This document shows positions 1 to 37,331 of a DNA stretch of 37,331 nt, piece after piece. The DNA is taken from positions 1-37,331 of IMG/VR virus record IMGVR_UViG_2537561506_000022; one strand, written 5' to 3'. Numbering within the stretch: position 1 is the first letter of the stretch; each line of letters starts with the position of its first letter. The translations under genes were made by a program, and so were the position numbers. This stretch comes from a virus. Lineage: Duplodnaviria > Heunggongvirae > Uroviricota > Caudoviricetes. The notes under the pieces are model-generated. The model did no database searches. It had not been told where the DNA came from and saw nothing but the letters and a program-made list of their open reading frames with translations.

Positions 1-1140
1 ATATGCGCCAGCACCTCGTATCATGGTGACAGTATTCTTAATCGTAATACCAGGGTCAACAATGAACACCCCCTCTGGTATAACAATCTCAGTTGGCAAC
101 GTAGCATCATCAATAGCCTTCTGAAACGCCGCTTTGTTCTGAGAACCGGTGTTGCCAACTTTAAATCCGTAGTCTGAAAGTGTCACCAAATCTACAGAAA
201 GTTTTTCATATACCGACATCGAGACGGCATCATTAAATTTAGGGGTATATGTAACTATTGAGGAGCCTTTATCTGTCTCTTGACTAATCAGGTCGCTCCG
301 CAACGATGCATCCCCTACAGATACCCAGGCACCAAGGGAAACCCCACCTGTTGATTCAGGGGTTGAATTCTCAGGAACATCTTTTGGTAAAGATCCATCC
401 CAACGGTAGTACTCGCCATTTCCATCAGGACGTTTCCAGTGAAGTGCCTGAAATCTAGTTGTTATTGAAGCACCATCCTGAAACGAATCAATAAGGGAAT
501 ATCCCCATAACCCACTACTTTCAGGATCAAGAAGAAGCGGTGATCCAGAATTATCAAAACTCAGTGTTTTATTCTTTCTCCCATCCGCATCAGGTAACTC
601 ATTTATAAACGATTCAGGTACTCTCAAGCTTCTGCTTAGGCTGGCACCAGAAAGAATATCAACATAATCTTTCGTTGCTGCGTCTTTCGGCCTGGATGGG
701 GCACGAAGATTACGAATATAGTTGTCCATTGCGTCGTAATAGTTAGCAGCAAATGACGGCTTACGTAGCGCCAGGCTAAACCAACTACGAACCTGCTGAA
801 TCAACATTGTCAACTTATCAAGCGCATCCTCATGCACCTCAGCAAAGAACTTACCCTGGTTACGGAGATCCGTTTCCTGCGTAACCGGCAATTCACGTGA
901 TATGGAAATCTGGTAACCATTAGCAAGAGCTGTTGCCAGTATTACATTACCACCTACATACCCACCTGCGCCGGTTACTGTGTAGTCAGTATCTAGCGTC
1001 AGAACAGTGATGTTATCGTTCAGGTCTACAACCTGGACTACCAGATCAGACTTCTTAAAAATCCTGAAGGTATAATGGAATGTCGTTGTAACACCGTTAC
1101 CGGTGTATTCGTTGTGGTCAACTTCGGTTGAGACCGTCAT
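1..1140 (-). CDS. Tail fibre/tailspike, N-terminal ~380 codons (T7 gp17-like adaptor domain); C-terminus lies beyond the window start
   Basis: Reverse-strand ATG at 1138..1140 with GGAG 7 nt upstream; N-terminus MTVSTEVDHNEYTGNGVTTTFHYTFRIF...DYTVTG resembles the T7 gp17 N-terminal domain; open frame continues to position 1. Not in ORF track because it is truncated. Confidence 0.75.
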   Translation of the reverse strand, partial: MTVSTEVDHNEYTGNGVTTTFHYTFRIFKKSDLVVQVVDLNDNITVLTLDTDYTVTGAGGYVGGNVILATALANGYQISISRELPVTQETDLRNQGKFFAEVHEDALDKLTMLIQQVRSWFSLALRKPSFAANYYDAMDNYIRNLRAPSRPKDAATKDYVDILSGASLSRSLRVPESFINELPDADGRKNKTLSFDNSGSPLLLDPESSGLWGYSLIDSFQDGASITTRFQALHWKRPDGNGEYYRWDGSLPKDVPENSTPESTGGVSLGAWVSVGDASLRSDLISQETDKGSSIVTYTPKFNDAVSMSVYEKLSVDLVTLSDYGFKVGNTGSQNKAAFQKAIDDATLPTEIVIPEGVFIVDPGITIKNTVTMIRGAGAY

Positions 1141-1244
1141 GTTAAATCTCCAGATAGTCGCAGCACCCGTTGCGCCGCATATCCGGTTATTCTATTACCT
1201 GAAAAACCACATATGGATATATAACCCATAAATACGAACAGATA

Positions 1245-1259
1245 TTACCTTTCAGGTGA
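1245..1259. promoter_or_regulatory. 15-bp palindrome TTACC-TTTCA-GGTGA (site a) in fibre / SOS-antirepressor divergent region
   Basis: Inverted repeat read directly; member of a family found at about 13 intergenic positions; preceded by an AACCACATA block also found at 21063 and 28142. Confidence 0.4.
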
Positions 1260-1296
1260 TTCGCAAAACGTGCTGGATAGCAAACAAATTATTTGA

Positions 1297-1316
1297 TACT
1301 GTATATTTATACAGTT
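1297..1316. promoter_or_regulatory. LexA (SOS) box
   Basis: tactgtatatttatacagtt = CTGT-N8(AT-rich)-ACAG, matching the E. coli LexA box consensus TACTGTATATATATACAGTA; sits about 20 nt upstream of the ATG at 1336. Confidence 0.7.
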
Positions 1317-1335
1317 ATTGCATGGAGAAGATAAG

Positions 1336-1593
1336 ATGCAGCAGTATCACTATCCACTGGAAGACGGATTTACCGAAAGGATTCACACGCCGGGAGGCGT
1401 CAGGTCACTGGTGGAGGGATCGCACTTGATGAAATTACTCCGGGATCTCGATAAGGATGGATTTAATGTCGATGGCCCACTTGCCGAACTGACTGCACTG
1501 ATTAACTACGTCACCAGCTCGCAGATGTCTATGCAGGATCTGCAAACACATCTCGACTATTGTGCCGAACAATTACGTAAACAAACCAGATAA
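1336..1593 (+). CDS. Small stand-alone antirepressor-like protein (homologue of the shared Ant C-terminal domain), probably SOS-controlled
   Basis: ATG at 1336 with GGAG at 1324-1327 (track ORF 1318 starts at TTG); 85 aa; about 45% identical to the C-terminal 65 aa shared by the three larger antirepressors (H-P-GV..L.E.S.LM.LL..L..DG..V.G..AELT...QTH..Y). Confidence 0.6.
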   Translation: MQQYHYPLEDGFTERIHTPGGVRSLVEGSHLMKLLRDLDKDGFNVDGPLAELTALINYVTSSQMSMQDLQTHLDYCAEQLRKQTR

Positions 1594-1611
1594 GGTTTGC
1601 AATTACCAAAA

Positions 1612-1655
1612 GGAGTGCTTATATTTACCTTTGCGGTAAATTTACATCGCACTCC
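1612..1655. repeat. 44-bp extended inverted repeat (GGAGTGC...GCACTCC) enclosing palindrome site b TTACC-TTTGC-GGTAA (1625..1639)
   Basis: Read directly: GGAGTGC at 1612-1618 pairs with GCACTCC at 1649-1655; the inner 15-mer matches the operator family. Confidence 0.45.
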
Positions 1656-1731
1656 TCTTGTGCCATAGTAATCGGGCACTGGCAAAATCCAGTGCCGGGA
1701 TTGGCGTCCCGGATTACTAAAAGGCGCATTC

Positions 1732-1752
1732 ACCGCGCAAGCGGTTTTTTTA
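1732..1752 (+). terminator. Intrinsic terminator (ACCGC-GCAA-GCGGT plus T7 run)
   Basis: 5-bp stem with GNRA tetraloop followed by TTTTTTT; lies between the small antirepressor gene and the Bro-N antirepressor gene. Confidence 0.5.
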
Positions 1753-1850
1753 TGCGTATAGCACGGCCACATTCGTATTATGGTGGGCTGTGTGGGGGCA
1801 CCGAAAGGTGCGCCGGGTCCTTTTAGCCGGTTACGCCAACCCTGCACAGT

Positions 1851-1883
1851 TCACCACCAACCGATTGGCGTCGGTAGTGGTGA
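1851..1883 (+). promoter_or_regulatory. Hairpin TCACCAC...GTGGTGA about 25 nt upstream of the Bro-N antirepressor start
   Basis: TCACCAC (1851-1857) / GTGGTGA (1877-1883) with inner ACCGA-TTGGCG-TCGGT; a related ATCACCAG-N7-CTGGTGAT element precedes the antirepressor at 35393. Confidence 0.35.
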
Positions 1884-1908
1884 TTAACCAGACTAAAAGG
1901 TAACCACT

Positions 1909-2604
1909 ATGACAGCTACAAAAAGCACGTCCATTTTTTCTTTCGAATCCCAAGCCGATATACGAGTAATCGTCATTAATGGTGAGCCATGGTTTATCGC
2001 TTCAGATGTTTGTCGGGCTATAGGCATAGCAAACCATCGAGATGCTGTTCGAAAACTTGATGATGATGAGAAGGGCGTCGCTTCAACCGACACCCCTGGC
2101 GGTGAGCAAGAATCGATCATCATCTCCGAGTCAGGCCTCTACACACTGATCCTCCGCTGCCGCGACGCAGTGACACCAGGCACTATCCCCTACCGCTTTC
2201 GTAAATGGGTTACAGGTGAGGTTCTTCCTCAGATCCGCCGCACCGGAAGCTACATTAAAAACTCGCTCCCGCAGGAAGAACGCATAAAGATGCTTGCCGA
2301 CCAGGTAGCCAGCGCCACGGCGTCAGCAGTGATGCAGGCGATGAAGATAGAGAACAAAACCTACAGTGCCCCGCTGAAGCCCGGCTACCGCAGCCTGATT
2401 CATTCTCCGTCTGGTGTTCTCGGCCTGACTGAGAACTCACTGCTGATGAATCTGCTGAACCAGTTACAGGAAGACGGGCATGATGTATCGGGCGCAGCGG
2501 CGGAGCTGACCACCATGTTCTGCTACATCGTCGGTGTGAGCAAATGCCTGCGTGATATCCAGACCCACGCGGAGTACATCAACGACAAGGCAGGGTTCTT
2601 CTGA
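1909..2604 (+). CDS. Phage antirepressor, Bro-N N-terminal domain plus shared C-terminal domain
   Basis: 231-aa ORF; N-terminus FSFESQADIRVIVINGEPWFIASDVCRAIGI is a Bro-N signature; C-terminal ~80 aa identical to the C-termini of ORFs 3681..4619 and 35363..36049. Confidence 0.8.
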   Translation: MTATKSTSIFSFESQADIRVIVINGEPWFIASDVCRAIGIANHRDAVRKLDDDEKGVASTDTPGGEQESIIISESGLYTLILRCRDAVTPGTIPYRFRKWVTGEVLPQIRRTGSYIKNSLPQEERIKMLADQVASATASAVMQAMKIENKTYSAPLKPGYRSLIHSPSGVLGLTENSLLMNLLNQLQEDGHDVSGAAAELTTMFCYIVGVSKCLRDIQTHAEYINDKAGFF

Positions 2605-2627
2605 CGGCGGCGGCACAGGGACGTGCC
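2366..2627 (+). repeat. Copy A of ~260-bp near-identical repeat (antirepressor C-terminal coding segment plus ~25 bp 3' flank)
   Basis: Near-identical to 35807..36071 (direct) and to the reverse complement of 3658..3920 (inverted); only a handful of substitutions seen by eye. Confidence 0.85.
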
Positions 2628-2668
2628 TTTAAATAATTCTGTACAGATTGCAGGTGAATAGCTTACTA

Positions 2669-2683
2669 TTACCTCACGGGTGA
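2669..2683. promoter_or_regulatory. Palindrome site c TTACC-TCACG-GGTGA upstream of the cargo cassette
   Basis: Matches the 15-bp palindrome family; intergenic. Confidence 0.35.
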
Positions 2684-2720
2684 TCCATAGCGATTAGGCA
2701 CCGATACAGGAGGAGCCCAC

Positions 2721-2753
2721 ATGAGAAAATTTGACGAGTACGAAGGCGTTTAA
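2721..2753 (+). CDS. Possible 10-codon leader peptide ORF (MRKFDEYEGV)
   Basis: ATG 5 nt after a strong AGGAGGAG Shine-Dalgarno; followed at 2773..2794 by a terminator hairpin and then the membrane-protein gene; attenuator-like layout. Confidence 0.25.
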   Translation: MRKFDEYEGV

Positions 2754-2772
2754 CATTCGGATAGTTTAATGA

Positions 2773-2794
2773 CGGGGCCATTAGGCCCCGTTTT
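2773..2794 (+). terminator. Hairpin CGGGGCC-ATTA-GGCCCCG plus TTTT (possible attenuator/terminator)
   Basis: 7-bp GC-rich stem followed by a short T run, located between the mini-ORF and the RBS/GTG of ORF 2813. Confidence 0.4.
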
Positions 2795-2812
2795 CATGTC
2801 TGGAGACAGTTT

Positions 2813-3352
2813 GTGTTAAGTGAAGAAATGCAATTTGCCATGGCTGTAGCTCAAATCGTAAGTGCAGTCGCGGTTTCGCTTGGCTTGTTCATAGCTATCG
2901 CTACTATTATTTATAATGTAAATACAGCGAGAAAAGTACACACTTCAGTATTCCTTGGTGAAAGCAGGTTTGATGTAGATTATAAGAAAGGCCTATCTAC
3001 TATGCGCCGCATTCACGAATCGAACAAATCATTCCGCTCTTATATGTATCCAAGCAATGGGCAGGCTGATCTTACGGATGAAGAAAAGACAGAGAAGAGA
3101 GAAATAATTTACTGCCTAGGTTTCTACGAACGCATGGCTGTGAGCGTGAAGCGGAAAACTTATGATGAGACCATGATTAAGGAAGTATTTTACAGCTCCG
3201 TTGTAAATAACTATCAGATTGCGCTACCTCTTATACAAGCCATTAGAGAAAAAGAAAACATAAACACATATTTTAAAGAATATGAATGGTTGGCCACACG
3301 ATGGAAGGATTGTCCATTGAAGGATAAATCCCCGTGGTACAAGTTTTGGTAA
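2813..3352 (+). CDS. Membrane-anchored protein of unknown function (N-terminal TM helix plus ~140-aa soluble domain); cargo candidate
   Basis: 179-aa ORF, GTG start with GGAG 7 nt upstream (alternative ATG at 2828); hydrophobic segment FAMAVAQIVSAVAVSLGLFIAIATIIY; locally AT-rich; no family recognised by eye. Confidence 0.6.
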   Translation: MLSEEMQFAMAVAQIVSAVAVSLGLFIAIATIIYNVNTARKVHTSVFLGESRFDVDYKKGLSTMRRIHESNKSFRSYMYPSNGQADLTDEEKTEKREIIYCLGFYERMAVSVKRKTYDETMIKEVFYSSVVNNYQIALPLIQAIREKENINTYFKEYEWLATRWKDCPLKDKSPWYKFW

Positions 3353-3445
3353 GCCCGCGTTGCGGGCTTTTTTATGGACGAAACAAAAGTTAGTGCTACA
3401 CTCATTGACGCCACATTGAGGTGGCTTATAGATGGAAATTTCACA

Positions 3446-3607
3446 ATGAAAAAAGCATTTGCTGCACTGTTCGTTTTGTTGTCTCTGGTAGCTTCAACTC
3501 AGGCCTTTGCCGGTCGTTGTCAGCACGACAGCGATACTGCTGCTGACGGCTCCCGCTGCGGTGGGCGTTCTGCGGATTCCCGCCCGGGCGGCGGTGGCAT
3601 TCGTTAA
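3446..3607 (+). CDS. Small predicted secreted peptide (signal peptide plus 31-aa Cys/Gly/Arg-rich mature part)
   Basis: ATG at 3446 in frame of track ORF 3374..3607; MKKAFAALFVLLSLVASTQAFA looks like a Sec signal peptide with an AFA-G cleavage motif; the coding region is GC-rich unlike its neighbours; weak RBS. Confidence 0.35.
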   Translation: MKKAFAALFVLLSLVASTQAFAGRCQHDSDTAADGSRCGGRSADSRPGGGGIR

Positions 3608-3630
3608 AAACAAGGCCGCGAAAGCGGCCT
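3603..3630 (-). terminator. Intrinsic terminator for the leftward antirepressor transcript (AGGCCGC-GAAA-GCGGCCT plus U-run on minus strand)
   Basis: 7-bp stem with 4-nt loop; minus-strand reading gives the hairpin followed by TGTTTTTAAC. Confidence 0.55.
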
Positions 3631-3642
3631 GTGACATGTCAC
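3631..3642. promoter_or_regulatory. 12-bp perfect palindrome GTGACATGTCAC (second copy at 24368..24379)
   Basis: Exact palindrome present twice in the window, both times followed by N-CTA and both just 3' of a minus-strand gene. Confidence 0.3.
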
Positions 3643-3657
3643 GCTAGTTTCGTTTTG

Positions 3658-3920
3658 CACGTCCCTGTGCCGCCGTTCTGTCAGAAGAACCCTGCCTTGT
3701 CGTTGATGTATTCCGCGTGCGTCTGGATATCACGCAGGCATTTGCTCACACCGACGATGTAGCAGAACATGGTGGTCAGCTCCGCCGCTGCGCCCGATAC
3801 ATCATGCCCGTCTTCCTGTAACTGGTTCAGCAGATTCATCAGCAGTGAGTTCTCAGTCAGGCCGAGAACACCAGACGGCGAATGAATCAGACTGCGGTAG
3901 CCTGGCTTCAATGGATAACC
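3658..3920 (-). repeat. Copy B (inverted) of the ~260-bp antirepressor C-terminal repeat
   Basis: Reverse complement matches copies A and C; slightly more diverged at its 5' end. Confidence 0.85.
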
Positions 3921-4619
3921 ATAACATTTTGTCTGTGTTTTAATTGCCTCACGAAGCGCATCTAACATCTTGACTGCCACTTCATCATTCTCTGATGCAG
4001 ATCCAGCAGGGAGATACTCCCCTTCAAGCGGAACCCGAGCAACAAGAGACAACGCTTCGGCAAATTGATCTTCACCAATTTCTTTGTACGAACAGCCAAA
4101 ATGAGATTTCAGTGACGACCACATGGTGATCATCGCCTTAGCCTGTTTTTCTTTTGGCAGAGACTGACCGCGACTCATGACGAGTTGTTTAATGGCTTCC
4201 TGCTGTTCAGTTGTTATTTTACCCGGCAACGCCTTTTTAGCTTTGCGTGGGTTAACCACATGGCCTTTAGTCCAGTACTCGTAGAGCACATCGTCACACT
4301 CTTCCTGATACTGGATTACCTTGTCGCGGATTTCAGGGCGGACTTTGTTAGGGCTGATGCTGTTCAACCAAGCTGCCAATTTTCGTAAAGCCATACAAAT
4401 CATGGCTTGCACCCCACCGGCAGAAGGTATGGTGATTTCCACCATACCCTTCGAGAAGCGTTGAGAAATCTTCTTATGTTGAGATTTCCAGTCTAGCCCC
4501 ATTCCCTCAACGATAGGTTTCATTGGGGTATACGGTTCGCCGTTGTGATTGACAACATAAAGCTCTGCGCCGTGGAATGGCACGTTGATAGTAGATACTG
4601 CTGTTGCTATACTCGTCAT
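3681..4619 (-). CDS. Phage antirepressor (P22 Ant-like N-terminal region plus shared C-terminal domain)
   Basis: 312-aa ORF; position and orientation downstream of an Arc-like gene mirror the P22 immI arc-ant layout; C-terminal ~80 aa shared with ORFs 1909 and 35363. Confidence 0.75.
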   Translation of the reverse strand: MTSIATAVSTINVPFHGAELYVVNHNGEPYTPMKPIVEGMGLDWKSQHKKISQRFSKGMVEITIPSAGGVQAMICMALRKLAAWLNSISPNKVRPEIRDKVIQYQEECDDVLYEYWTKGHVVNPRKAKKALPGKITTEQQEAIKQLVMSRGQSLPKEKQAKAMITMWSSLKSHFGCSYKEIGEDQFAEALSLVARVPLEGEYLPAGSASENDEVAVKMLDALREAIKTQTKCYGYPLKPGYRSLIHSPSGVLGLTENSLLMNLLNQLQEDGHDVSGAAAELTTMFCYIVGVSKCLRDIQTHAEYINDKAGFF

Positions 4620-4668
4620 GTCGTTAATTCCTATACGTAGTTTTACGATACTGAAGCCCTGACGGTCT

Positions 4669-4682
4669 GGCCACCGTGGGGC
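4669..4682. promoter_or_regulatory. Palindrome GGCCACCGTGGGGC in the arc-ant intergenic region
   Basis: Shares the CCACCGTGGGG core with 4874..4888; a GAAGCCC/GGGCTTC hairpin is also present here. Confidence 0.35.
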
Positions 4683-4691
4683 TTCGCTGTT

Positions 4692-4859
4692 TTATGCCAC
4701 GCTATTCTTCTCACCAGTGAGTCCATACACTTTCCTCAGCTGATAGATAATCTCTGTATTGAACTTTCGGCATTCTTTTTCGCCATTTCTTTCAATAGCT
4801 AACTTCACATCGTCCGGAAAACGAACTCGTCGTTGACACATCTCTTTTGCTTTTTGCAT
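4692..4859 (-). CDS. Arc-like ribbon-helix-helix repressor
   Basis: ATG at 4857..4859 (reverse) with GGAG 7 nt upstream (track ORF extends to a GTG at 4880); RVRFPDDVK...NTEIIYQLRKV aligns with P22 Arc (NLRWPREV...NSEIYQRV). Confidence 0.55.
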   Translation of the reverse strand: MQKAKEMCQRRVRFPDDVKLAIERNGEKECRKFNTEIIYQLRKVYGLTGEKNSVA

Positions 4860-4873
4860 TTCATATCTCCTTA

Positions 4874-4888
4874 GCCCCACCGTGGGGC
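4874..4888. promoter_or_regulatory. 15-bp perfect palindrome GCCCCAC-C-GTGGGGC, candidate Arc/Mnt-type operator
   Basis: Sits next to the Arc-like RBS in the divergent arc/mnt control region; CACCGTG half-sites recur at 4899-4907 and, inverted, at 4926-4932. Confidence 0.45.
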
Positions 4889-4979
4889 AAAATAATTGTC
4901 ACACCGTGCGTCATTGATGTCAAGCACACGGTGAGGCATACTTCAATCATTGCAAGTAACTCAATATTTGGTGAAGAAC

Positions 4980-5411
4980 ATGAGCAGAGAAGATCCACAA
5001 CTAAGGATCAGACTTCCCGTCGAAGTAAAAGAAAAAATAGAAATTTCTGCAAAAGCCAATAAGCGATCAATGAACGCTGAAATAGTACAACGTCTTGACA
5101 CCAGCTTTCTGAAAGATATTCATGAAGATGACGTAATTTCTGCTTATGAAGCAAAAATCATTGCAAACAATGCACGACATGAAATATCAAATATTATTTT
5201 CAAAAGAACCTTTAATGAAATTAATAAGAAAATAACACTTGGACATACAAGTTTTTATATAAACCTTAATGACCTTGAACTGGAATCACTTGCAGATAAT
5301 GATTACCAGATCATCTTTGAAAAAACATTTAATAAGCTCAATGAACTAGGTTACATCATCTGTGAAAACTCATGGGATGCAGATGGTTTTGGAATTGAAA
5401 TACCTGAATAG
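4980..5411 (+). CDS. Mnt-like ribbon-helix-helix repressor with a ~60-aa C-terminal extension
   Basis: ATG at 4980 with GGTGA 5 nt upstream; SREDPQLRIRLPVEVKEKIEISAKANKRSMNAEIVQRL aligns closely with P22 Mnt (ARDDPHFNFRMPMEVREKLKFRAEANGRSMNSELLQIV). Confidence 0.7.
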   Translation: MSREDPQLRIRLPVEVKEKIEISAKANKRSMNAEIVQRLDTSFLKDIHEDDVISAYEAKIIANNARHEISNIIFKRTFNEINKKITLGHTSFYINLNDLELESLADNDYQIIFEKTFNKLNELGYIICENSWDADGFGIEIPE

Positions 5412-5474
5412 GAAGAACAAAAGGCGTGTACATATTACACGTCTTTAATACAATTGAAAAACGCCACATTACTG

Positions 5475-6065
5475 ATGTATGTTACAACAAGGAGCGATAT
5501 TTTGAAAACCATATCTATATTAAAGGTTGCATTAGGCGTCGCTATTATTTTGACTCTCTCAATATTGTTTTATTTTTACCACAAACAAACTGCTATTGCT
5601 CTTGATAGTCACGCGGCAAACTCATTTTTCTCAGAGTACATAGTGCCGCTATCAGGAAGCGGTATAACAAATAAATATACTGACTATGACATCAAATATG
5701 GAATTGATGATGGGGAGACTATTGTATTACATGTAATCATTAAAAACCTAATGACAGTAAATAAAAATACAGACTTCAACGATAAAAATACAATACATCA
5801 CAACAACAGCAAAACATTAATTTCTTATAGTAGCAACATCTATACGGATAAATACCTAAAATACATATCAGAAGATACAATAAAAGAAACCCGCGCAAAG
5901 TTAAAAAACATATATTGTGCATCCGGCAGTTTTCACAAATTATCGCCGCAAGAGCGTTTATTCTACGAAGCAAGAAAACAACGTAAGTCAATAATATTAC
6001 ATTATTATGCTGATTCAGGGGAGACACTCATATTTAATATTGGGGTTTCCCCTGAATCATGCTAA
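5475..6065 (+). CDS. Low-GC membrane-anchored protein of unknown function; candidate superinfection-exclusion protein by position (P22 sieA-equivalent)
   Basis: Track ORF 5454..6065; likely start is ATG 5475 or TTG 5502 (the TTG has AAGGAG 7 nt upstream); hydrophobic ILKVALGVAIILTLSILFYFY; very AT-rich with N/K/Y-rich codon use. Confidence 0.55.
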   Translation: MYVTTRSDILKTISILKVALGVAIILTLSILFYFYHKQTAIALDSHAANSFFSEYIVPLSGSGITNKYTDYDIKYGIDDGETIVLHVIIKNLMTVNKNTDFNDKNTIHHNNSKTLISYSSNIYTDKYLKYISEDTIKETRAKLKNIYCASGSFHKLSPQERLFYEARKQRKSIILHYYADSGETLIFNIGVSPESC

Positions 6066-6076
6066 AGGTGTTTAAC

Positions 6077-9000
6077 TCACCGCATCACCGGATCCACCTG
6101 GTTTATTAGTGGCGCAATCCAGAACAGGTTATTGCCGGGTATCAGGGTTCGGACATTATGCACAATACGATCACCGGCATCACCATTCAACACTCCTGCG
6201 GTCACATCAATGATGCTATCCGCAAGACCAAATGACGGTCCGAATAGAGATCCTACGAATCCACGACTGGCATACCTAGACTGTGTGCCAGTGCCAAATA
6301 AAGCCCCCAGCCCAACAGCACCACCAGTAGCCTTTTCAGCCATATTGTTATATTCCATCAATGGCCCAAGAATACCGGATCTATCTATACCCTCAAGCAC
6401 CAGCTTCTCTGGTGACCAGTCAACATTTTTCCCTTTCGATGCTTCTTTAAGCGCATAGACCAGTGAGCCAAGAGCAATCTGAAATGCAGTGCCATAATAA
6501 AATTGCGCAGTTCCTTCCTGTAACCCACCAAGTAGCGCACGGTTGTATGAAGCCGTTGTGAATGATTTAAACTGAAATATCGTTCGCCCCATTGGAGTAC
6601 TCGCCCATAAAGGTGTGTCACCAATACCGGGGGTGATGATAGTGTTATTAACGTCTTTCAGAACCGCTGACTGGAATACTCCGGCAACGTACTGATCGTC
6701 CCATTTATCAAAGTTACCAATGTGCCATCCATCAATTACCTCACCATGTTTCTCGAACTCACTGCGAATACGCGCAGCCATATTGTCGTTGATACCGAGT
6801 TTTGCCATGCGACGTGCAGAAAACGCACCAGACAAAATACCGTCTGACGTGAGCATTCCGTTCATGGATTTGTTTATGTCATTAAATCGATCCATGAGTG
6901 TCAGCTTGCCGAAGGCATCAGTAATTCGCTCCATTCCTGCTTCGACTGCTGTTGTCCTGGAAGAACTGTCAACAAGATCACCAATTGCACGAGAACGTGA
7001 ATGTAGTACAGTTTCCAATCCAATCCCCATCTTCAACATCTCTTCTTTGCTGGCCTTAAATGCCGGTGATTGGGATATCTGAGAAGCATAGCCTTTCATG
7101 GAGTTACGGAAACCATTAACCATAACCCCTCTGGCCAGATCTGGAATAGCTGATACTGTCATTCCACCGAGTTTGGTCGTGAAGTTCACATCCCGCAGAA
7201 AAGCGCCAGCACGAACAAAAAACGAAGACGGGTCATCAGGCATACCATATGTACCAACAAGACGATCGCGTAATGCTGTTATGTCTCTGAGATCATTTGC
7301 TCTTGATTTTGAAAGTCTGGACTGTTCTTTCCGTAATTCCTTTTCGTACTTTCGCATTAATGAATCGAGTTTACCCTGAGGAACAACTTCACCATTGCTC
7401 TCATAACGTGCTTTCAGATTTGCCACACTTTCGTCATATTTCGCCTTTATTTTTTCAGGCACTTCCCGTAACAGACTGTCATATTCGTCCTCAATTAATT
7501 GCAGACGCTCTGTCATAGTTCGTTTGCCAAATGTTCTCGTCAACTCAATTTCTGCTGCCGCTTCACGGATATGACGTTGTAGAACGTAATTCACATCACT
7601 TTCGAGATAATCCCTGATAAGACTATCAGGCACATTTAATGTTCTTTCTTTCGTACTACCTGCGGCTTTTACAGAAAATACGCTGACAAAATCCTGTGGA
7701 ACCTTAGCACCAGTAATTTTATTAATTACGATATCCGCTGCAATTTCAGCATCCTCAGGATCCAGTGTTTTATTGCCTCTCGACCACCAGTCAACCAAAA
7801 TACGTCGAAATTTATCGCGTTCACTGATTATTTTTCCAACTTTATATATACGTGGGAAATAGCTTGCCTGGCCTAATGCTTTCAGTTCTTCATCTGGCGG
7901 CAATAAACCAAGCTTTTGCATTTCAACCTTCACCCGATTTAATACAGTTCGCATCGCCTGCGCCGTTTCCTGAACAACAGGATTAGCATGCACATCACCG
8001 CTTCGCATAGCATTCCCAACCTGCTGACGAAATGAATCAAAACTCATGTCACCACCATCAGCTTTATACTTTGCGTATGCCTGTTTATTTCCGACAACAA
8101 CAGCAGCTTCTTCACGCTGCCATCCACGTGTACGGGTTTCTACAGCTACCGGTGTTTCAATCCCCCTTTCATTTCCTTTAAGGGTGAAATTATTTTCGGC
8201 TAACTCCAGCGTTGTTTTTCGCACTGTCTTGGACGGAGACTCCATTAACCTTGTCAAAGGAGTAAGATAGCTCCCTGCTTTCCATGCAGCCTTTCCAACC
8301 ACCCCACCGGAAACAGGGGTTAAATCATCCAGAGTCGCTGTATCAATTTTCATAGCACCAACACTACCACCATCAGAAAGCGAAGCGGCAGCCCTGTCAG
8401 TCGCTGATGTAATGCTCATATTATCAAGAGCATCAGCAACCTCACGCGTGGCTGCAGCCCGGACGGATGGCGAAAGCGCAACACCAGCACTGGCAAACAC
8501 GCCGCTCATCATCGCACCCGCTGCAATGTGAGCGGCACTTTCACCCCATGAGCGTGTTATTTGCTGATTATTCAGCACAACCTCGCTTAATGCTGTACCG
8601 GCTGCACCAATCGCAATCTGTGAGCCAATACGCGCCAGTGCCCCTCCTTGAGCACCGGGGATAAACATTGACGCAACAGTAACCGGATCCATTCCCGCAG
8701 CAATACTGGCAAGGGTTCCAACTACGCCAGCATCAGACAATAAACGTCTGTCTTCATTTTCATCATCTATCTGCTGCTTAATCCACGCCGTTTCCTCTGG
8801 CGATCGGGAATCTGCAAATTTCGCCCCCCAGTATTCATAACCGTGCAACTCATTTTTATCAGCATATGGGTTATAACCTTCGACCGGTTCAAACTGTCTG
8901 GCTGGTCGGAAAAAACCAGCCAGAATATTGTTCTGTCGCATTGCAGCCCCCCATACGGAAGGCTCCGGTGGCAATGGCTCAGGATTAGCCCCTTCCGGAA

Positions 9001-9091
9001 GGGCAACATCAAACCCAGTTTGTTCCGGCAAAACATTACCTGACGGGATCAGTCCGTTATTAAGATCTTCAGCTTGTGCATAAACTGGCAT
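6077..9091 (-). CDS. Internal virion / DNA-ejection protein (T7 gp16-position, 1004 aa)
   Basis: Large ORF at the end of the gp8-to-gp16 synteny block; Gly/Ala/Ser-rich segments typical of ejection proteins. Confidence 0.7.
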   Translation of the reverse strand: MPVYAQAEDLNNGLIPSGNVLPEQTGFDVALPEGANPEPLPPEPSVWGAAMRQNNILAGFFRPARQFEPVEGYNPYADKNELHGYEYWGAKFADSRSPEETAWIKQQIDDENEDRRLLSDAGVVGTLASIAAGMDPVTVASMFIPGAQGGALARIGSQIAIGAAGTALSEVVLNNQQITRSWGESAAHIAAGAMMSGVFASAGVALSPSVRAAATREVADALDNMSITSATDRAAASLSDGGSVGAMKIDTATLDDLTPVSGGVVGKAAWKAGSYLTPLTRLMESPSKTVRKTTLELAENNFTLKGNERGIETPVAVETRTRGWQREEAAVVVGNKQAYAKYKADGGDMSFDSFRQQVGNAMRSGDVHANPVVQETAQAMRTVLNRVKVEMQKLGLLPPDEELKALGQASYFPRIYKVGKIISERDKFRRILVDWWSRGNKTLDPEDAEIAADIVINKITGAKVPQDFVSVFSVKAAGSTKERTLNVPDSLIRDYLESDVNYVLQRHIREAAAEIELTRTFGKRTMTERLQLIEDEYDSLLREVPEKIKAKYDESVANLKARYESNGEVVPQGKLDSLMRKYEKELRKEQSRLSKSRANDLRDITALRDRLVGTYGMPDDPSSFFVRAGAFLRDVNFTTKLGGMTVSAIPDLARGVMVNGFRNSMKGYASQISQSPAFKASKEEMLKMGIGLETVLHSRSRAIGDLVDSSSRTTAVEAGMERITDAFGKLTLMDRFNDINKSMNGMLTSDGILSGAFSARRMAKLGINDNMAARIRSEFEKHGEVIDGWHIGNFDKWDDQYVAGVFQSAVLKDVNNTIITPGIGDTPLWASTPMGRTIFQFKSFTTASYNRALLGGLQEGTAQFYYGTAFQIALGSLVYALKEASKGKNVDWSPEKLVLEGIDRSGILGPLMEYNNMAEKATGGAVGLGALFGTGTQSRYASRGFVGSLFGPSFGLADSIIDVTAGVLNGDAGDRIVHNVRTLIPGNNLFWIAPLINQVDPVMR

Positions 9092-11808
9092 TATTTAGAT
9101 CCCCACGAAAAGTAATCTTTAAATTTGTCCATACGTTCGTTATGCAGGCGCTGATACTGCTCATCCAGAGCGCGATGCTTGTCTTTGAAGTTTCGTATAG
9201 CCTGTCCACGCATAATTTCTTCCTGCTCGTACTGCTCCCGTTCCTGCTGCATTTTCTTATAAGGTTCCCAATCTTCTAGTGATGGTTCCCAACGCATAGG
9301 ACGCCCATGTTTGTTATAAAACGGCTGGACCCGATCGATGCCATTTTCATCCTTAGTTCTTACCATAATGGCGTAATCACCATTACGAGGTGTTAACACG
9401 TCAGGGGTTATGAATAATTCTCCATTAATACGACTCTCAGGGGTTTTTGTCTCAACTACAGGAGCATTACCTGACGTGATCCCAAGCAACGTCGGACTGG
9501 TTGTTATAATCTCTTTGCGCTCACCGTACATCAGCCGTTCTTTTTCAGCTTTCCACTGCGCCGCCTGCCAGCCTGACGGCCCATATTGATAAAGCGCCTC
9601 CGGTGCATATTTCATAAACTGCGCTTCTCCGTTAACCTCGCTGATACTCCAGGTGCGGGCTATCTGCTGGTTGGTCATTTGCTTCGCTACGTCAGCGTTA
9701 CCACCAGCAACGCGGTAGTTAATGTCATACAGCGTCTGATAGTCATTACGGAATCTAGCTGCTTCCGGCGTCTGGTCATCCGCAGACGGATCCCAACGGA
9801 ACCACTGCGCCATATTGCTGACAGCAGAATTCATCGCCTTGCTGCGATTATTTTTGTACTCTTTTGAACTCTGCGTTGATGCCAATTGAGCTTTAAGAGC
9901 ATCGGTCTGGTTGTACGTCAGGTTCTGCGCCTGCTCGATAGCCGCATCAGCAGACATGCCAGAATCTGTTAGTTGCTTAACAGTCAGATAAAAACCCTGC
10001 ATATCCTTCGGCATATTTCCAATAGATGCATTGTCTGTTTCATATAACCGACTAAACAAATTCGCTGCATTTTTAACCACTTCCTGATTGCTGGATCTGG
10101 ATACTGCTGAAAGCTGCGTGATGACCTGCGAAGGCATGATGCCAGTCTGAGCCACAAGCCGAACAACCCCATCATGAGTGGAGGCATCATTAATACGAAA
10201 GTTCTGCGCCATTTCTGTGTAATCAGCAGCTTTCTGCATTGATTTGTTGCTTGGGTCTAATTTTTCACCTATTGTCAGCGCCTCATTGAATCTGCGTGAA
10301 TCACGTTGCGCCTGAATTGCTTCATTTGATCGCTGAAGCAATGCAGACAATTTTCCGTAAGCATCGAGTTTTAACGCATAGTGAGGATCGTTAACCTCAG
10401 GCTTCACTTTCTGCATTTCTTCTTGCTGCTGAGAAGGAGGTAAATACTGAATTGCCTGGAATATTCTCGCGTTATCAATCGCTATATCCAGTTGATTGAT
10501 TATTTTATCTGCATTTTTTCCATACCCCCTGATGATAGTCTCCTGAGCCGGTATATAATCTGGAACCTCACCGTTATATAGCTGGGCCATGGTGTTATTA
10601 ATAGCTGGCTCAAGCTGTTCTAATATTAACTTCCTTTGCTTTTCTATCTGACTATTAGCAAGGTTATCTATTTGATAAATAGTCAGCGGATCCATTCCAG
10701 TTTTATTTTTTCTATATCGGGAAAGCCACCCTTGTGTTTCTGATGGAAGATTTCGGATAAATTCTTCTTCTGATATTTCACCTTTACGTGGATCACCGAC
10801 TTTGGCGATCAGTTTATCCACGTTACCCATCCCCCAGTTATATGCTGCTCCGGTCAATATTTCGGAGCCGTACTTACCATACAGTTGATTTACATAGTCA
10901 CTGGCGAGCATTTCATGCTGTTGTTCGTCCGTAGGGTTGTATTTAACGCCACGCTTGGCCGCCAGTTCTTTCCCTGTGCCCGGCATTAACTGGTATTTCC
11001 CCTGGGCTCTCTCTCCAGAAGATGTTATCGGTCCTTCAAGAAGACTACCATCAGGATTAAAATGTCGATCACCTGATTCAACAAGGCGTATGGCACGCAT
11101 GTCCATGCCTCCAGAATCATTTTTCTGAAACAGACCATTTAGCCATCCTTCTGGATTGGCAGCGGCATAATTCTTCGCCCGCATTTCTGTGGCACGGCGA
11201 TCATCACTTTCTATTTCTTCCAGAATGCGTTCTTGTGACCATCCCCTGGCAGCTCCATATCTAGCAATGGCTACCATTCTGGAATTTCTGGCTAAAGTGG
11301 CAGTTTGCGGGTCATTCCAGGCATCCGCTTCATTTTGTATCCATAATTTTCTCGTTGCCTGATTTTGCTCATCTTCATAGGCATTTGTCTGCCCTATCTC
11401 ATGTCTGAGAACTCCAGTACTGAACTGAATTTTCTGTGTTCTGGCTTGTTGCAAAAACATATTTCTTGCTGCTTCATCAGTCAATGAAGCAGCTATTTCT
11501 TCCACATCCTGATCAAATCCAGATATGTACTCTTGCCCCTTACCAATCGCATTTTTGCCTTGTTGTGCATAAAAACCGGTTTGAGGGTTATAAAGACGTT
11601 CATTGCTGCGCTGATTAAGCTGAAGGATGGCATCCTGAGACAATGCAACATTCGCTTTCTGCCTGGCTTCACCATATGCCACCGCATACTGATCTGCGAC
11701 ATTCGCCAGCACCTGACCTGCTTGAGGAACATCGAAGATCTGAAAACCACCGGTTTGCACACCACGACTTTGCACCTGGCGTCCGGATGTAGTAGGAACA
11801 ACTGGCAT
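9091..11808 (-). CDS. Internal virion protein with lytic transglycosylase (SLT) domain (T7 gp15/gp16-like, 905 aa)
   Basis: Contains VESGDRHFNPDG...GKYQLMPGTG, matching the SLT ES...YQLM catalytic signature; position in the T7-like block. Confidence 0.8.
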   Translation of the reverse strand: MPVVPTTSGRQVQSRGVQTGGFQIFDVPQAGQVLANVADQYAVAYGEARQKANVALSQDAILQLNQRSNERLYNPQTGFYAQQGKNAIGKGQEYISGFDQDVEEIAASLTDEAARNMFLQQARTQKIQFSTGVLRHEIGQTNAYEDEQNQATRKLWIQNEADAWNDPQTATLARNSRMVAIARYGAARGWSQERILEEIESDDRRATEMRAKNYAAANPEGWLNGLFQKNDSGGMDMRAIRLVESGDRHFNPDGSLLEGPITSSGERAQGKYQLMPGTGKELAAKRGVKYNPTDEQQHEMLASDYVNQLYGKYGSEILTGAAYNWGMGNVDKLIAKVGDPRKGEISEEEFIRNLPSETQGWLSRYRKNKTGMDPLTIYQIDNLANSQIEKQRKLILEQLEPAINNTMAQLYNGEVPDYIPAQETIIRGYGKNADKIINQLDIAIDNARIFQAIQYLPPSQQQEEMQKVKPEVNDPHYALKLDAYGKLSALLQRSNEAIQAQRDSRRFNEALTIGEKLDPSNKSMQKAADYTEMAQNFRINDASTHDGVVRLVAQTGIMPSQVITQLSAVSRSSNQEVVKNAANLFSRLYETDNASIGNMPKDMQGFYLTVKQLTDSGMSADAAIEQAQNLTYNQTDALKAQLASTQSSKEYKNNRSKAMNSAVSNMAQWFRWDPSADDQTPEAARFRNDYQTLYDINYRVAGGNADVAKQMTNQQIARTWSISEVNGEAQFMKYAPEALYQYGPSGWQAAQWKAEKERLMYGERKEIITTSPTLLGITSGNAPVVETKTPESRINGELFITPDVLTPRNGDYAIMVRTKDENGIDRVQPFYNKHGRPMRWEPSLEDWEPYKKMQQEREQYEQEEIMRGQAIRNFKDKHRALDEQYQRLHNERMDKFKDYFSWGSK

Positions 11809-12383
11809 CAGTAACCTCCTATTTTGAATCGGGAGTCAGAATTCATAAAACCTGAGTTAGATAACATTGGCGTCCCACCACTAGATGTACTTCCTTTAGA
11901 GAACGGACTCCACGTCCCACCAAACATCTGGTACGCACCGTATGCCTTCAGAGGCGCAGTGAGCAATGTTGTTGCTGCTCCCACATTCCCCTGTTTACGG
12001 GCTGAACTGGCTTCTGCTTTATAGTTGGCAGCCTGAACCTGATAACCGTAAGCCTCGCGTTGCGCGTTATTCACCGTCGTCAGCGAATCAAGAGCGCCAA
12101 ACTGGGCAGTGTCGCCAAATATATCCAGCGCGTTACCTGTAGATAAATCAGCGCCGGTAGCCCCCATTGTCGCCGCTTGTGTACCAAGCCGCTGTCGGGT
12201 CTCTCTGCGCCGTTGCTCAGCTTCAGCGTTACCTCTGTTTATTGCATCATTTGCCTGAGCTGTGGCTATATCTGCGTTCGCTTCTGCAACCTTCGAGGCA
12301 TATTTTCCCTGTTGGTACTGGGTGTATGCCTGAATGCCACTCATGGCGAGCATTGCGCCACCAGCAATAACCGGATCGCACAT
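11808..12383 (-). CDS. Internal virion protein B (T7 gp14-like)
   Basis: 191 aa; starts MC...AMSGIQAY like T7 gp14 (MCWAAAIPIAISGAQAI); Ala/Gln-rich. Confidence 0.55.
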   Translation of the reverse strand: MCDPVIAGGAMLAMSGIQAYTQYQQGKYASKVAEANADIATAQANDAINRGNAEAEQRRRETRQRLGTQAATMGATGADLSTGNALDIFGDTAQFGALDSLTTVNNAQREAYGYQVQAANYKAEASSARKQGNVGAATTLLTAPLKAYGAYQMFGGTWSPFSKGSTSSGGTPMLSNSGFMNSDSRFKIGGY

Positions 12384-12850
12384 TATTTTCTCTCCATGTG
12401 AAATCTGTGGAAATTAAGACCAAGAGCACCATAAGGCGCGGCTTCCTCAATCCTGAATCCAAGCCAGTGCAGCCATGCTTTGGCAACATGGTTTCGCTCG
12501 TCGACATAGTTTTCCAGGCGCGGATAAACTGCCAGCATCTGCTGCAACACAGGGCGGCAGTGGCGAAGAAATGTCTTCTGATATTTTTCAATACGGCTGG
12601 TTCCTACCAGCCAGGGCGTACCATTGCCACCGATCATTGACGCCGGAGATACACCAAACATGGTTACCAGTTCTCCGTTCGCGAACCCTGACCAGGCCAT
12701 AGTCGCAGTGCGAAGACCAACACGTAGCGCATCTTCGGTAGTCATCAGTGATACTGCATACAGTTCGTCAACATCAGCCTGACGAACATCCGGCAAAATC
12801 ATCTGAAGATGCTCTTCGGTAGCGGGAATAATTTTAACGTCGATCATCAA
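12383..12850 (-). CDS. Internal virion protein A (T7 gp13-position)
   Basis: 155-aa ORF translationally coupled between the gp12-like and gp14-like genes; assignment by synteny only. Confidence 0.45.
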   Translation of the reverse strand: MMIDVKIIPATEEHLQMILPDVRQADVDELYAVSLMTTEDALRVGLRTATMAWSGFANGELVTMFGVSPASMIGGNGTPWLVGTSRIEKYQKTFLRHCRPVLQQMLAVYPRLENYVDERNHVAKAWLHWLGFRIEEAAPYGALGLNFHRFHMERK

Positions 12851-15318
12851 AATCCCCCAACAGTAAGGCGAGGAATAACGGCAAGAACAGACAGCGGCAA
12901 CGGGTCAAGCTGACGGATTCTTACACGTCCGTTTTTGCCCCAGTTACTGTCCAGTTTCACTTCTACTTTTCCGGTAGCGTCATCAACAGGATCATCGTAG
13001 AACTCGAATTCACGCTGTGGATATTCGTACCATTTACCGCCTGGCGTAGTCGCCCAGATGCCGCGGCTGGCATTCACAACCAGAGTAACGGACGGGATCA
13101 CCTGTTTTTTGTCCAGCAGCGTTTCCTGTCCGTTAATGTTGATATCCAGTGTTTCGAATTCAGCAGTTATTGGCAGGCCGATGTGCACTACAGCCCCCGG
13201 TGATTCCAGCGTGACGGCACCTCCGGAAACCACTTTCTGTGGTTCCACGTTCGCATCAGAGAGAATGTTTACGGTCTGGCCTTCAAGATGAGACAGGCCT
13301 CCAAATGTCCGGCGCGCCATCTGCCAGTTCATGGTGGCCGCATTCCTGAGGGATGGCGGGACGTTCCTGTTGGCACGAACCACTACAGCGGTATTGCTGG
13401 TTACAGAAATAATGTCGCAACGTAATTCTTTTGACACTTCATCGCCAGTACCAGGATCAGTTCCGGCATAAGGGAACTGTAGTTGCGCGCCGACATCACT
13501 ACTGGTGAAGTACGCACCACCAGAAACACTGATTGTATATTCCGCGCGATAATCCCATTCGCCAGAACCACCAGTGATGGTCATCGTTCTGTCAGACGTA
13601 TTTCTTCCATCATAGCTAAGGCCAGAATCAACAAAGAAAGCATCTTCATCGCTGGTAAATAAACGGCTGGACAGTCTCTCGATGTATCTCACTGTTTGCC
13701 CGTTAACGGTTCTGTTAACGACGAAATACACCGCATCTTCATTGCCTTCGCTGATACTGCATGTGCTTTCATATTTTCCGGTACTGGATTGTGGTGCCCA
13801 TGCAAAAACCTGCTGATCACGCAAATAGGTCATCACCAGTAATTTACCGTCATCACGGATGCAGAAGGCGCTGGAGTAAGGGACTATCGAGAAGCACCAG
13901 TCAACAATGCTGTGCTTCTGAAAAAGATGATTGGCAAGGATAGTAAGGTCGTTCCCCTGATAGCCGTCAACATCGAATGAGTAGGCCAGATCACGGACAA
14001 CACTGCCTTTCTCCTGGACGAACAGAGCAATATTCGCCACGGCAATTGGTGGGACATTGCTCGAGCCATTTGATCCCTGAGAGCTGAATGCAAATGATGA
14101 TGGGGTAAGCACTTTGTTCTGGTCTCCAGTGATGACGTACTCACCTCCGGAAGTCAGCGCCACCAGCGAACCAACATCAATCAGGTGGCGGATCTCATTA
14201 ACCTGACGCCCGGCATAGGTGTAGATAATTCTGTCGTCATCCTGCGTAGGATTGCTTTTGCCAAAATCCTTATAATCACCAGTACGGCTGGCCCAGATAG
14301 TCTGAGGGAACGCAGTCGATGCGGCGAAGTAAAGACGTTGTTGATAATAAACAACAGTGCCAGGATAACCATTAACACTGTTCCAGGCATATTTAGCCCA
14401 TTTATAGCTGGCATTATCCTCGCCAACGACCTGCGAAGGGATATAGGAAATCACCTCGGCAGTTGCAGTAGTTCCATTTGCAGCAGAGATACGGGCAATG
14501 CCAAAACCACTGTGCAGATACTCCCACTCAATGCCGGTATCATCATCACCGGATCCGCCCCAGCCATCCCATGATGTGCCTTCTGTATGAGAAGGGCGCA
14601 AAGTGCCTGTTTTGCCTGCTGTAACGGCGCGATAGTAGTTACTGTCTGCACGGCGAATATCGCCAATCGACGTACTCTTACTGGTTTCCCATACCGGCAC
14701 TGAATCCACTGCAGGCTGTTCCAGATAGAACAATTTGCCTACCTGCTCCGCGCCAAAAATAGAGGCGTTTGCCGTTAACGTAATTGTCCCGGTGCTGGCG
14801 CTGGCATAAACCGTCACTGACTCGTCAATATTGATATCTTCAAATGGCCCGTTCTTCGTTACCACATCAACAAGTTGCCAGTTGTCATGCGCATAGCGCC
14901 GCAACTCTTTCGGCGGGTATTCCGGGTGAACCAGCGTAAGCACGTCAGCGCTTTGCGTGAATTTAATTCGGAACAGATCAGCTTCAGTATATGGCGTGGC
15001 AATTTCATAAATAACATTGCTGCTGTTCAGCACCAACGCACCATCTTTGATAACGCGCATGTACTGGTGTCCGAACTCCAGAGCATAGGTCTGAACCGTC
15101 GAGAACTGGAACGGGATCAGGCGGCATTTCCGATTTGGGTATTTGGCGGCACCAACAAAACGCGTACCAGGTCGATTCTCAACGCCGCCATACTGCCGCA
15201 CGATAAAGTTATCGCACTTGCGCAATGCCACCTGGTACTTCGCCATGTCGATACGACCATACAACGATGGTCCAATCTCACCACCGGCAAAGCTGGGCTG
15301 GATCCAACTGATAGCCAT
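12847..15318 (-). CDS. Tail tubular protein B / nozzle (T7 gp12-like, 823 aa)
   Basis: N-terminus MAISWIQPSFAGGEIGPSLYGRID resembles T7 gp12 MALISQSIKNLKGGISQQPD; size and position match. Confidence 0.7.
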   Translation of the reverse strand: MAISWIQPSFAGGEIGPSLYGRIDMAKYQVALRKCDNFIVRQYGGVENRPGTRFVGAAKYPNRKCRLIPFQFSTVQTYALEFGHQYMRVIKDGALVLNSSNVIYEIATPYTEADLFRIKFTQSADVLTLVHPEYPPKELRRYAHDNWQLVDVVTKNGPFEDINIDESVTVYASASTGTITLTANASIFGAEQVGKLFYLEQPAVDSVPVWETSKSTSIGDIRRADSNYYRAVTAGKTGTLRPSHTEGTSWDGWGGSGDDDTGIEWEYLHSGFGIARISAANGTTATAEVISYIPSQVVGEDNASYKWAKYAWNSVNGYPGTVVYYQQRLYFAASTAFPQTIWASRTGDYKDFGKSNPTQDDDRIIYTYAGRQVNEIRHLIDVGSLVALTSGGEYVITGDQNKVLTPSSFAFSSQGSNGSSNVPPIAVANIALFVQEKGSVVRDLAYSFDVDGYQGNDLTILANHLFQKHSIVDWCFSIVPYSSAFCIRDDGKLLVMTYLRDQQVFAWAPQSSTGKYESTCSISEGNEDAVYFVVNRTVNGQTVRYIERLSSRLFTSDEDAFFVDSGLSYDGRNTSDRTMTITGGSGEWDYRAEYTISVSGGAYFTSSDVGAQLQFPYAGTDPGTGDEVSKELRCDIISVTSNTAVVVRANRNVPPSLRNAATMNWQMARRTFGGLSHLEGQTVNILSDANVEPQKVVSGGAVTLESPGAVVHIGLPITAEFETLDININGQETLLDKKQVIPSVTLVVNASRGIWATTPGGKWYEYPQREFEFYDDPVDDATGKVEVKLDSNWGKNGRVRIRQLDPLPLSVLAVIPRLTVGGF

Positions 15319-15926
15319 CAGGACAACCTCGCAATGGTAAACTCGTCAACCGGTGGCTGTGGTTCCTGTGATTCATTCTGGCTATGCGAGCCAGCACTAA
15401 GAATCACGCGATTGTACATATTGATGGCAAACGTACCGAGGTCTGCATTCCCAGTCAGCGCCATGTTAATAGCTGCCGCAAGACGCCAGGCCAACGCCTC
15501 CATAAAAATGGCATCAAACATGTTCACATCTGTAACGCGAGAGACATACTTGAGCCATGCCTGAGGCTGGTCTGTGTAGATCAACTTTCCTGTTCCGTTG
15601 GTGTCTGCACCAACTTCGTACTGAACGCGCATTGGTGCTGCTGGATTGCGTACACCAGGAAGCATAATTTCAGTAATGCGCAGACAATCGGACGGGTACT
15701 GGTACGCATATTCCCAGTCAGGCGGTGGATTGCTCGTATCTGCAAGCGCCACGCGTTTGGTAGCAAAGTTCCAGTCAAAATCAGAAAGCACAGCATCACG
15801 GCAGGCCTCAAAGTGCAGCGAACATTCCCCCGCTTCCTTGCTGGCTTCCGTCAGGCTGTTAATGCTGCGGCTATTGCCAATATTGGACAGCGCACGATTA
15901 CAGATCTCTACTACAGAGGCCATCAC
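15318..15926 (-). CDS. Tail tubular protein A (T7 gp11-like, 202 aa)
   Basis: NRALSNIGNSRSINSLTE...WNFA aligns with T7 gp11 NDILASIGEPPVSTLE...WTFN; immediately precedes the gp12-like gene. Confidence 0.65.
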   Translation of the reverse strand: MMASVVEICNRALSNIGNSRSINSLTEASKEAGECSLHFEACRDAVLSDFDWNFATKRVALADTSNPPPDWEYAYQYPSDCLRITEIMLPGVRNPAAPMRVQYEVGADTNGTGKLIYTDQPQAWLKYVSRVTDVNMFDAIFMEALAWRLAAAINMALTGNADLGTFAINMYNRVILSAGSHSQNESQEPQPPVDEFTIARLS

Positions 15927-16246
15927 TCACCTCCGTTACCGTACAGAGTTTCAGCCGCTGATTTTTCTACATCCCCGGAAACAGGAGCGATCGCCATATC
16001 AGTGATCTGCAGATCGGCGCTGCGATTAACGCCATCGTCAGTTTCTCTGGCTGACAGGCCTCGAATAACAGCCTTTGCAGTTATCATCACTTCTGTTCCG
16101 ACGCCCTTAGGTTGCGCCTTCAGCTTATTCAATGTGTCGTTATTCAGCGTGATGCACAGCCCCCACGGGTATTCATCGCGAGTTCTGGTTTCTCCGCTCT
16201 CATCCTGGTAGCTGTCAGTGCCGGTTTTGAGGTTTACGAGTTCCAT
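15923..16246 (-). CDS. Hypothetical virion-module protein
   Basis: ATG at 16244..16246 (reverse) with AGGAG 6 nt upstream (track ORF starts at GTG 16252); a GGGGC-TTCG-GCCCC hairpin lies just upstream. Confidence 0.5.
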   Translation of the reverse strand: MELVNLKTGTDSYQDESGETRTRDEYPWGLCITLNNDTLNKLKAQPKGVGTEVMITAKAVIRGLSARETDDGVNRSADLQITDMAIAPVSGDVEKSAAETLYGNGGE

Positions 16247-16296
16247 ATACACTCCTGCAATAAAGGGGCCGAAGCCCCTTGTCTGATTCGCGAGGC

Positions 16297-16632
16297 TTAC
16301 ACGCCCAGTTCTTTACGCTTATCTGCGATCTTCTCGCGGAGCGTTTCGGCTTTGGCGTTATGGTGTGGCTTCTCGTTAAAGAGCAATTCGTACTCTTCAC
16401 GGAGCTTATCCAGTTCACCATCATCTGACACATCGTTGATGATTTTGGTGCTGGTTGCTGCCATTGACACCTTTCCTGCAACTTTTGCTTTTGCCTGTCT
16501 GGCTGCATCGTTAACAGGTTCCAGTGCGCTACCAGGCTCACCTTCGTATTCGATTTCTGCCCCCTCCGGCCACAGAGTGTTATGGATATGAGAGAGGCGC
16601 AGAACGCGGTATCTTGGTTTCTCACCTGACAT
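16297..16632 (-). CDS. Hypothetical virion-module protein (charged, coiled-coil-like)
   Basis: ATG at 16630..16632 (reverse) with GGTGA 6 nt upstream; preferred over the overlapping alternative-frame ORF 16215..16625. Confidence 0.5.
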   Translation of the reverse strand: MSGEKPRYRVLRLSHIHNTLWPEGAEIEYEGEPGSALEPVNDAARQAKAKVAGKVSMAATSTKIINDVSDDGELDKLREEYELLFNEKPHHNAKAETLREKIADKRKELGV

Positions 16633-16642
16633 CGATATCACC

Positions 16643-17080
16643 TTAACCAGTTACTTTTGAGCGGATCGGGTACGGCGTATTGGCATCAACATCCAGACTG
16701 ATACCCGCAGTGAATTTGCCGGCCGTTAGTGGGCCAGTTGCGACGGAGTAGTTAACACGCAGATATCGCTGAACACCGGCTGGCACCTTTGCAGAAACAA
16801 CTCGCTTACCTGCTGTCAGGGTGGCCTTTGCCAACGCACCACTATCATAAATAGTGGTCCAAGAGCTGTTATTCTCACTCGTCTGCAACTGGATGTTTAC
16901 AGTTGCCTCACCACTTGCCGTGGCGGCTTCGTTAACCAGCACCCAAAACTCAAGCGGGTAACCCACACCGATATCGCGACGGTTTCCATCAATTGGACCG
17001 AGATCGATTACGTCAGTAGAAGCCGCGGTATTCGTAACCGCCTGAGCTTCGGAGAACATCAACAGTTTGTCGGTGATCAT
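16643..17080 (-). CDS. Hypothetical virion protein directly after the capsid gene (possible decoration protein)
   Basis: 145 aa, Thr/Ala/Val-rich; GGAG RBS; position only. Confidence 0.5.
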   Translation of the reverse strand: MITDKLLMFSEAQAVTNTAASTDVIDLGPIDGNRRDIGVGYPLEFWVLVNEAATASGEATVNIQLQTSENNSSWTTIYDSGALAKATLTAGKRVVSAKVPAGVQRYLRVNYSVATGPLTAGKFTAGISLDVDANTPYPIRSKVTG

Positions 17081-17131
17081 CTTCTTTCTCCATTAGTGGG
17101 TCTGTTACGACCCACAGGTTAATAACAGGCG

Positions 17132-18124
17132 TTACACCACGCGGGCTTCTGTTTCCAGAAGCGCATCAGTTTCACGGATTGGTACACCACGGAATGAAGT
17201 CCACCACTCGCCTTCTGTCTCTTTTACGCTGATCGCCAGAGATGTTTTCTCCAGAGATTGCAGATCAAGAGCCTGGCCTACAGTGCGGTTCATGTAGAAC
17301 ACCGGGCGACCCATGCCACGATTTGGAATGCGATGCAGTGCTTTAACCATCAACTTCGCAATATTTGCGGCAGAGGAAGGTTCTGAAAGATTGCTGACAT
17401 CGATGTTTGCAATGCGAACAACATAACGCCAGTCACGCAGAGCAAGTCCGTTGTCCCATTTGTAATGGGTACGGTAGCCTTCGTACTTGCCGCCATTAGC
17501 ATCTTCCAGTGTCACCTGGCCTTTATCTTCCATCTGAATGCCAGCCTTCTGCCCTTTCGGGAAGATGCCATGCACTGTGTTTTCGCCCCACACCACTAAC
17601 CAGATTGAGGTGTTATCTGTACCCGTGCCACCAGCATCAATGATGTTCTGAGCATTACCTGCAGACAGGCTGGAATAGCGGGAGGACAGTCCCATAAACT
17701 GCTGAGGGTTAACGCTGGAATCACCATAAAACAGCGTCTGCGCCATCTGCTGATTCATCGCTTCAATAAATGCGCGGTCTTCAGACAGGCGGAATTCGGC
17801 GGTATTGCCGTTCAGATCAGCCAGTGACTTATCGACTTCAGCATAGGTTTCCAGCATGCCAACGGAATCGGTTACCTGCACTGTGGTTGATTTGCTTGGC
17901 TGTACGCCATAGTTCAGCAAACGCCAGGTAGCTGAAGGTAAACCAGAACGAATGGTGGTTCGGTGTCCGGTAGGAAGGTTCCCTTCGACAAAAGGCATAT
18001 CCTGAAGGATCGGGTTAGTTTGACCGAGAAGCTCGATAATCTTATCGACTTTCCCGTTTGGATCGACGCGCTTACCCCAGTCAGCCAGCGTTAGCGCAGT
18101 TAAGCCTTTAACAGCCATTGTCAT
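17132..18124 (-). CDS. Major capsid protein
   Basis: 330-aa ORF immediately after the scaffold gene in portal-scaffold-capsid order. Confidence 0.8.
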   Translation of the reverse strand: MTMAVKGLTALTLADWGKRVDPNGKVDKIIELLGQTNPILQDMPFVEGNLPTGHRTTIRSGLPSATWRLLNYGVQPSKSTTVQVTDSVGMLETYAEVDKSLADLNGNTAEFRLSEDRAFIEAMNQQMAQTLFYGDSSVNPQQFMGLSSRYSSLSAGNAQNIIDAGGTGTDNTSIWLVVWGENTVHGIFPKGQKAGIQMEDKGQVTLEDANGGKYEGYRTHYKWDNGLALRDWRYVVRIANIDVSNLSEPSSAANIAKLMVKALHRIPNRGMGRPVFYMNRTVGQALDLQSLEKTSLAISVKETEGEWWTSFRGVPIRETDALLETEARVV

Positions 18125-18132
18125 TTCCTCTC

Positions 18133-18834
18133 TTATTTGCCATAGAGCACTTCGGCCGCACTACGCTGGCCTTCATTACCACCGGTGACCATGCCATCTT
18201 CAGACATCGCCTTTCCGATTTTCACGAACGTTTTGACCAGATCAGGGTGATTACCCAGTCCGGTGGTGTTCAGATATTCTTTGAGTTCAGGTGTCCCGAA
18301 CTGGTCAAGCGCACGCTGTGCGGCGCTAAGGTTAGAAATCAACTTGTCGCCACCGATTTCTTTGTCAGCTTTTACATCAGCAGCCCACTGCTCGGTTGTT
18401 TTCTGCCAGGCTTCTGCCTGGCGCTGCTGCACACCTGCCAGAATCTTCGGATAAACATCAACCAGCTTTTGCGCTTGCTCGTTGGTCAGGTTAAGTTCTC
18501 GCGCCACCGGCTCGAACTCCTTCAACGCTTCTGTATCCAGCTCTACGCCTTCGGCAGCCTGAAACTCGTACTTCTCAGGCGCACCCTCTGGTTTATCGCC
18601 GTCCTTTTTTTCATCCTGCTTATCGTTTTCAGGCTTTTTGTCATCAGCAGGTTTATCGCCATCAGCAACAGGTTGTGGCTTATCACCTTCCTGTTGTGAT
18701 GGATCACCAACTGGAGCAGGGTTATCACCTGCAGGCGCTGACGGTTCTGACGCAGCCGGAGCTGCTCCACCATCGACTGGTTGCTCATTGCAAAGACGGC
18801 GATACAGCAAACGCTCAAATAAATTCATGATCAC
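18133..18834 (-). CDS. Scaffolding protein
   Basis: Highly acidic, Pro/Asp/Lys-rich low-complexity N-terminal half; position between portal and capsid (T7 gp9-like). Confidence 0.65.
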   Translation of the reverse strand: MIMNLFERLLYRRLCNEQPVDGGAAPAASEPSAPAGDNPAPVGDPSQQEGDKPQPVADGDKPADDKKPENDKQDEKKDGDKPEGAPEKYEFQAAEGVELDTEALKEFEPVARELNLTNEQAQKLVDVYPKILAGVQQRQAEAWQKTTEQWAADVKADKEIGGDKLISNLSAAQRALDQFGTPELKEYLNTTGLGNHPDLVKTFVKIGKAMSEDGMVTGGNEGQRSAAEVLYGK

Positions 18835-19127
18835 TCCTGTTCACTGGCCTCTTTGGCCATCTTCAAATACTGTTCAGGGCAATGAGCCATAACGCGCTGA
18901 AACAGTTCCAGCGCCAGATTGCGTTGCCCCTCATTAAATGCCATTGCCATAGCATCCATCGGAGAGATAGCGGAAAACACCCGGCCTTTCTCCAGCACAG
19001 ACCAGACAACGCGACGCCCCTGTTCACTGCTCATGACAAAGCGAATGTCATCAATTTCACGCTGTGCCATGTCACGTTGCTTACGGGCGTTTTCTTCTTT
19101 CAGTTGATCGTCTTCGTAATCTGTCAT
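18831..19127 (-). CDS. Hypothetical head-module protein
   Basis: 98-aa charged ORF translationally coupled between portal and scaffold genes. Confidence 0.5.
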   Translation of the reverse strand: MTDYEDDQLKEENARKQRDMAQREIDDIRFVMSSEQGRRVVWSVLEKGRVFSAISPMDAMAMAFNEGQRNLALELFQRVMAHCPEQYLKMAKEASEQE

Positions 19128-20803
19128 TGTGATTGCCCACCCTGACCACTAACTGCATTCGCCATAGCTGACAAAACACTCGGATCCGAAGTTTTAGCTT
19201 CGCTTAGCGTCTTGGCACCCTGTGCCGCCGCCATCCCCATCGCCATCATTTGTTGCTGCTGTTGCTGCTGTGCCCGTTGCTGGCGAGCCTGATCAACCTG
19301 TTCCTGCGGAACAATGACGGTTGGAGACACTCCGGACATATCAGCGAATGCATCGATCGCCTGATCAACGTTGAGTTTGTCGAGAGCTTCTGGTTTCGCT
19401 TGCGCAAGTTGACCAATGAAGTTAACCGTGGACGCCAGACTGGACAGGCCGATAGACTTCTGCGCCTGAGCCATGACGGAAATGTATTCGACCTTCAGGG
19501 GCATGCCTTCCATCGCGTCAGGCGGTGGCGGCAGCATGTTTTTACGCACCATCATCGAGAAAGCGCGGTCAATGAGAGGATTAAGACATTCGTCGTTCAG
19601 ACGCTCCAGAACCGGCCCCAACATCAGAAGTTTTTCTTCTTTCATTTCGATCACCGCTTCAACAGGCATCGAGCGGGTATTGATGTTCTGCAACATCATG
19701 AACAGATCGACAAAGTAGGCGCTGTTAATGATTTGACGAGTGTCCTGAATGTCTGCTACCAGATCTGCTGTACTGGGGTTAACCAGATAAGCAGGCCTGA
19801 AACCATCCTGACCAGTAATCTGATCGATATACGTGATGTCGCCAGGAAGAAGGGAGGCGCGCTGATTCTTGAGGGAAGTCGGAGCAACCATCGGCGGATT
19901 GGTGGCTTTATCAATCAACTGCGACTTGCGCTTCTGAAGAAGCTGCAATGCCTTAACAGGTCCAAGCGCCAGCATACCCGGGCATGATGATCCATAAACA
20001 TCTTCGCCGTTAACTTCCCAGCGCGGAGCCATAATTGGAAACTCATCGAATCCGGACTCACGCAACAACTTGTCGTTATCGCCGCCAACCTCGTAATAAA
20101 CCGATTTGAATGGCTTGTTCTTGCTATCCAGCTTCGATGTATCGCGGTCAATGTTCGGGTAAACCGAATGCATCACCTCAATCCACTTCTCGTAGGTGCC
20201 AATTTCCCACATGCTTTTTACGTATTCGCTGACGTTATTTAGCCCGAACTCCTGAACAAGCTGACGAACAGTCATAGAGAACTTGCGAAAACAGGTGTCC
20301 ACACTGCCACGAGGTGAGTTAGCCAGGTAGTAACTACCTATCGGGAATGGCATTGTGCGAATGATGTCCTCGTCATCCTCCAGCACCGCCATTGCACCAG
20401 TGCTGTATGTGCCGAGGCTTCCGTATAACTGCGGAAGAGACTGGTAGAGATTCGAATTATTGAACATATCATTCATGCGGTTCTGCACCGCCTCAAGCCA
20501 CAACTTAACAGGGCCATAATCCATCATTTCAGGATCTGGCGTAGCCAGGCGAAACCACGGACGCGCGGGGCTTGTGATGCCTGACATCATGCCGCTGGCG
20601 AGAGTGCGCGCCGCCATAGTCCCGGTCGAATCAATAATGCGTGTATTGCGTCGATCGTTACGGTTGACCTCAGAAGTCAGAAAGCGGGAACCACGCGGGT
20701 TGATGTAATCACTCAACTCGCGCCAGTGCGGCTCGAACGACTGACGCTCGCTTTCAAGTTGTGCGAACTGTTTGTTCAATCGCTCTTTAGTTGTTTCCGC
20801 CAT
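19124..20803 (-). CDS. Portal (head-tail connector) protein, T7 gp8-like
   Basis: 559 aa; Gln/Ala/Met-rich C-terminus (RQQRAQQQQQQQMMAMGMAAAQGA) resembles the T7 gp8 C-terminus. Confidence 0.8.
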   Translation of the reverse strand: MAETTKERLNKQFAQLESERQSFEPHWRELSDYINPRGSRFLTSEVNRNDRRNTRIIDSTGTMAARTLASGMMSGITSPARPWFRLATPDPEMMDYGPVKLWLEAVQNRMNDMFNNSNLYQSLPQLYGSLGTYSTGAMAVLEDDEDIIRTMPFPIGSYYLANSPRGSVDTCFRKFSMTVRQLVQEFGLNNVSEYVKSMWEIGTYEKWIEVMHSVYPNIDRDTSKLDSKNKPFKSVYYEVGGDNDKLLRESGFDEFPIMAPRWEVNGEDVYGSSCPGMLALGPVKALQLLQKRKSQLIDKATNPPMVAPTSLKNQRASLLPGDITYIDQITGQDGFRPAYLVNPSTADLVADIQDTRQIINSAYFVDLFMMLQNINTRSMPVEAVIEMKEEKLLMLGPVLERLNDECLNPLIDRAFSMMVRKNMLPPPPDAMEGMPLKVEYISVMAQAQKSIGLSSLASTVNFIGQLAQAKPEALDKLNVDQAIDAFADMSGVSPTVIVPQEQVDQARQQRAQQQQQQQMMAMGMAAAQGAKTLSEAKTSDPSVLSAMANAVSGQGGQSQ

Positions 20804-20817
20804 TTCAATGACTCCGG

Positions 20818-21024
20818 TTACTGACCAAGCAGCGTTTTACCGCTGGTATTAGCGGTTGATGTGTCGCCCTGAGAACCGGTAAGCAGCGTAGAACTACGAC
20901 CAGCAGCAGCGCGACGGCGACGTGTTTCTTCGTCGCGGGCATCAACAACGGCGGCATCCTGCTCCTGTGGTGCTGCCTGAACTTCTGGTGTTGCAGGCAC
21001 TGATGGTGAGCTACCCATGCACAT
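20818..21024 (-). CDS. Small Ala/Thr/Ser-rich protein upstream of portal
   Basis: ATG with GGAG 8 nt upstream; preferred over the overlapping frame 20805..21044, whose translation is His/Arg/Cys-rich and implausible. Confidence 0.4.
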   Translation of the reverse strand: MCMGSSPSVPATPEVQAAPQEQDAAVVDARDEETRRRRAAAGRSSTLLTGSQGDTSTANTSGKTLLGQ

Positions 21025-21114
21025 ATCAATGACTCCGTACGCAATTAAATTATTACCAATTTAACCACATATGATTTATTTATCGTAGATAGTTGACATT
21101 TAACGCACAAATTA

Positions 21115-21129
21115 TTACCTTTCAGGTAA
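21115..21129. promoter_or_regulatory. Palindrome site d TTACC-TTTCA-GGTAA next to a TTGACA hexamer
   Basis: Perfect copy of the 15-bp palindrome; the surrounding ~70 bp resemble the region around site a (1205..1259). Confidence 0.4.
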
Positions 21130-21451
21130 TCAAAGGGTTCATTCCGGTTATTAACCTGACTGGCTTGTCGTTAAATTGAACAGGTGGAGTGAGCTTTTAT
21201 TTTGAGCAGTACGGCGTATGGCACATGCGCCGATAGCGGTCTGGATACGTTTAAGGGGCACCCTCCCTTGCTCTGGCAAACGAACCAGGTAGCCGGGATG
21301 TGCAAGTCGAGCGGTTTTATTCCGCGCACGGGGATTCACCATCCCGGCGATTCGGTGTGACGCCTCGGAAGAGACGAGGGTACAACGATGAGAGCATTTA
21401 TGGAGCCGCGACAAAGTGTGGCGCCTTAACAGGCTAAGTGCTCTCAGCGTT

Positions 21452-21528
21452 GTGGCATTAGCTCAGTTGGACAGAGCAACCGCCTTCTAAGCGGTTGGTC
21501 GCAGGTTCGAATCCTGCATGCCACGCCA
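21452..21528 (+). tRNA. tRNA-Arg (anticodon UCU), phage-borne
   Basis: 77-nt cloverleaf read by eye: acceptor GTGGCAT/ATGCCAC, D-arm AGCTC...GAGC, anticodon stem ACCGC/GCGGT with loop CTTCTAA, T-arm GCAGGTTCGAATCCTGC, discriminator G and encoded CCA. Confidence 0.9.
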
Positions 21529-21571
21529 GAATCACGCCTAAGGACCGTGATGCCAGAAGTTCCAGGTGCTT

Positions 21572-21614
21572 GGCGGTGATAGTTTCCCTTGAAGGACTAT
21601 CACCGCCCTTTTTA
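21572..21614 (+). terminator. Intrinsic terminator downstream of the tRNA
   Basis: 12-bp stem GGCGGTGATAGT / ACTATCACCGCC followed by CTTTTTAC. Confidence 0.65.
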
Positions 21615-21691
21615 CAGCAGGACGCCATTGCGATGACTTCATGCTGTAAACCCGTACAGCCACGGAAGGCATAACTCATTGCTTCCAGTTC

Positions 21692-21716
21692 GCCCGGTTC
21701 GCCGGGCATTTTTTTA
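21692..21716 (+). terminator. Second intrinsic terminator-like hairpin, ~10 nt before the next gene's RBS
   Basis: GCCCGG-TTCG-CCGGGC followed by ATTTTTTT. Confidence 0.5.
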
Positions 21717-21726
21717 AGGTGAGATT

Positions 21727-22098
21727 ATGAACGACCAGCAAATCGAAAAAGAAATCGTTGAGAAAGGCAAAACGGCACCGCGCGTTACGCCAGACCATAT
21801 CGAAGGCATTATTGCTCAGGAGGCATATTTCACAGCAGAAGATGGTGCCTTTGGCAAAGCCATAAAAGCGAAACATACTGGCGGAGAGGTAAACTACCAG
21901 CCGCACGAATCACTTTCTCTGCTGACGTTCTGCGTCCTGGTGCTGCGCAACGGCTTCACCGTCACCGGAGAGAGTTCCTGTGCAAGTCCGGAAAATTTTG
22001 ATGCAGAAATTGGTCGGAAGATTGCCCGGCAGAATGCTGTAAACAAAATCTGGATGCTCGAAGGTTACTTGCTGAAGCAGAAGTTAAGCGAGCAATAA
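21727..22098 (+). CDS. Phage protein, possibly Gp49/Sf6 gp66-like family
   Basis: 123-aa ORF with AAGGTGAG RBS; family call is from memory of the motif pattern and unverified. Confidence 0.55.
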   Translation: MNDQQIEKEIVEKGKTAPRVTPDHIEGIIAQEAYFTAEDGAFGKAIKAKHTGGEVNYQPHESLSLLTFCVLVLRNGFTVTGESSCASPENFDAEIGRKIARQNAVNKIWMLEGYLLKQKLSEQ

Positions 22099-22118
22099 CA
22101 CCGTGGCATGTCACAAAC

Positions 22119-22146
22119 AGCCAGCCTATGAGCTGGCTTTGTTTTA
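22119..22146 (+). terminator. Intrinsic terminator (AGCCAGC stem plus T-run)
   Basis: AGCCAGC-CTATGA-GCTGGCT followed by TTGTTTTA, between convergent genes. Confidence 0.45.
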
Positions 22147-22188
22147 TCCTCACCAGAGGATATCAACGACATTATCCCCACCAGCGGA

Positions 22189-23664
22189 TTAAGCATAAGG
22201 GTCATAATCCGTTATGGCCCTTCCCTGCTGGCTTTGCTGTCCTGGTATATTTATGCGTTTCGAGACCGGGAAAGCAAACGTCAGCAGTAGCGCATCGCCT
22301 TTACCAGGAGAACGCCCAAGACGCTCTTTGATATCTTCCTTCGGTTCGATAACGATTTTACCGTCCACACGAACTTTGTACTCTGCCGCCGACAGGTCGT
22401 CTGCAGTTTCTTGGTCATCCAGCATGCCGCCCAGCCTCAGCCATGTCTTACATGAGTTGAACATCTCCCCACGCTTGTTAAGCATCTGCGGGTCAGTGGA
22501 CGCACCGCCGAACGGAACAAGTTGCCATGTACGTCCCCAGCCATCACCGATTGACTTCAAACCGGTTCCATAACCGAAGTCGATGAACACCGCGTCAGCC
22601 TGATACTGGTCTTCAAAGTCAGCGATACGCTTCGCCATAATCAGATCGTCGGTGGTCTTGTTACCAGTCCATAGCACCTTACTGTGCAGCCCCTGCCGCA
22701 GGTATATCACAGCGTCATCAACGCCGGAGTATGCCGGGTCAACGCCGATTATCACCGGAGCATGTGCAACCTGCGCAGCGGTTACCACCCGTTTCATTGC
22801 CTCGTCAGTAAGGCCGGTAGGGATAAACTGCAATTCAGATGCATCCGGGAATATGCCGCGCACACGGATTTTAACGAAGTCGCTGTCTTCCCCGTAGTCA
22901 TCAACCCATTTCTGCAACTGCTGTTTGTTAGTGCCTTCCACCGTCCGGCTGTCAATCTGCGCAGTTTTCCAGCGGTGTTTATATTTGCGGAAACATTCGC
23001 GGAAACGCCCGGTGTTACGTGTAGGGTTTCCGAATGCCACCCAGATAATCTCAGTGTCTTCGTCCGTCAGCGCACCCTCTGCTACCTCCCACACCAGATC
23101 GGCAATGTTGGATGCTTCGTCGAATACCACGATGATGCGTTTGCGCTCGTTGTGTAGTCCGGCGAATGCCTCAGTGTTGTGCTCAGACCATGGGATTGCG
23201 TCAGCTCGCCACCGCTTGTCGTGCCCAGGGTCATTGCTGTACATCGCGGTAGCGGTACAGGTAAACCAGTCTTTCGTGATAGCAAGGTTCGACCACTTGA
23301 TAATTTCCGGCCAAGTCTTCGTTCGTAGCTGGTTGTCGGTGTTGGCGGTCACCACGACCTTACAATCCTCGCAAGTGGACATGCCCCAGTCGATCAGCAT
23401 TGAGATGAATGCGGATTTACCAATACCGTGACCAGAAGCACGTGCCAGCATAAGCGGCTGATATCGCGTCTCTGGATTCTGCAGGTGATCACGTATCTCT
23501 CGGAACGCATCGGCCTGCCACTGACGTGGACCGGTGGCATGTGCCAGTTCAGTACCCTCTTCCCCCCACGGGAACGCATAGAGGGCATAGCCAAGCGGAT
23601 CGTGAGTGAACCCTGCAATATCCTCGATTAACTGCTCTTCAGGAGATAACGCTGTATCTGTCAC
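22189..23664 (-). CDS. Terminase large subunit
   Basis: 491 aa; Walker-A-like ASGHGIGKS; adjacent to and coupled with the small-subunit gene upstream of portal. Confidence 0.85.
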   Translation of the reverse strand: MTDTALSPEEQLIEDIAGFTHDPLGYALYAFPWGEEGTELAHATGPRQWQADAFREIRDHLQNPETRYQPLMLARASGHGIGKSAFISMLIDWGMSTCEDCKVVVTANTDNQLRTKTWPEIIKWSNLAITKDWFTCTATAMYSNDPGHDKRWRADAIPWSEHNTEAFAGLHNERKRIIVVFDEASNIADLVWEVAEGALTDEDTEIIWVAFGNPTRNTGRFRECFRKYKHRWKTAQIDSRTVEGTNKQQLQKWVDDYGEDSDFVKIRVRGIFPDASELQFIPTGLTDEAMKRVVTAAQVAHAPVIIGVDPAYSGVDDAVIYLRQGLHSKVLWTGNKTTDDLIMAKRIADFEDQYQADAVFIDFGYGTGLKSIGDGWGRTWQLVPFGGASTDPQMLNKRGEMFNSCKTWLRLGGMLDDQETADDLSAAEYKVRVDGKIVIEPKEDIKERLGRSPGKGDALLLTFAFPVSKRINIPGQQSQQGRAITDYDPYA

Positions 23665-24257
23665 TGATTGCCATCCTGACGTTCTTTCAGTCTCTTCCTG
23701 GCTGCCGCTATGCGATCAGCAATTGTCACATTCACATTAACATCCAGGCGTTCTTTGAATGCGTTGACGTCGACGTGCTTACCAATCAGTTCGAGGTTCT
23801 TCACCTTGTCAGGCCATTTAATTTTTTTGAGGATTGTCTCTATCGAATCCTCGTTCATGTTCATGATGGTCGATGACAGATCAAAGCCACTAAGCGTAGT
23901 GCGCCAGATTTTCGGCCACTCACGGATTGGTTTAAGGCTCCCATCGTCGTTGAGGATATCGATCACGTCCATCTGGTCGATCTCCACCAGGCGCATGAGA
24001 ACGTAATCAGCACTGACGCGCATTCGTTTGTTGCGCTCCTCCATCAACTCGGCAATCCGTTTTTGAATGCGTTCATCGCGCATCATGACACTGGCTTTAA
24101 CTGCCGCTGTATTTGGGGAGAATCCTGCGTTAATCGCTGCCTGAGTCTGGTTTTCAGGCGTTTTGATGTATGACTGGCAATAAGCCTCCTGCATTGCTGT
24201 TAGTGGCTTAAATTGCGTTGATTTGCGTTTATAGGTTTTAGGTTCAGCAGGCATCAT
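23661..24257 (-). CDS. Terminase small subunit
   Basis: ATG-ATG at 24252..24257 (reverse) is the likely start (track ORF extends to a TTG at 24335); directly precedes the large subunit. Confidence 0.65.
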   Translation of the reverse strand: MMPAEPKTYKRKSTQFKPLTAMQEAYCQSYIKTPENQTQAAINAGFSPNTAAVKASVMMRDERIQKRIAELMEERNKRMRVSADYVLMRLVEIDQMDVIDILNDDGSLKPIREWPKIWRTTLSGFDLSSTIMNMNEDSIETILKKIKWPDKVKNLELIGKHVDVNAFKERLDVNVNVTIADRIAAARKRLKERQDGNQ

Positions 24258-24274
24258 AACCACCGTGGTAATAG

Positions 24275-24289
24275 TTACCGTTGTGGTAA
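24275..24289. promoter_or_regulatory. Palindrome site m TTACC-GTTGT-GGTAA plus adjacent near-copy, within an 11-bp direct repeat upstream of the terminase small-subunit gene
   Basis: Perfect 15-bp family member; near-copy TAACC-ACCGT-GGTAA at 24258..24272; direct repeat GTGGTAATAGT at 24265 and 24283. Confidence 0.4.
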
Positions 24290-24367
24290 TAGTACCATGC
24301 AAAATAAAGCCGCCATAGTTGGCGGCAGTATTCAAAACACATCAAATTCATCATGCATAATCCACTC

Positions 24368-24379
24368 GTGACATGTCAC
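24368..24379. promoter_or_regulatory. 12-bp perfect palindrome GTGACATGTCAC (copy 2)
   Basis: Identical to 3631..3642; located at the stop codon of ORF 24376, upstream of the terminase genes. Confidence 0.3.
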
Positions 24380-24714
24380 ACTATTAATTTCGTTTCATGC
24401 CAGCCTTTAGTCACCCAGCATTGCGAGTCACCATTGCACGGGCATGAATTAACTGGAACTCTCTCGCCGCACTTACCGCAACGTTTTCTGCTGATCGATT
24501 TTATACGCCCGCGCACGCGTGCATCATCCTGGCGGATCAGTAACGCTATATACTCACCAAATTCGTAAGGCGCACGCCCGGGGCGACGCGTGGCACAGTT
24601 ACGCTCCAGCATTTCAATTTCCTGAGCATCAAGCACAATTTCCAGCTTACGCACACCAGATGCAGCTTGTCTGGCTCTCTGAGCGGCTTTGCGCTCTGCT
24701 GCTGATTTAGCCAT
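24376..24714 (-). CDS. Hypothetical protein with C-terminal Cys cluster (CGKCG...CPC...C)
   Basis: ATG at 24712..24714 (reverse), overlapping the stop of the upstream gene by 8 nt. Confidence 0.5.
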   Translation of the reverse strand: MAKSAAERKAAQRARQAASGVRKLEIVLDAQEIEMLERNCATRRPGRAPYEFGEYIALLIRQDDARVRGRIKSISRKRCGKCGERVPVNSCPCNGDSQCWVTKGWHETKLIV

Positions 24715-24988
24715 CAATATTTACCTTTATCGCGAACACCTTTACCGGTTTATCACCGAAGTGGGGATGTGTGATTGTCTTGATTTCATATCCGTCATAC
24801 GGGACGTTAATTCTGCGGCTGGAGTCGTCGCGCTTCGGATATCCCTTTGTGATAATCAGACGGTCATACTTACGGTTAACGAGGCGCTTTTTCCAGTAGT
24901 CATTACACAGGCGATACTCTTCCGTTTTCTCTCCGCGAATCATGGCATCGAAGTATTCACCTTTGACGGCAAGTTGCAGGTTAGCCAT
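24707..24988 (-). CDS. Small ASCH-like (PUA-fold) protein
   Basis: ATG at 24986..24988 (reverse) with AGGAGG 6 nt upstream; IRGEKTEEYR matches the ASCH G-x-K-x-x-E-x-R motif; track ORF has a longer implausible N-terminus. Confidence 0.45.
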   Translation of the reverse strand: MANLQLAVKGEYFDAMIRGEKTEEYRLCNDYWKKRLVNRKYDRLIITKGYPKRDDSSRRINVPYDGYEIKTITHPHFGDKPVKVFAIKVNIDG

Positions 24989-25574
24989 GGTTAACCTCCT
25001 GCGGCGGTGCTGCTGGCATTTCACGCCAGTGCGTAACTGAGTGCGGATCCGGATATTCGGTGCCATCATCCCAGCGATTGCCATTCCACATTGCAGACCA
25101 CATCTCACCGTCTTCATACATGACCATTACCGGAATTAACTTATCCGGCATTCGCTCACTACAGCATATCCAACCATCCGGAGTTACCGGAGAGTTGCCC
25201 GATAGCGCATTACGCAATCGCTCCAGCTTCACGTATTCCTGAACCCTGTTTCCGTCGCATGCCTGAAGCCATTGCGCAGCCTTTTGCGCATCAGTGTGAA
25301 AGGCACAAGTGCGACCGTCATCAAATTGCATTTCGTAGAGGTCAGCAACTTGTTCAAACTGCGTATGTTGTGACTTGTAAGTTTGGCTTACAGGTTCGGC
25401 ACCATGAAGCATGGCGGCGCGGAGTTTCTGTATCTCCCGTGCCATTATTGCGGCCTGACGAGGAGTGAACATATCACCTGCAATAATTCTGTTTAGTTCC
25501 TCGTCAGTGAACTCATAATCATCAGGAACATTGTGAACCTCAGCATAAAGAGGCTTTTTTGTAGAAATGGTCAT
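24981..25574 (-). CDS. DUF551-like phage protein
   Basis: 197 aa; C-terminal HWREMPAAP resembles the DUF551 hallmark. Confidence 0.55.
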   Translation of the reverse strand: MTISTKKPLYAEVHNVPDDYEFTDEELNRIIAGDMFTPRQAAIMAREIQKLRAAMLHGAEPVSQTYKSQHTQFEQVADLYEMQFDDGRTCAFHTDAQKAAQWLQACDGNRVQEYVKLERLRNALSGNSPVTPDGWICCSERMPDKLIPVMVMYEDGEMWSAMWNGNRWDDGTEYPDPHSVTHWREMPAAPPQEVNHG

Positions 25575-26188
25575 CGTAAAACATCCTCCGCACTTACCAG
25601 TCCGTTTCGCAAAAGATAATCCATCGCCCTATCAGGTAATTTGCAATCAGGTTTTGCTTTTTTCAGTTGGCTGACCAATTGTTTAACCAGCATTGTTAAT
25701 TCGATCACCTGGTAGCGCGGCAATGGTGAATTATCGGATTTGCCCTGACTGTCATCACTGCATGAATGCCCTTCCAGCCAGGCCAATGCTTGTCGCATGA
25801 AATACGCAATATGTTTGCCGTGGTAATCGTCTTCATCGATGTGAAAAGCGATACTGCGGATGTATTCTATTGCATTTTCAATGGCCTCCAACGCTATCGG
25901 CGCTGGCGGTGCGGTATAAAACTTCGTCCCCAGCGGCAACAACTTCATCGCTTTTTCTCCCTTAATGATGCGATAAGTTGATTTCCCGCCAAGGTCTACC
26001 GTTCCATCCATAACAAGGCCGAGTCGCTTCTCTGAAACCTCACCAATAGGCTCTGCTTCCAGCGATGCCAGAGCAATTCGTGCCAGTTCTTCCGCTTCTT
26101 CTGCTGGCAGTACAACGTTGCTACCAGGTCCGTATGTTTCGCGCCACTGCTTGATTGTCAGTAGTCGCTCTTTGGTAATAGTGGTCAT
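25571..26188 (-). CDS. Hypothetical phage protein
   Basis: 205-aa ORF in the coupled leftward gene string. Confidence 0.55.
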   Translation of the reverse strand: MTTITKERLLTIKQWRETYGPGSNVVLPAEEAEELARIALASLEAEPIGEVSEKRLGLVMDGTVDLGGKSTYRIIKGEKAMKLLPLGTKFYTAPPAPIALEAIENAIEYIRSIAFHIDEDDYHGKHIAYFMRQALAWLEGHSCSDDSQGKSDNSPLPRYQVIELTMLVKQLVSQLKKAKPDCKLPDRAMDYLLRNGLVSAEDVLR

Positions 26189-26191
26189 GGG

Positions 26192-26380
26192 TTATCCTCT
26201 TAGCGCCACAACGCGCACTTCTGGGTCAAAAGATGGTGCATTCTCATCTGTAACATCAGCAACATGACCTACAAAGTCGTTATACTCACCCTCTGATTGG
26301 TCATAGCCCTGCCAGACCACGACAGCCTCAGGAGGCATTTTTCTGAGCTTGCTGATTAACTGCCTAACCGTCAGCGACAT
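26192..26380 (-). CDS. Small hypothetical protein (62 aa)
   Basis: ATG at 26378..26380 (reverse) with AAGGAG 6 nt upstream; track ORF 26192..26503 overlaps the upstream gene and is probably over-extended. Confidence 0.45.
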   Translation of the reverse strand: MSLTVRQLISKLRKMPPEAVVVWQGYDQSEGEYNDFVGHVADVTDENAPSFDPEVRVVALRG

Positions 26381-26381
26381 C

Positions 26382-27050
26382 TCACTCTCCTTTGATGCGA
26401 ATGCCAGTAGCGCGGATAGATTTCCATTGTTTCCACATTCGGTTGAAGTCTGTGCCTGATAAGGTTGCGTTACGGTATCCAGTTTCGGTACGCAATCCTT
26501 CAAGCGTCGATTTGGAGATACAAATTGAATGCATTACCCATGATTCAAACAAATCACGCTCCCGGGCTTCGCAACTTTGCTTACTCATCTCTTCGATACG
26601 TTCAGCCATCGCAGCACACTCTTCAAAGTTGCTTAATGCTTTTCGCTCCCATTCGGCGCATTGTTTTCCAAGCTCTGCAATCAGCTTGTCTTTGCCTTCC
26701 AGCTCAACACGCAGTTTCCCTACCGTTAGCGCAATATCCTCGTTCTCCTGATCGCGGCGTTTGATGTATTGCTGGTTTCTTTCCAGTTCATCCAGTAATG
26801 CCAGCACAGTAGCCGGATTGGCTGCGGCGATGAATTCAGCATTGGCCTGCTGTTCCATTTGGAAATCTTCATCGAAACCGCTTTCTGGATGTGCTCCTTC
26901 AATTCTGCAAATGGGAAGATATCCAACAACTTCACGATGAATTAACGCATCATCACAATCAAATCGGCTCTCTCCATATTCGAGCGACCATACACCACAC
27001 GTTGCTTTTTCTGCCTTGGCACGCAGTGCCTGATAGTCAATCAGGCTCAC
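26382..27050 (-). CDS. Ead/Ea22-like protein
   Basis: GTG start with AAGGAGG 6 nt upstream, overlapping the upstream stop (GTGA); coiled-coil-rich; family call from memory. Confidence 0.55.
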   Translation of the reverse strand: MSLIDYQALRAKAEKATCGVWSLEYGESRFDCDDALIHREVVGYLPICRIEGAHPESGFDEDFQMEQQANAEFIAAANPATVLALLDELERNQQYIKRRDQENEDIALTVGKLRVELEGKDKLIAELGKQCAEWERKALSNFEECAAMAERIEEMSKQSCEARERDLFESWVMHSICISKSTLEGLRTETGYRNATLSGTDFNRMWKQWKSIRATGIRIKGE

Positions 27051-27712
27051 TGGTTGCCTCCTTTGCGAATCTGTTCCGCCCATTCTTCAAGGGATTTCTC
27101 CGCATATTCACCGGACAGGCCATCAATCGGGTGCTGTTCATTAGCCAACTCTTCTTTCGCTGACAGAATCATGCGCGTAACGTCGAAAACTTCACGTAAA
27201 GACTTATTGATAAATCCGTGGTTGAAAGCAGCAGCAAGACGGCTTGCGGTATAGTTAATCCCCTCGTTGCGAGCCGCCGCACGAATTTCAGCCAAGAAAG
27301 CATCGGTGGCTGGTGTTTCAACACGGATGCTGTCGCGCAAGATGAAAAATGCATCAAGCATTCCAGTCTCCGGCACTTCATCCTGATGCTTCTCATACGC
27401 ATCAAGAGCCTTCATCATCTCAGGTCCGAATGGTTGAGGGTGCGCAGCCTTCAGCCCAGCATTCTCCGCCGCCATCTCTGAAAACTTCTCGTGTGCCAAC
27501 TTAACAGCCGAATCAGCCTGCTTAATTGAATCAATCGCTTTCTGCTGGTCTTCGGCCAGCGCATTAGCACGCACCAGTTGCACTTCCAGTTGCGTTGCCA
27601 AATCGCTGATCAGCTTTGCCACACTGCGCATATCAACGGCACCACATTCTGCTTTCAGTTCAGAAGCCATCTCATGCCCGGCGGAAACTAACCCTTTGAT
27701 ATTACCGTCCAT
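27047..27712 (-). CDS. Hypothetical phage protein
   Basis: 221-aa ORF, charged and helical in character. Confidence 0.55.
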   Translation of the reverse strand: MDGNIKGLVSAGHEMASELKAECGAVDMRSVAKLISDLATQLEVQLVRANALAEDQQKAIDSIKQADSAVKLAHEKFSEMAAENAGLKAAHPQPFGPEMMKALDAYEKHQDEVPETGMLDAFFILRDSIRVETPATDAFLAEIRAAARNEGINYTASRLAAAFNHGFINKSLREVFDVTRMILSAKEELANEQHPIDGLSGEYAEKSLEEWAEQIRKGGNQ

Positions 27713-27773
27713 CTTTACCCTCGCTTATCCACATAACTTATTGATTACATTGATAACTAAAAAGATCGTCGAT

Positions 27774-28118
27774 TCAGAACTCTTCGATGTTCCAGCCACC
27801 ACCTGCTTTCTTTGGTTTAACCGTTACCCCGATGATTCGGAACGGATACTGATCTGCGGCGACTTTGGTTTTCACCCTGGCGTCGTCGGTCCAGAAACCT
27901 TTCACTTCGTGCAGTTCCATCTCTCCGGTGGCGAGCATCACAGCGAAATCGGGCGTATAAAACGTGTTGTCAGCCAGCCGCAGCTTGATACCCTCGAACC
28001 GATACCAGGCGACTTCCCCTGCACGTTTACGCTGCTCAAGGTGCTGGCAATACGCAGATTCTGTTTTGTTCATCTGGCCTGTTTTGAGTCGACCAAGAGC
28101 CTGTATCTGTTTTCTCAT
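27774..28118 (-). CDS. DUF1064-like protein (PD-(D/E)XK-like small nuclease fold)
   Basis: 114 aa with D...EVK motif; the RBS GAGGT is formed by palindrome site e. Confidence 0.55.
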   Translation of the reverse strand: MRKQIQALGRLKTGQMNKTESAYCQHLEQRKRAGEVAWYRFEGIKLRLADNTFYTPDFAVMLATGEMELHEVKGFWTDDARVKTKVAADQYPFRIIGVTVKPKKAGGGWNIEEF

Positions 28119-28121
28119 GAT

Positions 28122-28136
28122 TTACCTCTAAGGTAA
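28122..28136. promoter_or_regulatory. Palindrome site e TTACC-TCTAA-GGTAA, overlapping the RBS of ORF 27774..28118
   Basis: Perfect copy; followed by an AACCACATA block. Confidence 0.4.
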
Positions 28137-28183
28137 TTAAAAACCACATAAGACACGAAATCAATAGATCTAAGAATATTTTG

Positions 28184-28198
28184 TTACCTATTAGGTAA
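28184..28198. promoter_or_regulatory. Palindrome site f TTACC-TATTA-GGTAA
   Basis: Perfect copy 62 bp (centre to centre) from site e. Confidence 0.4.
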
Positions 28199-28235
28199 CT
28201 ATTGAGGCGTAAAAAAATGCGCTATCGCGCTGGTA

Positions 28236-29021
28236 TTACTTGATAAATCCTGCTGCCTTTCCCCGCCTGTATTCCTCCATGAGCCACTGCGCCGGTGTTA
28301 TTCCCCCAAGGGTGGCGGCGTTAGGCATGCACCCGAAACTTCGCCCTGGTGGATGGTAGACGTCTCTCCCTGTGTCCGGAGGTGTACTCATGGGCTCTGG
28401 CTTTGCCTGTATGCTGATCACCGGATCGGGTATCTGCTGTCCGGAAGCCACCTTTTTCGCCCAATCATCGAGCAGCCTGCGCGCGTGTTTCTCAACCTCA
28501 ATCTCGCTAAGCTGGCGCTGATACATTGCACGGCGGGTATCACATACGACCCAGTACATAACCGGATGCCGCCACGGGAATCTTTCGGGACCACCAGGAT
28601 ATAAACTTTTTTCCTTGCTGTACCGGTGAAACTCCGCCATCACATCGTCAATGGTGACGCCAAGAACCATCTTGCTGTCTTTACACCACTTGATGAATTG
28701 CCCTGGCGACGGCCAGAACGGAGATTCACTGGCGCGGGCGTGGCGCATACCAGCAGAAACCTGTTCACGGGTTCGGATCCCCCCTTCGGCAAACGCAGCA
28801 ATCCACTGCTGTTTTGCAGCAACTTCCTGCTCTGGCGTCTTCAGGTTGGTTACCACTGCCGCCGGAAACAGTTGTTTCAACTGTTTGAAAAGGGCATCAA
28901 CAAGCCTCTCTGCTGACATGTTCACCACGTTGTCATTGTTGGTGTACTGATGCTCATAACCTGACATGCGAGAAAGGGCTTCTCCGTCACGGTTTTGTAT
29001 TGCGGTAAAAACGTTGTTCAC
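28236..29021 (-). CDS. Replication protein P-like (helicase loader)
   Basis: GTG start with GGAGGA 6 nt upstream, overlapping the O-like stop (GTGA); contains the FWPSPGQFI motif; track ORF starts at 29036. Confidence 0.65.
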   Translation of the reverse strand: MNNVFTAIQNRDGEALSRMSGYEHQYTNNDNVVNMSAERLVDALFKQLKQLFPAAVVTNLKTPEQEVAAKQQWIAAFAEGGIRTREQVSAGMRHARASESPFWPSPGQFIKWCKDSKMVLGVTIDDVMAEFHRYSKEKSLYPGGPERFPWRHPVMYWVVCDTRRAMYQRQLSEIEVEKHARRLLDDWAKKVASGQQIPDPVISIQAKPEPMSTPPDTGRDVYHPPGRSFGCMPNAATLGGITPAQWLMEEYRRGKAAGFIK

Positions 29022-29833
29022 AAGAAATCCTCCCATGCTTCAGGGCTGTTCCAGTGCGGAACGTTGTTATCAGGTAATGTTGATTGCTTCTGTCTGCTAA
29101 TCTGCAGCCTCCTTGACAGCTTCTGCTCCCACTGTGCCTGATGGTATGCCTTACCCTCAGCCATCCAGTAAATTCTGAACTCTGCAAGTTCCTGTGCCGT
29201 TGGCAGACTGTCCAGGTAGATCCCCTGCAATGAGCTTTTCCGAAGAAAGTCATCTGATGGTTTCCATTGTTCATGCATTACAAATTTGCCTAATTGCCCT
29301 AGCCCACCAGGAGGAACAAAGTTATTCATCACGGCGTTGTTTGCGCCGGGGTCATGAGGCACAGAATCCCCGGTTTTTGTCCTGCTCTCCCTCTCTTGGT
29401 TAAATGACTGGTTATATGACTGGTTCTGGATCCCGTTTTTGGGATCATTCAACATCCCGTTTTTGGGATCATTCAACATCCCGTTTTTGGGTATATTCCC
29501 GTTTTCGGGTATATTCCCGTTTTCGGGTTCATTCCCCCCTTCCCGGTTGCCTTTAATGTTCCCGTTTTTGGTTATATTAAGAGAGAAAACCCGCACTCTT
29601 TTCGTCGCTCCCTTTCTCTCTCCGGTATCTGAAATAAGCCCCATTTTCATGAGCGATATAAGCCCGGCCTGCACGGTTTTTTTATTCAGGCAAGTGTCTT
29701 TAACGAGTCGTTCTATGCTGGGGTAGCAGAGGTTATATTCATCGGCTCTGTCAGCCATCGAGAGCAGTATGAGCTTTAATGATGAGCTGCCTGGATCTGT
29801 CTCCCAGGCCCAATCTGTTGCATGTCTGCTCAT
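29018..29833 (-). CDS. Replication initiator (lambda O-like) with internal peptide repeats
   Basis: 271 aa; central ENGNIPENGNIPKNGMLNDPKNGMLNDPKNG repeats are encoded by the DNA iterons; immediately followed by the P-like gene. Confidence 0.65.
   Translation of the reverse strand: MSRHATDWAWETDPGSSSLKLILLSMADRADEYNLCYPSIERLVKDTCLNKKTVQAGLISLMKMGLISDTGERKGATKRVRVFSLNITKNGNIKGNREGGNEPENGNIPENGNIPKNGMLNDPKNGMLNDPKNGIQNQSYNQSFNQERESRTKTGDSVPHDPGANNAVMNNFVPPGGLGQLGKFVMHEQWKPSDDFLRKSSLQGIYLDSLPTAQELAEFRIYWMAEGKAYHQAQWEQKLSRRLQISRQKQSTLPDNNVPHWNSPEAWEDFL
29431..29577. repeat. Iterons (candidate replication origin) inside the O-like gene
   Basis: Tandem units: two of 24 bp (tcccgtttttgggatcattcaaca), three of 18 bp (tcccgttttYgggtWYat), and two more degenerate copies. 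Confidence 0.65.
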
Positions 29834-29848
29834 GATTAATCTCCGCTA

Positions 29849-30049
29849 TCAGCTTGAATGTTGTGGGGTGGAATTAATCATGATCTGCTTAATCTCTGCC
29901 CTGATGCGACGGTTTGATTCCATGGTGCACTCAACACAGTGTCCGTTGTAAACCCAGCGTTCACTGTCATGTCCGTGCTTACATGGTTTTCCGGTGTAGT
30001 AGCGTTTAAGTCCGCGCTTTGCGGCATCAATACGTGTAATGATTTCCAT
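29849..30049 (-). CDS. Small zinc-binding protein (C-x-H...H-C-x2-C)
   Basis: Likely starts MEIITRIDAAKRG (track ORF 29849..30112 has a hydrophobic, implausible extension); sits at the lambda cII-equivalent position. Confidence 0.4.
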   Translation of the reverse strand: MEIITRIDAAKRGLKRYYTGKPCKHGHDSERWVYNGHCVECTMESNRRIRAEIKQIMINSTPQHSS

Positions 30050-30110
30050 GGTAAGCCCTGTTATTAGTATTGGGATTACGGTTATTTTGTGCTGACACAA
30101 AAAAAAGATC

Positions 30111-30128
30111 AACCAAATTTGGTTTTTT
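30111..30128. terminator. Bidirectional hairpin AACCAAA/TTTGGTT flanked by A8 and T6 runs
   Basis: 14-bp perfect palindrome at 30111..30124 with poly-A before and poly-T after; lies just after the Cro-like gene in its reading direction (tR1-like position). Confidence 0.45.
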
Positions 30129-30129
30129 A

Positions 30130-30144
30130 TTACCTTTGAGGTGA
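30130..30144. promoter_or_regulatory. Palindrome site g TTACC-TTTGA-GGTGA
   Basis: Family member immediately beside the bidirectional hairpin. Confidence 0.35.
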
Positions 30145-30199
30145 GAATAGATATGAAAAGACCGCCGGATGACGGTCTACAGAGGGTTGTGGCTGGATA

Positions 30200-30430
30200 T
30201 CATGAGTAGAAGAAGTATGCCAGTTCTGCTTTTGAGCGCAGCCATTGTCTTGTTTTACAGGCTTTAAAAAGCCCATTCATCAATACCTTACCTGGCATTT
30301 TGCGCTTACCTGTTAAGTGAGTCTGGATATAGTGACTCGTCGTTCCGGCTTCCTGTGCGAAGGCTTCACGCTCATCCGGAGTAAGTGCAAGCCAGTGCTT
30401 TTTGAAATCGAAATGTCCGTTATCGCTCAT
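30200..30430 (-). CDS. Cro-like / YdaS-like small HTH protein
   Basis: 76 aa, divergent from the repressor gene across an operator-rich 154-bp region; HTH-like EAGTTSHYIQTHLTGKRKMP. Confidence 0.5.
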   Translation of the reverse strand: MSDNGHFDFKKHWLALTPDEREAFAQEAGTTSHYIQTHLTGKRKMPGKVLMNGLFKACKTRQWLRSKAELAYFFYS

Positions 30431-30466
30431 AGCTATTGCCTGATATTTATTTCAGATAATAAATAT

Positions 30467-30529
30467 TCACCCATAAGGTAACAAAAATCAAGGATAGTTA
30501 CCTATGGGGTGCATTTACCTGTTGGGTAA
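30467..30529. promoter_or_regulatory. Three operators in the cro/repressor divergent region (h TCACC-CATAA-GGTAA; i TTACC-TATGG-GGTGC; j TTACC-TGTTG-GGTAA)
   Basis: Three 15-bp palindrome-family sites at 30467..30481, 30498..30512 and 30515..30529; a separate 9-bp AT-rich inverted repeat lies at 30443..30466. Confidence 0.5.
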
Positions 30530-30584
30530 TATTGCTTTAAATTGAATCATCTACTGATTCATATATGAGGCGATTTTCCAGAAA

Positions 30585-31169
30585 ATGAAAAGTATCCAGG
30601 ACGTCCGCAGGCAAAATCTCAACGACTTGATCGACCGTGAATTCAATGGTGTTCAGACGCGGATGGCAGAAAAACTTGGAACTCAGGCAAATCTGGTAAA
30701 CCGCTGGGCTCTTGGCAAGAAGGTTATCGGCGACCAGGTTGCGCGAAAAATTGAAGCTGCCGCCAATAAACCCCGTAACTGGCTTGATATCGATCGCTCG
30801 CTTTCTCAGGAAGGTTTTCAGCCTGTCGGCCCAAGCGACATTGGTCAGCTGGCGGCTCACAACCTGGAACGCTGGATGAGCGAAAGCCGCGACCTTTCAA
30901 CACAGGGAAAACTTCACCGCGCATCCGGCGTCGCCCAGGTGACAATCAGCCGCCTGTTAAACAATGAGGTCAGCGTTTCCATTTCCACCCTGGAGAATGT
31001 TGCATCTGCATTCGGGCGTCACGGATATGAACTACTGATTCACCCGCACGACCCTGCAACTATCAACTATGACCGCTCGCGCTACGCATTATTACCTGAA
31101 ACCGAGAAAGCAAAGATCGAAAGTTACATTGAATTTGTCATCAACCAGAACGAAAAAAACAAACAATAA
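30585..31169 (+). CDS. Prophage repressor candidate: two XRE-type HTH domains, no S24 peptidase domain
   Basis: 194 aa; HTH-like segments QTRMAEKLGTQANLVNRW and SGVAQVTISRLLNNEVSVS; divergent from the Cro-like gene; followed by a strong terminator. Confidence 0.6.
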   Translation: MKSIQDVRRQNLNDLIDREFNGVQTRMAEKLGTQANLVNRWALGKKVIGDQVARKIEAAANKPRNWLDIDRSLSQEGFQPVGPSDIGQLAAHNLERWMSESRDLSTQGKLHRASGVAQVTISRLLNNEVSVSISTLENVASAFGRHGYELLIHPHDPATINYDRSRYALLPETEKAKIESYIEFVINQNEKNKQ

Positions 31170-31191
31170 AATCATATTTTTCAGTAAGTAA

Positions 31192-31216
31192 GCCGCCAAA
31201 TGGCGGCTTTTTTATT
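31192..31216 (+). terminator. Intrinsic terminator after the repressor gene
   Basis: GCCGCC-AAAT-GGCGGC followed by TTTTTTATT. Confidence 0.7.
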
Positions 31217-31226
31217 GTCTTTTTAA

Positions 31227-31303
31227 TTACCTTACAGGTAATTTTTTTAACTCATATCTATTGACATCAAACCAAATACGCATAATTATTACCTCAACGG
31301 TAA
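31227..31303 (+). promoter_or_regulatory. PL-like early promoter region: operators k (TTACC-TTACA-GGTAA) and l (TTACC-TCAAC-GGTAA) flanking a TTGACA -35 hexamer
   Basis: Sites at 31227..31241 and 31289..31303; TTGACA at 31261..31266 with an AT-rich -10-like hexamer about 17 nt downstream; the early operon starts right after. Confidence 0.5.
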
Positions 31304-31322
31304 CAAGCCGAGGTAACAAGTT

Positions 31323-31475
31323 ATGCAGTGGAAAATCATCAACGGTTGGTACTGCGTTACTGCATGCGGATTCATGAGCTGGAAGTTCCGCACCTTACAG
31401 GAAGGCATTAAGTGGGCTTTCGTCAGCAAAGAAGCTCGCGATGTGGCCAACGATAACGAGATATGGGAGGGCTGA
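31323..31475 (+). CDS. Small Trp-rich protein (50 aa), first gene of the rightward early operon
   Basis: ATG with GAGGT about 9 nt upstream; stop 2 nt before the next ATG; below the ORF-track size cut-off. Confidence 0.35.
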   Translation: MQWKIINGWYCVTACGFMSWKFRTLQEGIKWAFVSKEARDVANDNEIWEG

Positions 31476-31477
31476 TA

Positions 31478-31777
31478 ATGAACGTTAATCAGCAGAAAAA
31501 TCTTCAAAAAATCATGCTGGCATTCGACAAGGACTACCGCCTGTCAGAACAGCTATATGACCGACAAGTTGAACTGATTGAGAGCATCCGACTTCATCAA
31601 CTGTCCTCAACTTTCGACGTTGTAACAGGCAAAGGCGTTCGTCAGGAAGTACTGGAGGCTGCTAAAGACAGCCCTGAGTTCGAAGAACTGATGGATGCCT
31701 ATCGGCGAGAGGCAATGGCAATTATCGCCCGCTGGGATCTGGCGGATCAGCTTGATGGACAGAGGGACGCGGCATGA
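31478..31777 (+). CDS. Hypothetical early protein (99 aa)
   Basis: ATG with GGGAGGG 6 nt upstream (track ORF starts 31463); stop overlaps the exonuclease start (ATGA). Confidence 0.5.
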   Translation: MNVNQQKNLQKIMLAFDKDYRLSEQLYDRQVELIESIRLHQLSSTFDVVTGKGVRQEVLEAAKDSPEFEELMDAYRREAMAIIARWDLADQLDGQRDAA

Positions 31778-32595
31778 AACCGGGAATTTATTTCGACATC
31801 AGCAACGAAGACTACCACGCCGGTGACGGAGTGAGTAAGTCGCAACTAGACATGGTTGCCAAGAATCCGGCGCTTCTTAAATGGGTTCAGGCAGCACCAG
31901 AAGACGAAGAGAAAAAGTCTGCACTGGATATGGGAACCGCATTGCACTGTCTGCTTCTGGAGCCTGGAGAGTTCGACAAACGCTTCATTGTTTCACCGAA
32001 ATTCGATCGTCGGACGAAACAAGGTAAAGCTGACGAAGAGGCATTTCTTCGTGATGTGGCGGATATGGGGATTACGGTACTTGATGCCGAGCAGTGGCGG
32101 AAACTGGAGCTGATGCGTGATAGCGCAATGGCTCACCCGGCGGCACGCTGGATGCTGGAAGCACCTGGTTACTGCGAAGCATCAATGTACTGGAACGATG
32201 AAGATACTGGTGAGTTGTGCCGCATTCGTCCAGACAAATGGCTGAACGAGCACAACGTGATCGTCGACGTGAAAAAGGTTGCAGATATGGACCGTTTTGC
32301 ACGCCACATCGAGGAATTCCGCTACCACGTGCAGGACGCAATGTACCGCGAAGGCGCAATGAGGGTTACTGGTCAGCCGCATGGTTTTTTCTTTCTTGCC
32401 GTGAGCGAAAGCATTGATTGTGGTCGATATCCGGTACGCGTGTTCGAGCTGGATGCGACGGATGTCGATGCCGGGCACGCTCTGTTCCGCCGGGATCTGA
32501 ATACCTATCACGAATGCCGCATCAACGATGAGTGGGGCGGAGTGGAAATTATTAAACGCCCTGACTGGGCACGTAAACAGGATATGTACGTATGA
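31774..32595 (+). CDS. PD-(D/E)XK-family exonuclease (RecE/YqaJ-like), partner of the annealing protein
   Basis: 273 aa; D...DVKK nuclease motif (VIVDVKKVAD); translationally coupled to the downstream RecT-like gene. Confidence 0.6.
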   Translation: MKPGIYFDISNEDYHAGDGVSKSQLDMVAKNPALLKWVQAAPEDEEKKSALDMGTALHCLLLEPGEFDKRFIVSPKFDRRTKQGKADEEAFLRDVADMGITVLDAEQWRKLELMRDSAMAHPAARWMLEAPGYCEASMYWNDEDTGELCRIRPDKWLNEHNVIVDVKKVADMDRFARHIEEFRYHVQDAMYREGAMRVTGQPHGFFFLAVSESIDCGRYPVRVFELDATDVDAGHALFRRDLNTYHECRINDEWGGVEIIKRPDWARKQDMYV

Positions 32596-33473
32596 GCAAC
32601 GACATCGCAATCACATCGCAGCCCGGCGCCACTGTAGGAACCGCCGCTGCAATCTTCAGCCCGGAGGGCATGAATCAACTGGTGCGCTTCGCTGATCTGA
32701 TGGCACAGAGCAAAGCCACCGTTCCGGCACACCTGGCTGGCAAGCCGGCAGACTGCCTGGCCGTGACCATGCAGGCGGCACAGTGGGGAATGAACCCTTT
32801 CGCCGTGGCGCAGAAAACGCATGTGGTAAACGGAACGTTAGGCTACGAAGCACAGTTGGTAAACGCGGTCGTATCCTCTTCCAGCCTGCTAGCGACACGC
32901 CTGAATTATCGCTGGAGCGGTGACTGGTCGAATGTTAACGGCAAAACAGATAAATCACCGAATCTGACGGTAACTGTGTCAGCAGTTCTTAAAGGAGAAG
33001 CAGAACCCCGTGAGCTTACCATCAGTATGGCGCAAGCCGGAGTGCGTAACTCTCCATTGTGGGAACAGGATCCGCGCCAGCAGCTTGCCTATCTTTGCAC
33101 GAAACGATGGGCTCGCCTGCACGCTCCTGATGTACTTCTCGGTGTTTACACCCCTGACGAATTACAGGAAACGGCACCGCGCGTTGAGCGAGACATTACT
33201 CCGCAAACGACCACTGCTGCGGGAATGAACAGTCTGATCAACGCTAAACCAGCGAAAAAGCCTGATGAGCAAACGCGTAAAGCGGATAGCCGTGATCCAG
33301 AAGAAATGCTGATGGCCTTTACCAGCGCAGCGATGAATTACAGCACTGTCTCCGAACTGGATAAGGCTTACAAATACATTGCACAAAAACTTTCAGATGA
33401 TGACGAACTGCTGGCAAAAGCCACCGACGTTTACAGCGTTCGTCGGGAAGAATTAAACGAAACATCTATGTAA
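32592..33473 (+). CDS. RecT/Red-beta-family single-strand annealing protein
   Basis: 293 aa; WEQDPRQQLAYLCTKRWARL and ERDITP segments resemble lambda Bet (WQSHPKRMLRHKAMIQCARL, ERDITP). Confidence 0.65.
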   Translation: MSNDIAITSQPGATVGTAAAIFSPEGMNQLVRFADLMAQSKATVPAHLAGKPADCLAVTMQAAQWGMNPFAVAQKTHVVNGTLGYEAQLVNAVVSSSSLLATRLNYRWSGDWSNVNGKTDKSPNLTVTVSAVLKGEAEPRELTISMAQAGVRNSPLWEQDPRQQLAYLCTKRWARLHAPDVLLGVYTPDELQETAPRVERDITPQTTTAAGMNSLINAKPAKKPDEQTRKADSRDPEEMLMAFTSAAMNYSTVSELDKAYKYIAQKLSDDDELLAKATDVYSVRREELNETSM

Positions 33474-33522
33474 CCACCACCGCGGCGCCACGCGCGCCGC
33501 ACTGCAACCAAGAGAGGTATTT

Positions 33523-33771
33523 ATGAAAGGTGCATTAGGTAAGAAGGAACTCCTGGCGGTGGTGCCACTGTCATGGAGCACTATCGACCGTATGGAGCGC
33601 GCAGGGGAATTTCCTAAACGCTGGTATATCACCGATAAACGCTGCGCATGGAACCGTGATGAAGTTGAGCGTTGGCTTGATGAACGTCAGGCAGCAAGCC
33701 CGGCAGAGTTCCAGGGTAAAAAACCTCCTGTTCAGCAACGTGTATATCGTCCCGTGAGCAACGCGGCATGA
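33523..33771 (+). CDS. AlpA-family regulator / excisionase-like protein
   Basis: 82 aa; LAVVPLSWSTIDRMERAGEFPKRWYITDKRCAWNRDEVERWLDER matches the AlpA-type HTH pattern. Confidence 0.65.
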   Translation: MKGALGKKELLAVVPLSWSTIDRMERAGEFPKRWYITDKRCAWNRDEVERWLDERQAASPAEFQGKKPPVQQRVYRPVSNAA

Positions 33772-33880
33772 GTGTGCTGCTAAGGCACTGGAGCAAATGG
33801 TCAGGATGGTACTTATTCCTGGCCTCTGTTTCTGCATGGCTTTATCTGCTGGCATTAATTTTCAGAGATGGTTGGATTAA

Positions 33881-34180
33881 GTGAGAAAGTTAAGCCGACT
33901 TGAAAAATATCACATGAACAAGGTTTCAATGCGCAGCCCTTCAAAGGTTGTTGCCGTTACTCCTGCGGCGATAGAGATCGAAAAACGCGCGATTGAAAGA
34001 GAGAAAAAAGGGCAGTTCCGCATTGCCGCCCACCTTTGGCTTCAGTGTATGGATGTTGCTTCTGGTGATGTTGAGCGTGCAAGGATCGCGGTTCGCAGGG
34101 ACCAATGTATCACAAAAGGTAACGGCCTTCGCCGTGGCGACTATAGCGGCATAGGATGTTGCGGGGTGGTTTATGACTAA
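33881..34180 (+). CDS. PerC-family-like transcriptional regulator (tentative)
   Basis: Start uncertain (GTG 33881, ATG 33914 or 33929); LWLQCMDVASGDVERARIAVRRDQC resembles the PerC pattern; stop overlaps the methyltransferase start. Confidence 0.4.
   Translation: MRKLSRLEKYHMNKVSMRSPSKVVAVTPAAIEIEKRAIEREKKGQFRIAAHLWLQCMDVASGDVERARIAVRRDQCITKGNGLRRGDYSGIGCCGVVYD

Positions 34181-37331: not shown

Follow-up and report, generated by a model that had tools for sequence, protein, structure and literature searches.

A dispersed palindrome as the probable operator of the repressor Rep in an epsilon15-like prophage of Escherichia coli

The palindrome TTACC-N5-GGTAA, which recurs in the intergenic DNA of an epsilon15-like (Uetakevirus) E. 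coli prophage, is very probably the operator of the phage repressor Rep. It heads nearly all core operons, and one repressor would directly lock each core transcription unit. The prophage occupies the window analysed here (37,331 nucleotides) and shows about 97% identity to phiV10 and TL-2011b, the records of which are without any operator annotation. The GenBank record of Salmonella phage epsilon15 (AY150271.2) labels ATTACC-N5-GGTAAT as 'protein_bind, repressor, lysogeny', and its annotated repressor sites precede terS, gp3 (head genes), the tailspike gene, PL and the mid-early operon. That annotation may itself be a prediction. As the same sites are annotated in epsilon15, their detection here is a rediscovery; only a separate element, CATATRTGGTT, is possibly new.

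Distribution of the palindrome in the prophage

The gene map was carried over from TL-2011b and phiV10, giving 2824 bp of intergenic DNA (7.6% of the window). An exact scan for TTACCNNNNNGGTRA (TTACC-N5-GGTRA) found 12 distinct sites in the window (Table 1, all operators except the two marked degenerate), against 0.06 expected and a maximum of 2 in dinucleotide shuffles of the whole window. For intergenic DNA alone, with its own composition, about 0.008 exact sites are expected. Two degenerate copies were found at 24257 (TAACCACCGTGGTAA, one mismatch) and 30498 (TTACCTATGGGGTGC, two mismatches to TTACC-N5-GGTAA). All 14 copies are intergenic, and only one of the ten intergenic regions that measure 100 bp or more lacks a site. 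In a matrix scan of coding and intergenic DNA the 13 best matches were all intergenic, while the next one, at 10874 in coding sequence, scored far lower.

A preliminary description of this DNA had reported at least 13 copies of a 15-bp palindrome, all intergenic, and this is borne out by the 12 exact and two degenerate sites. The near-copy that it placed at 24258 exists and starts at 24257, and the copy at 30498 is present as a degenerate site, not as an exact fit to the pattern. The three sites between the Cro-like and repressor genes, the two flanking PL, and those before the terminase, the head genes, the tail fibre and the antirepressor island were all found where they had been described. 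It had also been proposed that AGGT of the right half-site doubles as the Shine-Dalgarno sequence of the next gene; this applies to 28122 (GAGGTAAatcATG, serving the DUF1064 gene with its ATG at 28118) and 24257 (GGTGGTTAtgATG) and not to the other 12 of the 14 sites.

Table 1. Operators, predicted promoters and associated features of the prophage (window coordinates)
Feature	Position	Strand	Repressor site in epsilon15	Remarks
Small antirepressor Ant, 85 aa	1336..1593	+		same position as SPC32H ant, divergent from tailspike gene
Cro-like gene, 76 aa	30200..30430	-		phrog_35 'transcriptional repressor'; divergent from rep
Repressor Rep, 194 aa	30585..31169	+		two helix-turn-helix domains; presumed reader of palindrome
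LexA box, perfect, CTGTATATTTATACAG	1299..1314			overlaps predicted ant promoter
Predicted mid-early sigma-70 promoter, TTGATT-17-TTTAAT	28136..28164	-		between two operators; arrangement conserved in 7/7 genomes
Predicted PR, TTGTTA-17-TATTAT	30484-30456	-		overlapped by cro-proximal OR site
Predicted PL promoter, TTGACA-17-AATTAT (10 of 12)	31261..31289	+		TTGACA-17 conserved in 7/7 genomes
Operator TTACCTTTCAGGTGA	1245..1259		19895-19911	between tail-fibre gene (start 1140, minus) and divergent small ant; orthologous copy in 7/7 genomes
Operator	1625..1639			-7..+8 of promoter-like TTGCAA-17-TATATT (1597-1625, plus), which precedes isrK, C4 RNA and Bro-N::Ant gene
Operator	2669..2683			before DUF4760 accessory gene; weak promoter-like TGTACA-18-TACTAT ends on its first T
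Operator	21115..21129		2931-2947	between head-gene unit (minus) and divergent tRNA-Arg/p03 unit (plus); conserved TTGACA 16 nt upstream, plus strand
Degenerate operator	24257..24271			overlaps terS ribosome-binding site and start codon (ATG 24254, minus)
Operator	24275..24289		12-27	directly past terminator 24309-24326, in front of terS; adjoins extended -10 TGgTACTAT (24297-24289, minus)
Promoter-proximal mid-early operator	28122..28136			spans about -7..+8
Distal mid-early operator	28184..28198		35906-35922	62 bp from proximal
Operator	30130..30144			past terminator following cro-like gene; centre ~60 bp upstream of predicted start for TTGATC-17-CAAAAT (30112-30084, minus)
OR site closest to cro-like gene	30467..30481			in spacer and -35 of predicted PR
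Middle OR site, degenerate, TTACCTATGGGGTGC	30498..30512			degenerate in E. coli clade; full operator in epsilon15, SPC32H and Klebsiella phages
OR site closest to repressor gene	30515..30529			exact scan, orthologous sites
Distal PL operator	31227..31241		32616-32632	just past rep terminator (31190-31209); 62 bp from proximal
Proximal PL operator	31289..31303		32554-32570	first T is last T of -10 hexamer
Second element TCCATATGTGGTT	1205..1217	-		upstream of tail-fibre gene; then N5-GGTAATAGAAT
Second element TCATATGTGGTT	21063..21074	-		upstream of head genes; then N5-GGTAATAATTT
Second element CTTATGTGGTT	28142..28152	-		within mid-early promoter spacer
Second element, perfect palindromic form AACCAAATTTGGTT	30110..30123			overlaps -35 of post-cro promoter

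Rep and the Cro-like protein

Domain analysis of Rep found no peptidase S24 domain. The protein is a full-length homologue of the SPC32H repressor Rep (PDB 5D50, tetrameric; E 4e-42). According to the summary in PMC9638917, SPC32H Rep sits as a tetramer on palindromic DNA and is dismantled by Ant. Its tetramerisation domain is similar to domains that loop DNA, and contacts in the crystal point to octamers (PMC9986798). Overexpression of an identical repressor, that of phage ZX5, prevented lytic growth and lowered holin mRNA by 99.97% (PMC9782041). Among the seven Uetakevirus genomes Rep is 42-100% identical. The five Rep sequences that were aligned all have NLVNRW as their recognition-helix segment, and this segment accompanies the motif wherever the motif occurs (once as TLVNRW).

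The Cro-like protein is as conserved as Rep, its helix-turn-helix segment AGTTSHYIQ.HLT being nearly invariant across the genus, and it might use the Rep sites as well or compete for them. Such a predicted helix-turn-helix repressor with a near-invariant recognition segment is what would be expected of the reader of a conserved DNA motif. In lambdoid phages, two switch proteins sharing operators are the rule, lambda Cro using those of CI. It is nevertheless unlikely that the Cro-like protein mainly or also reads the sites and that the dispersed copies modulate lytic expression instead of upholding lysogeny. No specific link between this protein and the motif was found, the helix of Rep is equally invariant, Rep is the annotated binder in epsilon15, and repression of all late operons by a lytic-cycle protein would be counter-productive. 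Binding by the Cro-like protein is compatible with Rep as reader and does not replace it.

Geometry of operators and promoters

At PL, the mid-early promoter, terS and the isrK/C4 promoter, -10 hexamer and operator overlap by one base, the final T of the hexamer being the initial T of the operator. In every genome checked, TTGACA-17-(A/G)AT(T/C)AT at PL, TTGAww-17-(T/A)T(T/A)AAT at mid-early and TGnTACTAT at terS end on this T. With this overlap the operator spans about -7 to +8, so bound Rep should exclude RNA polymerase at these four promoters. The operator pairs of PL and mid-early lie 61-63 bp apart, mostly 62, in 13 of 13 genomes or loci. Promoter assignments were based on cross-genome conservation and not on a generic promoter scan, which was not enriched over shuffles (10 found vs 13.5 expected; 8 vs 10.4). 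No recognisable core promoter is overlapped at 1245 or on the head-gene side of 21115, and repression at these two places would require action at a distance.

Rep might occupy all sites and yet use those away from promoters (1245, the head side of 21115, 24257 and 30130) as roadblocks to read-through or as anchors of Rep-Rep bridges that compact the prophage, and not for occlusion. The position of 30130 and 24275/24257 immediately downstream of terminators and of 24257 at about +12..+26, the looping-like tetramerisation domain, the possible octamers (PMC9986798) and the strictly conserved spacing of about 62 bp would suit this reading. We consider this quite unlikely. The site is symmetric and therefore without the orientation dependence of known stoperators, such as those of mycobacteriophage L5 gp71 (mentioned in PMC1934351). 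Moreover, the extended -10 (TGnTACTAT) abuts 24275 in all genomes, so that simple occlusion by Rep is sufficient there.

A second conserved element

The preliminary description had noted a larger module common to the regions of the tail fibre, the head genes and the mid-early promoter. This module is real; the sequence given there as AACCACATA reads TATGTGGTT on the transcribed strand and is repeated at 1205-1213, 21063-21071 and 28142-28150. It belongs to CATATRTGGTT, a genus-conserved element separate from the palindrome. A shared late-promoter architecture had been suggested as well. This does not fit the palindrome, since PL and PR, which are early promoters, carry it equally, and may apply to the CATATRTGGTT element of the module.

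Copies of the palindrome also stand ahead of terS, of the head genes and of the tail fibre, and a gene just before terS encodes p55 (phrog_536, 24376-24714), a conserved candidate regulator. Together with the module shared by three regions, this could mean that the palindrome is a shared promoter element, or is bound by an activator that the phage encodes, and is not a repressor operator. Such a role is very improbable. Three copies at OR and two at PL mark early promoters under immunity control, sites at placeable promoters cover -7..+8 or the spacer, which are positions of a repressor and not of an activator, the epsilon15 record calls the palindrome a repressor site, and the module-specific element is the different sequence CATATRTGGTT.

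Conservation across the genus

The comparison set comprised seven phage genomes and six further prophages from Superficieibacter, Erwinia, Klebsiella, Citrobacter and Scandinavium. By an unbiased count, TTACC-N5-GGTAA is the commonest 5-N-5 palindrome in each of the seven Uetakevirus genomes, at orthologous places, and the operators marked in epsilon15 agree in position with those found here (Table 1). Pairwise comparison of orthologous sites gave mean differences of 0.023 for the half-sites, 0.405 for the spacer and 0.355 for the flanks. Half-sites are thus about 15-fold less diverged than spacer or flanks and are under selection. The six further prophages, with a Rep of the same kind, carry 8-13 sites each in 12-21 kb of locus DNA. 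Five loci with a Rep homologue of different helix showed no sites, except one match with one mismatch. The specificity of Rep is constant within the genus.

No E. coli regulator is known to have the consensus TTACC-N5-GGTAA, and GntR-type TTACC/GGTAA sites are without the 5-bp gap. Recruitment by the phage of a host transcription factor conserved in Enterobacterales is scarcely credible: phages from eight host genera share an identical motif despite a divergence of Rep down to 42% identity, which would suit such a factor, yet NLVNRW (once TLVNRW) is invariant wherever the motif is present, the rep-cro triplet with the PL pair is a classic immunity arrangement, and no host regulator is known to match.

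A model for lysogeny and induction

The epsilon15 annotation, the homology of Rep to the SPC32H protein, the layout of OR and PL and the overlap with predicted core promoters favour a single regulator that silences transcription units, as had been proposed. The earlier wording, 'every' unit, holds for the core phage units; the window scan found no site at the P22-type arc/ant module, the 5070-6065 genes or the 35262-36049 module. Rep binding, promoter occlusion, looping and the function of the late-region sites are what we infer. Rep would be a non-cleavable, tetramer-forming repressor of the epsilon15/SPC32H type with two helix-turn-helix domains. In the lysogen it would occupy the OR triplet, with the cro-proximal site inside the PR spacer, the pair bracketing PL, the identical 62-bp pair at the mid-early promoter, and the terS pair, which lies right past a terminator and across the gene start. 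Elsewhere, single sites would be bound: past the post-cro terminator, in the head/tRNA and tail-fibre/ant regions and at two promoters of accessory genes. Both sites of a 62-bp pair may be held on one helix face, either by one tetramer or by two units that interact.

The small antirepressor is an Ant homologue, and the predicted ant promoter has its -35 (TTGATA) at 1293-1298. Upon induction, the LexA-controlled small antirepressor would strip Rep from the DNA, and all units would therefore open together. The Ant domain is also found in three further genes, and a C4-type antisense RNA is located upstream of one ant gene (Bro-N::Ant).

Comparison with known systems

The system is closest in design to epsilon15 and SPC32H (PDB 5D50/5D4Z). 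The identical palindrome stands before the same units in epsilon15, OR lies between rep and the cro-like gene, the homology of Rep extends along the whole protein, and a LexA box precedes a small antirepressor gene that diverges from the tail-fibre gene. In contrast, the identity of Rep to the Salmonella proteins is only 42%, the E. coli clade has a degenerate middle OR site, extra operators are present in the accessory island (1625, 2669), and there are three more Ant-domain genes.

In phage P1 the C1 repressor controls many separate operons via scattered operators and is antagonised by antirepressor proteins. That system resembles the present one in these features and in a C4-type RNA upstream of ant. 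The operators of P1 C1 are asymmetric 17-mers read by a protein unrelated to Rep, whereas the prophage has a symmetric 5-N5-5 palindrome with a predicted helix-turn-helix tetramer as reader. The stoperators of L5 are asymmetric, orientation-dependent 13-mers that block elongation. As in the prophage, the sites of L5 gp71 are numerous, occupy short gaps between genes across the genome and extend into the late region, and some of them follow promoters or terminators; the sites here are symmetric and mostly overlap core promoters.

Like lambda CI with its OR/OL triplets, the prophage system has three sites where the repressor and cro-like genes diverge, further sites at PL and, probably, cooperative or looped binding. 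Unlike CI, Rep is without a domain for RecA-stimulated self-cleavage, and induction would proceed by antirepressor. Late and accessory operons carry operators here, while lambda controls its late genes only indirectly, through Q.

Number and location of the palindromic sites

By exact scan TTACCNNNNNGGTRA occurs at 12 distinct places in the window, against an expected count of 0.06 and never more than two in any of 100 dinucleotide-preserving shuffles. All 12 had been read at these coordinates in the preliminary description. A mismatch-tolerant scan added two degenerate sites (see the table); one of them had been reported as a near-copy at 24258 and is present, with its start at 24257. A match at 30306 was rejected as probably due to chance, having two mismatches, a low matrix score and a position inside the cro-like gene (30200-30430, minus strand).

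The gene map of the window was transferred from annotated relatives via tblastn and leaves 2824 bp (7.6%) as intergenic DNA. This fraction holds 12 of 12 exact sites and the 13 top matrix hits, while about 0.008 sites are expected there from its own composition; the next-ranked match is coding and scores far lower. The intergenic placement described before was thus borne out, and equal density in coding and intergenic DNA is clearly ruled out because all exact sites and the 13 best matrix hits are intergenic. The site is present in 9 of the 10 intergenic regions of at least 100 bp. The window operator has the consensus AATTACC-N5-GGTAATT and is symmetric, eight of the 12 exact sites matching on both strands. 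Duplication of a promoter cassette was rejected as the origin of the copies, the flanks of different sites being dissimilar beyond two short motifs. A role as RNA hairpin or terminator was also dismissed, with 5-bp arms that are too short and sites on either side of real terminators. The operator at 1625 sits within a longer inverted repeat, GGAGTGC...GCACTCC (1609-1655), which in phiV10 grows to a near-perfect palindrome of about 41 bp.

Operators, promoters and associated features. Positions are those of the window unless stated otherwise.
Feature	Position	Sequence or form	Remark
Operator, tail fibre/ant	1245	TTACC-N5-GGTRA	exact
Operators, accessory	1625; 2669	TTACC-N5-GGTRA	exact
Operator, head/tRNA	21115	TTACC-N5-GGTRA	exact
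Operator, terS	24275	TTACC-N5-GGTRA	exact
Operator, terS	24257	TAACCACCGTGGTAA	degenerate
Operators, mid-early pair	28122; 28184	TTACC-N5-GGTRA	exact
Operator, post-cro	30130	TTACC-N5-GGTRA	exact
Operators, OR	30467; 30515	TTACC-N5-GGTRA	exact
Operator, OR	30498	TTACCTATGGGGTGC	degenerate
Operators, PL pair	31227; 31289	TTACC-N5-GGTRA	exact
Predicted PL	31261-31289	TTGACA-17-AATTAT	best promoter match of region
Predicted mid-early promoter	28164-28136 (minus)	TTGATT-17-TTTAAT	before DUF1064 gene
Terminator ahead of terS	24326-24309		followed by extended -10 TGgTACTAT
Second element, copies	1205-1217; 21063-21074; 28142-28152; 30110-30123; 31270-31280	
Second element, perfect palindromic form	30110-30123	AACCAAATTTGGTT	AACCA-N4-TGGTT; post-cro promoter
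Perfect LexA box	1299-1314	CTGTATATTTATACAG	overlaps predicted ant promoter
Small-Ant-like C-terminal domain	2356-2589		in Bro-N protein 1909-2604
Small-Ant-like C-terminal domain	3696-3923		in P22_AR_N protein 3681-4619
Small-Ant-like C-terminal domain	35801-36034		in 228-aa protein 35363-36049
Site-free module, P22-type immI	arc 4692-4859; ant 3681-4619; sar RNA 4621-4688		
Site-free module, two genes	5070-6065		
Site-free module, sRNA-Xcc1/Ant-like	35262-36049		
Repressor site, epsilon15 (AY150271.2)	12-27		before terS
Repressor site, epsilon15 (AY150271.2)	2931-2947		before gp3 and portal gene
Repressor site, epsilon15 (AY150271.2)	19895-19911		before tailspike
Repressor sites (three), epsilon15 (AY150271.2)			PL side of repressor gene
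Repressor site, epsilon15 (AY150271.2)	35906-35922		middle of early-right operon
Copy upstream of int, outside window	L002 26870; L003 26882; L006 28568; L005 12620	TTACCYTAAAGGTAT	one mismatch

Prophage identity and conservation of the site

Among Escherichia phages, TL-2011b, phiV10, PAS61, phiv142-3 and ZX5 share about 97% identity with the window; over aligning segments, Enterobacter, Klebsiella and Salmonella relatives including epsilon15 share 75-80%. Judged from this identity, the window belongs to the genus Uetakevirus as the prophage of an epsilon15-like podovirus. It begins with the N-terminal end of the tail-fibre gene (start 1140, minus strand) and closes at the integrase start codon, and its immunity region was found in 557 of 5426 complete E. 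coli genomes.

Seven features of the epsilon15 GenBank record AY150271.2 are labelled 'protein_bind / repressor / lysogeny'. Each reads (A)TTACC-N5-GGTAAT, and the annotated operator sequence ATTACC-N5-GGTAAT is found in the window. The palindrome system is a rediscovery in a new phage, because the epsilon15 record already marks these sites. The GenBank records of phiV10 and TL-2011b carry no operator or repressor-site features, operators are not identified in the ZX5 paper (PMC9782041), and a literature keyword search not covering Kropinski 2007, Kim & Ryu 2013 and Kim et al. 2016 returned no Uetakevirus operators.

Seven Uetakevirus genomes were compared (the window, TL-2011b, phiV10, epsilon15, SPC32H, Klebsiella BUCT711 and Enterobacter Tyrion). 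When every 5-N(0-8)-5 palindrome was counted without prior choice of motif, TTACC-N5-GGTAA ranked top in all seven, with 11-14 sites per genome at one mismatch or less in equivalent places; SPC32H has 18 such matches, several of them in non-equivalent positions. The comparison with operators of related phages proposed earlier supports a function for the sites. The orthologous positions present in the window are the OR triplet, the PL pair, the mid-early pair, terS, head and tail fibre/ant; relatives have further sites before the lysis cassette and upstream of int, outside the window. Over 12 orthologous site groups, the mean pairwise difference per position was 0.023 in the half-sites (10 positions), 0.405 in the spacer (5) and 0.355 in the 15-bp flanks, which points to strong purifying selection restricted to the half-sites. 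The repressor Rep (30585-31169, plus strand) is only 42-100% identical among the compared phages, and its N-terminal helix-turn-helix (HTH) segment NLVNRW is invariant in the five Rep sequences that were aligned.

A search with one genome per species found the same Rep in six more prophages (Superficieibacter, Erwinia, Klebsiella, two Citrobacter and Scandinavium), with 8-13 sites each within the 12-21 kb examined per locus. At five loci with a different-helix homologue (Paraburkholderia, Hydrogenovibrio, Thiomicrospira) the motif is absent but for one 1-mismatch match. No clear substitute palindrome was evident near the gene at these loci, so the relation of helix and motif is co-occurrence and not true covariation. 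The spacing of the PL and mid-early pairs is 62 bp, about six helical turns, in most of 13 genomes or loci, with 63 bp in two cases and 61 bp in two. The copy upstream of int lies near attP and is conserved in all relatives. It has its own flanking inverted repeat, GACGGTA...TACCGTC, and overlaps an annotated integrase-binding site of epsilon15; it could be a Rep or an Int site.

Position of the operators relative to predicted promoters

Generic promoter scans were set aside; they are uninformative alone because they were not enriched over shuffles, and cross-genome conservation was used instead. The three sites between the Cro-like and repressor genes and the two at PL were both found as first described. 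At PL, the final T of the -10 is also the first base of the proximal operator, with the distal operator 62 bp upstream of it, directly after the rep terminator; TTGACA-17-(A/G)AT(T/C)AT ending on the first T of the operator was present there in 7/7 genomes. The mid-early promoter repeats this design in all seven, its proximal operator sharing a T with the end of the -10 and its distal operator lying 62 bp off. The extended -10 of terS ends on the first T of the operator and is kept in six of six genomes checked, and the degenerate second operator lies 18 bp downstream of the first, overlapping the ribosome-binding site. Operator 1625 shares its first T with the -10 of a predicted accessory promoter, TTGCAA-17-TATATT, and 2669 forms the same junction with a weaker predicted one, TGTACA-18-TACTAT. 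In the predicted PR (TTGTTA-17-TATTAT) the cro-proximal OR site is within the spacer. Five genomes conserve a plus-strand TTGACA 16 nt ahead of operator 21115, which therefore probably overlaps the -10 of a divergent promoter serving tRNA-Arg and p03. The operators at 1245 and 30130 overlap no core promoter. By hand count, some 60 bp separate the centre of 30130 from the predicted start of TTGATC-17-CAAAAT farther downstream, a placement resembling that of the distal operators at PL and mid-early. Transcripts are predicted to start some 7 nt after 31289, 28136, 24289 and 1625, and near 30077. The operator placements are those of a repressor, not of an activator.

A second element beside the operators

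The larger module noticed at first contains AACCACATA, which equals TATGTGGTT on the transcribed strand and proved to be part of a genus-conserved element, CATATRTGGTT. Genus-wide, this second element stands beside a Rep operator at five kinds of promoter (post-cro, mid-early, head, tail-fibre and lysis); PL has a degenerate copy, likewise next to an operator. In each case it overlaps the predicted -35 or spacer. Exact matches of CANATNTGGTT in the window are only those at 1205, 21063 and 30111/30114; with up to one mismatch there are 24 against 11.5 expected. The distance between the centres of the element and the nearest operator is about 19.5, 40.5-43.5 or 52.5 bp, corresponding to about 2, 4 or 5 helical turns. 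The epsilon15 record has no annotation for the element. N5-GGTAAT, the 'half-site' of the preliminary description, comes after the element at the head and tail-fibre promoters, directly ahead of the best -10 candidates (TAATTT, TAGAAT). The arms of the element, wwACC...GGTww, resemble operator half-sites, ACC and GGT being one base farther apart. The idea that CATATRTGGTT keeps a constant distance to the -10 was rejected, the best -10 candidates being 0, 7, 10 or 23 nt downstream; as these distances differ between promoters, no single promoter geometry fits.

We tentatively suggest, with low confidence, that CATATRTGGTT is a second genus-wide regulatory element, serving as an auxiliary Rep site or as the site of a second regulator. 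It could be a low-affinity auxiliary site for the second DNA-binding head of an operator-anchored Rep tetramer, which, if true, would allow repression of promoters not overlapped by a strong operator. Alternatively, its binder could be another conserved regulator, for example the Cro-like protein or p55 (24376-24714, upstream of terS). No single binder stands out, because every genome has the Cro-like protein, p55 and p42 in conserved form; Pfam, NCBIfam and PDB sequence searches with p55 and the Cro-like protein were without match. Of all the findings, only this element and the conserved distance of about 62 bp within operator pairs merit an experiment.

Repressor and antirepressors

Rep, named earlier as the candidate regulator, is a full-length homologue of the SPC32H repressor (PDB 5D50, residues 1-190, E 4e-42). 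It has 194 aa and two HTH regions, an N-terminal HTH DNA-binding domain and a C-terminal HTH-like oligomerisation domain, and its gene is divergent from the cro-like gene. A Pfam scan gave HTH families only, and the S24 self-cleavage domain is absent. The work on SPC32H, as summarised in PMC9638917, describes Rep as binding palindromic DNA as a tetramer whose DNA-binding pairs are N-terminal domains contributed by different dimers; there it is uncleaved in the SOS response and dismantled by a small tetrameric antirepressor. Overexpression of the ZX5 repressor, identical to Rep of the window, stopped lytic growth and lowered holin mRNA by 99.97% (PMC9782041).

The small ant gene (1336-1593, plus strand; 85-aa product) is placed as ant is in SPC32H and diverges from the tail-fibre gene. 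With its predicted LexA box, the window fits a small antirepressor under putative LexA control in place of repressor self-cleavage. Three larger proteins each end in a domain 40-44% identical to the small-Ant sequence; from this recurrence the prophage may carry four Rep-directed antirepressors, differing in N-terminal modules and controls. A weak LexA-like box, CTGATATTTATTTCAG (CTG-N10-CAG, 30440-30455), is situated downstream of the predicted PR -10, in the leader that precedes the cro-like start codon; the E. coli clade has it, and epsilon15 lacks it at that place.

Modules without the site and neighbouring features

The view that nearly every promoter region has the site holds for the core phage operons; three modules are without any. 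The P22-type immI module (3681-4880, minus; 4621-4688, plus) pairs an Arc-like gene with an ant gene that encodes a P22_AR domain at its N-terminus; a sar antisense RNA (44.8 bits against a gathering score of 43) completes it. The module has its own promoter-like site TTGACA-17-GACAAT (4923-4895) with no Rep operator. An sRNA-Xcc1 Rfam match (35262-35351, plus; 62.9 bits) is directly upstream of the Ant-like gene 35363-36049, and the opposite-strand ORF 35071-35394 is unlikely to be a gene. Between operator 1625 and the Bro-N::Ant gene, Rfam matches place in tandem the Hfq-binding sRNA isrK (1676-1751, plus; 77.9 bits) and a C4 antisense RNA (1776-1861, plus; 77.7 bits), a predicted antirepressor control module of the P1 immI / Gifsy-1 isrK kind under a Rep operator.

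A tRNA-Arg (anticodon TCT; 21452-21528, plus) is encoded on the strand opposite to that of the late genes and shares sequence with the 3' end of an ORF called p04/gp24 in relatives (21458-21709, minus); SPC32H annotates the tRNA, and phiV10 and TL-2011b annotate the ORF instead. Inside the dnaT-like replication gene are three adjacent tandem-repeat arrays (29397-29536), of 12 bp x2.4, 24 bp x2.6 (100% identical, each unit a hairpin) and 18 bp x3.2, which look like origin iterons.

Proposed mechanism and comparison with known systems

Very probably, one Rep reads the dispersed operators and locks the core operons, and it is likely, with somewhat less assurance, that the late-region sites add measurably to silencing. 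In the lysogen the operators would be occupied by Rep tetramers, and RNA polymerase would be excluded where an operator covers -7 to +8 or the spacer. Both sites of a 62-bp pair would be held by one tetramer or by interacting units, and the terS and post-cro sites, directly after terminators, would provide a second lock against read-through. On DNA damage LexA would leave the ant promoter, and Ant would strip Rep from DNA, releasing all units simultaneously. These relations are useful for annotating phiV10-like prophages, whose records are without these sites, help to predict accessory genes escaping immunity control, and support the design of clean induction or silencing tools from Rep and the 15-bp operator.

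At the level of sequence, the window carries all the defining features of the epsilon15/SPC32H Rep-Ant immunity type. It shares with lambda the three operators between divergent repressor and cro genes and the operators at PL. Unlike lambda CI, Rep has no C-terminal S24 (LexA-like) self-cleavage domain, and unlike lambda the window has operators on late operons. In lambda, late genes are silenced only indirectly. This common E. coli prophage type departs from that scheme: each core operon (early, replication, packaging, head and tail) appears to be occupied by one and the same repressor, itself under the control of an antirepressor. Many dispersed operators, antirepressors and a C4 RNA are also found in the P1 C1 system, and the logic is similar to that of mycobacteriophage stoperators. 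The window system differs from both in its symmetric sites and its unrelated tetrameric HTH protein; L5-type stoperators are asymmetric and have one orientation relative to transcription, whereas the operator here is a symmetric palindrome.

Follow-up and report, generated by a model that had tools for sequence, protein, structure and literature searches.

A predicted LexA-controlled antirepressor gene in an epsilon15/phiV10-like prophage of Escherichia coli, and three large antirepressors carrying a related C-terminal domain

The locus at 1297-1593 raises the question of how a prophage whose repressor has no recognizable autopeptidase may sense DNA damage. An earlier note on this DNA, made from the letters alone, had proposed that a near-consensus LexA box drives a small gene (referred to as ant), that the encoded protein is homologous to a domain common to three large antirepressors, and that its target is a repressor without an S24 autopeptidase domain. 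These proposals were followed up in the window (the whole stretch of DNA analyzed, 37,331 nucleotides). Judged from nucleotide matches, the window is an epsilon15/phiV10-like (Uetakevirus) prophage in E. coli: its positions 1-5000 were matched at 94-96% identity by Uetakevirus phages (phiV10, TL-2011b, and others; epsilon15-like) in a megablast search. The ant and tailspike genes are arranged divergently, at a long distance from the immunity region: rep, the gene for the repressor, is located 29 kb away in the window. The same ant/tailspike layout was found in TL-2011b, phiV10, SPC32H, epsilon15, Tyrion, BUCT554, and BUCT711. A tRNA-Arg gene (anticodon TCT; 21452-21528, + strand) was observed amid genes of the opposite strand. 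The features discussed below are summarized in Table 1.

Table 1. Positions of the genes, RNAs, and predicted regulatory elements in the window.
Feature	Position	Strand	Remarks
Palindrome ATTACCTTTCAGGTGAT, putative Rep operator	1244-1260	.	13 nt upstream of proposed -35
Proposed -35, TGGATA	1274-1279	+	CTGGA.A (1273-1279) invariant in 10 aligned loci
Proposed extended -10, TG + A + TACTGT	1294-1302	+	T.TG.TA.TGT (1292-1302) invariant in alignment
Predicted LexA box TACTGTATATTTATACAGTT	1297-1316	.	CTGT-N8-ACAG at 1299-1314
Shine-Dalgarno sequence, GGAG	1324-1327	+	8 nt before ATG 1336; conserved in alignment
ant, 85-aa small antirepressor	1336-1593	+	SPC32H Ant orthologue; ATG 1336, stop 1593
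Stable hairpin after ant	1611-1656	+	encloses operator-like palindrome 1624-1640; followed by poor U tract
isrK sRNA	1676-1751	+	77.9 bits; between ant and Bro-N gene
C4 antisense RNA	1776-1861	+	77.7 bits; in tandem with isrK, before Bro-N gene
Ant-like C-terminal domain, Bro-N antirepressor	2356-2604	+	gene 1909-2604; 42% to small Ant, E 1e-13
Ant-like C-terminal domain, P22_AR_N antirepressor	3681-3923	-	gene 3681-4619; 42%, E 2e-14
sar RNA	4621-4688	+	antisense to leader of P22-type gene
arc-like ORF	4692-4880	-	beside P22-type gene
mnt-like ORF, Arc/Mnt-type ribbon-helix-helix domain	4950-5411	+	divergent
rep, 194-aa repressor	30585-31169	+	presumed Ant target; matches 5D50 chain A
sRNA-Xcc1	35262-35351	+	62.9 bits; directly upstream of AntA-type gene
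Ant-like C-terminal domain, AntA-type antirepressor	35801-36049	+	ORF 35363-36049; 40%, E 1.4e-13
Integrase gene	36081-37331	-	adjoins AntA-type antirepressor gene

The small gene ant and its predicted promoter

Only one entry among the PDB sequences was matched by the 85-aa protein: chain E of 5D50, 'Anti-repressor protein' (phmmer; E 4.1e-47, residues 2-84 vs 3-85). In a tblastn search, the protein was 88% identical over its full length to the product of the gene annotated as ant in Salmonella phages SPC32H and SPC32N. No significant match to it was detected in Pfam, NCBIfam, or PADLOC, none of the N-terminal P22_AR_N, Bro-N, and AntA domains was found in it with Pfam, and in PHROGs it belonged to phrog_450, described as "unknown function".

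The putative LexA box (TACTGTATATTTATACAGTT) showed 2 mismatches to the 20-bp LexA consensus of E. coli (TACTGTATATATATACAGTA), and 19 nt separated its end from the ATG codon of ant. It was the sole site with 3 or fewer mismatches to the LexA 20-mer in the 37-kb window, and none of 100 dinucleotide-preserving shuffles yielded such a site, confirming the near-consensus box that the earlier note had placed upstream of the small gene. The shorter pattern CTGT-N8-ACAG occurred three times in the window: within this box and at 17102 and 21644. The latter two were rejected as LexA sites and are read as chance matches, because they had 11 and 8 mismatches to the 20-mer, respectively, and G+C-rich spacers.

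To place the box in a wider context, the 200 nt upstream of ant were scanned in 17 related loci, including those of Escherichia, Salmonella, and Enterobacter and 7 prophages in Citrobacter, Erwinia, Superficieibacter, Pseudocitrobacter, Kluyvera, and Klebsiella genomes. The best LexA-like 20-mer ended 17-21 nt before the start codon in every locus (17/17). The CTGT/ACAG arms were kept while the spacers varied (ATATTTAT, ATGTTTAT, ATAAGCAT, ACATATAT, and ATAAACAT), which is the pattern expected for a protein-binding site; the left arm was ATGT, not CTGT, in 5 of the loci (Klebsiella, Kluyvera, and Superficieibacter). LexA is predicted to bind at 1297-1316. Between SPC32N and SPC32H, the intergenic region from the tailspike gene to ant differed by one substitution, with A replacing C in the ACAG arm of SPC32N. 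Kim and Ryu are said to have reported in 2013 that this change, of the type found in SPC32N, makes Ant constitutive and the phage virulent-like.

When the tailspike-ant intergenic regions of ten phages were aligned, two conserved hexamers, TGGATA and TACTGT, were found with a spacing of 17 nt, and probably represent the -35 and -10 elements of the ant promoter. This assignment is based on their conservation (Table 1) and on the analogy with p95 of phage 186: in the 186 record, the -10 element (29044-29049) and the LexA site (29044-29063) both begin with TACTGT, and the corresponding hexamer in the window, at the putative promoter, is located at 1297-1302. No promoter over the LexA box was reported by a generic sigma-70 scan, and the proposed hexamers are weak matches. 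The LexA box starts with the proposed -10 hexamer TACTGT, and bound LexA would therefore cover both the -10 element and the transcription start, which is predicted near 1309. Judged from the conserved hexamers, the box probably overlaps the ant promoter.

The repressor gene rep and its putative operators

The product of rep was related to chain A of the same PDB entry, 5D50, named 'Repressor' (E 4e-42, residues 1-190). Pfam assigned to it HTH domains only (HTH_3 and a YdaS-like HTH), with no match to Peptidase_S24 in the 30585-31169 product, in agreement with the earlier proposal of a repressor without this autopeptidase. The amino acid sequence was the same as that of Rep in phiV10 and vB_EcoP_ZX5 (100% identity), and its identity to Rep of SPC32H was 41.8%; by region, the latter value was 54% for the first 70 residues and 39% for residues 91-190. 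Homologues of Ant and full-length homologues of Rep were found in 35 and 36 phage records, respectively, essentially the same set, and the records whose taxonomy was read belonged to Uetakevirus or were left unassigned.

Conservation relative to SPC32H was discordant between the two proteins: 88% identity for Ant versus 42% for Rep. Either Ant touches conserved surfaces of the repressor, in which case cross-induction of heteroimmune phages may be possible (cf. Gifsy), or the modules have been reassorted.

A palindrome upstream of the proposed -35 of ant (ATTACCTTTCAGGTGAT) is a candidate operator of Rep. In the epsilon15 record, the orthologous site is annotated as protein_bind 'repressor / lysogeny', and equivalent sites are likewise annotated as repressor-binding. 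The half-sites did not vary among the 10 phages aligned. The pattern ATTACC-N5-GGTAAT, searched with a tolerance of 2 mismatches, occurred 12 times in the window against 1.16 expected (at 1244, 1624, 2668, 21114, 24256, 24274, 28121, 28183, 30129, 30514, 31226, and 31288), and these sites flank rep, with 30514 on one side and 31226 and 31288 on the other. Rep may therefore be expected to bind at 1244-1260 as one of several such sites. Invariance of the palindrome beside ant among phages whose Reps share no more than 42-45% identity would be unusual if it were an immunity-specific operator.

An Ant-like domain in three large antirepressors

When the window was searched by tblastn with the 85-aa protein, exactly three further copies were found (2356-2577, 3696-3923 on the - strand, and 35801-36034), with identities of 40-42% and E values of 1e-13 to 2e-14. 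Each corresponds to the last ~80 residues of a larger gene, as expected from the homology to the C-terminal domain common to three large antirepressors that had been claimed from the letters alone. For the AntA-type gene, the likely start is ATG 35393, which is preceded by AGGAGG, and not TTG 35363. The three fused copies were ~97% identical to each other at the DNA level. The shared DNA segment starts at the PLKPGY codons, aligned with residue 7 of small Ant, and continues for ~25 nt beyond the stop codon; upstream of these codons the three large genes are unrelated. Since the shared segment begins near residue 7 of the small protein and is preceded by unrelated sequences, small Ant corresponds to one complete module. 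In a ten-sequence alignment, 21 columns were invariant between the small and fused copies. No LexA box was detected at the three large antirepressor genes at 3 or fewer mismatches in the 37-kb window.

The earlier note had regarded the shared C-terminal domain as the repressor-binding effector. This is a reasonable reading: the 86-aa SPC32H Ant consists of that domain alone and was deposited with the repressor (5D50), and the fused domain of the Bro-N gene directly matched 5D50 chain E (E 1.2e-14). In the phage collection, the fused domain was found only in records that also have small Ant and Rep. In the ZX5 paper, an experimental paper on an E. coli member, overexpression of the Bro-N antirepressor decreased lysogens from 1e9 to 1e6; both Rep and the C-terminal domain of the Bro-N antirepressor of ZX5 are identical to those of the window. 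That paper makes no mention of LexA, SPC32H, or the small gene.

An insertion of 4.4 kb follows ant in the window. It contains two of the large antirepressor genes, the isrK and C4 RNAs, a P22-type arc/mnt/sar module, and cargo genes. RNAs were searched with Rfam at the gathering threshold (Table 1). The order ant, isrK, C4, and Bro-N::Ant-like gene was kept in 8/8 related loci with a fused copy, and isrK and C4 were absent from 4/4 scanned loci without one. The stretch of 91 nt at 1590-1680, which contains the hairpin after ant, had a minimum free energy of -28.2 kcal/mol when folded (z = -4.3), and the first canonical terminator after ant is that of isrK (1732-1751). Given this order without a canonical terminator before isrK, transcription released from LexA could feed the RNA-controlled large antirepressor. 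A promoter-like sequence, TTTACA-17-CATAGT (1641-1669), was also observed, from which the start would fall on the first base of isrK; the operator-like palindrome at 1624-1640 abuts its -35. The region 3681-5411 resembles the immI module of P22, with a P22_AR_N antirepressor, sar, and arc-like and mnt-like genes.

Two antirepressor genes converge, and their Ant-like 3' ends form a 270-nt inverted repeat (2336-2605 and 3680-3949; 92% complementary) that brackets 1.07 kb of cargo: a DUF4760 gene (2813-3352) and a small signal-peptide-like ORF (3374-3607). At the corresponding position, TL-2011b carries different cargo, including a YafO-family toxin. The inverted repeat could support inversion or cassette exchange. 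In phiV10 (3693-3925), a frameshift splits the Ant-like domain of the Bro-N antirepressor into PhiV10p23 and p22, and phiV10 is probably without a functional fused copy.

We tentatively consider that the Ant fold may be a portable Rep-neutralizing module used four times, so that one non-cleavable repressor would integrate four inputs, with the fused copies matched to Rep by gene conversion; this possibility is rather doubtful. In such an arrangement, one copy stands alone under LexA, and three are fused to unrelated N-terminal domains with different RNA regulators. That three large antirepressors under different regulation each reuse the Ant module may be a new observation.

The proposed switch and known systems

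Very probably, 1336-1593 is the SOS-sensing antirepressor gene of an epsilon15/phiV10-like prophage, an orthologue of SPC32H ant, and operates in a LexA-Ant-Rep switch. All of the features of the SPC32H type that can be assessed by sequence were found: Ant homology, the type of Rep, the LexA box, and the position in the genome. In the lysogen, host LexA bound at 1297-1316 would cover the -10 element (TACTGT) and the transcription start, so that ant would be kept silent. Upon DNA damage, activated RecA would cause LexA to cleave itself, and ant would be transcribed. The Ant tetramer, as in the SPC32H structure, would then bind the non-cleavable Rep and split the DNA-binding Rep tetramer into inactive dimers; with Rep disabled, lytic promoters would be released. 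According to the literature, LexA self-cleavage permits the synthesis of Ant, which inhibits the repressor by protein-protein contact; in SPC32H, an Ant tetramer takes up two Rep dimers, and the Rep tetramer that binds DNA is thereby broken. For the pair in the window, the Ant-Rep contact and the same induction events are presumed; the contact is an extrapolation because Rep is only 42% identical to SPC32H Rep, against 88% for Ant. The claim that a LexA-repressed small antirepressor acts on a non-cleavable repressor is thus supported by both the identity to SPC32H Ant and the homology of Rep to the co-crystallized partner (5D50). As for induction, a microcin classed as DNA-damaging in the paper concerned induced phiV10-species prophages of gut E. 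coli by factors of 21 and 47.

Since the prophage has three other antirepressors, small Ant could be dispensable. The LexA-Ant unit may then be functional but redundant or secondary, with induction proceeding mainly via the large antirepressors, whose Ant-like domains would be matched to Rep. The near identity of the fused domains at the DNA level is consistent with this, as is the parallel divergence of the fused domain (100, 77, and 54%) and Rep (100, 78, and 45%) in the E. coli, Tyrion, and Klebsiella phages, respectively, and the loss of lysogens in the ZX5 experiment was obtained with identical Rep and C-terminal domain. However, the large genes have no LexA box and so receive no SOS signal directly. 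In Salmonella relatives, small Ant suffices for induction, given that a large antirepressor is absent from the SPC32H locus, and the small gene was kept together with its LexA box in every relative examined. We therefore regard redundancy of this kind as unlikely.

That the 85-aa protein targets the large antirepressors, and not Rep, by forming mixed oligomers through the shared domain and thereby modulating them, appears very unlikely. The invariant columns shared by the small and fused copies would suit such an association, and SPC32H Ant is described as an oligomer (a tetramer); on the other hand, the orthologue is described as a direct binder of Rep in a phage without a large antirepressor beside ant, and the identity to the fused domains is only 40%. 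It is hardly credible that the LexA palindrome is a chance inverted repeat or serves the divergent tailspike gene. The intergenic region is indeed AT-rich, and the tailspike gene starts 158 nt away on the opposite strand, but the shuffled sequences gave no such site, the distance to the ant start codon was fixed in the 17 loci with conserved arms and variable spacers, and SPC32N and SPC32H are distinguished by a point change within the box. The LexA-Ant-Rep switch remains the preferred reading.

Of 5,426 complete E. coli genomes, 531 carried the ant locus (window 1140-1600). Identity was mostly 95-99%, no genome had more than 2 copies, and 3 of the places were on plasmids. When 1.84 billion representatives (50% clustering) were scanned in full, 45 relatives were obtained at E values up to 1e-3. 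Most were 80-130 aa in length; five were proteins of 130-319 aa in which the match lay C-terminally. In a species-level genome scan, 7 ant loci were found, all in Enterobacterales. The small-Ant family is thus narrow, yet common within E. coli. Among the matches listed, ant was annotated as "hypothetical protein" in E. coli genomes, and the same name is used in phiV10, epsilon15, TL-2011b, and ZX5; in the TL-2011b and phiV10 records, this orthologue is similar to epsilon15 gp19 and divergent from the tailspike/tail-fibre gene. The main value of the present analysis is therefore one of annotation: the gene is called a "hypothetical protein" though, for a close relative, the structure has been solved and the role is known. 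Recognizing ant explains how phiV10-like prophages, including those of EHEC, respond to DNA damage without a cleavable repressor. If confirmed, the shared domain would also provide a function for the C-terminal part of a class of large antirepressors that has no Pfam family.

The system itself is known: it is a SPC32H-type LexA/Ant/Rep switch, of which the window contains an orthologous and syntenic copy in an E. coli prophage. The Ant/Rep/LexA switch of SPC32H (Kim and Ryu 2013; Kim et al. 2016; PDB 5D50 and 5D4Z) is the closest known system. Shared with it are Ant (88% identical over the full length), a full-length Rep homologue without an S24 domain, an orthologous LexA box equally far from the start codon, the divergent orientation of ant and the tailspike gene, and membership in Uetakevirus. 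The differences are the identity of only 42% between the Reps, E. coli as the host of the window's prophage, and the 4.4-kb insertion after ant, which is not present beside SPC32H ant.

The arrangement of 186 Tum, to which the locus had been likened earlier, agreed in part. Tum is also a small antirepressor outside the immunity region that is repressed by LexA, and the promoter-operator design is alike: in 186 p95, the annotated -10 TACTGT opens the LexA site, and the 186 box (TACTGTATGTTTATACAGTA) is almost the same sequence as that of the window. The likeness did not extend to homology, and Ant was rejected as a Tum homologue: the BLASTP E value was 0.06 (over 46 residues), and Tum is DinI-like (Pfam DinI, 1.8e-17), whereas Ant had no DinI match. 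Phage 186 is, moreover, a P2-like myovirus with a different repressor. By these sequence comparisons, Tum of 186 and Ant are analogous in function but not related.

GfoA, GfhA, and GftA of the Salmonella Gifsy prophages are likewise small antirepressors that are encoded outside the immunity region, are directly controlled by LexA, and bind and inactivate non-cleavable repressors. They can act on non-cognate repressors (Lemire et al. 2011, PMC3121763). Unlike the phage in the window, the Gifsy antirepressors belong to lambdoid siphoviruses, and they are likened to Ant by functional description. SPC32H Ant is reportedly described by Kim and Ryu as a class distinct from them.

The large antirepressors resemble those of two known systems. 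The P22_AR_N antirepressor with arc, mnt, and sar resembles P22 immI (mnt-arc-ant-sar), and the Bro-N antirepressor preceded by the C4 and isrK RNAs resembles P1 c4-icd-ant. Small Ant differs from P22 Ant and P1 ant in having none of their N-terminal domains and in being under predicted LexA control, not that of Mnt/Arc or antisense RNA. In comparison with the P22 and P1 kinds, the large proteins of the window end in a SPC32H-Ant-like C-terminal domain.

Follow-up and report, generated by a model that had tools for sequence, protein, structure and literature searches.

What controls the Bro-N antirepressor gene in a 37,331-nt stretch of viral DNA (Caudoviricetes; analysed in its entirety and hereafter called the window), in which a spacer of about 300 bp (1594..1908) separates this gene from that of a LexA-controlled 85-aa protein (1336..1593)? 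A first-pass annotation of the window had taken the spacer for a structured non-coding segment, an attenuator or a small RNA comparable in role to sar of phage P22, and its guess that a small RNA controls antirepressor expression turns out to be right, given the matches to C4 and IsrK and the complementarities described below. The spacer is a complete antisense module of the P1/P7 immI type and holds no unknown attenuator; it is a clear, ordinary case of a known system, carried by a phiV10/epsilon15-like (Uetakevirus) prophage, and the mechanism is not new. The best explanation, in which we place considerable confidence, is that we are dealing with the control region of an isrK-c4-ant operon of this type, with C4 blocking translation of the Bro-N antirepressor; most likely, the downstream gene is kept untranslated by IsrK-like and C4-like RNA genes. 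The same or a similar element is found in 941 of the 5,426 complete E. coli genomes, and RefSeq annotates nothing over it among the E. coli matches listed. One of these genomes, that of E. coli SJ2D (NZ_CP074730), has a copy with 100% identity. The region can confidently be labelled with two ncRNA genes, four target sites and a probable operator (Table 1).

Two RNA genes in tandem upstream of the antirepressor

The Rfam covariance models of isrK and C4 match the spacer in tandem, both above their gathering scores (E ~1e-15 and 1e-13). The C4 model (RF01695) is matched in full (1-87, at 1776..1861) with 77.7 bits against a gathering score of 45 (E = 1e-13), and the c4-a1b1 model (RF03163) scores 45.1 bits at 1663..1715, slightly below its gathering score of 46.7. 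Folding, which had been proposed as a check along with the initial reading, agrees with these matches: for 1594-1925, z = -6.99, and none of 100 shuffled sequences is equally stable.

The upstream RNA (1676..1751) folds into hairpin 1, hairpin 2 with site a1 in its loop, a single-stranded segment with site b1, and a Rho-independent terminator, that is, the two 5' hairpins followed by a terminator that are typical of isrK (fold and terminator scan). Its stems are GGCACTGG/CCAGTGCC (1675-1682/1689-1696), CCGGGA/TCCCGG (1695-1700/1707-1712) and the outer TAGTAATCGGGCAC/GTCCCGGATTACTA (1666-1679/1706-1719). The two inner stems, together with the outer GTAATC/GATTAC, had been recognized before, and they are indeed present in the sequence, but they had been considered mutually exclusive. 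In fact, the inner stems share no more than 2 nt and form side by side in both the minimum-free-energy fold and the Rfam model of isrK, which makes them adjacent hairpins; as the two coexist in every fold and in the model, a classical attenuator, which had rested on their mutual exclusion, has to be rejected. The terminator with a GNRA loop is found where it had been described. The motif TTGGCG does recur (at 1701 and 1865, each one base away from the position given earlier), not as a shared loop motif, however, but as a duplicated target of the C4 a' segment, within the repeat GATTGGCGTC (1699-1708 and 1863-1872). A second repeat, ACTAAAAGG (1716-1724 and 1892-1900), and the largest structure of the spacer, the 77-nt stem-loop of C4 (1782-1858), had both been missed.

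The ends of C4 were set by alignment to the annotated C4 of P1 (48343..48419, also 77 nt), which places them at 1782 (GGU...) and 1858 (...CACC); by homology with P1, RNase P would excise this RNA from a longer transcript. The segment folds with -45.1 kcal/mol (z = -4.54) into a long closing stem around two hairpins, and compensatory (double) changes affect 11 of the 22 stem pairs across 22 homologues. A lack of conserved structure among homologues had been named as the observation that would speak against the original reading; the comparison strongly favours a conserved structured RNA. The signature of the C4 family is found here as well: the a' and b' segments are complementary to a2 and b2 of the downstream leader, where b2 lies over the ribosome-binding site, and the targets occur once more (a1, b1) upstream of c4.

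In the leader, the TCACCAC...GTGGTGA hairpin noticed earlier is confirmed and ends 25 nt upstream of the ATG at 1909. The 3' strand of the closing stem of C4 doubles as its 5' arm, an arrangement kept in 23 of 23 loci. The Shine-Dalgarno sequence of the antirepressor gene, AAAGG, lies 8 nt before the ATG and is covered by b2; in the homologues, the b2 helices comprise 8-12 bp and extend into a GGAGG or AAGG Shine-Dalgarno sequence. There is no icd-like ORF between b2 and ant, the antirepressor ATG directly following b2. The leader alone can pair UAGUGGU (1875-1881) with ACCACUA (1903-1909) beside the start codon, so that part of the control may be intramolecular.

Upstream of the two RNA genes, a 44-bp palindrome around an operator had been reported, and its GGAGTGC...GCACTCC arms are contained in a large palindrome with 12-nt arms (1607-1618/1649-1660, 92%) around inner arms (1620-1629/1635-1644). 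The window contains 9 copies of the operator motif where 1.04 would be expected (a 9-fold enrichment), pairs of such sites flank the CI-like HTH gene at 30585..31169, and in the homologues the half-sites are conserved while the central bases vary. The palindrome at 1624-1640 is probably bound by the CI-like repressor of the prophage; it adjoins the promoter, as Op51 does in P1. The -10 element of the upstream promoter-like site overlaps this palindrome, and the site may correspond to P51a, a promoter of P1 that is under repressor control. The transcription start predicted from the second promoter-like site (~1676) coincides with position 1 of the Rfam isrK match.

Table 1. Features of the antirepressor control region, in window coordinates
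Feature	Position	Strand	Evidence and remarks
Upstream promoter-like site TTGCAA-17-TATATT	1597..1625	+	candidate; consensus scan only, 9/12 positions
Operator-like palindrome TTTACC-TTTGC-GGTAAA	1624..1640	none	core of larger palindrome 1607..1660
Promoter-like site TTTACA-17-(TG)CATAGT	1641..1669	+	promoter scan; predicted start near 1676
IsrK-like small RNA	1676..1751	+	Rfam RF01394, 77.9 bits (gathering score 50)
a1 target site TTGGCGT, loop of IsrK hairpin 2	1701..1707	+	complementary to a' (1833-1839)
b1 target site CTAAAAGG	1717..1724	+	100% complementary to b' (1819-1826); covaries across loci
Intrinsic terminator ACCGC-GCAA-GCGGT, then T7	1732..1751	+	terminator scan; Rfam isrK match
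C4-type antisense RNA, predicted mature form of 77 nt	1782..1858	+	Rfam match 1776..1861
b', loop of C4 hairpin 2, CCUUUUAG (complementary segment CCTTTTAG)	1819..1826	+	complementary to b1 and b2
a', single-stranded ACGCCAA 3' of hairpin 2	1833..1839	+	complementary to a1 and a2
Leader hairpin TCACCAC/GTGGTGA, a2 in the loop	1851..1883	+	arms 1851-1857/1877-1883; a2, TTGGCGT at 1865-1871, pairs with a' (1833-1839)
b2 target site CTAAAAGG	1893..1900	+	100% complementary to b'; contains Shine-Dalgarno AAAGG
Bro-N antirepressor gene (regulated gene)	1909..2604	+	Pfam Bro-N, E = 2.5e-21

Concerted change of C4 and its target sites

Do the short complementarities between C4 and its putative targets hold beyond this prophage? 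We compared 23 loci, from P1, Gifsy-1, APSE-7, SfV, Stx phages, Hafnia, Klebsiella and relatives of this phage. The isrK-C4 tandem recurs in Gifsy-1, APSE-7, SfV, the Stx phages and the Hafnia and Klebsiella phages, and the scan with the Rfam models finds C4 plus c4-a1b1 in P1. Among the 23 loci there are 8 a-specificities and at least 15 b-specificities, and the upstream site, C4 and the leader site change together. The a1:a' and a':a2 helices are 98.4% paired, with 5 of 7 pairs compensatory (for a1:a', over 9 specificity rows), and none of 500 shuffles reaches the observed percentage paired or covariation score of the a sites. The b' loop occurs in at least 15 variants, each fitting its own targets, and a non-cognate target rarely equals the cognate one in pairing with a given b' loop (11 of 498 comparisons for the upstream site, 17 of 498 for the leader site). 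The figures for the a sites refer to positionally defined sites and formal pair counts, which replaced a longest-helix statistic (G:U allowed). That statistic discriminated poorly between cognate and non-cognate pairs, especially in the case of a'; the TTGGCGT type is common to most loci, and a class filter split near-identical strings.

The repeats between the IsrK region and the leader, which were found independently of C4, have their reverse complement in a' or b' of C4 in nearly every locus. Furthermore, all positions inside the helices that depart from Watson-Crick pairing are G:U (20 upstream and 28 in the leader), and b1 and b2 retain their pairing with b' even where the two are not identical (for example, CTACAGAGG/CTACAAAGG). 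Taken together, the last two observations point to pairing at the RNA level on this strand. Two short specificity helices that change freely are what would be expected of an immunity determinant under diversifying selection, and the specificity types yield a simple prediction as to which prophages can cross-repress each other's antirepressors.

Related systems and competing explanations

A c4 antisense RNA in the immI region of P1 and P7, with sites a1/b1 and a2/b2 and with icd-ant under its control, was reportedly described by Citron and Schuster in 1990. The GenBank annotation of P1 gives the order operator, promoters, a1, b1, c4 (77 nt), a2, b2 and target gene, and the window aligns to it feature by feature: both loci possess, in this order, a repressor operator (a probable one in the window), tandem promoters (predicted in the window), a1, b1, a terminator-like hairpin and a C4 of 77 nt, hairpin 2 of which holds b' in its loop and is followed closely by a'; in both, b2 overlies the Shine-Dalgarno sequence, the 5' arm of the a2 hairpin is the 3' strand of C4 (in P1, CCTGCCACC..TTGACAG..GGGTAGCAGG), and an antirepressor operon is targeted. 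According to the summary in PMC5320573, the P1 RNA is trimmed to ~77 nt by RNase P, which cuts at a GGT site; its b' loop blocks access to the ribosome-binding site, while a' contributes to specificity. As in the heteroimmunity of P1 and P7 (PMC5320573), the specificity is set by a few bases in a and b. In P1, an icd ORF lies between b2 and ant and has to be translated for ant expression, whereas in the window, which has no icd, b2 falls on the antirepressor gene's own Shine-Dalgarno sequence. The protein encoded is Ant1/2 in P1 and a Bro-N antirepressor here, and the host element is a plasmid prophage in the former case and an integrated epsilon15-like podovirus in the latter. Unlike in P1, the a1/b1 segment of the window has the two-hairpin-plus-terminator form of the Rfam isrK family, and the a/b sequences are TTGGCGT/CTAAAAGG as opposed to TTGACAG/GTTAGTG. 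The absence of an icd-like ORF was counted against the P1-type explanation, yet this ORF is a feature of the P1 operon rather than of the RNA family.

The second close relative is the isrK-orf45(STnc1160)-anrP locus of the Salmonella prophage Gifsy-1 (Hershko-Shalev et al., 2016; PMC4825925), with the same layout of promoter, terminator, C4-like RNA, leader hairpin and antirepressor. The a specificity is identical (TTGGCGT/ACGCCAA), and the spacing agrees within 1-2 nt (G28/G31 correspond to 1703/1706, and C159/C162 to 1834/1837). The base pairs validated in Gifsy-1, G28-C162 and G31-C159 (PMC4825925), map exactly onto a1:a', their counterparts G1703-C1837 and G1706-C1834 lying within the 7-bp a1:a' helix of the window, and the processed RNA STnc1160 is located where C4 is. 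Other traits that define IsrK of Gifsy-1 are its binding to Hfq and activation of the long form by the short one in trans. The b specificity differs (ATCACCG/CGGTGAT in Gifsy-1), and the Gifsy-1 promoter has no operator-like palindrome whereas that of the window has one. The alignment of P1, Gifsy-1 and the window makes IsrK and c4 parts of one widespread module.

So how would the module work? The present analysis establishes the family membership, the structure, the complementarities and their three-way covariation; where the following scheme invokes cleavage by RNase P, a block of translation, IsrK as a decoy and a repressor-bound operator, it draws on the experiments in P1 and Gifsy-1. Transcription would start near 1676, from a promoter that abuts the operator-like palindrome, to which the CI-like repressor would probably bind. 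Most transcripts would stop at the terminator (1732-1751), yielding a 76-nt IsrK-like RNA with a1 and b1; in Gifsy-1, the homologous terminator is read through by a fraction of the transcripts (PMC4825925). The read-through transcripts would carry C4, to be cut out by RNase P as in P1, and its a' and b' segments would pair with a2 and b2 in the leader of their own mRNA or in the leader of an mRNA made by a newly arriving phage of this type. Through its contact with b2 it would hide the Shine-Dalgarno sequence, so that C4 would repress antirepressor synthesis from 1909..2604 and lysogeny or immunity would be maintained. The a1/b1 copies would provide a second binding place for C4 upstream, and the short IsrK-like RNA, when abundant, would compete for C4 and thereby release antirepressor synthesis. 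Sites a1/b1 may thus serve as a decoy, but they may also act as a termination signal or as an aid to C4 maturation. Mutating a1 in cis raised basal expression in Gifsy-1 (PMC4825925), an effect that a pure decoy model does not predict and that is better accommodated if C4 bound to a1/b1 promotes termination, as in P4, or if a1 helps C4 to mature.

Control of transcription termination, the nearest supported version of the attenuator of the first-pass annotation, would make read-through into ant, rather than translation, the main output: C4 on the nascent a1/b1 would promote termination at 1732-1751 or at a Rho-dependent site downstream, in the manner of the P4 CI RNA with seqA/seqC. Translational repression by C4 in P1 is indeed said to cause premature termination, a result attributed to Biere et al. 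in 1992. Like the RNA of the window, the P4 CI RNA is processed from the leader of its own operon and pairs with one upstream and one downstream site; the outcome in P4 is termination, with no ribosome-binding site covered, and the likeness is one of logic only. The P4 RNA is cited by Hershko-Shalev et al. as a structural analogue of IsrK, IsrK in trans raised a transcriptional fusion 8-fold in Gifsy-1, where the authors themselves raise termination, and the derepression by a1 mutations in cis points the same way (PMC4825925), as does the position of b1, which ends 7 nt before the terminator stem. We nevertheless consider this reading unlikely, as the effect of IsrK in trans on anrP translation (139-fold; PMC4825925) far exceeds that on transcription, b2 covers the Shine-Dalgarno sequence in almost every locus, which is a hallmark of translational control, and no structure competing with the terminator was found in the folds of the region.

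The model published for Gifsy-1 invokes translation of 'orf45' and no processed antisense RNA, and does not mention C4 (PMC4825925). The IsrK sequences would pair in cis with the 'orf45' region and silence translation of the long transcript, short IsrK in trans would open the ribosome-binding site from which a small ORF upstream is read (in the window, 1780..1887, 35 aa), and translation of this ORF would switch on the antirepressor by translational coupling. Genetic and biochemical data back the model in Gifsy-1 itself (PMC4825925), and the window has an ATG at the equivalent position (1780), 105 nt from the predicted start, that opens an ORF crossing the a2 hairpin. Yet the translated 45-codon ORF coupled to the antirepressor start that goes with isrK is not found here: the ORF comprises 35 codons, and 21 nt separate its stop from the ant ATG, whereas the Gifsy-1 ORF ends on the anrP start codon (ATGA). 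Nor is the ORF conserved, given that it comprises 14-17 aa and ends inside C4 in 8 of the 23 loci, including the closest relatives of the window, has 31-45 aa in 6 and runs on in 9. Its start codon would be lost on cleavage at the predicted RNase P site (U1781/G1782), and the same region of Gifsy-1 itself scores as C4 (69 bits). Finally, double mutants that restore a1:a' are still 56- to 80-fold derepressed (PMC4825925), as would be expected if a':a2 pairing represses. We find the published model improbable for the window.

Two further proposals can be dismissed as extremely improbable. A cis-antisense RNA like P22 sar, on the opposite strand across the antirepressor leader, would have an analogous role, and there is a true sar match beside another antirepressor of the window (see below), but 1100..2800 contains no sar match even at E = 10, 1594..1908 has no minus-strand promoter-like site, and the covariation and G:U-compatible changes all fit plus-strand RNAs. 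In the immI region of P22, where sar, Arc and Mnt control ant (RF00262), a small RNA likewise limits antirepressor synthesis, but sar covers its target from the opposite strand, with no separate target sites, whereas the spacer RNA acts through short loop-target helices; the likeness in role drawn earlier therefore gives way to that with P1 c4, the regulator lying on the same strand, upstream of its target. Small proteins encoded by the spacer (e.g. 1557..1847 minus, 96 aa; 1692..1826 plus, 44 aa), with the hairpins incidental, would fit the open frames of 35-96 codons and the GenBank CDSs over the homologous region (SfV orf37, the Hafnia 'Ash family protein' and the Lys8385Vzw 'peptidase'), but the frames vary in strand, frame and length among close homologues, the 35-aa ORF gives no match in a Pfam search, and the substitution pattern is that of a paired RNA. 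The small ORFs of both strands were accordingly rejected, in line with the earlier statement that the spacer has no credible ORF, none being kept in the homologues.

Other antirepressor modules of the window

The C-terminal module of the Bro-N antirepressor is 42% identical to the LexA-controlled 85-aa protein and is common to the other two Ant proteins of the window, being invariant from Y9 of the aligned stretch. This suggests a broader scheme, to which we would give about an even chance, in which a single antirepressor 'warhead' has been placed on four inputs, sRNA-Xcc1 is a c4-like RNA, and IsrK and c4-a1b1 are one element, with 'orf45'/STnc1160 being C4. The 'warhead' may be the C-terminal module of ~78 aa that is invariant from residue 9 in three proteins and has a free-standing homologue in the fourth; the inputs may be a LexA box for the 85-aa protein (1336..1593), IsrK/C4 for the Bro-N protein, sar/Arc for a P22_AR_N protein and an sRNA-Xcc1-type RNA for an AntA protein. 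Should this scheme be correct, sRNA-Xcc1, which the literature consulted treats as an integron sRNA of Xanthomonas with an unknown mechanism, would act as a repressor in the manner of c4, with covariation among its loop and two target sites. Likewise, the identity of IsrK (Gifsy-1) with c4-a1b1 (P1), and of 'orf45'/STnc1160 with C4, would merge two literatures that are still treated separately in a 2025 review.

A real P22 immI-type system is present in the same window, with a genuine sar match (Rfam RF00262) at 4621..4688, an ant gene at 3681..4619 on the minus strand and an Arc-like gene at 4950..5411. The related element that had been noted before the distant antirepressor at 35393 exists too: the hairpin ATCACCAG...CTGGTGAT at 35341-35363 belongs to a second analogous module (35141..35392), which is built on an RNA of the sRNA-Xcc1 family. 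The two leaders (1851-1883; 35341-35363) do resemble each other, and the resemblance reflects a shared architecture: in both, the closing stem of the small RNA provides, with its 3' strand, the 5' arm of the leader hairpin.

Two RNA genes between the 85-codon gene and the Bro-N gene

The spacer at 1594..1908 folds (together with the sequence up to 1925) into a structure much stabler than that of shuffled sequence (z = -6.99), and the hairpins and repeats listed for it in a first-pass annotation are all present. The Rfam models identify an isrK match at 1676..1751 (77.9 bits, gathering score 50) and a C4 antisense RNA match at 1776..1861 (77.7 bits, gathering score 45), along with a c4-a1b1 match at 1663..1715 in a permissive scan (45.1 bits, gathering score 46.7). 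The transcription start predicted near 1676 coincides with position 1 of the isrK match. The window features were placed by alignment to the GenBank annotation of P1 (Table), from which it follows that the loop TTGGCG, correctly reported as recurring, is not simply a repeated loop but the duplicated a-target of C4. The hairpin that had been noticed 25 nt upstream of the ATG presents a2, and the 3' strand of the C4 stem serves as its 5' arm. Once this strand no longer holds GUGGUGA, the segment 1875-1881 (UAGUGGU) can pair with 1903-1909 (ACCACUA), adjoining the start codon; such intramolecular pairing may add a cis layer, a possible cis switch, and the ACCAC element near the start codon is absent from some homologues.

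Features of the spacer, its genomic setting and the distant antirepressor leader
Feature	Position	Remarks
Tail-spike or tail-fibre gene		upstream of spacer; minus strand
LexA box, near-consensus	1297..1316	TACTGTATATTTATACAGTT; precedes 85-codon gene
85-codon gene	1336..1593	upstream of spacer
Palindrome core	1624-1640	TTTACC-N5-GGTAAA; core of the palindrome first noticed
Sigma-70-like promoter	1641..1669	TTTACA-17-TG-CATAGT
a1	1701-1707	TTGGCGT, in loop of IsrK hairpin 2
b1	1717-1724	CTAAAAGG
GNRA-loop terminator	1732..1751	3' end of isrK-like RNA
Mature C4, predicted	1782-1858	77 nt, same as P1
b'	1819-1826	CCUUUUAG, in hairpin 2 loop
a'	1833-1839	ACGCCAA
a2	1865-1871	in loop of TCACCAC/GTGGTGA hairpin
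b2	1893-1900	includes Shine-Dalgarno AAAGG, 8 nt upstream of ATG 1909
Bro-N antirepressor gene	1909..2604	downstream of spacer
P22_AR_N antirepressor gene	3681..4619	minus strand
Other 17-bp operator-like sites	21114, 24274, 28121, 28183, 30466, 30514, 31226, 31288
Promoter of distant leader	within 35141..35392	TTGACA-18-CATACT
Hairpin then T-run	within 35141..35392
sRNA-Xcc1-family RNA	35262..35351	62.9 bits
AntA antirepressor gene	35393..36049

Could the spacer encode a protein instead? A frame starting with an ATG at the 5' edge of C4 is 35 codons long in the window and 45 in Gifsy-1; across the 23 homologous loci compared, it spans only 14-17 codons in eight and reads on in nine. Given this variation, and given that the other open frames are not kept among homologues, in agreement with the earlier judgement that the spacer holds no credible ORF, it is the RNA that is conserved. 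Deposited CDSs cross the isrK and C4 genes in SfV (orf37, 'immunity region'), in a Hafnia phage ('Ash family protein'), in Lys8385Vzw ('peptidase') and in locus L094, and these are probably over-called; in the SfV group, the C4-edge ATG happens to share its frame with the downstream gene.

Covariation of C4 with its targets

The isrK-C4 tandem is present in Gifsy-1, APSE-7 (the record of which already carries an annotation of this type), SfV, several Stx phages, and Hafnia and Klebsiella phages; about 80 relatives of the window phage were gathered from IMG/VR. The C4 stem shows compensatory changes in 11 of its 22 pairs (22 sequences). The 23 loci carry eight distinct a-sequences and at least 15 distinct b-sequences, and in nearly all of them the C4 segment fits both its upstream and its leader site, which likewise correspond to each other. 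A search made blind to C4 recovered the repeats common to the IsrK region and the leader, and their reverse complements fall in a' or b', so the complementarity argument is not circular. When the a-sites are placed by position, pairing reaches 98.4% for a1:a' and a':a2, with double changes in five of seven pairs; none of 500 shuffles reached the observed pairing or covariation score. For the b' loops, non-cognate targets pair as well as their own in only 11/498 and 17/498 comparisons. All non-Watson-Crick positions inside the target helices are G:U pairs, a signature of pairing at the RNA level. The b2 helices extend 8-12 bp into the Shine-Dalgarno sequence. The nearest relatives of the window phage alone comprise five specificity types, the pattern to be expected of an immunity determinant, as in P1 versus P7. 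The structure of the spacer is considered functional.

In three IMG/VR loci (L039, L047, L049), the loop of IsrK hairpin 1 (equivalent to window 1683-1688) is inverted, ATTTTG for CAAAAT, with the stem unchanged, which looks like a hairpin-loop flip; no complement of this loop was found in C4.

Comparison with P1 and Gifsy-1

The P1 record shows the order C1 operator Oc4, two promoters, a1, b1, 77-nt c4 RNA, a2, b2, icd-ant. Directly after b1, at 48285..48318, a hairpin and then a T-run (CCGCAGATTTCCGATATTGCGG TATTTTTGTG) occupy in P1 the position of the IsrK terminator; P1 may thus also make an IsrK-like short RNA. According to a secondary account, RNase P cuts P1 C4 at a GGT site, leaving about 77 nt, the ribosome-binding site is occluded by b' and specificity comes from a' (PMC5320573). 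Of the mechanisms considered, repression of antirepressor translation by C4 at a2/b2 is the best supported.

What a1/b1 do is less certain. In Gifsy-1, isrK-orf45-anrP is driven by the isrK promoter, the long RNA is not translated, and IsrK supplied in trans raises anrP translation 139-fold and transcription 8-fold (Hershko-Shalev et al., PMC4825925). This activation in trans fits a decoy role of a1/b1; derepression by a1 mutations in cis is better accommodated by a P4-like termination effect or a role in C4 maturation. The reported pairs G28-C162 and G31-C159 (PMC4825925) are, counted from the Rfam start, exactly a1:a' pairs (G1703-C1837 and G1706-C1834 in the window), and the 'orf45'/STnc1160 region scores 69 bits as C4. 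The double mutants remain 56- to 80-fold above wild type (PMC4825925); they restore a1:a' but not a':a2, and hence continued derepression is what the C4 model predicts.

The spacer element belongs to a system that has been known since 1990 (P1 c4) and 2016 (IsrK) and is in itself little new. Of moderate interest are the by-products: the proposed equation of IsrK with the a1/b1 segment and of 'orf45' with C4, a putative C4-like action of sRNA-Xcc1, and the possible wiring of a single antirepressor module to four inputs.

The prophage and its other antirepressors

The window is a phiV10/TL-2011b-like prophage (epsilon15-like, Uetakevirus), with 95-98% identity to those phages over 1250..2650; a tRNA gene lies within it at 21452..21525 (73.3 bits). 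The motif TTACC-N5/6-GGTAA, to which the palindrome core at 1624-1640 belongs, occurs nine times against about one expected (9-fold enrichment), in palindromes that are mostly paired, 48-62 bp apart, and flank a lambda-P-like replication gene as well as the gene for a CI-like HTH protein (30585..31169). These sites are probably operators of the prophage repressor. In homologues of the palindrome at 1624-1640, the half-sites are kept and the centre varies; we infer that the repressor would bind there, as C1 binds Op51 in P1.

The proposed link to the distant antirepressor leader is borne out, in that 35141..35392 has the same design as the spacer module. A 15-nt repeat (35177-35191 and 35369-35383) is complementary, in each copy, to 35316-35331 inside the sRNA-Xcc1-family RNA, the second copy overlying the Shine-Dalgarno sequence of the AntA gene, and the 12 different loops seen among IMG/VR relatives change in step with both sites. 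In the literature consulted, sRNA-Xcc1 is described as an sRNA of unknown mechanism. Three IMG/VR loci (L100, L156, L158) carry an isrK-C4 module upstream of AntA-type genes in place of the sRNA-Xcc1 module, and therefore RNA cassettes and antirepressor N-terminal domains are shuffled independently.

The three antirepressors differ in their N-terminal domains (Bro-N, P22_AR_N and AntA) but have in common a C-terminal module of about 78 aa, which shows no variation from Y9 of the aligned stretch onward. The 85-aa protein encoded downstream of the LexA box is a free-standing homologue of this module (37-42% identical). This looks like one effector module under four different controls. The P22_AR_N gene belongs to a P22 immI-like unit, with a sar RNA match at 4621..4688 (+) abutting its start (44.8 bits, gathering score 43), a small upstream ORF at 4692..4880 (-) and a divergent gene for an Arc-domain protein at 4950..5411 (+).

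Follow-up and report, generated by a model that had tools for sequence, protein, structure and literature searches.

The window, i.e. the whole stretch of 37,331 nucleotides of DNA analysed here, is an epsilon15/phiV10-like (Uetakevirus-type) prophage whose closest phage records are TL-2011b, phiv142-3, HEMP4 and EC.W1-9; Klebsiella phage BUCT711, among the matching records, is classified as a Uetakevirus. The gene order starts with a tailspike gene (− strand), an 85-aa ORF (+) and a BRO-N or ORF6N anti-repressor gene (+), and continues with variable cargo (+), a 53-aa ORF (+), one or more variable genes (−) and the gene of a virion protein of 824-1129 aa (−). In the window the BRO-N gene lies at 1909-2604 (+), the cargo is a DUF4760 gene at 2813-3352 (+; GC content 0.39, one predicted N-terminal transmembrane segment), and the 53-aa ORF runs on the + strand from the ATG at 3446 to the TAA at 3605-3607, convergent with a P22_AR_N-type anti-repressor gene (ant; 3681-4619, −). 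The small ORF had been singled out in a preliminary description made from the sequence alone, which rightly took it to be carried by a prophage. Further along, the segment 4950-6065 is very AT-rich (GC content 0.25-0.37) and encodes two proteins: one of 153 aa, whose N-terminus by eye resembles Arc/Mnt, and one of 203 aa, which has a hydrophobic segment at its N-terminus and a weak TIR-like (ThsB) match in PADLOC (E 0.007). The segment probably represents a second accessory cassette that was acquired separately.

The precursor encoded by the small ORF (MKKAFAALFVLLSLVASTQAFAGRCQHDSDTAADGSRCGGRSADSRPGGGGIR) splits at a predicted cleavage site into MKKAFAALFVLLSLVASTQAFA|GRCQHDSDTAADGSRCGGRSADSRPGGGGIR. 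Codons 1-22 (3446-3511, +) make up the predicted signal peptide and are followed by a mature peptide of 31 aa (3512-3604, or 3512-3607 with the stop codon, +), which contains Cys25, Cys38 and the tail GGGGIR. In an alignment of 76 sequences, pairwise identity reaches 77% in the conserved core from Cys25 to Gly49 (3518-3592, +), whereas it is only 31% over the 22 N-terminal residues, where the features of the n-, h- and c-regions are nevertheless kept. The earlier picture of a small ORF with a predicted signal peptide and a 31-aa mature peptide, bearing two Cys and a Gly-rich/Arg tail, is thus accurate. An in-frame ATG further upstream, at 3374, lies in the T-run of a terminator and gives a 77-aa ORF, which is the version used by some annotations (PHROG 3117, which is the call from 3374, and several database entries of 70-85 aa). 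In other genera the extension 3374-3445 is replaced by unrelated sequence or stops, and the MKK start alone is conserved; hence, we take the 53-aa reading as the gene, and the start at 3374 is probably a start-site mis-call. The RefSeq protein WP_000708858.1 is exactly the 53-aa CDS, on 100%-identical DNA of E. coli SJ2D.

The gene is already catalogued. Homology searches, which the preliminary description had proposed as a check, returned identical proteins in RefSeq (WP_000708858.1), UniRef (A0A0A1A7U0_ECOLX) and phage TL-2011b (gp43) under the name 'transmembrane anchored protein', and the exact sequence belongs to a cluster of 92 members with that same name. PHROG 14503, which is the same family as the RefSeq one and holds identical sequences, is matched by its HMM over the full length (residues 1-53 of 53, E 2.3e-40); its label is 'membrane associated protein', in the moron category, with no function attached. 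The gene is carried by 499 of 5426 complete E. coli genomes (~9%) and by 316 IMG/VR viral contigs, and the exact protein is found in 18,473 index blocks of a public assembly collection. It is therefore among the commonest uncharacterised prophage genes of E. coli, with an identical protein in thousands of assemblies.

The left edge of the conserved module lies at ~3351, as seen from E. coli copies with unrelated upstream genes, where a terminator scan found an intrinsic terminator that ends the upstream cargo gene (hairpin AAGCCCGC-GTT-GCGGGCTT plus T-run, 3351-3369, +). On the other side, between the 53-aa ORF and the convergent ant gene, the same scan found the hairpin AGGCCGC-GAAA-GCGGCCT (3613-3630), which scores as a − strand terminator, is kept in relatives with loop variants and bears the annotation 'terminator' in phage phiV10; it probably serves both strands. 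Directly after it, a perfect 12-bp palindrome (GTGACATGTCAC, 3631-3642) forms the right edge of the module; loci from E. coli, Klebsiella, Kluyvera and Buttiauxella retain it, and it may serve to bind a protein or belong to a bidirectional terminator. The block conserved regardless of neighbours thus extends over ~3351-3643, i.e. ~295 bp from terminator to terminator plus palindrome, in the order terminator, promoter-like leader with a hairpin, ORF, terminator. Among 81 loci with the identical protein, we counted 10 types of upstream flank and 12 types of downstream flank (600 bp on each side) in more than 50 combinations, while the 297-bp module itself has a median identity of 96%. The cargo beside the ORF is DUF4760 here, YafO-like in TL-2011b and DUF2335 or others elsewhere; on the downstream side the ORF adjoins Ant-Arc here, and other loci have unrelated small ORFs in that place. 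Since identical copies sit amid so many combinations of flanks, the 53-aa gene is a constant island in a hypervariable accessory and immunity region and moves independently of the cargo. The preliminary description had suggested that the ORF and the adjacent cargo gene differ in origin, and this holds, on account of the same ~295-bp module standing beside at least 10 upstream cassettes and not of codon use, from which it had been argued. In fact, the gene is the only fixed element where these phages shuffle candidate defence and immunity cassettes.

Some details of this shuffling deserve mention. At least 10 cassettes alternate at the position of the DUF4760 gene, which is itself one of them; others are a YafO-like toxin, DUF2335 with a 108-aa ORF, and more. 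The slot looks like a defence or accessory hotspot, and PADLOC gave no match there. A 270-nt inverted repeat (2336-2605 and 3680-3949, 92% complementary) brackets the cassette of the DUF4760 gene and the small ORF. Its arms correspond to the last ~80 codons, shared between the BRO-N and P22_AR_N ant genes, which means that the two anti-repressors have different N-domains and the same C-domain (PHROG 450/15539). Eleven genomes have a BRO-N gene convergent to the ORF, and the one examined for an inversion driven by this repeat (UTME-12) has a second BRO-N gene, not a simple inversion, so that we discarded this idea. In some prophages, as at the E. coli UTME-12 locus (L073, 2597-2863), the small ORF is followed by a BRO-N gene convergent to it and by a P22_AR_N pseudogene that is truncated. 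This arrangement shows ongoing anti-repressor domain shuffling and decay around a constant small-ORF module.

The gene has its own terminator (3613-3630), is insulated by the one at 3351-3369 and is present or absent among related phages, as morons are. phiV10, typing phages 9 and 10, and PAS61 share the terminator segment only and lack the ORF, so the gene is dispensable for the phage. We infer that the ORF serves the prophage as a functional accessory gene with autonomous expression, i.e. a moron, between the genes of the tailspike and of the large virion protein. Classical morons, such as bor and lom of lambda and those of HK97 and HK022, have their own promoter and terminator and are expressed from the prophage. 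The 53-aa gene resembles them in being a terminator-flanked unit between conserved modules, present or absent in relatives and with an envelope-directed product. It differs in that the product is far smaller, that it is the constant and not the variable element of its region, and that the promoter is here only a candidate.

Conservation of the module might concern its DNA or the peptide. We aligned by codons the window and 16 other loci (17 enterobacterial relatives in all; core of 25 codons), the latter from E. coli and Klebsiella phages, Enterobacter, Franconibacter, Rahnella, Kluyvera, Rouxiella, Pectobacterium, Pantoea, Tolumonas and Buttiauxella. Over the core of the 17 loci, the mean pairwise difference at codon positions 1, 2 and 3 is 0.12, 0.09 and 0.56, and third positions vary in 25 of the 25 codons. 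The Nei-Gojobori method gives for the core a mean pS of 0.71, which is saturated, against a mean pN of 0.10, and between the window and Buttiauxella pS is 0.79 while pN is 0. Judging from these substitutions, the peptide in the 3446 frame is under strong purifying selection across enterobacterial genera. Such selection in frame excludes a relic, an incidental ORF or conservation at the level of DNA or RNA only; a search of Rfam with 3200-3800 returned only sub-threshold chance matches, hence a known RNA does not explain the conservation either. The preliminary description had allowed that the ORF may be a relic, which is contradicted by the gap between pS and pN and by the many assemblies with the exact protein.

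Still, two hairpins and a palindrome bound the block exactly at the point where flanking cassettes are swapped, and phages of the phiV10 type retain the terminator part only. One might thus argue that the ~295-bp block is kept mainly as DNA, as a terminator or linker and recombination junction for the exchange of cargo, or in another form as the regulatory region of the immunity (ant/arc) locus, and that the ORF is incidental or decaying. This is at odds with the saturation of synonymous sites between genera while the peptide core is nearly unchanged, and with the occurrence of the same peptide motif in unrelated DNA contexts in Rhizobiales and cyanobacteria. The ORF is also intact in 81 of the 81 loci surveyed, though these had been chosen by a protein match. 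Taken together, we give conservation as mere DNA hardly any credence and regard the peptide as the object of selection.

As for composition, the preliminary description had contrasted the GC-rich codon use of the ORF with the adjacent gene. The contrast in GC content is real (0.574 in the ORF and 0.69 in its mature part, against 0.39 in the DUF4760 gene), but codon use is not GC-rich: GC3 is 0.48, the mean of the window (0.485), so that codons for Gly, Arg, Ala and Pro, rather than a preference among synonymous codons, account for the excess. Upstream of the start codon there are two candidate promoters, neither of which was called by a consensus promoter scan. One is a putative extended −10 element, TGcTACACT (3394-3402, +), read from the sequence; its TAnnnT is positionally conserved in the 17 relatives, with TACAAT at this position in those from Klebsiella and Buttiauxella. 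The alternative, TTGACG (3405-3410) and TATAGA (3427-3432) on the + strand with a 16-nt spacer, is not conserved and would give a nearly leaderless mRNA. The ORF may be transcribed from its own promoter. Folding gave a leader hairpin, GCCAC-ATTGAG-GTGGC (3410-3425, +), ~20-35 nt upstream of the start codon, and for the leader region 3404-3460 a z-score of −2.1. Most of the 17 relatives have a hairpin at the same position with different stems (GCCGC/GCGGC, CGCCGT/ATGGC(G), CTGC/GCAG), and these changes are suggestive of covariation; the hairpin may instead be an operator-like inverted repeat. Hairpins at the 5' end of mRNA are known to stabilise transcripts, and if transcription begins near 3409-3411 the leader hairpin would stand at precisely this end. 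The ribosome-binding site is weak, as previously noted, with only a Shine-Dalgarno-like GGA (3434-3436, +) in the window, 9 nt before the ATG, though 17 of 17 enterobacterial relatives keep a purine-rich element at this position, which in Pectobacterium and Tolumonas takes the form of a good AAGGA.

The N-terminus was assessed by a heuristic, feature-based approach on the alignment of 76 homologues. The window protein has an MKK n-region, a mean Kyte-Doolittle hydropathy of 2.49 over residues 4-17, and the sequence A20-F-A22|G at the predicted cleavage site. A basic N-terminus followed by a hydrophobic stretch is kept in every homologue, with Lys at position 2 in 64 and at position 3 in 62 of the 76, and the best 12-residue Kyte-Doolittle mean is at least 2.15 in all of them. 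Position −3 is small in 76/76 (Ala in 50, Ser in 16, Val in 9 and Thr in one), position −1 is Ala in 73/76, and Gly comes next in 67/76. A charged n-region, an h-region of 10-15 residues and small residues at −3 and −1 are the features of a Sec signal cut by signal peptidase I, and all are present. This pattern is the signature of such a signal peptide and not of a membrane anchor, in agreement with the Sec-type signal and AFA|G motif predicted in the preliminary description. With these features present, the 'anchored' of the database name is doubtful, and the name 'transmembrane anchored protein' is probably misleading. A lipoprotein processed by signal peptidase II was rejected for want of a lipobox, the residues before Cys25 being A-G-R (A-G-N in most relatives). 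Only some cyanobacterial relatives have a lipobox-like sequence, ...VTSC, at a separate position further upstream.

The database name does imply another topology, in which the N-terminal segment stays uncleaved and the product is a type II single-pass inner-membrane micro-protein with a periplasmic tail of ~30 residues, perhaps a regulator like MgrB, which binds the periplasmic/transmembrane part of the sensor kinase PhoQ. The resemblance is not trivial: both are ~50 aa long, with a short basic N-terminus, a hydrophobic helix (~18 residues here) and, in the periplasm, a short tail that carries two conserved Cys. AlphaFold2 also gives residues 2-19 as a single helix, and some relatives have the motif attached to the membrane through a lipobox or a transmembrane helix. 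Yet, there is no homology to MgrB or to other NCBIfam small-protein models, the hydrophobic core has the length of a signal peptide, and small residues at −3 and −1 are kept (76/76 and 73/76) amid the divergence of the N-terminus, which is expected of a cleavage site and not of a simple anchor. The conserved AxA motif of the family predicts release from the membrane. We consider a lasting anchor unlikely and a cleaved signal peptide the better reading.

The mature peptide belongs to a family that extends far beyond enterobacteria. Its core motif is C-x4-D-x-A-x-DGSRCG-x-R-x4-RPGG, with all invariant columns present in the window protein; C25, A32, G35, S36, C38, R41, R46, G48 and G49 are invariant in the 76 sequences. 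When one genome per species was scanned, 57 loci emerged, in Gamma- and Alphaproteobacteria, cyanobacteria, Bacteriovorax and Polyangiaceae (a MAG). Among them are the genera Mesorhizobium, Rhizobium, Agrobacterium, Devosia, Bradyrhizobium, Methylobacterium, Microvirga, Kaistia and Aureimonas, the cyanobacteria Dolichospermum, Anabaena and Nostoc, and Vibrio. Nearly all of these 57 loci encode a signal peptide, then ~26 residues of the form C-x4-D-[RT]-A-[AS]-DGSRCG-x-R-[SA][AS]-x-x-RPGG, then one to four more. An exhaustive HMM search retrieved 356 representatives of 50%-identity clusters (E <= 1e-3), and a word-indexed search 754 clusters at 90% identity. In longer proteins the motif stands between a signal peptide and a transmembrane helix, or at the extreme C-terminus after a transmembrane helix or a lipobox plus linker, or in two or three copies, and it is always on the predicted extracytoplasmic side. 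In Enterobacterales the neighbours of the motif gene are phage genes, and several Rhizobiales members lie in prophages, beside terminase and portal genes. No recurrent partner emerged among 150 neighbouring genes from 40 of the 44 non-enteric loci, no Pfam family occurring more than twice in the 150. Many non-enteric homologues are chromosomal, in unrelated contexts, and hence a purely anti-phage role is not implied.

Database searches placed the motif in no described family. Pfam, searched with the peptide, with fragments of distant relatives and with multidomain relatives, has none for the motif, the peptide being without a match at E <= 1 and at E <= 10, and NCBIfam gave only insignificant matches, at the level of the signal peptide, to HxsA3 and MarB. 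PADLOC had no match for the 53-aa protein, and its PHROG matches carry no exclusion annotation. A sequence profile search of the PDB yielded nothing at E 10, Foldseek with the AlphaFold2 model had no match in the PDB, and literature searches by database name, phage and motif string turned up nothing relevant. The AlphaFold2 model built on the 76-sequence alignment (pLDDT 76.8) comprises a signal helix (residues 2-19) and a compact loop in which T31 and R37 form a bridge; with a shallow alignment, its mature part was uninformative. Several resemblances were considered and abandoned: an Ivy-like CxxHD loop, the His not being conserved outside enterics; a mimic of RALF-like plant peptides, with no Pfam match and differing registers; and the Excalibur or DxDxDG motif (DxDxDGxxCE, PF05901), with no Pfam match at E 10. 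Excalibur/DxDxDG motifs are calcium-binding loops (Pfam PF05901), and the present motif is like them an extracytoplasmic, Cys-flanked, Asp-rich loop with D-G, but its spacing is DxDxxxDG. The first Asp (D28) is replaced by Pro, Ser or Ala in many members and is not conserved outside enterics.

The proposed course of events is as follows. The 53-aa precursor would be exported by the Sec pathway, and signal peptidase I would cleave it after Ala22 (AFA|G). The hydrophilic peptide of 31 aa would then stay in the periplasm, where a disulfide between Cys25 and Cys38, the two invariant Cys that stand 12 residues apart in the mature peptide, would close a loop of 14 residues; the expectation of a disulfide in the periplasm rests on the DsbA system. 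To these steps, taken together with the status of moron, we give a probability of roughly 60%. More speculatively, the nearly invariant surface D30-x-A-x-DGSRCG-x-R-x4-RPGG might bind a broadly conserved component of the envelope or periplasm, and the lysogen might benefit, most plausibly through an envelope altered to exclude incoming phages, or else through the modulation of an envelope enzyme or sensor.

A small, Cys-containing, Gly-rich and secreted product that is phage-borne and widespread could also suggest a peptide released from the cell, such as a bacteriocin- or microcin-like toxin or an intercellular signal. But the leader is a Sec signal, not one of the double-glycine type, and Sec export in diderms delivers only to the periplasm. 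There are no adjacent genes for immunity, maturation or export and no conserved neighbour, and the motif is also found as a tethered domain of larger envelope proteins, which points to a local binding module. A released toxin or signal is thus very improbable, compared with a peptide retained in the periplasm. Signal, toxin and envelope modifier were the roles that the preliminary description had considered possible, and we see nothing that speaks for a toxin.

For the periplasmic peptide, superinfection exclusion is the most natural guess on account of its position: ant, arc and mnt-like genes adjoin the locus, which we take to be the counterpart of the P22 immI/sieA neighbourhood. Phages are known to encode envelope factors of this kind, e.g. 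Sp and Imm of T4, SieA of P22, Llp of T5 and the Cor lipoproteins. Like them, the 53-aa protein is encoded by a phage or prophage and predicted to be exported to the envelope. Unlike them, it is not a lipoprotein and has many chromosomal, non-phage homologues, and no similarity in sequence or fold was detected. An exclusion role in particular therefore remains a doubtful proposition, with the odds clearly against it.

The gene is well supported, small and functionally anonymous, and a small exported prophage moron is of an ordinary kind. Three points are absent from the databases and the searchable literature: how widespread and how extremely conserved the 25-residue motif is, the fact that larger envelope proteins use it as a module, and the place of the gene as the fixed point of these phages' variable region. 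Once assigned, the target of the motif would annotate several hundred protein clusters together, and it could reveal a new way for a very small periplasmic peptide to alter the Gram-negative envelope or phage susceptibility.

One might speculate further that the 25-residue motif is an undescribed and ancient extracytoplasmic mini-domain of diderms with a universal periplasmic target, e.g. a cell-wall enzyme, a protease or a component of outer-membrane biogenesis. It would exist in free, lipid- or membrane-tethered and repeated forms and as fusions to envelope domains, SH3-type ones among them. The free form would have been captured repeatedly by temperate phages of Enterobacterales and Rhizobiales, and enterobacterial podophages would retain it, alone among the genes of their most variable region, because it manipulates the target, e.g. 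for superinfection exclusion. We put this forward tentatively, as an idea that is more likely wrong than right. Four of the longer proteins (P0158, P0177, P0119 and P0195) carry, in one to three copies, a longer Cys-rich variant, C-x-C-P-Y-x4-NGS-x-CG-x-RSAYS-x-PGG-x2-P-x-C, for which Pfam has no model, nor does it recognise a family in P0177. In one case this variant motif (CPCPY..NGSRCGGRSAYSRPGG..P.CY) adjoins a bacterial SH3 domain, and in P0177 it adjoins a segment that is Excalibur-like by eye.

Follow-up and report, generated by a model that had tools for sequence, protein, structure and literature searches.

The segment at positions 3681-5411 of the DNA analysed here (the window, 37,331 nt) very probably constitutes an antirepressor switch of the P22 immunity-I (immI) type, complete in its parts, in an E. 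coli prophage that resembles phage TL-2011b; the window is ~96% identical to Escherichia phage TL-2011b. In P22, immunity I restrains an antirepressor by means of two small repressors and an antisense RNA, and with its Arc and Mnt proteins it is a classic model for DNA recognition by a beta-sheet and for antirepressor control of lysogeny. The type of switch is already known; here it comes with three look-alike repressor sites and an enlarged Mnt-like repressor. In the literature on the operator motif, on Mnt-like immI variants and on the antirepressors of TL-2011b or phiV10, no description of the present variant was found.

Gene order, orientation and protein families agree with P22 immI. An mnt-type gene diverges from an arc-ant unit with ant downstream of arc, which bears out an earlier note on this DNA that had proposed a P22 immI-like module, and the start codons of the Arc-like and Mnt-like genes are separated by positions 4860..4979, exactly the 120-bp control region described there. 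The features listed in that note were recovered at or close to the places given for them (Table 1), but its inventory had overlooked the antisense RNA sar and the promoter Psar, whose presence makes the P22-type module complete. The carrier phage is TL-2011b-like, in contrast to the P22-like phages.

Table 1. Coordinates of the genes, RNA, promoters, candidate operators and hairpins of the module in the window.
Feature	Position	Strand	Description
Hairpin downstream of ant	3613..3630	-	Intrinsic terminator-like hairpin with T-run
ant	3681..4619	-	Antirepressor, 312 aa; Pfam P22_AR_N, E 5.9e-45; phrog_524 and phrog_245 'anti-repressor Ant'
Psar	4585..4613	+	TTGATA-N17-TATACT with upstream TG; promoter scan, 10/12 matches plus TG
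sar	4621..4693 (Rfam match 4621-4688)	+	Antisense RNA, RF00262
arc-like gene	4692..4859	-	Predicted 55-aa ribbon-helix-helix protein, encoded first in the Pant operon
Shine-Dalgarno of arc-like gene	4867..4872	-	AAGGAG, 7 nt before the ATG; read from sequence
O1	4874..4888		Perfectly palindromic GCCCCAC-S-GTGGGGC, about +1..+15 relative to Pant; counterpart of P22 Omnt
Pant	4895..4923	-	TTGACA (4923..4918), 17-nt spacer, GACAAT (4900..4895), extended -10 TG; promoter scan
O2	4898..4912		GTCACAC-C-GTGCGTC, within the Pant spacer, where P22 has Oarc
Pmnt (putative)	4915..4943	+	TTGATG (4915-4920), 17-nt spacer, CATACT (4938-4943)
O3	4923..4937		AGCACAC-G-GTGAGGC, within the Pmnt spacer
mnt-like gene	4980..5411	+	Mnt-like repressor, 143 aa
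Hairpin after mnt-like stop codon	5425..5441		Reported on the - strand; same palindrome followed by TTT on the + strand

Repressors and antirepressor

The proteins of the module are diverged from those of P22: only 32% of residues are identical in Mnt, 33% in Arc and 39% in the N-terminal two thirds of Ant. For the Mnt-like protein, the assignment to the ribbon-helix-helix (RHH) family comes from Pfam and from the fold: residues 2-46 match Pfam Arc (PF03869; E 1.1e-14, 54.5 bits against a cut-off of 20.4), and Foldseek pairs the RHH part with 1par_A (Arc) and 3qoq_D (AmrZ) at probabilities of 0.99-1.00. The AF2 model has a pLDDT of 79.5, rising to 85-92 in residues 61-100. A profile of the protein retrieves 1mnt (2e-7), AmrZ (6e-8) and Arc (1e-5) from the PDB, and hhalign gives 97.4% for the comparison with P22 Mnt. 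By BLASTP, all 83 residues of P22 Mnt align to residues 1-86 (E 3e-14). Within this stretch, residues 1-46 make up the RHH domain with the strand Q7-L-R9-I-R11-L-P, and residues 55-86 form one long predicted helix aligned to residues 52-83 of P22 Mnt, that is, to its tetramerisation helix. The N-terminal arm R-(D/E)-D-P and the arginine preceding the strand proline are common to the two proteins, whereas the DNA-facing strand residues are Q/R/R here and H/N/R in P22 Mnt.

Beyond the BLASTP-aligned part lies an extra conserved alpha/beta domain of 57 aa (residues 87-143), so that the C-terminal extension of ~60 aa, said in the earlier note to be absent from P22 Mnt, is real. The full-length protein matches phrog_1388 (5e-72), a family of 'Arc family DNA-binding protein' members of 142-152 aa that combine an RHH head, a long helix and a C-terminal alpha/beta domain, and 262 homologues with 58-69% identity were found in Enterobacterales. 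A check of the extension for a known domain, using Foldseek against the PDB, returned nothing beyond the RHH; against BFVD only uncharacterised phage proteins of ~90 aa appeared, at E 2.5e-3 or worse. The domain was found only as a fusion to RHH heads. Other C-termini occur in relatives that share the head and the operators, which implies that the domain is dispensable for DNA recognition; most likely it adds oligomerisation or an input.

The Arc-like protein starts at the ATG at 4859..4857 and stops at 4692, in agreement with the 168-nt coding sequence of TL-2011b. It aligns with P22 Arc from residue 1 (BLASTP, E 4e-5) and matches phrog_228 'Arc-like repressor' (2e-5). The match to Pfam Arc stays below threshold (E 0.12), and a profile search against Arc in the PDB gives a weak match (E 0.04-0.08). 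Comparison with the Mnt-like family by hhalign yields a probability of 91% (E 1e-6), with QRRVRFP of the Arc-like strand (Q9-R-R11-V-R13-F-P) aligned to QLRIRLP. The AF2 model is poor (pLDDT 56), having been built on six near-identical sequences, so few because small ORFs are rarely called; its helices appear at RHH-like places but were given no weight as evidence. Matches to TAL-repeat and designed proteins, obtained with phmmer against the PDB, were judged spurious, and the profile-profile comparison was preferred. On these sequence comparisons the Arc-like protein is an RHH protein, which upholds the earlier assignment of both small proteins to this fold, for the Arc-like one through profile comparison and not through its model. 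Like P22 Arc it is short (55 versus 53 aa), is encoded by the first gene of the ant operon, and has Gln9 and Arg13 in register; unlike Arc, it carries arginine as the middle strand residue (lysine in most relatives) in place of asparagine. Searches of NCBIfam and PADLOC with the module proteins gave nothing informative.

The N-terminal two thirds of the ant product are P22-Ant-like (residues 1-212), and at the DNA level the N-terminal part is 94% identical to CUS-3 ant. The last ~90 aa form another domain that is not homologous to P22 Ant and replaces its C-terminal domain; it is common to the Bro-N protein encoded at 1909..2604, and a 270-nt inverted repeat links 2336-2605 with 3680-3949. The hairpin at 3613..3630, at the same relative position as the annotated ant terminator of P22, likely marks the end of the arc-ant operon, and the hairpin at 5425..5441 is likely a terminator as well; P22 immI also has terminators after ant and after mnt. 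The 'ant moron' variants of P22-like phages, including epsilon34, CUS-3 and HK620 (PMC2629481), resemble the present module in being mobile antirepressor cassettes whose regulators and cargo can be exchanged, while CUS-3 differs in having other RHH proteins and other control-region repeats (GGTACGCAT).

Control region and recognition by the repressors

Pant scored 10/12 plus TG in the promoter scan, and across 13 genera its hexamers show little or no variation. The putative Pmnt, with 8/12 matches in the window, was not reported by the scan; its -35 hexamer overlaps that of Pant back to back, and the form TTG(A/C)(T/A)G-N17-CATAAT is kept in all aligned relatives. Three sites of one type are interspersed with these promoters, following the shared consensus G-N-C-N-CAC-S-GTG-N-G-N-C. 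O1 is exactly the 15-bp palindrome that had been reported, GCCCCAC-C-GTGGGGC with 7-nt arms and one central base, and is credible as an operator; its position and core are kept in 25 genome loci. O3 reads as a perfect palindrome, CCCCAC-S-GTGGGG, in most relatives. The motifs CACCGTG (4902..4908) and CACGGTG (4927..4933), described earlier as half-sites, are present as such, but they appear to be the cores of complete operators, O2 and O3, placed in the promoter spacers.

The clustering of these sites exceeds expectation. CACSGTG occurs six times in the 37-kb window against 4.4 expected, with four occurrences in 4672..4933; three sites within 60 bp were obtained in 0 of 2000 shuffles, and the refined consensus CNCAC-S-GTGNG has exactly three matches in the window (0.21 expected), namely O1, O2 and O3. 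The three-site layout, with spacings of 24-27 and 25-26 bp, recurs at 25 loci in bacterial genomes and on at least 59 viral contigs, where it always adjoins a gene of the MSRED.Q..R.P type. A phylogenetic footprint over 13 genera shows an invariant block running from the Pmnt -10 through O3, the -35 region and O2 to the Pant -10, with variable sequence outside. These operators bear no relation to the TTACC-N5-GGTAA family present elsewhere in the window and therefore represent a separate regulatory layer, as had been suggested.

The view that these operators differ from those of P22 does not hold for the palindrome, which by position and sequence is the counterpart of Omnt, with 11/15 bases identical and the CCACGGTGG centre in common. 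P22 reads TTGACA-N17-TATATT-N6-AGGTCCACGGTGGACCT and the window TTGACA-N17-GACAAT-N6-GCCCCACGGTGGGGC, such that the -35, the 17-nt spacer, the -10 and the six-base gap to the palindrome correspond. P22 Mnt binds its palindrome as a tetramer with the half-site optimum GTGGACC (PMC2726951); the half-site here, GTGGGGC, is identical at positions 1-4 and 7 and has GG in place of AC at positions 5-6. In contrast, the position of Oarc holds a CAC-N-GTG site of the O1 family (GACGCAC-G-GTGTGAC), and the 21-bp TAGA-box operator of Arc is absent. Pmnt lies ~25 bp further out than in P22, which restricts the overlap to the -35 hexamers, and a third operator without a P22 counterpart, O3, belongs to it; P22 Mnt has one operator, against three here.

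To relate the operators to the repressor head, half-sites were compared across 77 distinct control regions, with kinship among them ignored and the CAC/GTG core of the viral set fixed by the search pattern. Position 5 of the half-site is G in 296/296 half-sites next to a Mnt-like strand Q-R-R, T in 96% of 126 half-sites next to Q-K-R, and T in 30/30 next to Q-N-R; all six half-sites of O1-O3 in the window follow this rule. Position 5 thus co-varies with the middle beta-strand residue of the Mnt-like protein, indicating that O1-O3 track its head. In most relatives the Arc-like strand is Q-K-R and yet the operators keep G at position 5, which shows that the pairing of K with T in the Mnt head is not simply transferable to Arc. 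Covariation between the K/R residue of the Arc-like protein and the operator flanks was examined as a means of attributing O2 and O3 to this protein, but gave no pattern.

We infer operator occupancy, oligomeric state and the Arc/Mnt division of labour as follows. Pant, the strong promoter, would drive the arc-like gene and then ant, and the weak divergent Pmnt would drive the mnt-like gene. In the lysogen, a dimer of dimers of the Mnt-like RHH protein on O1 would block Pant, as homology with P22 and the covariation suggest, preventing production of the antirepressor and leaving the main repressor of the prophage active. The Mnt-like head also fits O2 and O3, which may add further repression of Pant and negative autoregulation of Pmnt. 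Upon infection or loss of Mnt, Pant would fire. The Arc-like protein, with the same Q/R/R DNA-facing residues, would most likely bind the same sites, chiefly O2 and O3, and its accumulation would shut both promoters down again, with sar RNA meanwhile limiting translation of ant. Ant would act on the main repressor of the phage through its C-terminal domain.

Two readings of this scheme differ in who occupies which site. We tentatively entertain a single recognition code, in which the same three CAC-N-GTG operators may serve both repressors, the difference between the two lying solely in expression timing and oligomerisation, and a swappable C-terminal module of Mnt, here the 57-aa alpha/beta domain and in relatives with identical heads and operators other domains, may receive a signal or set cooperativity across operator distances of ~25 and ~50 bp. 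It is likewise possible, if doubtful, that a strict P22-style split applies, with the Mnt-like protein confined to O1 and the Arc-like protein, in the form of two dimers or of a bridged tetramer, repressing both promoters from O2 and O3; the shared CAC-N-GTG core would then reflect common RHH descent and not shared occupancy. O1 and O2 lie exactly at the positions of Omnt and Oarc, consistent with a split, and in Enterobacterales the invariant flanks of O2, GACGCAC/GTGTGAC, set it apart from O1 and O3 with their GCCCCAC/GTGGGGC. These flanks, however, overlap the extended -10 element, and promoter constraint alone can explain their invariance. Moreover, O1 is identical to O2 in locus L015, all three sites are of one type in other clades, and position 5 co-varies with the Mnt-like head at all three. 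The three sites are also retained at loci lacking an RHH partner, namely five viral loci whose divergent gene encodes a Xis-like HTH protein. If the single code proved true, the logic would be unlike that of P22, whose Arc and Mnt have distinct operators.

Antisense RNA, hairpins and conservation of the module

The sar RNA matches the full length of RF00262, with two hairpins, at 44.8 bits, 1.8 above the gathering score of 43 and lower than the 97.8 of P22 sar; related loci do not reach the gathering score. Its predicted fold has an energy of -23.5 kcal/mol (z -2.5), and its sequence complements both the ribosome-binding site of ant and the spacer between arc and ant. Psar lies inside the first ant codons, and the 3' terminator hairpin (4652-4686) is followed by a U-tract (4690-4693) that overlaps the arc stop codon; both placements are those of P22. 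The upper terminator stem differs from that of P22 and happens to contain CACCGTG. It is here that CCACCGTGGGGC is repeated exactly, at 4671..4682, a 12-nt match to O1 with one full half-site GTGGGGC. The earlier note had placed a second core copy at 4669..4682; the repeat is real, but its regulatory reading was rejected.

A fourth operator at this place, through which Mnt or Arc would also control sar termination or readthrough into ant, is very unlikely despite the exact match. The copy makes up the 3' arm of the stem that terminates sar, and GCCCCA already belongs to that stem in P22 and CUS-3, which limits the coincidence to ~6 further bases. Its left half, GTGGCCA, violates the invariant position 5 of the operator family; the motif is missing from the equivalent hairpin of 13 related loci, and two close E. 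coli prophage relatives with intact O1-O3 have lost it through a G-to-T change (CACCGTT). By these sequence criteria the copy is probably not an operator.

An RNA function has also to be weighed for O1 itself. In the predicted transcript the palindrome occupies about +1..+15, with 1 nt between it and the Shine-Dalgarno sequence downstream; it could form a 5-bp G-C stem and might act mainly as a 5' stem-loop of the arc-ant mRNA governing stability or ribosome access. We consider this very unlikely: relatives often have asymmetric arms (e.g. GCCTCAC...GTGTGAC at loci L008 and L016) but invariably keep CAC-N-GTG and position 5, the same motif occurs in promoter spacers that are not transcribed, and the palindrome matches the experimentally defined half-site of P22 Mnt. 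A protein-binding operator remains the preferred reading of O1.

The reference record of TL-2011b carries a +1 frameshift early in mnt, so that either the gene is evidently dispensable in a viable phage or the record is erroneous. That frameshift, together with the variable and often degraded immI regions of P22-like phages (PMC2629481), could point to a decaying remnant without a current role, but this is highly improbable, as the window shows no damage to the three ORFs, the two promoters, sar or the three operators, and the intact module is kept at 97-100% identity in 36/5426 complete E. coli genomes, among which substitutions spare the operator cores. E. coli 2015C-4498 is 100% identical. 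The cassette is also found in many Enterobacterales, with more distant forms in Acinetobacter, beta-proteobacteria and Rhizobium.

None of these results overturns current understanding of immI. They mark out a so far uncharacterised family of C-terminal domains on Mnt-type repressors and provide a natural specificity series that is directly testable, with the strand residue changing from R to K to N and operator position 5 from G to T to T. As a relative of P22 immI, the module demonstrates a spread of the cassette far outside the P22-like phages. To the prophage it supplies one antirepressor of a pair under separate control, and this pair probably governs induction as well as cross-talk with other prophages.

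Anatomy of the immI module

Window positions 3400-5700 are 96.4% identical to Escherichia phage TL-2011b, and of 5426 complete E. coli genomes, 36 carry the module core (4600-5420), 97-100% identical and in every case on the chromosome. The Arc-like and Mnt-like start codons are separated by 120 bp. Because sar RNA, its promoter Psar and terminator-like hairpins are also present, the module is a complete P22-type immI. The Arc/Mnt/Ant assignment of the earlier note is borne out and most defining features of P22 immI were found; the coordinates and sequences quoted there were correct on re-checking.

Features of the immI module and of the neighbouring antirepressor unit (window coordinates)
Feature	Position	Strand	Description
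ant	3681..4619	-	312 aa; Pfam P22_AR_N, 5.9e-45; phrog_524/245 'anti-repressor Ant'
Arc-like ORF	4692..4859	-	55 aa; true start ATG 4859, seven bases past AAGGAG
Mnt-like gene	4980..5411	+	143 aa; divergent; Pfam Arc, 1.1e-14, residues 2-46
Terminator-like hairpin after ant	3613-3630
Terminator-like hairpin after mnt	5425-5441
sar antisense RNA	4621-4688	+	Rfam, full-length; 44.8 bits, gathering score 43
Psar (predicted)	4585-4613	+	Promoter scan: TTGATA-N17-TATACT, TG upstream; within first ant codons; start point beside 4621
O1 (predicted operator)	4874-4888		Centre 4881
O2 (predicted operator)	4898-4912		Centre 4905; in Pant spacer, at P22 Oarc position
O3 (predicted operator)	4923-4937		Centre 4930; in spacer of weak divergent promoter
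Candidate Pmnt	4915-4943	+	TTGATG-N17-CATACT; divergent, weak
isrK	1676-1751		Rfam
C4 antisense RNA	1776-1861		Rfam; P1/P7 immI type
Bro-N protein	1909..2604		231 aa; Pfam Bro-N, 2.5e-21; isrK and C4 directly upstream

The Psar and sar arrangement, which the earlier note overlooked, matches that annotated in P22. The predicted sar fold has a strong terminator hairpin (-23.5 kcal/mol, z -2.5); as in P22, the U-tract of sar and the arc stop codon overlap.

The TL-2011b annotation names only an 'Arc-like repressor' and 'anti-repressor Ant', the truncated mnt being 'hypothetical'. In that record (NC_019445, our loci L001/L032; 30848-30911), an extra G (CTAAGGGATC versus CTAAGGATC) falls at codon 9-10 of the mnt-like gene, and therefore RefSeq annotates only a 113-aa 'hypothetical protein'; the tblastn match starts at residue 10. 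The extra G may genuinely inactivate the gene or may be a sequencing error.

Predicted operators and the Mnt-like reading head

P22 sequence and annotation (BK000583, X01916; Omnt, Oarc, sar and both promoters annotated) were taken for comparison. P22 Pant, the arc-ant promoter, consists of TTGACA, a 17-nt spacer with Oarc, and TATATT-ctcaat-AGGTCCACGGTGGACCT. The window minus strand reads TTGACA, a 17-nt spacer, GACAAT-tatttt-GCCCCACGGTGGGGC, then a Shine-Dalgarno sequence and ATG, and this predicted Pant was the top match of the region in the promoter scan (10/12 positions plus an extended -10). The O1 palindrome starts at about +1 of Pant, as does P22 Omnt, and has 11 of 15 bases in common with Omnt, including the entire CCACGGTGG centre. 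The P22 Mnt tetramer binds with a measured optimum half-site of GTGGACC (PMC2726951), compared with GTGGGGC in O1. By its sequence, O1 is an Omnt variant altered symmetrically at two positions per half-site. Given this agreement in position and bases, the earlier note was only partly right in setting the operators apart from those of P22.

Of the six CACSGTG copies in 37 kb, four lie within 4672-4933, and three such sites within 60 bp were seen in 0 of 2000 shuffles. The longer pattern CNCAC-S-GTGNG has three exact matches in the window, at O1-O3, against 0.21 expected. The CACCGTG motifs previously called half-sites are instead the cores of complete predicted operators, O2 and O3. A P22-type Arc operator is not present in the Pant spacer, where a third CAC-N-GTG site of the same kind takes its place. 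The weak divergent promoter is taken to be Pmnt. All relatives keep it as TTGNNG-N17-CATAAT; the window copy has only 8/12 matches and drew no call from the promoter scan. In P22, Pant and Pmnt interdigitate, whereas in the window only the -35 hexamers are common to both, and Pmnt, unlike that of P22, carries its own predicted operator (O3).

A protein-pattern scan using one genome per species yielded 25 loci, among them loci in Kluyvera, Yersinia pestis, Citrobacter, Pantoea, Proteus, Morganella, Xenorhabdus and Serratia; Acinetobacter, Giesbergeria, Pseudorhodoferax and Rhizobium supply more distant ones. Upstream of its Mnt-like gene, each of the 25 carries two or three CAC-N-GTG sites, spaced 24-27 and 25-26 bp apart. 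Thirteen aligned control regions showed no variation from the Pmnt -10 through O3, the common -35 and O2 to the Pant -10, with variable flanks; the O1 core is kept and its distance to the -10 shifts by a few bases. Scanning viral contigs for three CAC-N-GTG cores gave at least 119 loci, 30 of them tandem-repeat artefacts. At least 59 viral loci have an M(S/T/A)R.D..Q.(R/K/N).R.P gene within 160 bp of the sites, and five viral loci keep the three sites next to a divergent gene for an Xis-like HTH protein instead of a ribbon-helix-helix (RHH) protein.

The DNA-facing strand of the Mnt-like protein carries Q7, R9 and R11, compared with H6, N8 and R10 in P22 Mnt. Half-sites from 77 distinct control regions were numbered outward from the dyad (G1 T2 G3 N4 N5 N6 N7). 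In raw counts, uncorrected for common descent, position 5 is G in 100% of 296 half-sites with a Q-R-R strand, T in 96% of 126 with Q-K-R, and T in 100% of 30 with Q-N-R; C occupies position 4 in 80% of this last group. The position-5 base for P22 Mnt (H-N-R) is A. Because the search pattern imposed the CAC/GTG core in the viral set, the information comes from positions 4-7 alone. The rule is valid for each of the three operators, and all six window half-sites fit (GTGGGGC twice; GTGCGTC and GTGTGAC; GTGAGGC and GTGTGCT). From this covariation, the consensus match confined to O1-O3 and the Xis-like loci, we conclude that the predicted operators are all built for the Mnt-like head. In the alignment, the Arc-like strand presents Q9, R11 and R13, a Q/R/R face common to both proteins in the window's lineage. 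Most relatives have K as the middle residue of the Arc-like strand, yet their operators hold G at position 5. Among the relatives compared, no covariation tied particular sites to the Arc-like protein.

The reported second copy of the palindrome core, CCACCGTGGGGC, was confirmed at 4671-4682, but it is the 3' arm of the sar terminator stem and is not conserved as CAC-N-GTG. The hairpins found at this spot in thirteen related loci all lack CAC-N-GTG, and the P22 and CUS-3 stems already contain GCCCC(A). Two E. coli prophages read CACCGTT here with O1-O3 intact, and the left half of the copy, GTGGCCA, violates the position-5 rule. We regard the motif as a probable coincidence, aided by the conserved stem; a lineage-specific weak site is the less likely alternative.

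In five Xenorhabdus and Serratia loci (L019, L022, L023, L026, L028), all three operators are CTCAC-S-GTGAG. The promoter is followed there by a 57-aa non-RHH protein and a Bro-N antirepressor, and a second small RHH gene (DPQLRARIP) is convergent with, and overlaps the 3' end of, the 107-109-aa Mnt-like gene.

The two small proteins

The Mnt-like N-terminal domain is clearly a predicted RHH, with profile matches in the PDB to AmrZ (6e-8), Mnt (1mnt, 2e-7) and Arc (1e-5) and Foldseek matches to 1par and 3qoq (probability 0.99-1.00). The Arc-like protein is assigned to the RHH fold by profile-profile comparison with the Mnt-like family (91%) and by a weak direct resemblance to P22 Arc; on its own, neither Pfam (E 0.12) nor AF2 (pLDDT 56) confirms the fold. 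The fold check proposed earlier was positive by profile and structure for the Mnt-like protein and by sequence and profile-profile comparison for its partner. CUS-3, said to be without arc (PMC2629481), contains an unannotated 46-aa Arc-family ORF upstream of ant (L029, CP000711, 2368..2508, minus strand; Pfam Arc 3e-8), and GGTACGCAT motifs recur in the control region of that ORF.

In BLASTP, the whole of P22 Mnt (1-83) aligns to Mnt-like residues 1-86, and the aligned stretch takes in the C-terminal helix, which forms the tetramerisation domain in P22. The extension of about 60 aa noted earlier is present beyond this alignment, at residues 87-143. AF2 models residues 55-86 as one long helix and 87-143 as a beta-alpha-alpha-beta-beta unit (pLDDT 80-92). 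The C-terminal part has no model in Pfam or NCBIfam and no significant match in a fold search; among 1.8 billion representatives it occurs only behind RHH heads, of varied specificity. The Mnt-like family is large, with 262 matches at 58-69% identity and residues 1-13 invariant. Relatives with the same head, Arc-like partner and operators are 86-91, 117-121 or 142-152 aa long, and the extension is therefore predicted to be one of several interchangeable tails, dispensable for site recognition. Its likeliest role would be oligomerisation or an input function.

Neighbouring genes and proposed regulation

A second antirepressor unit with another type of control (1676-2604) is convergent with the P22-type ant. 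An inverted repeat of 270 nt (2336-2605/3680-3949; 92% identity) was found, and the Bro-N-type and P22-Ant-type antirepressors have a common C-terminal domain of about 90 aa (phrog_450), presumably the part recognising the target repressor. TTACC-N5-GGTAA palindromes lie at 1625, 21115, 24275, 28122, 28184, 30515, 31227 and 31289 (eight versus 0.24 expected), none of them in the P22-type module. One copy (1625-1639) is found immediately upstream of isrK/C4, so the main repressor may control the antirepressor that is under RNA regulation.

The two antirepressor genes flank a DUF4760 gene (2813..3352, plus strand; Pfam 8e-31; TL-2011b counterpart labelled 'YafO family toxin') and one for a 53-aa secreted or membrane peptide (3446..3607, plus strand; phrog_14503). 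Downstream of mnt, where P22 has orf59a and sieA, a low-GC gene (5454..6065, plus strand; 203 aa; 31-33% GC; phrog_8033, unknown function) encodes an N-terminal membrane helix and has a weak TIR-like ThsB match (E 0.007); the gene may serve exclusion or defence and be expressed from the prophage. Elsewhere in the prophage are a tRNA gene (21452-21525) and an sRNA-Xcc1 match (35262-35351; Rfam).

Among known systems, P22 immI comes closest. The module differs from it in that its three operators belong to one family, Pmnt is relocated and has an operator to itself, Mnt is extended and the Ant C-terminal domain is replaced; we found no description of this variant in the literature. Its anatomy, conservation and head-operator covariation are shown by the sequences, whereas we infer its operation from homology with P22. 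Mnt-like protein, expressed from Pmnt in the lysogen, would occupy O1 and silence Pant, and probably also bind O2 and O3, the latter giving autoregulation. Once Pant fires, the Arc-like protein would feed back on the promoters, sar RNA would pair with the ant ribosome-binding site, and Ant would inactivate the primary repressor.

Follow-up and report, generated by a model that had tools for sequence, protein, structure and literature searches.

A putatively exported protein at the sieA position of an epsilon15-like Escherichia coli prophage: a candidate superinfection-exclusion factor linked to one type of ejection-protein gene

The present analysis concerns a window of 37,331 nucleotides (the whole stretch of DNA that was analyzed, about 37 kb), which is an epsilon15-like (phiV10/TL-2011b-type) prophage of Escherichia coli. 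It identified in this prophage a real and conserved gene (5502–6065, + strand) encoding a 187-residue protein predicted from its N-terminus to be exported to the cell envelope or periplasm. The family to which this protein belongs is uncharacterised, has a recognisable fold and shows an unusually strict gene linkage. Because the gene is dispensable cargo, occurs only beside one type of ejection-protein gene and occupies the position of sieA of phage P22, and because SieA acts on ejection proteins, we consider it plausible, while stopping short of calling it probable, that the prophage expresses a periplasmic exclusion factor that would interfere with the ejection conduit of incoming phages, as a non-homologous analogue of SieA.

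The open reading frame pointed out by the initial annotation (5454–6065, + strand, 203 aa when read from a TTG codon) is indeed present, in the same frame as the 187-aa coding sequence but read from an earlier TTG. The true start is probably the TTG at 5502, because reading of the sequence places a Shine-Dalgarno motif AAGGAG (5489–5494, +) 7 nt before this codon, because RefSeq/PGAP gives the gene a length of 564 nt (187 aa) in phage TL-2011b, as gp39, and likewise in E. coli, as WP_000849598.1, and because phrog_8033 (187 positions, full-length 1–187) matches residues 17–203 of the long open reading frame (E 6.5e-128). The 187-aa protein belongs to the same family as phrog_8033, WP_000849598.1 and TL-2011b gp39 (97–100% identity), all three being annotated only as 'hypothetical protein' or 'unknown function'. 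Since more distant homologues, with 27–52% identity, retain the invariant residues of the family, the gene is real and conserved.

Its composition is also unusual for this prophage. The GC content is 0.326 for the open reading frame and 0.327 for the island 4950–6065, compared to 0.465 for the adjacent ejection-protein gene, 0.485 for ant and a mean of 0.485 for the window (sd 0.043, 564-bp windows); the 187-aa gene together with the upstream Mnt-like gene forms the only stretch of the window below 0.36. The AT content had thus been rightly described as far above that of the flanking virion genes. The accompanying description as N/K/Y-rich holds in part: lysine (9%), tyrosine (7%) and asparagine (6%) are well represented, besides threonine (7%), but the commonest residues are isoleucine (12%), serine (10%) and leucine (9%), the last at the level of lysine. 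In every lineage, the family gene lies 6–20 GC points below the ejection-protein gene that it adjoins; therefore, this bias is maintained and is not merely the trace of a recent transfer. A GC content unlike that of the neighbours and an orientation opposite to that of the surrounding late genes are traits of moron-type genes. As for a moron-type promoter or terminator, we found two weak sigma-70-like hexamer pairs 5′ of the start (9/12 matches each, 5427–5483, +), which are no commoner than in shuffled sequence and thus at chance level, and one intergenic hairpin between the Mnt-like gene and the 187-aa gene (5420–5446; 11-bp stem, 5-nt loop, flanked by an A-run and a T-run), which is possibly a weak two-way terminator and is statistically unexceptional. 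The palindrome 5426–5440 was considered as a repeated operator and rejected, as it occurs once, as by chance.

The window region 4800–6200 shows 99.5% identity with Escherichia phage TL-2011b, which matches the first 25 kb of the window across 92% of their length; over the same 25 kb, the match with phiV10 and its relatives is limited to conserved virion genes. Strain 2015C-4498 of E. coli carries the island that includes the 187-aa gene with 100% identity. Overall, this island was found in 36 of the 5,426 complete E. coli genomes, in a single chromosomal copy in each. The carriers include pathogenic strains (Shiga-toxin-producing, avian pathogenic). Serotype conversion is an unlikely role, since near-identical alleles are found in unrelated E. 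coli strains of human, bovine, pig and poultry origin and relatives in Providencia and Proteus.

Several other features of the window were recorded. The RNA isrK (1676–1751, +) and the C4 antisense RNA (1776–1861, +), both identified with Rfam, lie directly 5′ of a Bro-N antirepressor-like gene (1909–2604, +), and this group looks like a second, P1/P7-style antirepressor control module of the prophage. The open reading frame 2813–3352 (+) corresponds to a gene that the annotations of TL-2011b and of other strains give as a YafO-family toxin, and that of 2015C-4498 as DUF2335 with a frameshift. After it comes a small open reading frame (3374–3607, +) with a signal-peptide-like N-terminus, which recurs in related prophages. 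A tRNA gene (21452–21525, +) is located within the virion-gene region and a match to sRNA-Xcc1 (35262–35351, +) near the far end of the window.

The 187-aa gene is located at the border of an immunity module. From the far side, this module includes: (i) a gene encoding an antirepressor Ant with a P22_AR_N domain (3681–4619, −; E 5.9e-45), (ii) a sar antisense RNA (Rfam RF00262; 4621–4688, +; 44.8 bits for a gathering score of 43), (iii) a gene encoding an Arc-like small repressor (4692–4880, −) and (iv) divergent from the latter, an Mnt-like/Arc ribbon-helix-helix gene (4980–5411, +; 143 aa; Pfam Arc, E 1.2e-14). The Mnt-like protein carries about 90 extra C-terminal residues that form an additional domain (phrog_1388), and its gene is AT-rich like the 187-aa gene (GC 0.325); its counterpart in another locus of the family (L002) resembles it in the ribbon-helix-helix part only. 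Since the sar match sits between the Arc-like and Ant genes, this epsilon15-like prophage bears a full P22-type immI module. On the other side, the 187-aa gene is convergent with the gene of the last and largest internal virion (ejection) protein (6077–9091, −; 1004 aa), which comes after the genes of an SLT-domain protein and of a T7-gp14-like core protein, and the two stop codons are 11 nt apart. The order in the window is therefore internal virion protein (−), 187-aa gene (+), Mnt-like (+), Arc (−), sar, Ant (−), and that of the annotated P22 record is 16, sieA, terminator, orf59a, mnt, arc, sar, ant, 9. The location between an Mnt-like gene and an ejection-protein gene, where P22 carries sieA, had been proposed from the letters alone; it is correct, and the Arc-like gene, the sar RNA and Ant strengthen it.

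Within a P22-type immI, sieA is flanked by mnt and by the gene of the last ejection protein and runs opposite to the late genes; the 187-aa gene has the same location and orientation. Furthermore, like sieA, it resides on prophages as an accessory gene that some relatives lack, its product is predicted to be destined for the envelope and the class of targets that we propose for it is that of the ejection proteins. According to Leavitt et al. 2024 (PMC10883804), only 22 of 66 P22-like phages carry sieA, SieA escape mutations map to the ejection proteins gp16 and gp20, and the protein is polytopic, with several transmembrane helices in the inner membrane. Membership of the SieA family, for which this shared slot speaks (the interval between the last ejection-protein gene and the tailspike gene, beside mnt/arc/ant, although in an epsilon15-like and not a P22-like phage), was refuted by the protein itself and retains only a vanishingly small probability. 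BLASTP of the 187-aa protein against P22 SieA gives 16 bits (E 0.26), the protein has a single hydrophobic segment and not several, and the conserved C-terminal motif of SieA, FxRYPxEAxxFNK, occurs neither in the window protein nor in the family alignments. Whereas SieA is polytopic and carries this motif on the cytoplasmic side, the 187-aa protein would be a single-anchor or secreted protein with a periplasmic alpha/beta domain and two cysteines.

TP-J34 Ltp, T5 Llp, phi80/N15 Cor, T4 Imm/Sp and HK97 gp15 are small phage proteins exposed outside the cytoplasm that block genome entry, and Ltp provides a precedent for an extracytoplasmic protein that binds a part of the DNA-delivery apparatus of the incoming phage. 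These proteins are lipoproteins or integral membrane proteins of other phage types, and no similarity of any of them to the 187-aa protein was found (PHROGs, PADLOC, BFVD). More generally, no similarity to a known exclusion or defence protein was detected in Pfam, NCBIfam, PADLOC, PHROGs of known function or BFVD. The suggestion of a defence gene thus finds no counterpart among the models of known defence systems, the only PADLOC match being ThsB at noise level (15 bits, E 0.006), an identity that does not go with export. Homology to a virion or lysis protein, which would have spoken against exclusion, was looked for as well, and no similarity to such proteins was found.

The 187-aa protein begins with a short n-region followed by an 18-residue hydrophobic core (residues 1–26; 5502–5579, +), which could be a signal anchor or a signal peptide. 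Hydropathy analysis gave a single hydrophobic segment (residues 4–26; Kyte-Doolittle 19-residue maximum 2.47), and the same scan detected no second one in the protein. At the N-terminus of all family members, a hydrophobic core of about 18 residues follows a basic n-region, which is strongly basic in the homologues. In one lineage (L032–L040, 46–52% identity), the anchor is replaced by a classical cleavable Sec signal with an AxA motif (MKKLIPLLLIFPFIAFA, cleaved before S). Therefore, the conserved functional part of these proteins would be periplasmic and the membrane tether optional. The initial description as a membrane-anchored protein is thereby retained for the single N-terminal segment and the envelope targeting, but the protein is not an integral one of the SieA type and its conserved part is predicted to be periplasmic. 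A lipoprotein was considered and rejected: the window protein has no cysteine in its signal region and the homologues that have one show a bulky residue at position −1.

Two cysteines are conserved in the whole family and probably form a disulfide that stabilises the protein. Cys139 (codon 5916–5918, +) lies at the end of a helix in the family-invariant motif L-x3-Y-C, and Cys187 (codon 6060–6062, +) is the C-terminal residue, within the motif G-V-S-P-x-S-C and present in all full-length members. The other family motifs are A-x2-F-F-x2-Y-x2-P and Y-x3-(Y/F)-G, and the C-terminal one extends to Y-Y-D-x-x-G-x-x-L-x-F-x-x-G-x-x-P-x-S-C at the family level. AlphaFold2 gave a model of moderate confidence only for the window protein (nine sequences, pLDDT 64), and a better one for a 163-aa Providencia homologue (16 sequences, pLDDT 83.5, pTM 0.71). 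The family model comprises a five-stranded sheet and four flanking helices, as in the fold of AspS (the GspS-beta pilotin of type II secretion, PF16549; PDB 4ftf, 5zdh) and of PA3611 from Pseudomonas aeruginosa (PDB 3npd), two host periplasmic proteins that are the closest fold relatives. The fold of AspS, its closeness to PA3611 and a conserved disulfide between the central and C-terminal helices have been described (PMC3542185). In the Providencia model, the conserved cysteines occupy the equivalent places, at the end of the central helix 99–111 and in the C-terminal helix. On the basis of these models, the likeness is one of fold, and no family membership is claimed: hhalign of the family profile gives a probability of 0.3% with AspS and of 0.2% with E. 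coli YghG. Furthermore, AspS has a lipobox and is an outer-membrane lipoprotein, whereas the window protein is devoid of lipobox and has an extra N-terminal anchor helix compared to AspS and PA3611, the E. coli type also having a 29-residue insertion. Thus, the profile and structure searches pointed to no family of known function and to an AspS/PA3611-like fold. Pfam and NCBIfam scans of the 187-aa protein gave no meaningful match, as did Pfam on all 16 family members, and Foldseek against the viral predicted structures of BFVD retrieved none at E ≤ 0.001 (best TM-score 0.38). From the PDB sequences, a profile search retrieved only iota-carbonic anhydrase, in repeats that each score weakly at about 10 bits; this match was judged spurious since it aligns a predicted helix to beta strands.

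The fold has to be weighed in two alternative readings. According to the first, the protein would be a lysogenic-conversion or fitness factor that alters the physiology of the host envelope or the interaction with the host, unrelated to exclusion: for example, a stress or serum-resistance factor, or a partner of a host secretin or outer-membrane protein, like its fold relatives. An exported product of an AT-rich prophage accessory gene has the features of such factors, its nearest structural neighbours AspS and PA3611 are proteins of the host periplasm, and some carrier strains are pathogenic. PA3611 has been reported as a secreted factor that acts on epithelial cells (PMC8860233), which goes in the same direction. 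However, this reading accounts neither for a constant linkage to the ejection-protein gene while the other surroundings change nor for the fusion to an ejection-protein segment (see below), and the family is very rare and confined to one phage type; we consider it rather unlikely. According to the second, exclusion would act at another step: the protein would either inhibit, in the periplasm, the lytic-transglycosylase (SLT) domain of the 905-aa ejection protein of the incoming phage, in the manner of T4 Sp or of an immunity protein, or block a secondary receptor in the outer membrane, as T5 Llp and Cor do. The matches to such proteins are at noise level, no fold match to inhibitors of the Ivy, PliC or MliC type was obtained, outer-membrane targeting is unlikely for a protein without lipobox, and both the linkage and the fusion involve the 1004-aa protein and not the SLT protein. 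The probability of this second reading is therefore low, below that of a conversion factor.

An argument for an action on the ejection conduit comes from the gene neighbourhood. In 40 of the 40 loci retrieved from E. coli, Providencia, Proteus and metagenomes, the family gene converges on a homologue of the 1004-aa ejection-protein gene and faces its 3′ end, with a gap of 0–34 nt (median 11) in the 39 measurable loci; even in the locus where the open reading frame of the internal virion protein is broken (L033), this gene still adjoins the family gene. All 40 loci consist of phage or prophage DNA beside virion genes, in contrast to the type II secretion context of AspS. The two proteins diverge together, the identities of family protein and ejection protein being 95–99% and 99–100%, 46–52% and 69–78%, or 27–29% and 42–51%, respectively. 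The neighbour on the other side is variable: the Mnt-like gene in E. coli, a different Arc-like gene (L002), an ORF6N antirepressor gene (L010) or an unrelated 175-aa gene in Providencia. In L009 and L032–L040, it is the terminase genes, so that the family gene alone lies on the plus strand amid virion genes that lie on the minus strand. Beyond the family gene, the virion-gene strand carries the strong terminator of the virion operon, a GC-rich hairpin followed by a T-run (5848–5928 in L035, with equivalents in L032 and L039); therefore, the transcript of this operon should cross the whole family gene in antisense before it ends. It should be emphasized that this adjacency and this co-divergence could reflect linked vertical descent at the end of a module.

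One family member combines both partners. P0021 (264 aa; L011, 2958–3752), known from a single contig, consists of the family domain and of about 65 residues that resemble residues ~40–111 of the ejection protein. This segment shows 50% identity over 46 residues (E 1e-11) with the ejection protein of the window (residues ~66–111) and 38% over 69 residues (E 1e-12) with the ejection protein encoded by its own neighbour. The copy has diverged and is therefore not an assembly artefact. In P0021, the ejection-like segment is followed by a transmembrane helix and then by a basic tail; within the ejection protein itself, this motif likewise stands ahead of hydrophobic segments rich in Gly and Ala. 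In a more specific version of the preferred reading, a previously unrecognised periplasmic family with a pilotin fold would serve epsilon15-like prophages as a trap or decoy for the conduit of superinfecting podophages and would travel and co-diversify with the target ejection-protein gene, one lineage having grafted the N-terminal segment of the target on itself. We regard this version as possible yet doubtful, less probable than exclusion at the ejection conduit in general.

The ejection-protein module to which the family gene is attached (6077–11808, −, in the window) differs from those of phiV10 and epsilon15 (L003 and L004), in that one 1004-aa protein replaces their gp16 and gp17. Outside TL-2011b, the nearest phage relatives of this protein belong to Klebsiella and Vibrio podophages (32–36% identity). 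In phiV10 and epsilon15, the different set of ejection-protein genes is followed by a gene encoding a tiny two-helix membrane protein (phiV10) or by the small open reading frame gp18 (epsilon15). Our analysis also revealed that the slot can be occupied otherwise within E. coli. The ejection-protein gene, with at least 96% nucleotide identity, is present in 44 genomes and the family gene in only 36. In strain A_5, the slot contains a gene (L048, 4448–4975, +) whose 175-aa product, phrog_21690, is unrelated to the family and begins with a transmembrane helix, and in strain UTME-12 a gene encoding a 98-aa protein with two hydrophobic stretches (phrog_21905; L049, 4680–4976, −). The A_5 protein was examined as a hidden family member and rejected; it is also unrelated to the 175-aa neighbour found in Providencia. 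The 187-aa gene is dispensable for the phage. From the slot contents of A_5, UTME-12, phiV10 and epsilon15, it follows that this slot is, in the cases examined, a cargo site whose genes encode small proteins located in the membrane or exported, much as in P22-like phages at the position of sieA.

These comparisons also bear on a role in the phage's own lytic cycle, as a regulator of lysis timing or lysis inhibition, i.e., a membrane-tethered periplasmic sensor like T4 RI. An N-terminal tether followed by a small periplasmic domain would suit such a regulator. However, closely related prophages with the same virion genes lack the 187-aa gene, the whole genomes of phiV10 and epsilon15 have their lysis cassette beyond the tail-fibre gene and not beside the ejection-protein genes, and the annotation of TL-2011b shows none of the lysis genes in the vicinity of the slot. 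Furthermore, the gene is antisense to the late operon and its N-terminal segment is strongly hydrophobic and not SAR-like. A lysis regulator is thus very improbable, far more so than a conversion factor.

In 16 near-identical E. coli copies of the 187-aa gene (window and loci L015–L029), 10 variable codons change the amino acid and three are silent. The corresponding counts are one and seven in the Mnt-like gene, and 22 and 43 in the gene of the ejection protein (Fisher p about 0.004–0.008); they are small and come from phylogenetically related and hence non-independent sequences. The residues invariant in the family are untouched by this variation. Either diversifying selection or relaxed constraint could account for this surplus of amino-acid changes. 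One allele (P0001, in L030) has a 7-residue in-frame deletion within the low-confidence insertion loop.

The family is small. A word-indexed search of 5.8 billion proteins retrieved five clusters, and 12 with a family profile, and an exhaustive HMMER search over 1.84 billion representatives retrieved 15 members; the named sources are E. coli, Providencia and Proteus. A single genome out of 185,579 species representatives, that of Proteus cibi, has a member, whose locus was found with the Providencia-type pattern; the E. coli-type pattern found none over the same genomes, and the full 16-sequence alignment was too divergent to be used for locus scanning. In the phage collection, TL-2011b is the sole carrier, and the family is absent from more distant phages that have the same type of ejection protein, namely EC.W1-9, a Klebsiella phage and many Vibrio phages.

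Exclusion at the ejection conduit, which remains our preferred reading, can be described as follows. The lysogen would express the gene and the prophage would thus make a small protein that would be exported to the periplasm, where its N-terminal signal segment would tether it to the membrane or be cleaved off and where one disulfide would probably stabilise it. Virions assemble in the cytoplasm, and a periplasmic protein therefore cannot be a part of the virion. Since the gene is antisense to the late operon and its product would not be a virion component, either its own promoter or that of the Mnt-like gene must drive its expression. The site of action would be the periplasm or the periplasmic side of the inner membrane. 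The target would be the conduit for DNA delivery, which epsilon15-like podophages assemble on entry from the internal virion proteins that they eject. The protein might bind an ejection protein, perhaps at a helical terminal segment of the latter, as AspS grips the C-terminal S-domain of a secretin. By interfering with this conduit, it would protect the lysogen, the expected phenotype being superinfection exclusion.

The channel that podophages build across the Gram-negative envelope from ejected internal proteins, and through which their DNA passes, is poorly understood. To our knowledge, P22 SieA is the main natural inhibitor known so far for this step. The family described here leaves the general picture of prophage accessory genes unchanged, and its practical relevance is modest, although the 187-aa gene might limit therapeutic or typing phages of the phiV10 group. 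If the preferred reading is true, prophages would have reached the same defence as that provided by SieA by a different structural route and in another group of podophages, and the protein would be a small soluble probe for the ejection machinery of the epsilon15/T7 type. If it acts as a trap or decoy, the family would constitute a soluble or tethered periplasmic counterpart of SieA and would offer a handle on the assembly of ejection proteins across the periplasm.

Follow-up and report, generated by a model that had tools for sequence, protein, structure and literature searches.

In a stretch of viral DNA of 37,331 nucleotides (nt), hereafter the window, a sequence-only reading of positions 6077–21024 had proposed virion genes in the order of T7, in a temperate phage. 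Our analysis indicates that this region is very probably the virion (late) operon of a temperate, TL-2011b-type podophage of the epsilon15 group, resident in an E. coli chromosome. The comparison to temperate podophages suggested by that reading found Escherichia phage TL-2011b at 98.6% nucleotide identity, with 99% of the length of the region covered. TL-2011b (NC_019445 / JQ011317) is an isolated phage, induced from EHEC O103:H25; it shares with the window the integrase, the layout of an arc/ant island and both ejection genes, whose 905-aa and 1004-aa products are 99% identical, and differs in the receptor-binding part of the tailspike (window 1–656 without match, 657–1593 89% identical) and in several replaced segments of the early region. 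The ejection-gene segment, 6077–11808, is 100% identical in prophages of RefSeq E. coli chromosomes, and at least 80% of it is present in 45 of 5426 complete genomes. Phage phiV10 is 98% identical to the region over 61% of it, a match that corresponds to window 11902–21024, and covers 58% of window 1–25000 at 97% identity. By ICTV practice, the genus-level threshold is 70% nucleotide similarity. NCBI taxonomy carries TL-2011b as unclassified Caudoviricetes, and PMC11522302 places it in Uetakevirus.

The genes of the operon, with the two terminase genes upstream of it, are as follows:

23661–24335, minus strand: terminase small subunit, 224 aa (phrog_51, E 2.6e-58; 77% identical to epsilon15 TerS)
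22189–23664, minus strand: terminase large subunit, 491 aa (phrog_2, E 3.2e-52; 94% identical to epsilon15 TerL)
20818–21024, minus strand: 68-aa homologue of epsilon15 gp3 (88% identical; phrog_831)
19124–20803, minus strand: portal of the T7 gp8 family, 559 aa (PF12236 Head-tail_con, E 7e-186)
18831–19127, minus strand: 98-aa Bbp19-like protein (PF25181, E 2.8e-17; 66% identical to epsilon15 gp5)
18133–18834, minus strand: 233-aa candidate scaffolding protein, in the slot between the portal and capsid genes
17132–18124, minus strand: major capsid protein of the epsilon15 GP7 family, 330 aa (PF20911, E 2e-149)
16643–17080, minus strand: Bbp16-family capsid cement protein, 145 aa (PF21190, E 5.6e-49)
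16297–16632, minus strand: 111-aa protein (phrog_590, E 3.9e-61)
15923–16252, minus strand: Gp10-like protein, 109 aa, labelled ‘capsid staple’ (PF21628, E 7e-52)
15318–15926, minus strand: tail adaptor with predicted T7 gp11-type fold, 202 aa (predicted fold and phmmer)
12847–15318, minus strand: T7 gp12-type tail nozzle, 823 aa (phmmer, family profile and hhalign)
12383–12850, minus strand: T7 gp13-like internal virion protein A, 155 aa (phrog_308, E 2.5e-62)
11808–12383, minus strand: internal virion protein B of the T7 gp14 family, 191 aa (PF24072 T7_gp14)
9091–11808, minus strand: ejection protein with lytic transglycosylase in the gp15 position, 905 aa (PF01464 SLT)
6077–9091, minus strand: ejection protein of the T7 gp16 family without N-terminal SLT, 1004 aa (phrog_342, E 1.4e-209)

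The proposed T7 order from gp8 to gp16 is present on the minus strand of 6077–21024, as portal, scaffold-like protein, capsid, adaptor, nozzle and four internal virion proteins. The genes are also collinear with epsilon15 (TerS-TerL-gp3-portal-gp5-gp6-capsid-gp8-gp9-gp10-gp11-gp12-gp13-gp14). Every window ORF in this stretch except the phrog_590 gene has as its best BLASTP match the epsilon15 gene at the same position, with gene-by-gene identities from TerS through gp14 of 36% to 94%. Salmonella phage epsilon15 and Escherichia phage phiV10, both of genus Uetakevirus, resemble the window in three respects: their genes run in the same order from the terminase as far as the gp14-like gene, their tailspikes have the same N-terminal anchor, and their backbone is temperate as well. 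Where the window encodes two ejection proteins (905 and 1004 aa), they encode three (of 842, 634 and 918 aa in the case of epsilon15), and epsilon15 is only 36–43% identical to the window in the block of capsid, cement and Gp10-like genes. The arrangement is the pattern of the epsilon15/phiV10/TL-2011b group and no new chimera; it recurs across a large, old lineage that includes epsilon15, BPP-1, BcepC6B, CP2 and Carin-1.

Both terminase genes lie upstream of the portal gene, a departure from T7 that had been remarked on, and neither subunit has any similarity to its T7 counterpart (small subunit versus gp18, large subunit versus gp19). The portal and T7 gp8 each match the family that fits the other best (phrog_449 for T7 gp8, phrog_332 for the portal); Smith-Waterman alignment of the two proteins gives a z of 9.2. 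The 233-aa protein is labelled a peptidase/protease in databases, a label that goes back to a remark on similarity in the epsilon15 entry, and it has no protease-family match in Pfam or NCBIfam, nor was it assigned to any family. Its N-terminal ~85 residues are rich in Pro, Asp and Lys and vary in length among homologues, and its AF2 model, of low confidence (pLDDT 43.5), shows helices throughout its C-terminal two thirds and no globular fold. Its position and composition suggest a role as scaffold.

The capsid protein matches the equivalog profile NF045672 (MCP_gp7_epsi_15) at E 9e-124, with 412.9 bits against a cut-off of 75. It falls in phrog_212, not phrog_267, and has no similarity to T7 gp10; as judged by sequence, the head is outside the T7 family. 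The three small extra genes called between capsid and tail tubular A are present, at 16643–17080, 16297–16632 and 15923–16252, and are head accessory genes of the epsilon15 group, encoding the Bbp16-family cement, phrog_590 and Gp10-like proteins. The cement protein is 36% identical to its homologue epsilon15 gp8, which has a length of 130 aa, as does the protein to which the epsilon15 ‘staple’ density has been reassigned (PMC9207676). Annotations of TL-2011b and of RefSeq E. coli give the phrog_590 gene a length of 336 nt. The longest ORF in this middle slot, of 136 aa (16215–16625), has no family match and was rejected as spurious, the real gene being in another frame. The Gp10-like protein is 43% identical to epsilon15 gp10. 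It has a C-terminal tail motif in common with the scaffold candidate, co-varying across seven phages.

The tail components have their closest solved structures in the tails of Carin-1 (PDB 8CK1) and Legionella phage LME-1 (PDB 9EFK), phages with other hosts that were compared for tail components only. In phmmer searches, the adaptor matches 8ck1_E (‘Connector Protein’) at E 6.6e-26 and the nozzle matches 8ck1_A (‘Tail Nozzle’) at E 1e-216; the corresponding values for LME-1 are 3e-5 and 3e-15. An AF2 model of the adaptor, of moderate confidence (pLDDT 64), was compared with known structures by Foldseek, giving the Carin-1 tail (E 7e-13), LME-1 (E 3e-7), T7 gp11 (7box_M, E 1.7e-6, probability 1.0, TM 0.58) and KP32 tail tubular protein A (E 5e-5). 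Of the 50 matches listed, 22 reach E <= 0.001; each of these is a structure of a phage tail or portal-tail and, where the protein is described, an adaptor or tubular-A protein. The predicted fold supports a link of the adaptor to T7 gp11. A family profile of the nozzle, built from 30 sequences, matches a 793-aa ‘nozzle gp13’ chain at E 1e-5 and, by one-to-one hhalign, residues 351–466 of T7 gp12 at E 9.6e-5, with a probability of only 58.5%. The resemblance to gp12 that had been placed at the termini is in the central domain; the matched residues fall inside the one reported in PMC4819975.

Directly after the nozzle gene come the gp13-like and gp14-like genes. T7 gp13 matches phrog_308 as well (E 1.1e-42), and the 155-aa protein has a sub-threshold match to Pfam PF11090 (E 0.096). 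The 191-aa protein scores 33.7 bits against PF24072, for which the cut-off is 27, and is labelled in RefSeq as ‘virion core protein, T7 gp14 family’; a mosaic junction with phiV10-type phages lies at 11902, within the 3′ end of its gene.

The SLT domain of the 905-aa protein was located by Pfam at residues 263–342, in agreement with the claim that it sits mid-protein and not at the N-terminus as in T7 gp16, and its motifs are intact (E244-S245, GKYQLMP at 270–276 and AYNWG at 322–326). Residues 1–252 are 42% identical to epsilon15 gp15, and the remainder is unrelated. Comparison with T7 gp15 gives E 0.002 by one-to-one BLASTP, a Smith-Waterman z of 4.7 and, by hhalign with a shallow profile (Neff 1.4), E 0.03 at a probability of 1.7%, which would make for a marginal link. 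The 1004-aa protein aligns over residues 24–1002 with positions 203–1225 of the 1235 of the phrog_342 profile, which is also the best PHROG of T7 gp16 (positions 4–1227). By tblastn, its C-terminal part matches proteins annotated ‘internal virion protein with endolysin domain’ in the T7-like Ralstonia phages RSB1 and RsoP1IDN (E 2e-7 to 2e-8, 22–25% identity). Neither the 1004-aa protein nor the 905-aa protein after residue 252 has significant similarity to epsilon15 gp15, gp16 or gp17; the pair stands in place of the epsilon15 gp15–17 set.

Beyond the ejection genes, the window contains an accessory island and the start of a receptor-binding gene:

1141–6076, no strand assigned: immI-like accessory island of 4.9 kb, which separates the tailspike gene from the ejection genes
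5454–6065, plus strand: low-GC 203-aa ORF, in the island
4950–5411, plus strand: Arc-domain protein, in the island
4692–4880, minus strand: Arc-like 62-aa ORF, in the island
3681–4619, minus strand: P22_AR_N antirepressor, in the island
2813–3352, plus strand: DUF4760 protein, in the island
1909–2604, plus strand: Bro-N protein, in the island
1–1140, minus strand: first 380 residues of the tailspike, whose gene is truncated at the window start

The fibre that had been counted with the module exists, but it is a tailspike, where T7 bears a fibre, and it lies at 1–1140, outside 6077–21024. Its N-terminus is 68% identical to that of epsilon15 gp20. Residues 1–~190 of the tailspike and residues ~5–196 of T7 gp17 match the same three families (phrog_1640, phrog_8460 and phrog_27277), and residues 220–277 match PF18668 (Tail_spike_N); Pfam PF03906 is unmatched and direct alignment to T7 gp17 is not significant. 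These transitive PHROG matches support a putative gp17-type N-terminal anchor. A 5-kb island parting fibre from module as in P22 had also been recognized, and the 4.9-kb island does so with its Arc-domain, P22-type antirepressor and Bro-N genes. In P22, immI (arc, ant) adjoins tailspike gene 9, and in the window an Arc-domain gene and a P22-type antirepressor gene likewise precede the tailspike gene; the Bro-N, DUF4760 and low-GC genes are extra to the P22 arrangement. Epsilon15 is without such an island and has two small genes only at that position.

The profile searches proposed as a check on T7 kinship divide the virion genes. Seven parts are linked to T7 by profile or fold, namely the portal, adaptor, nozzle, gp13-like protein, gp14-like protein, 1004-aa protein and tailspike anchor, whereas the capsid, cement and terminase proteins belong to non-T7 families. 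The N- and C-terminal resemblances read from the sequence for gp11, gp12, gp14 and gp17 hold as links at the level of profile or fold but not in pairwise alignment, where similarity to these T7 proteins is essentially nil. In BLASTP against T7, the SLT domain alone falls below E 0.001 in a collinear pair, beside one chance match between the portal and gp16 (E 0.001), and in Smith-Waterman alignments with shuffles only portal/gp8, 905/gp16, 905/gp15 and 1004/gp16 are significant. The T7 kinship of the tail and ejection genes of TL-2011b-type phages is real, distant and already known. Hardies et al. [quoted passage not shown] Because this kinship is published, the finding is correct and ordinary.

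Genes for a tyrosine integrase, an HTH repressor, RecT, a PD-(D/E)XK nuclease and DnaT-like and lambda-P replication proteins bear out the temperate, integrase-bearing lambdoid backbone that had been described. The search for a phage RNA polymerase, which had been called absent, agrees with that call: T7 RNA polymerase has no tblastn match in the window at E <= 1. T7 primase-helicase, gp2.5, ligase and lysozyme likewise have no tblastn match there, the matches of T7 DNA polymerase and exonuclease are at chance level (E 0.42 and 0.18), and no ORF exceeds 600 aa apart from those of the nozzle and the two ejection proteins. In T7, of the Autographiviridae, as in the window, the genes run from portal through scaffold slot, capsid, adaptor and nozzle to internal virion proteins A–D and fibre. 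The window differs in being temperate, in lacking the RNA polymerase and T7 replication genes, in its unrelated terminase upstream of the portal, in a capsid of another sequence family, in the three head accessory genes after the capsid gene, in the island before the tailspike gene and in the SLT domain, which T7 has at the gp16 N-terminus and the window in the protein at the gp15 position. The features that would mark Autographiviridae, an RNA polymerase, the replication genes, the capsid, the terminase family and its place after the fibre, are not those found here. These data support the description of a temperate lambdoid backbone that carries a T7-type virion module and encodes no phage RNA polymerase.

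Could this be a recent chimera, a lambdoid prophage that acquired its structural module from a true T7-like (Autographiviridae) phage? The gp8–gp17 gene order and the direct tblastn matches of the 1004-aa protein to T7-like Ralstonia phages would fit, but those matches are of low identity and limited to the C-terminal part, BLASTP identity to T7 is at noise level outside the SLT domain, the capsid, cement and terminase come from other families, and the arrangement is common to the old lineage named above. We consider such a capture very unlikely. A P22-like virion module is highly improbable. P22, likewise a temperate podophage, has its immI island beside the tailspike gene, and the island here, with its P22_AR_N and Arc domains, occupies the same place between ejection genes and tailspike; however, no virion protein of the window matches the Pfam families of P22 portal, coat, gp4, gp10, needle or tailspike head-binding domain, even at E up to 10 for the proteins searched with that limit, and the 50 adaptor matches listed from Foldseek, in which T7-type adaptors dominate, name no P22 structure.

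The module might instead be real and this copy a decaying, non-inducible prophage remnant, which we regard as unlikely. Several segments of the early region and island are replaced relative to TL-2011b and the E. coli 07_3636 prophage, and the related 07_3636 prophage has frameshifted and truncated early genes. Against this, all 16 late genes, from TerS to the 1004-aa gene, are intact, with TL-2011b lengths and about 98% identity, and the integrase, repressor and replication genes are intact as well. A late operon of an epsilon15-group temperate podophage accommodates the gene content and order, the family and fold assignments and the identity to known phages.

Roles in assembly and ejection can be proposed for these genes. 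Since no phage RNA polymerase is encoded, transcription would depend on host polymerase and phage regulators. An epsilon15-type HK97-fold capsid would be built round the T7-family portal with the aid of a separate helical scaffolding protein and the Bbp16-type cement protein, and DNA would be packaged by the terminase unrelated to T7 gp18/gp19. The tail genes are homologous to those of T7, and their products would form a T7-type tail on the portal, with a gp11-like adaptor ring and a gp12-like nozzle, to which O-antigen-specific tailspikes may dock via the gp17-type anchor. By analogy with T7 homologues and published epsilon15 tomography, the gp13-like protein may act as an assembly factor that aids loading of the 191-aa gp14-like, 905-aa and 1004-aa proteins into an internal core. 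At infection, these three proteins would be ejected to form a trans-envelope conduit, and the SLT domain would cleave peptidoglycan, allowing DNA to enter the cell.

From 6077 to 24335 every large open reading frame of the window lies on the minus strand in one close-packed series with frequent overlaps, followed by an accessory arc/ant gene island and then by the tailspike gene. The gene content and order are therefore as the sequence-only reading had described them, and the coordinates likewise place the terminase ahead of the portal and three small extra genes after the capsid, as it had noted.

Features of the late gene block and its neighbourhood, from high to low coordinates
23661–24335, minus strand: terminase small subunit
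22189–23664, minus strand: terminase large subunit
21452–21528, plus strand: tRNA-Arg (anticodon TCT), within the 1.1 kb that separates the terminase large-subunit gene from the 68-aa gene
20818–21024, minus strand: 68-aa protein
19124–20803, minus strand: portal, 559 aa
18831–19127, minus strand: 98-aa protein
18133–18834, minus strand: 233-aa protein, candidate scaffold
17132–18124, minus strand: capsid protein, 330 aa
16643–17080, minus strand: extra gene 1, 145-aa Bbp16-family protein (PF21190), likely cement
16297–16632, minus strand: extra gene 2, phrog_590 protein
15923–16252, minus strand: extra gene 3, 109-aa Gp10-like protein (PF21628)
15318–15926, minus strand: 202-aa protein, adaptor
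12847–15318, minus strand: 823-aa protein, nozzle
12383–12850, minus strand: 155-aa protein, gp13-like
11808–12383, minus strand: 191-aa protein, gp14-like
9091–11808, minus strand: 905-aa protein
6077–9091, minus strand: 1004-aa protein
within 4950–6065: 153-aa Arc-domain protein, C-terminal half matching phrog_1388
within 4950–6065: 203-aa ORF in a 32%-GC stretch, no Pfam match, phrog_8033
2813–3352: DUF4760 protein (Pfam)
1–1140, minus strand: tailspike, first 380 codons, the gene being cut by the window start

The tRNA-Arg(TCT) gene is antisense to the late operon and is also annotated in O157 typing phages 9 and 10 and in RefSeq E. coli.

The virion region is 98.6% identical to Escherichia phage TL-2011b across 99% of its length; phiV10-type phages match at 98%, starting only at position 11902, and the figure for epsilon15 is about 76%. 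Elsewhere the window encodes a tyrosine integrase, an HTH repressor, RecT with a PD-(D/E)XK nuclease, and DnaT-like and lambda-P replication genes, and a tblastn search of the window for T7 RNA polymerase, DNA polymerase, primase-helicase and other early proteins gave nothing significant. Thus, the window is a temperate prophage of the epsilon15 group and of the TL-2011b type, which has been sequenced and named and is often met in the genomes of E. coli, Salmonella and Citrobacter. Its segment 6077–11808 is 100% identical to prophages of several RefSeq E. coli chromosomes, and at least 80% of that segment is found in 45 of 5,426 complete genomes. RefSeq labels on neighbouring genes include ‘virion core protein, T7 gp14 family’, ‘Bbp16 family capsid cement protein’, ‘capsid staple protein’ and ‘portal protein’.

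Direct comparison with T7 is almost uninformative. BLASTP against gp8 to gp19 gives a few borderline matches, with the SLT domain as the only collinear pair (E 2e-4). Smith–Waterman scores of all window virion proteins against shuffles show a clear excess only for portal/gp8 (z 9.2), 905-aa/gp16 (z 7.2, from the SLT domain), 1004-aa/gp16 (z 6.2) and 905-aa/gp15 (z 4.7), and neither method detects anything for gp9, gp10, gp11, gp12, gp14, gp17, gp18 or gp19. Profiles and folds are more telling. The portal matches PF12236 (E 7e-186), and it and T7 gp8 each match the other's best PHROG. The nozzle is closely related to the ‘Tail Nozzle’ in the solved Carin-1 structure (E 1e-216), and its 30-sequence profile aligns to residues 351–466 of T7 gp12 (E 9.6e-5), within the central domain given as conserved by Hardies et al. 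(PMC4819975). The 155-aa protein shares phrog_308 with gp13, its match to the gp13 Pfam family being sub-threshold (E 0.096), and the 191-aa protein scores above the Pfam T7_gp14 cut-off. Residues 24–1002 of the 1004-aa protein align to positions 203–1225 of phrog_342, which is T7 gp16's own PHROG, and tblastn matches it to internal virion proteins of T7-like Ralstonia phages; it is a gp16 homologue without the N-terminal transglycosylase domain. The N-terminal ~190 residues of the tailspike and the gp17 N-terminus both match phrog_1640, phrog_8460 and phrog_27277. For the adaptor, hhalign of a 24-sequence alignment (Neff 2.2) gave no match to gp11 (E 0.92), and the link was obtained afterwards by fold search: an AF2 model (pLDDT 64) matches T7 gp11 (7box_M, E 1.7e-6, TM 0.58) and KP32 tail tubular protein A, with the Carin-1 ‘connector’ and LME-1 ranked ahead of gp11 and no P22 structure named among the matches listed. 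Pfam searches at E values up to 10 with the adaptor, nozzle, scaffold candidate and tailspike N-terminus returned no T7, P22 or protease family, and across the virion proteins NCBIfam named only the capsid. Nozzle relatives form a very large family (18,298 clusters at 50% identity, E ≤ 0.001), whose distant members mostly match best at residues ~300–822, the N-terminal ~300 residues being variable or carrying insertions. Literature searches on PDB code 8CK1 and on Bbp18/Bbp20 turned up nothing relevant, and PMC12391199 does not deal with the tail.

Resemblance to T7 thus holds in profiles and folds and mostly fails in direct alignment, and it does not extend to the whole block. The capsid protein belongs to the epsilon15 GP7 family (PF20911, NF045672), with no similarity to T7 gp10 beyond the expected common HK97 fold, and the terminase is unrelated to gp18/gp19. 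Recent capture of the module from a T7-like phage was rejected, with BLASTP identity to T7 at noise level apart from the SLT domain, and capsid, cement protein and terminase in other families. A P22-type virion module was rejected because the virion proteins match no P22 family in Pfam, although the likeness of the island to P22 immI is apt in both position and content. Across the profile searches, portal, gp12, gp13, gp14, gp16 and the gp17 anchor fall with T7, the capsid with epsilon15 and none with P22. A T7-like virion module in a temperate backbone without a phage RNA polymerase is confirmed as an observation and supported as an interpretation.

None of this is new: the epsilon15 group and T7 were put together in a ‘transient tail homology group’ by Hardies et al. 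2016 (PMC4819975), who identified epsilon15 gp12 as tubular tail B, found the standard internal virion proteins A and B, took gp17 for protein D, and named gp15/gp16 as candidates, still unconfirmed, for protein C. That the tail and ejection proteins of this group have T7 ancestry is thus published and the phage known, so the sequence-only reading was right but restates known biology; it carries little weight as discovery, and its use lies in annotation. The labels ‘peptidase’ on the scaffold candidate, ‘capsid staple’ on the Gp10-like protein, ‘endolysin’ on the 905-aa protein, and ‘hypothetical’ on the adaptor, nozzle and gp16-family protein look outdated or unsupported.

The ejection-protein cassette is not the one carried by phiV10 and epsilon15. 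The replaced sequence starts at a junction at 11902, ~30 codons short of the end of the gp14-like gene, and runs on until the 1004-aa gene ends; epsilon15 has three ejection proteins (842, 634 and 918 aa), whereas the window has two (905 and 1004 aa). Neither shows significant similarity to the epsilon15 ejection proteins except at the 905-aa N-terminus, where a 250-residue domain shared with epsilon15 gp15 (42% identity) precedes the SLT domain (residues 263–342, Pfam). The catalytic-type motifs E244-S245, GKYQLMP and AYNWG are all present. The sequence-only placement of the SLT domain held up: the transglycosylase sits in the gp15-position 905-aa protein, and the gp16 homologue lacks it. The 1004-aa protein is nearer to T7-type gp16 proteins than to epsilon15 gp17. 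The 905-aa link to T7 gp15 is marginal (hhalign, shallow alignment); the best 120 relatives listed are all at least 69% identical, so no deep profile could be built, and the result agrees with the report that a gp15 homologue in the epsilon15 group could not be confirmed (PMC4819975). The 905-aa family is common at ~70% identity in Salmonella, Citrobacter and Enterobacter genomes. Among phages, and TL-2011b aside, both proteins have their nearest relatives in Klebsiella phage Kp4865-1 and in a group of Vibrio podophages of 32 kb. As the TL-2011b type shows, an ejection-protein cassette can be swapped as a unit inside one phage group, and a transglycosylase domain can occupy the gp15-position protein. 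A second diverged block takes in the final ~12 codons of the scaffold candidate and everything from there to the Gp10-like gene inclusive, and has 36–43% identity to epsilon15 between flanking genes at 75–88%.

Judged from homology to T7 and from published work on epsilon15, tailspikes would bind, and presumably cleave, O-antigen; epsilon15-group tailspikes combine a conserved anchor with a variable receptor-binding domain (PMC11522302). The signal would be relayed through the gp11-type adaptor, and the core proteins (191, 905 and 1004 aa) would exit through portal and nozzle. The SLT domain would then open the peptidoglycan, the gp14-like and gp16-like proteins would form a conduit, and host RNA polymerase would transcribe the genome. 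A core stack implicated in tube formation has been described in the epsilon15 virion (PMC8954989), and so has a transient tail tube at infection (PMC4819975).

The three extra genes belong to the Bbp16, phrog_590 and Gp10-like families. Hryc and Baker (PMC9207676) found that a 130-aa protein, rather than gp10 with its 111 aa, fits the surface ‘staple’ density of epsilon15, and 130 aa is the length of the Bbp16-like epsilon15 gp8, so the 145-aa product is likely the cement protein here. The labels on the 109-aa protein are ‘capsid staple protein’ (RefSeq) and ‘Gp10-like, major coat protein-like’ (Pfam), of which the former is probably outdated.

For the 233-aa protein no relatives were detected outside its own family, and no protease family matched in Pfam or NCBIfam; its ‘peptidase/protease’ label goes back to an old remark on similarity in the epsilon15 record and has spread over thousands of homologues. 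The N-terminal third is a variable, low-complexity Pro/Asp/Lys-rich stretch and the remainder is all-helical in an AF2 model with no globular fold, whose pLDDT of 43.5 is below the usable level for fold search. Judged by its length, the 330-aa capsid protein seems too short for its own N-terminal assembly (delta) domain. Missing protease family, variable N-terminal stretch with helical remainder, and short capsid protein therefore favour a scaffolding role, a better reading than peptidase.

The candidate scaffold (18133–18170) and the Gp10-like protein (15923–15970) end in similar C-terminal tails, as do their counterparts in comparison loci L003, L005–L009 and L012.

Paired C-terminal tails, scaffold candidate / Gp10-like protein
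Window: RSAAEVLYGK / KSAAETLYGNGGE; similar parts SAAEVLYGK / SAAETLYGN
epsilon15: SDLISAFYPKK / ELKDAFYPDGEDD; similar parts SAFYPKK / DAFYPDG
BPP-1: GDARRLYAASNMNP / SAAQRLYGASSMSA; similar parts RRLYAASNMNP / QRLYGASSMSA
BcepC6B: EDARAAKLYDKS / EQRAAKFYANTPTT; similar parts RAAKLYDKS / RAAKFYANT
CP2: KPWNRMYPDM / NKYARMYADDPSMKD; similar parts NRMYPDM / ARMYADD

Of seven divergent phages compared, at least five have paired tails that are alike and change together. Change in step is seen in the window as in Tyrion, in epsilon15 as in a metagenomic relative, in BPP-1, in BcepC6B and in CP2; in BL94 it is weaker. Across all 5,040 permutations of the 16-residue tails from seven genomes, the true same-phage pairing had the highest summed alignment score; in ctEw122 the choice of scaffold gene is uncertain. 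Such co-variation suggests that both peptides may use one binding site on the capsid module. We tentatively raise the possibility, which we hold to be rather unlikely, that the Gp10-like protein, which may not be the surface ‘staple’, docks to the capsid-protein module through a C-terminal peptide mimicking the scaffold tail; if true, the family would be a scaffold-site ligand, for example an internal head protein or assembly factor. A literature search found no description of this tail motif. In epsilon15-type phages the Gp10-like gene follows the capsid and cement genes, whereas it lies right after the portal gene or one gene later, upstream of the scaffold gene, in BPP-1 (5920–6249), BcepC6B (4763–5341), CP2 (6001–6339), DC33 (6001–6327), ctEw122 (6007–6375) and BL94 (4354–4704). 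The Limnohabitans phage DC33 record (PQ492659.1) carries an Inoviridae taxonomy line, and its Gp10-like gene (38% identity over 96% of the query, E 9e-9) lies right after a 567-aa gene at the portal position; with this unannotated pair arranged as in the podophages compared, the classification looks wrong.

The island between the 1004-aa gene and the tailspike spans 4.9 kb, with genes on both strands encoding an Arc-domain protein, a small Arc-like ORF, a P22-type antirepressor, a Bro-N protein, a DUF4760 protein and a 32%-GC ORF. The 153-aa Arc-domain, 203-aa and DUF4760 proteins are moron-like cargo. The TL-2011b RefSeq record names the gene at the DUF4760 position a YafO-family toxin, an assignment for which Pfam gives no support in the window. 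The Bro-N protein and the antirepressor, on opposite strands, carry the same C-terminal domain of ~85 residues (phrog_450), encoded by a 270-nt inverted repeat (2336–2605 and 3680–3949, 92% complementary), and a third copy of this domain (1318–1593) makes up the bulk of a 91-aa ORF adjoining the tailspike gene.
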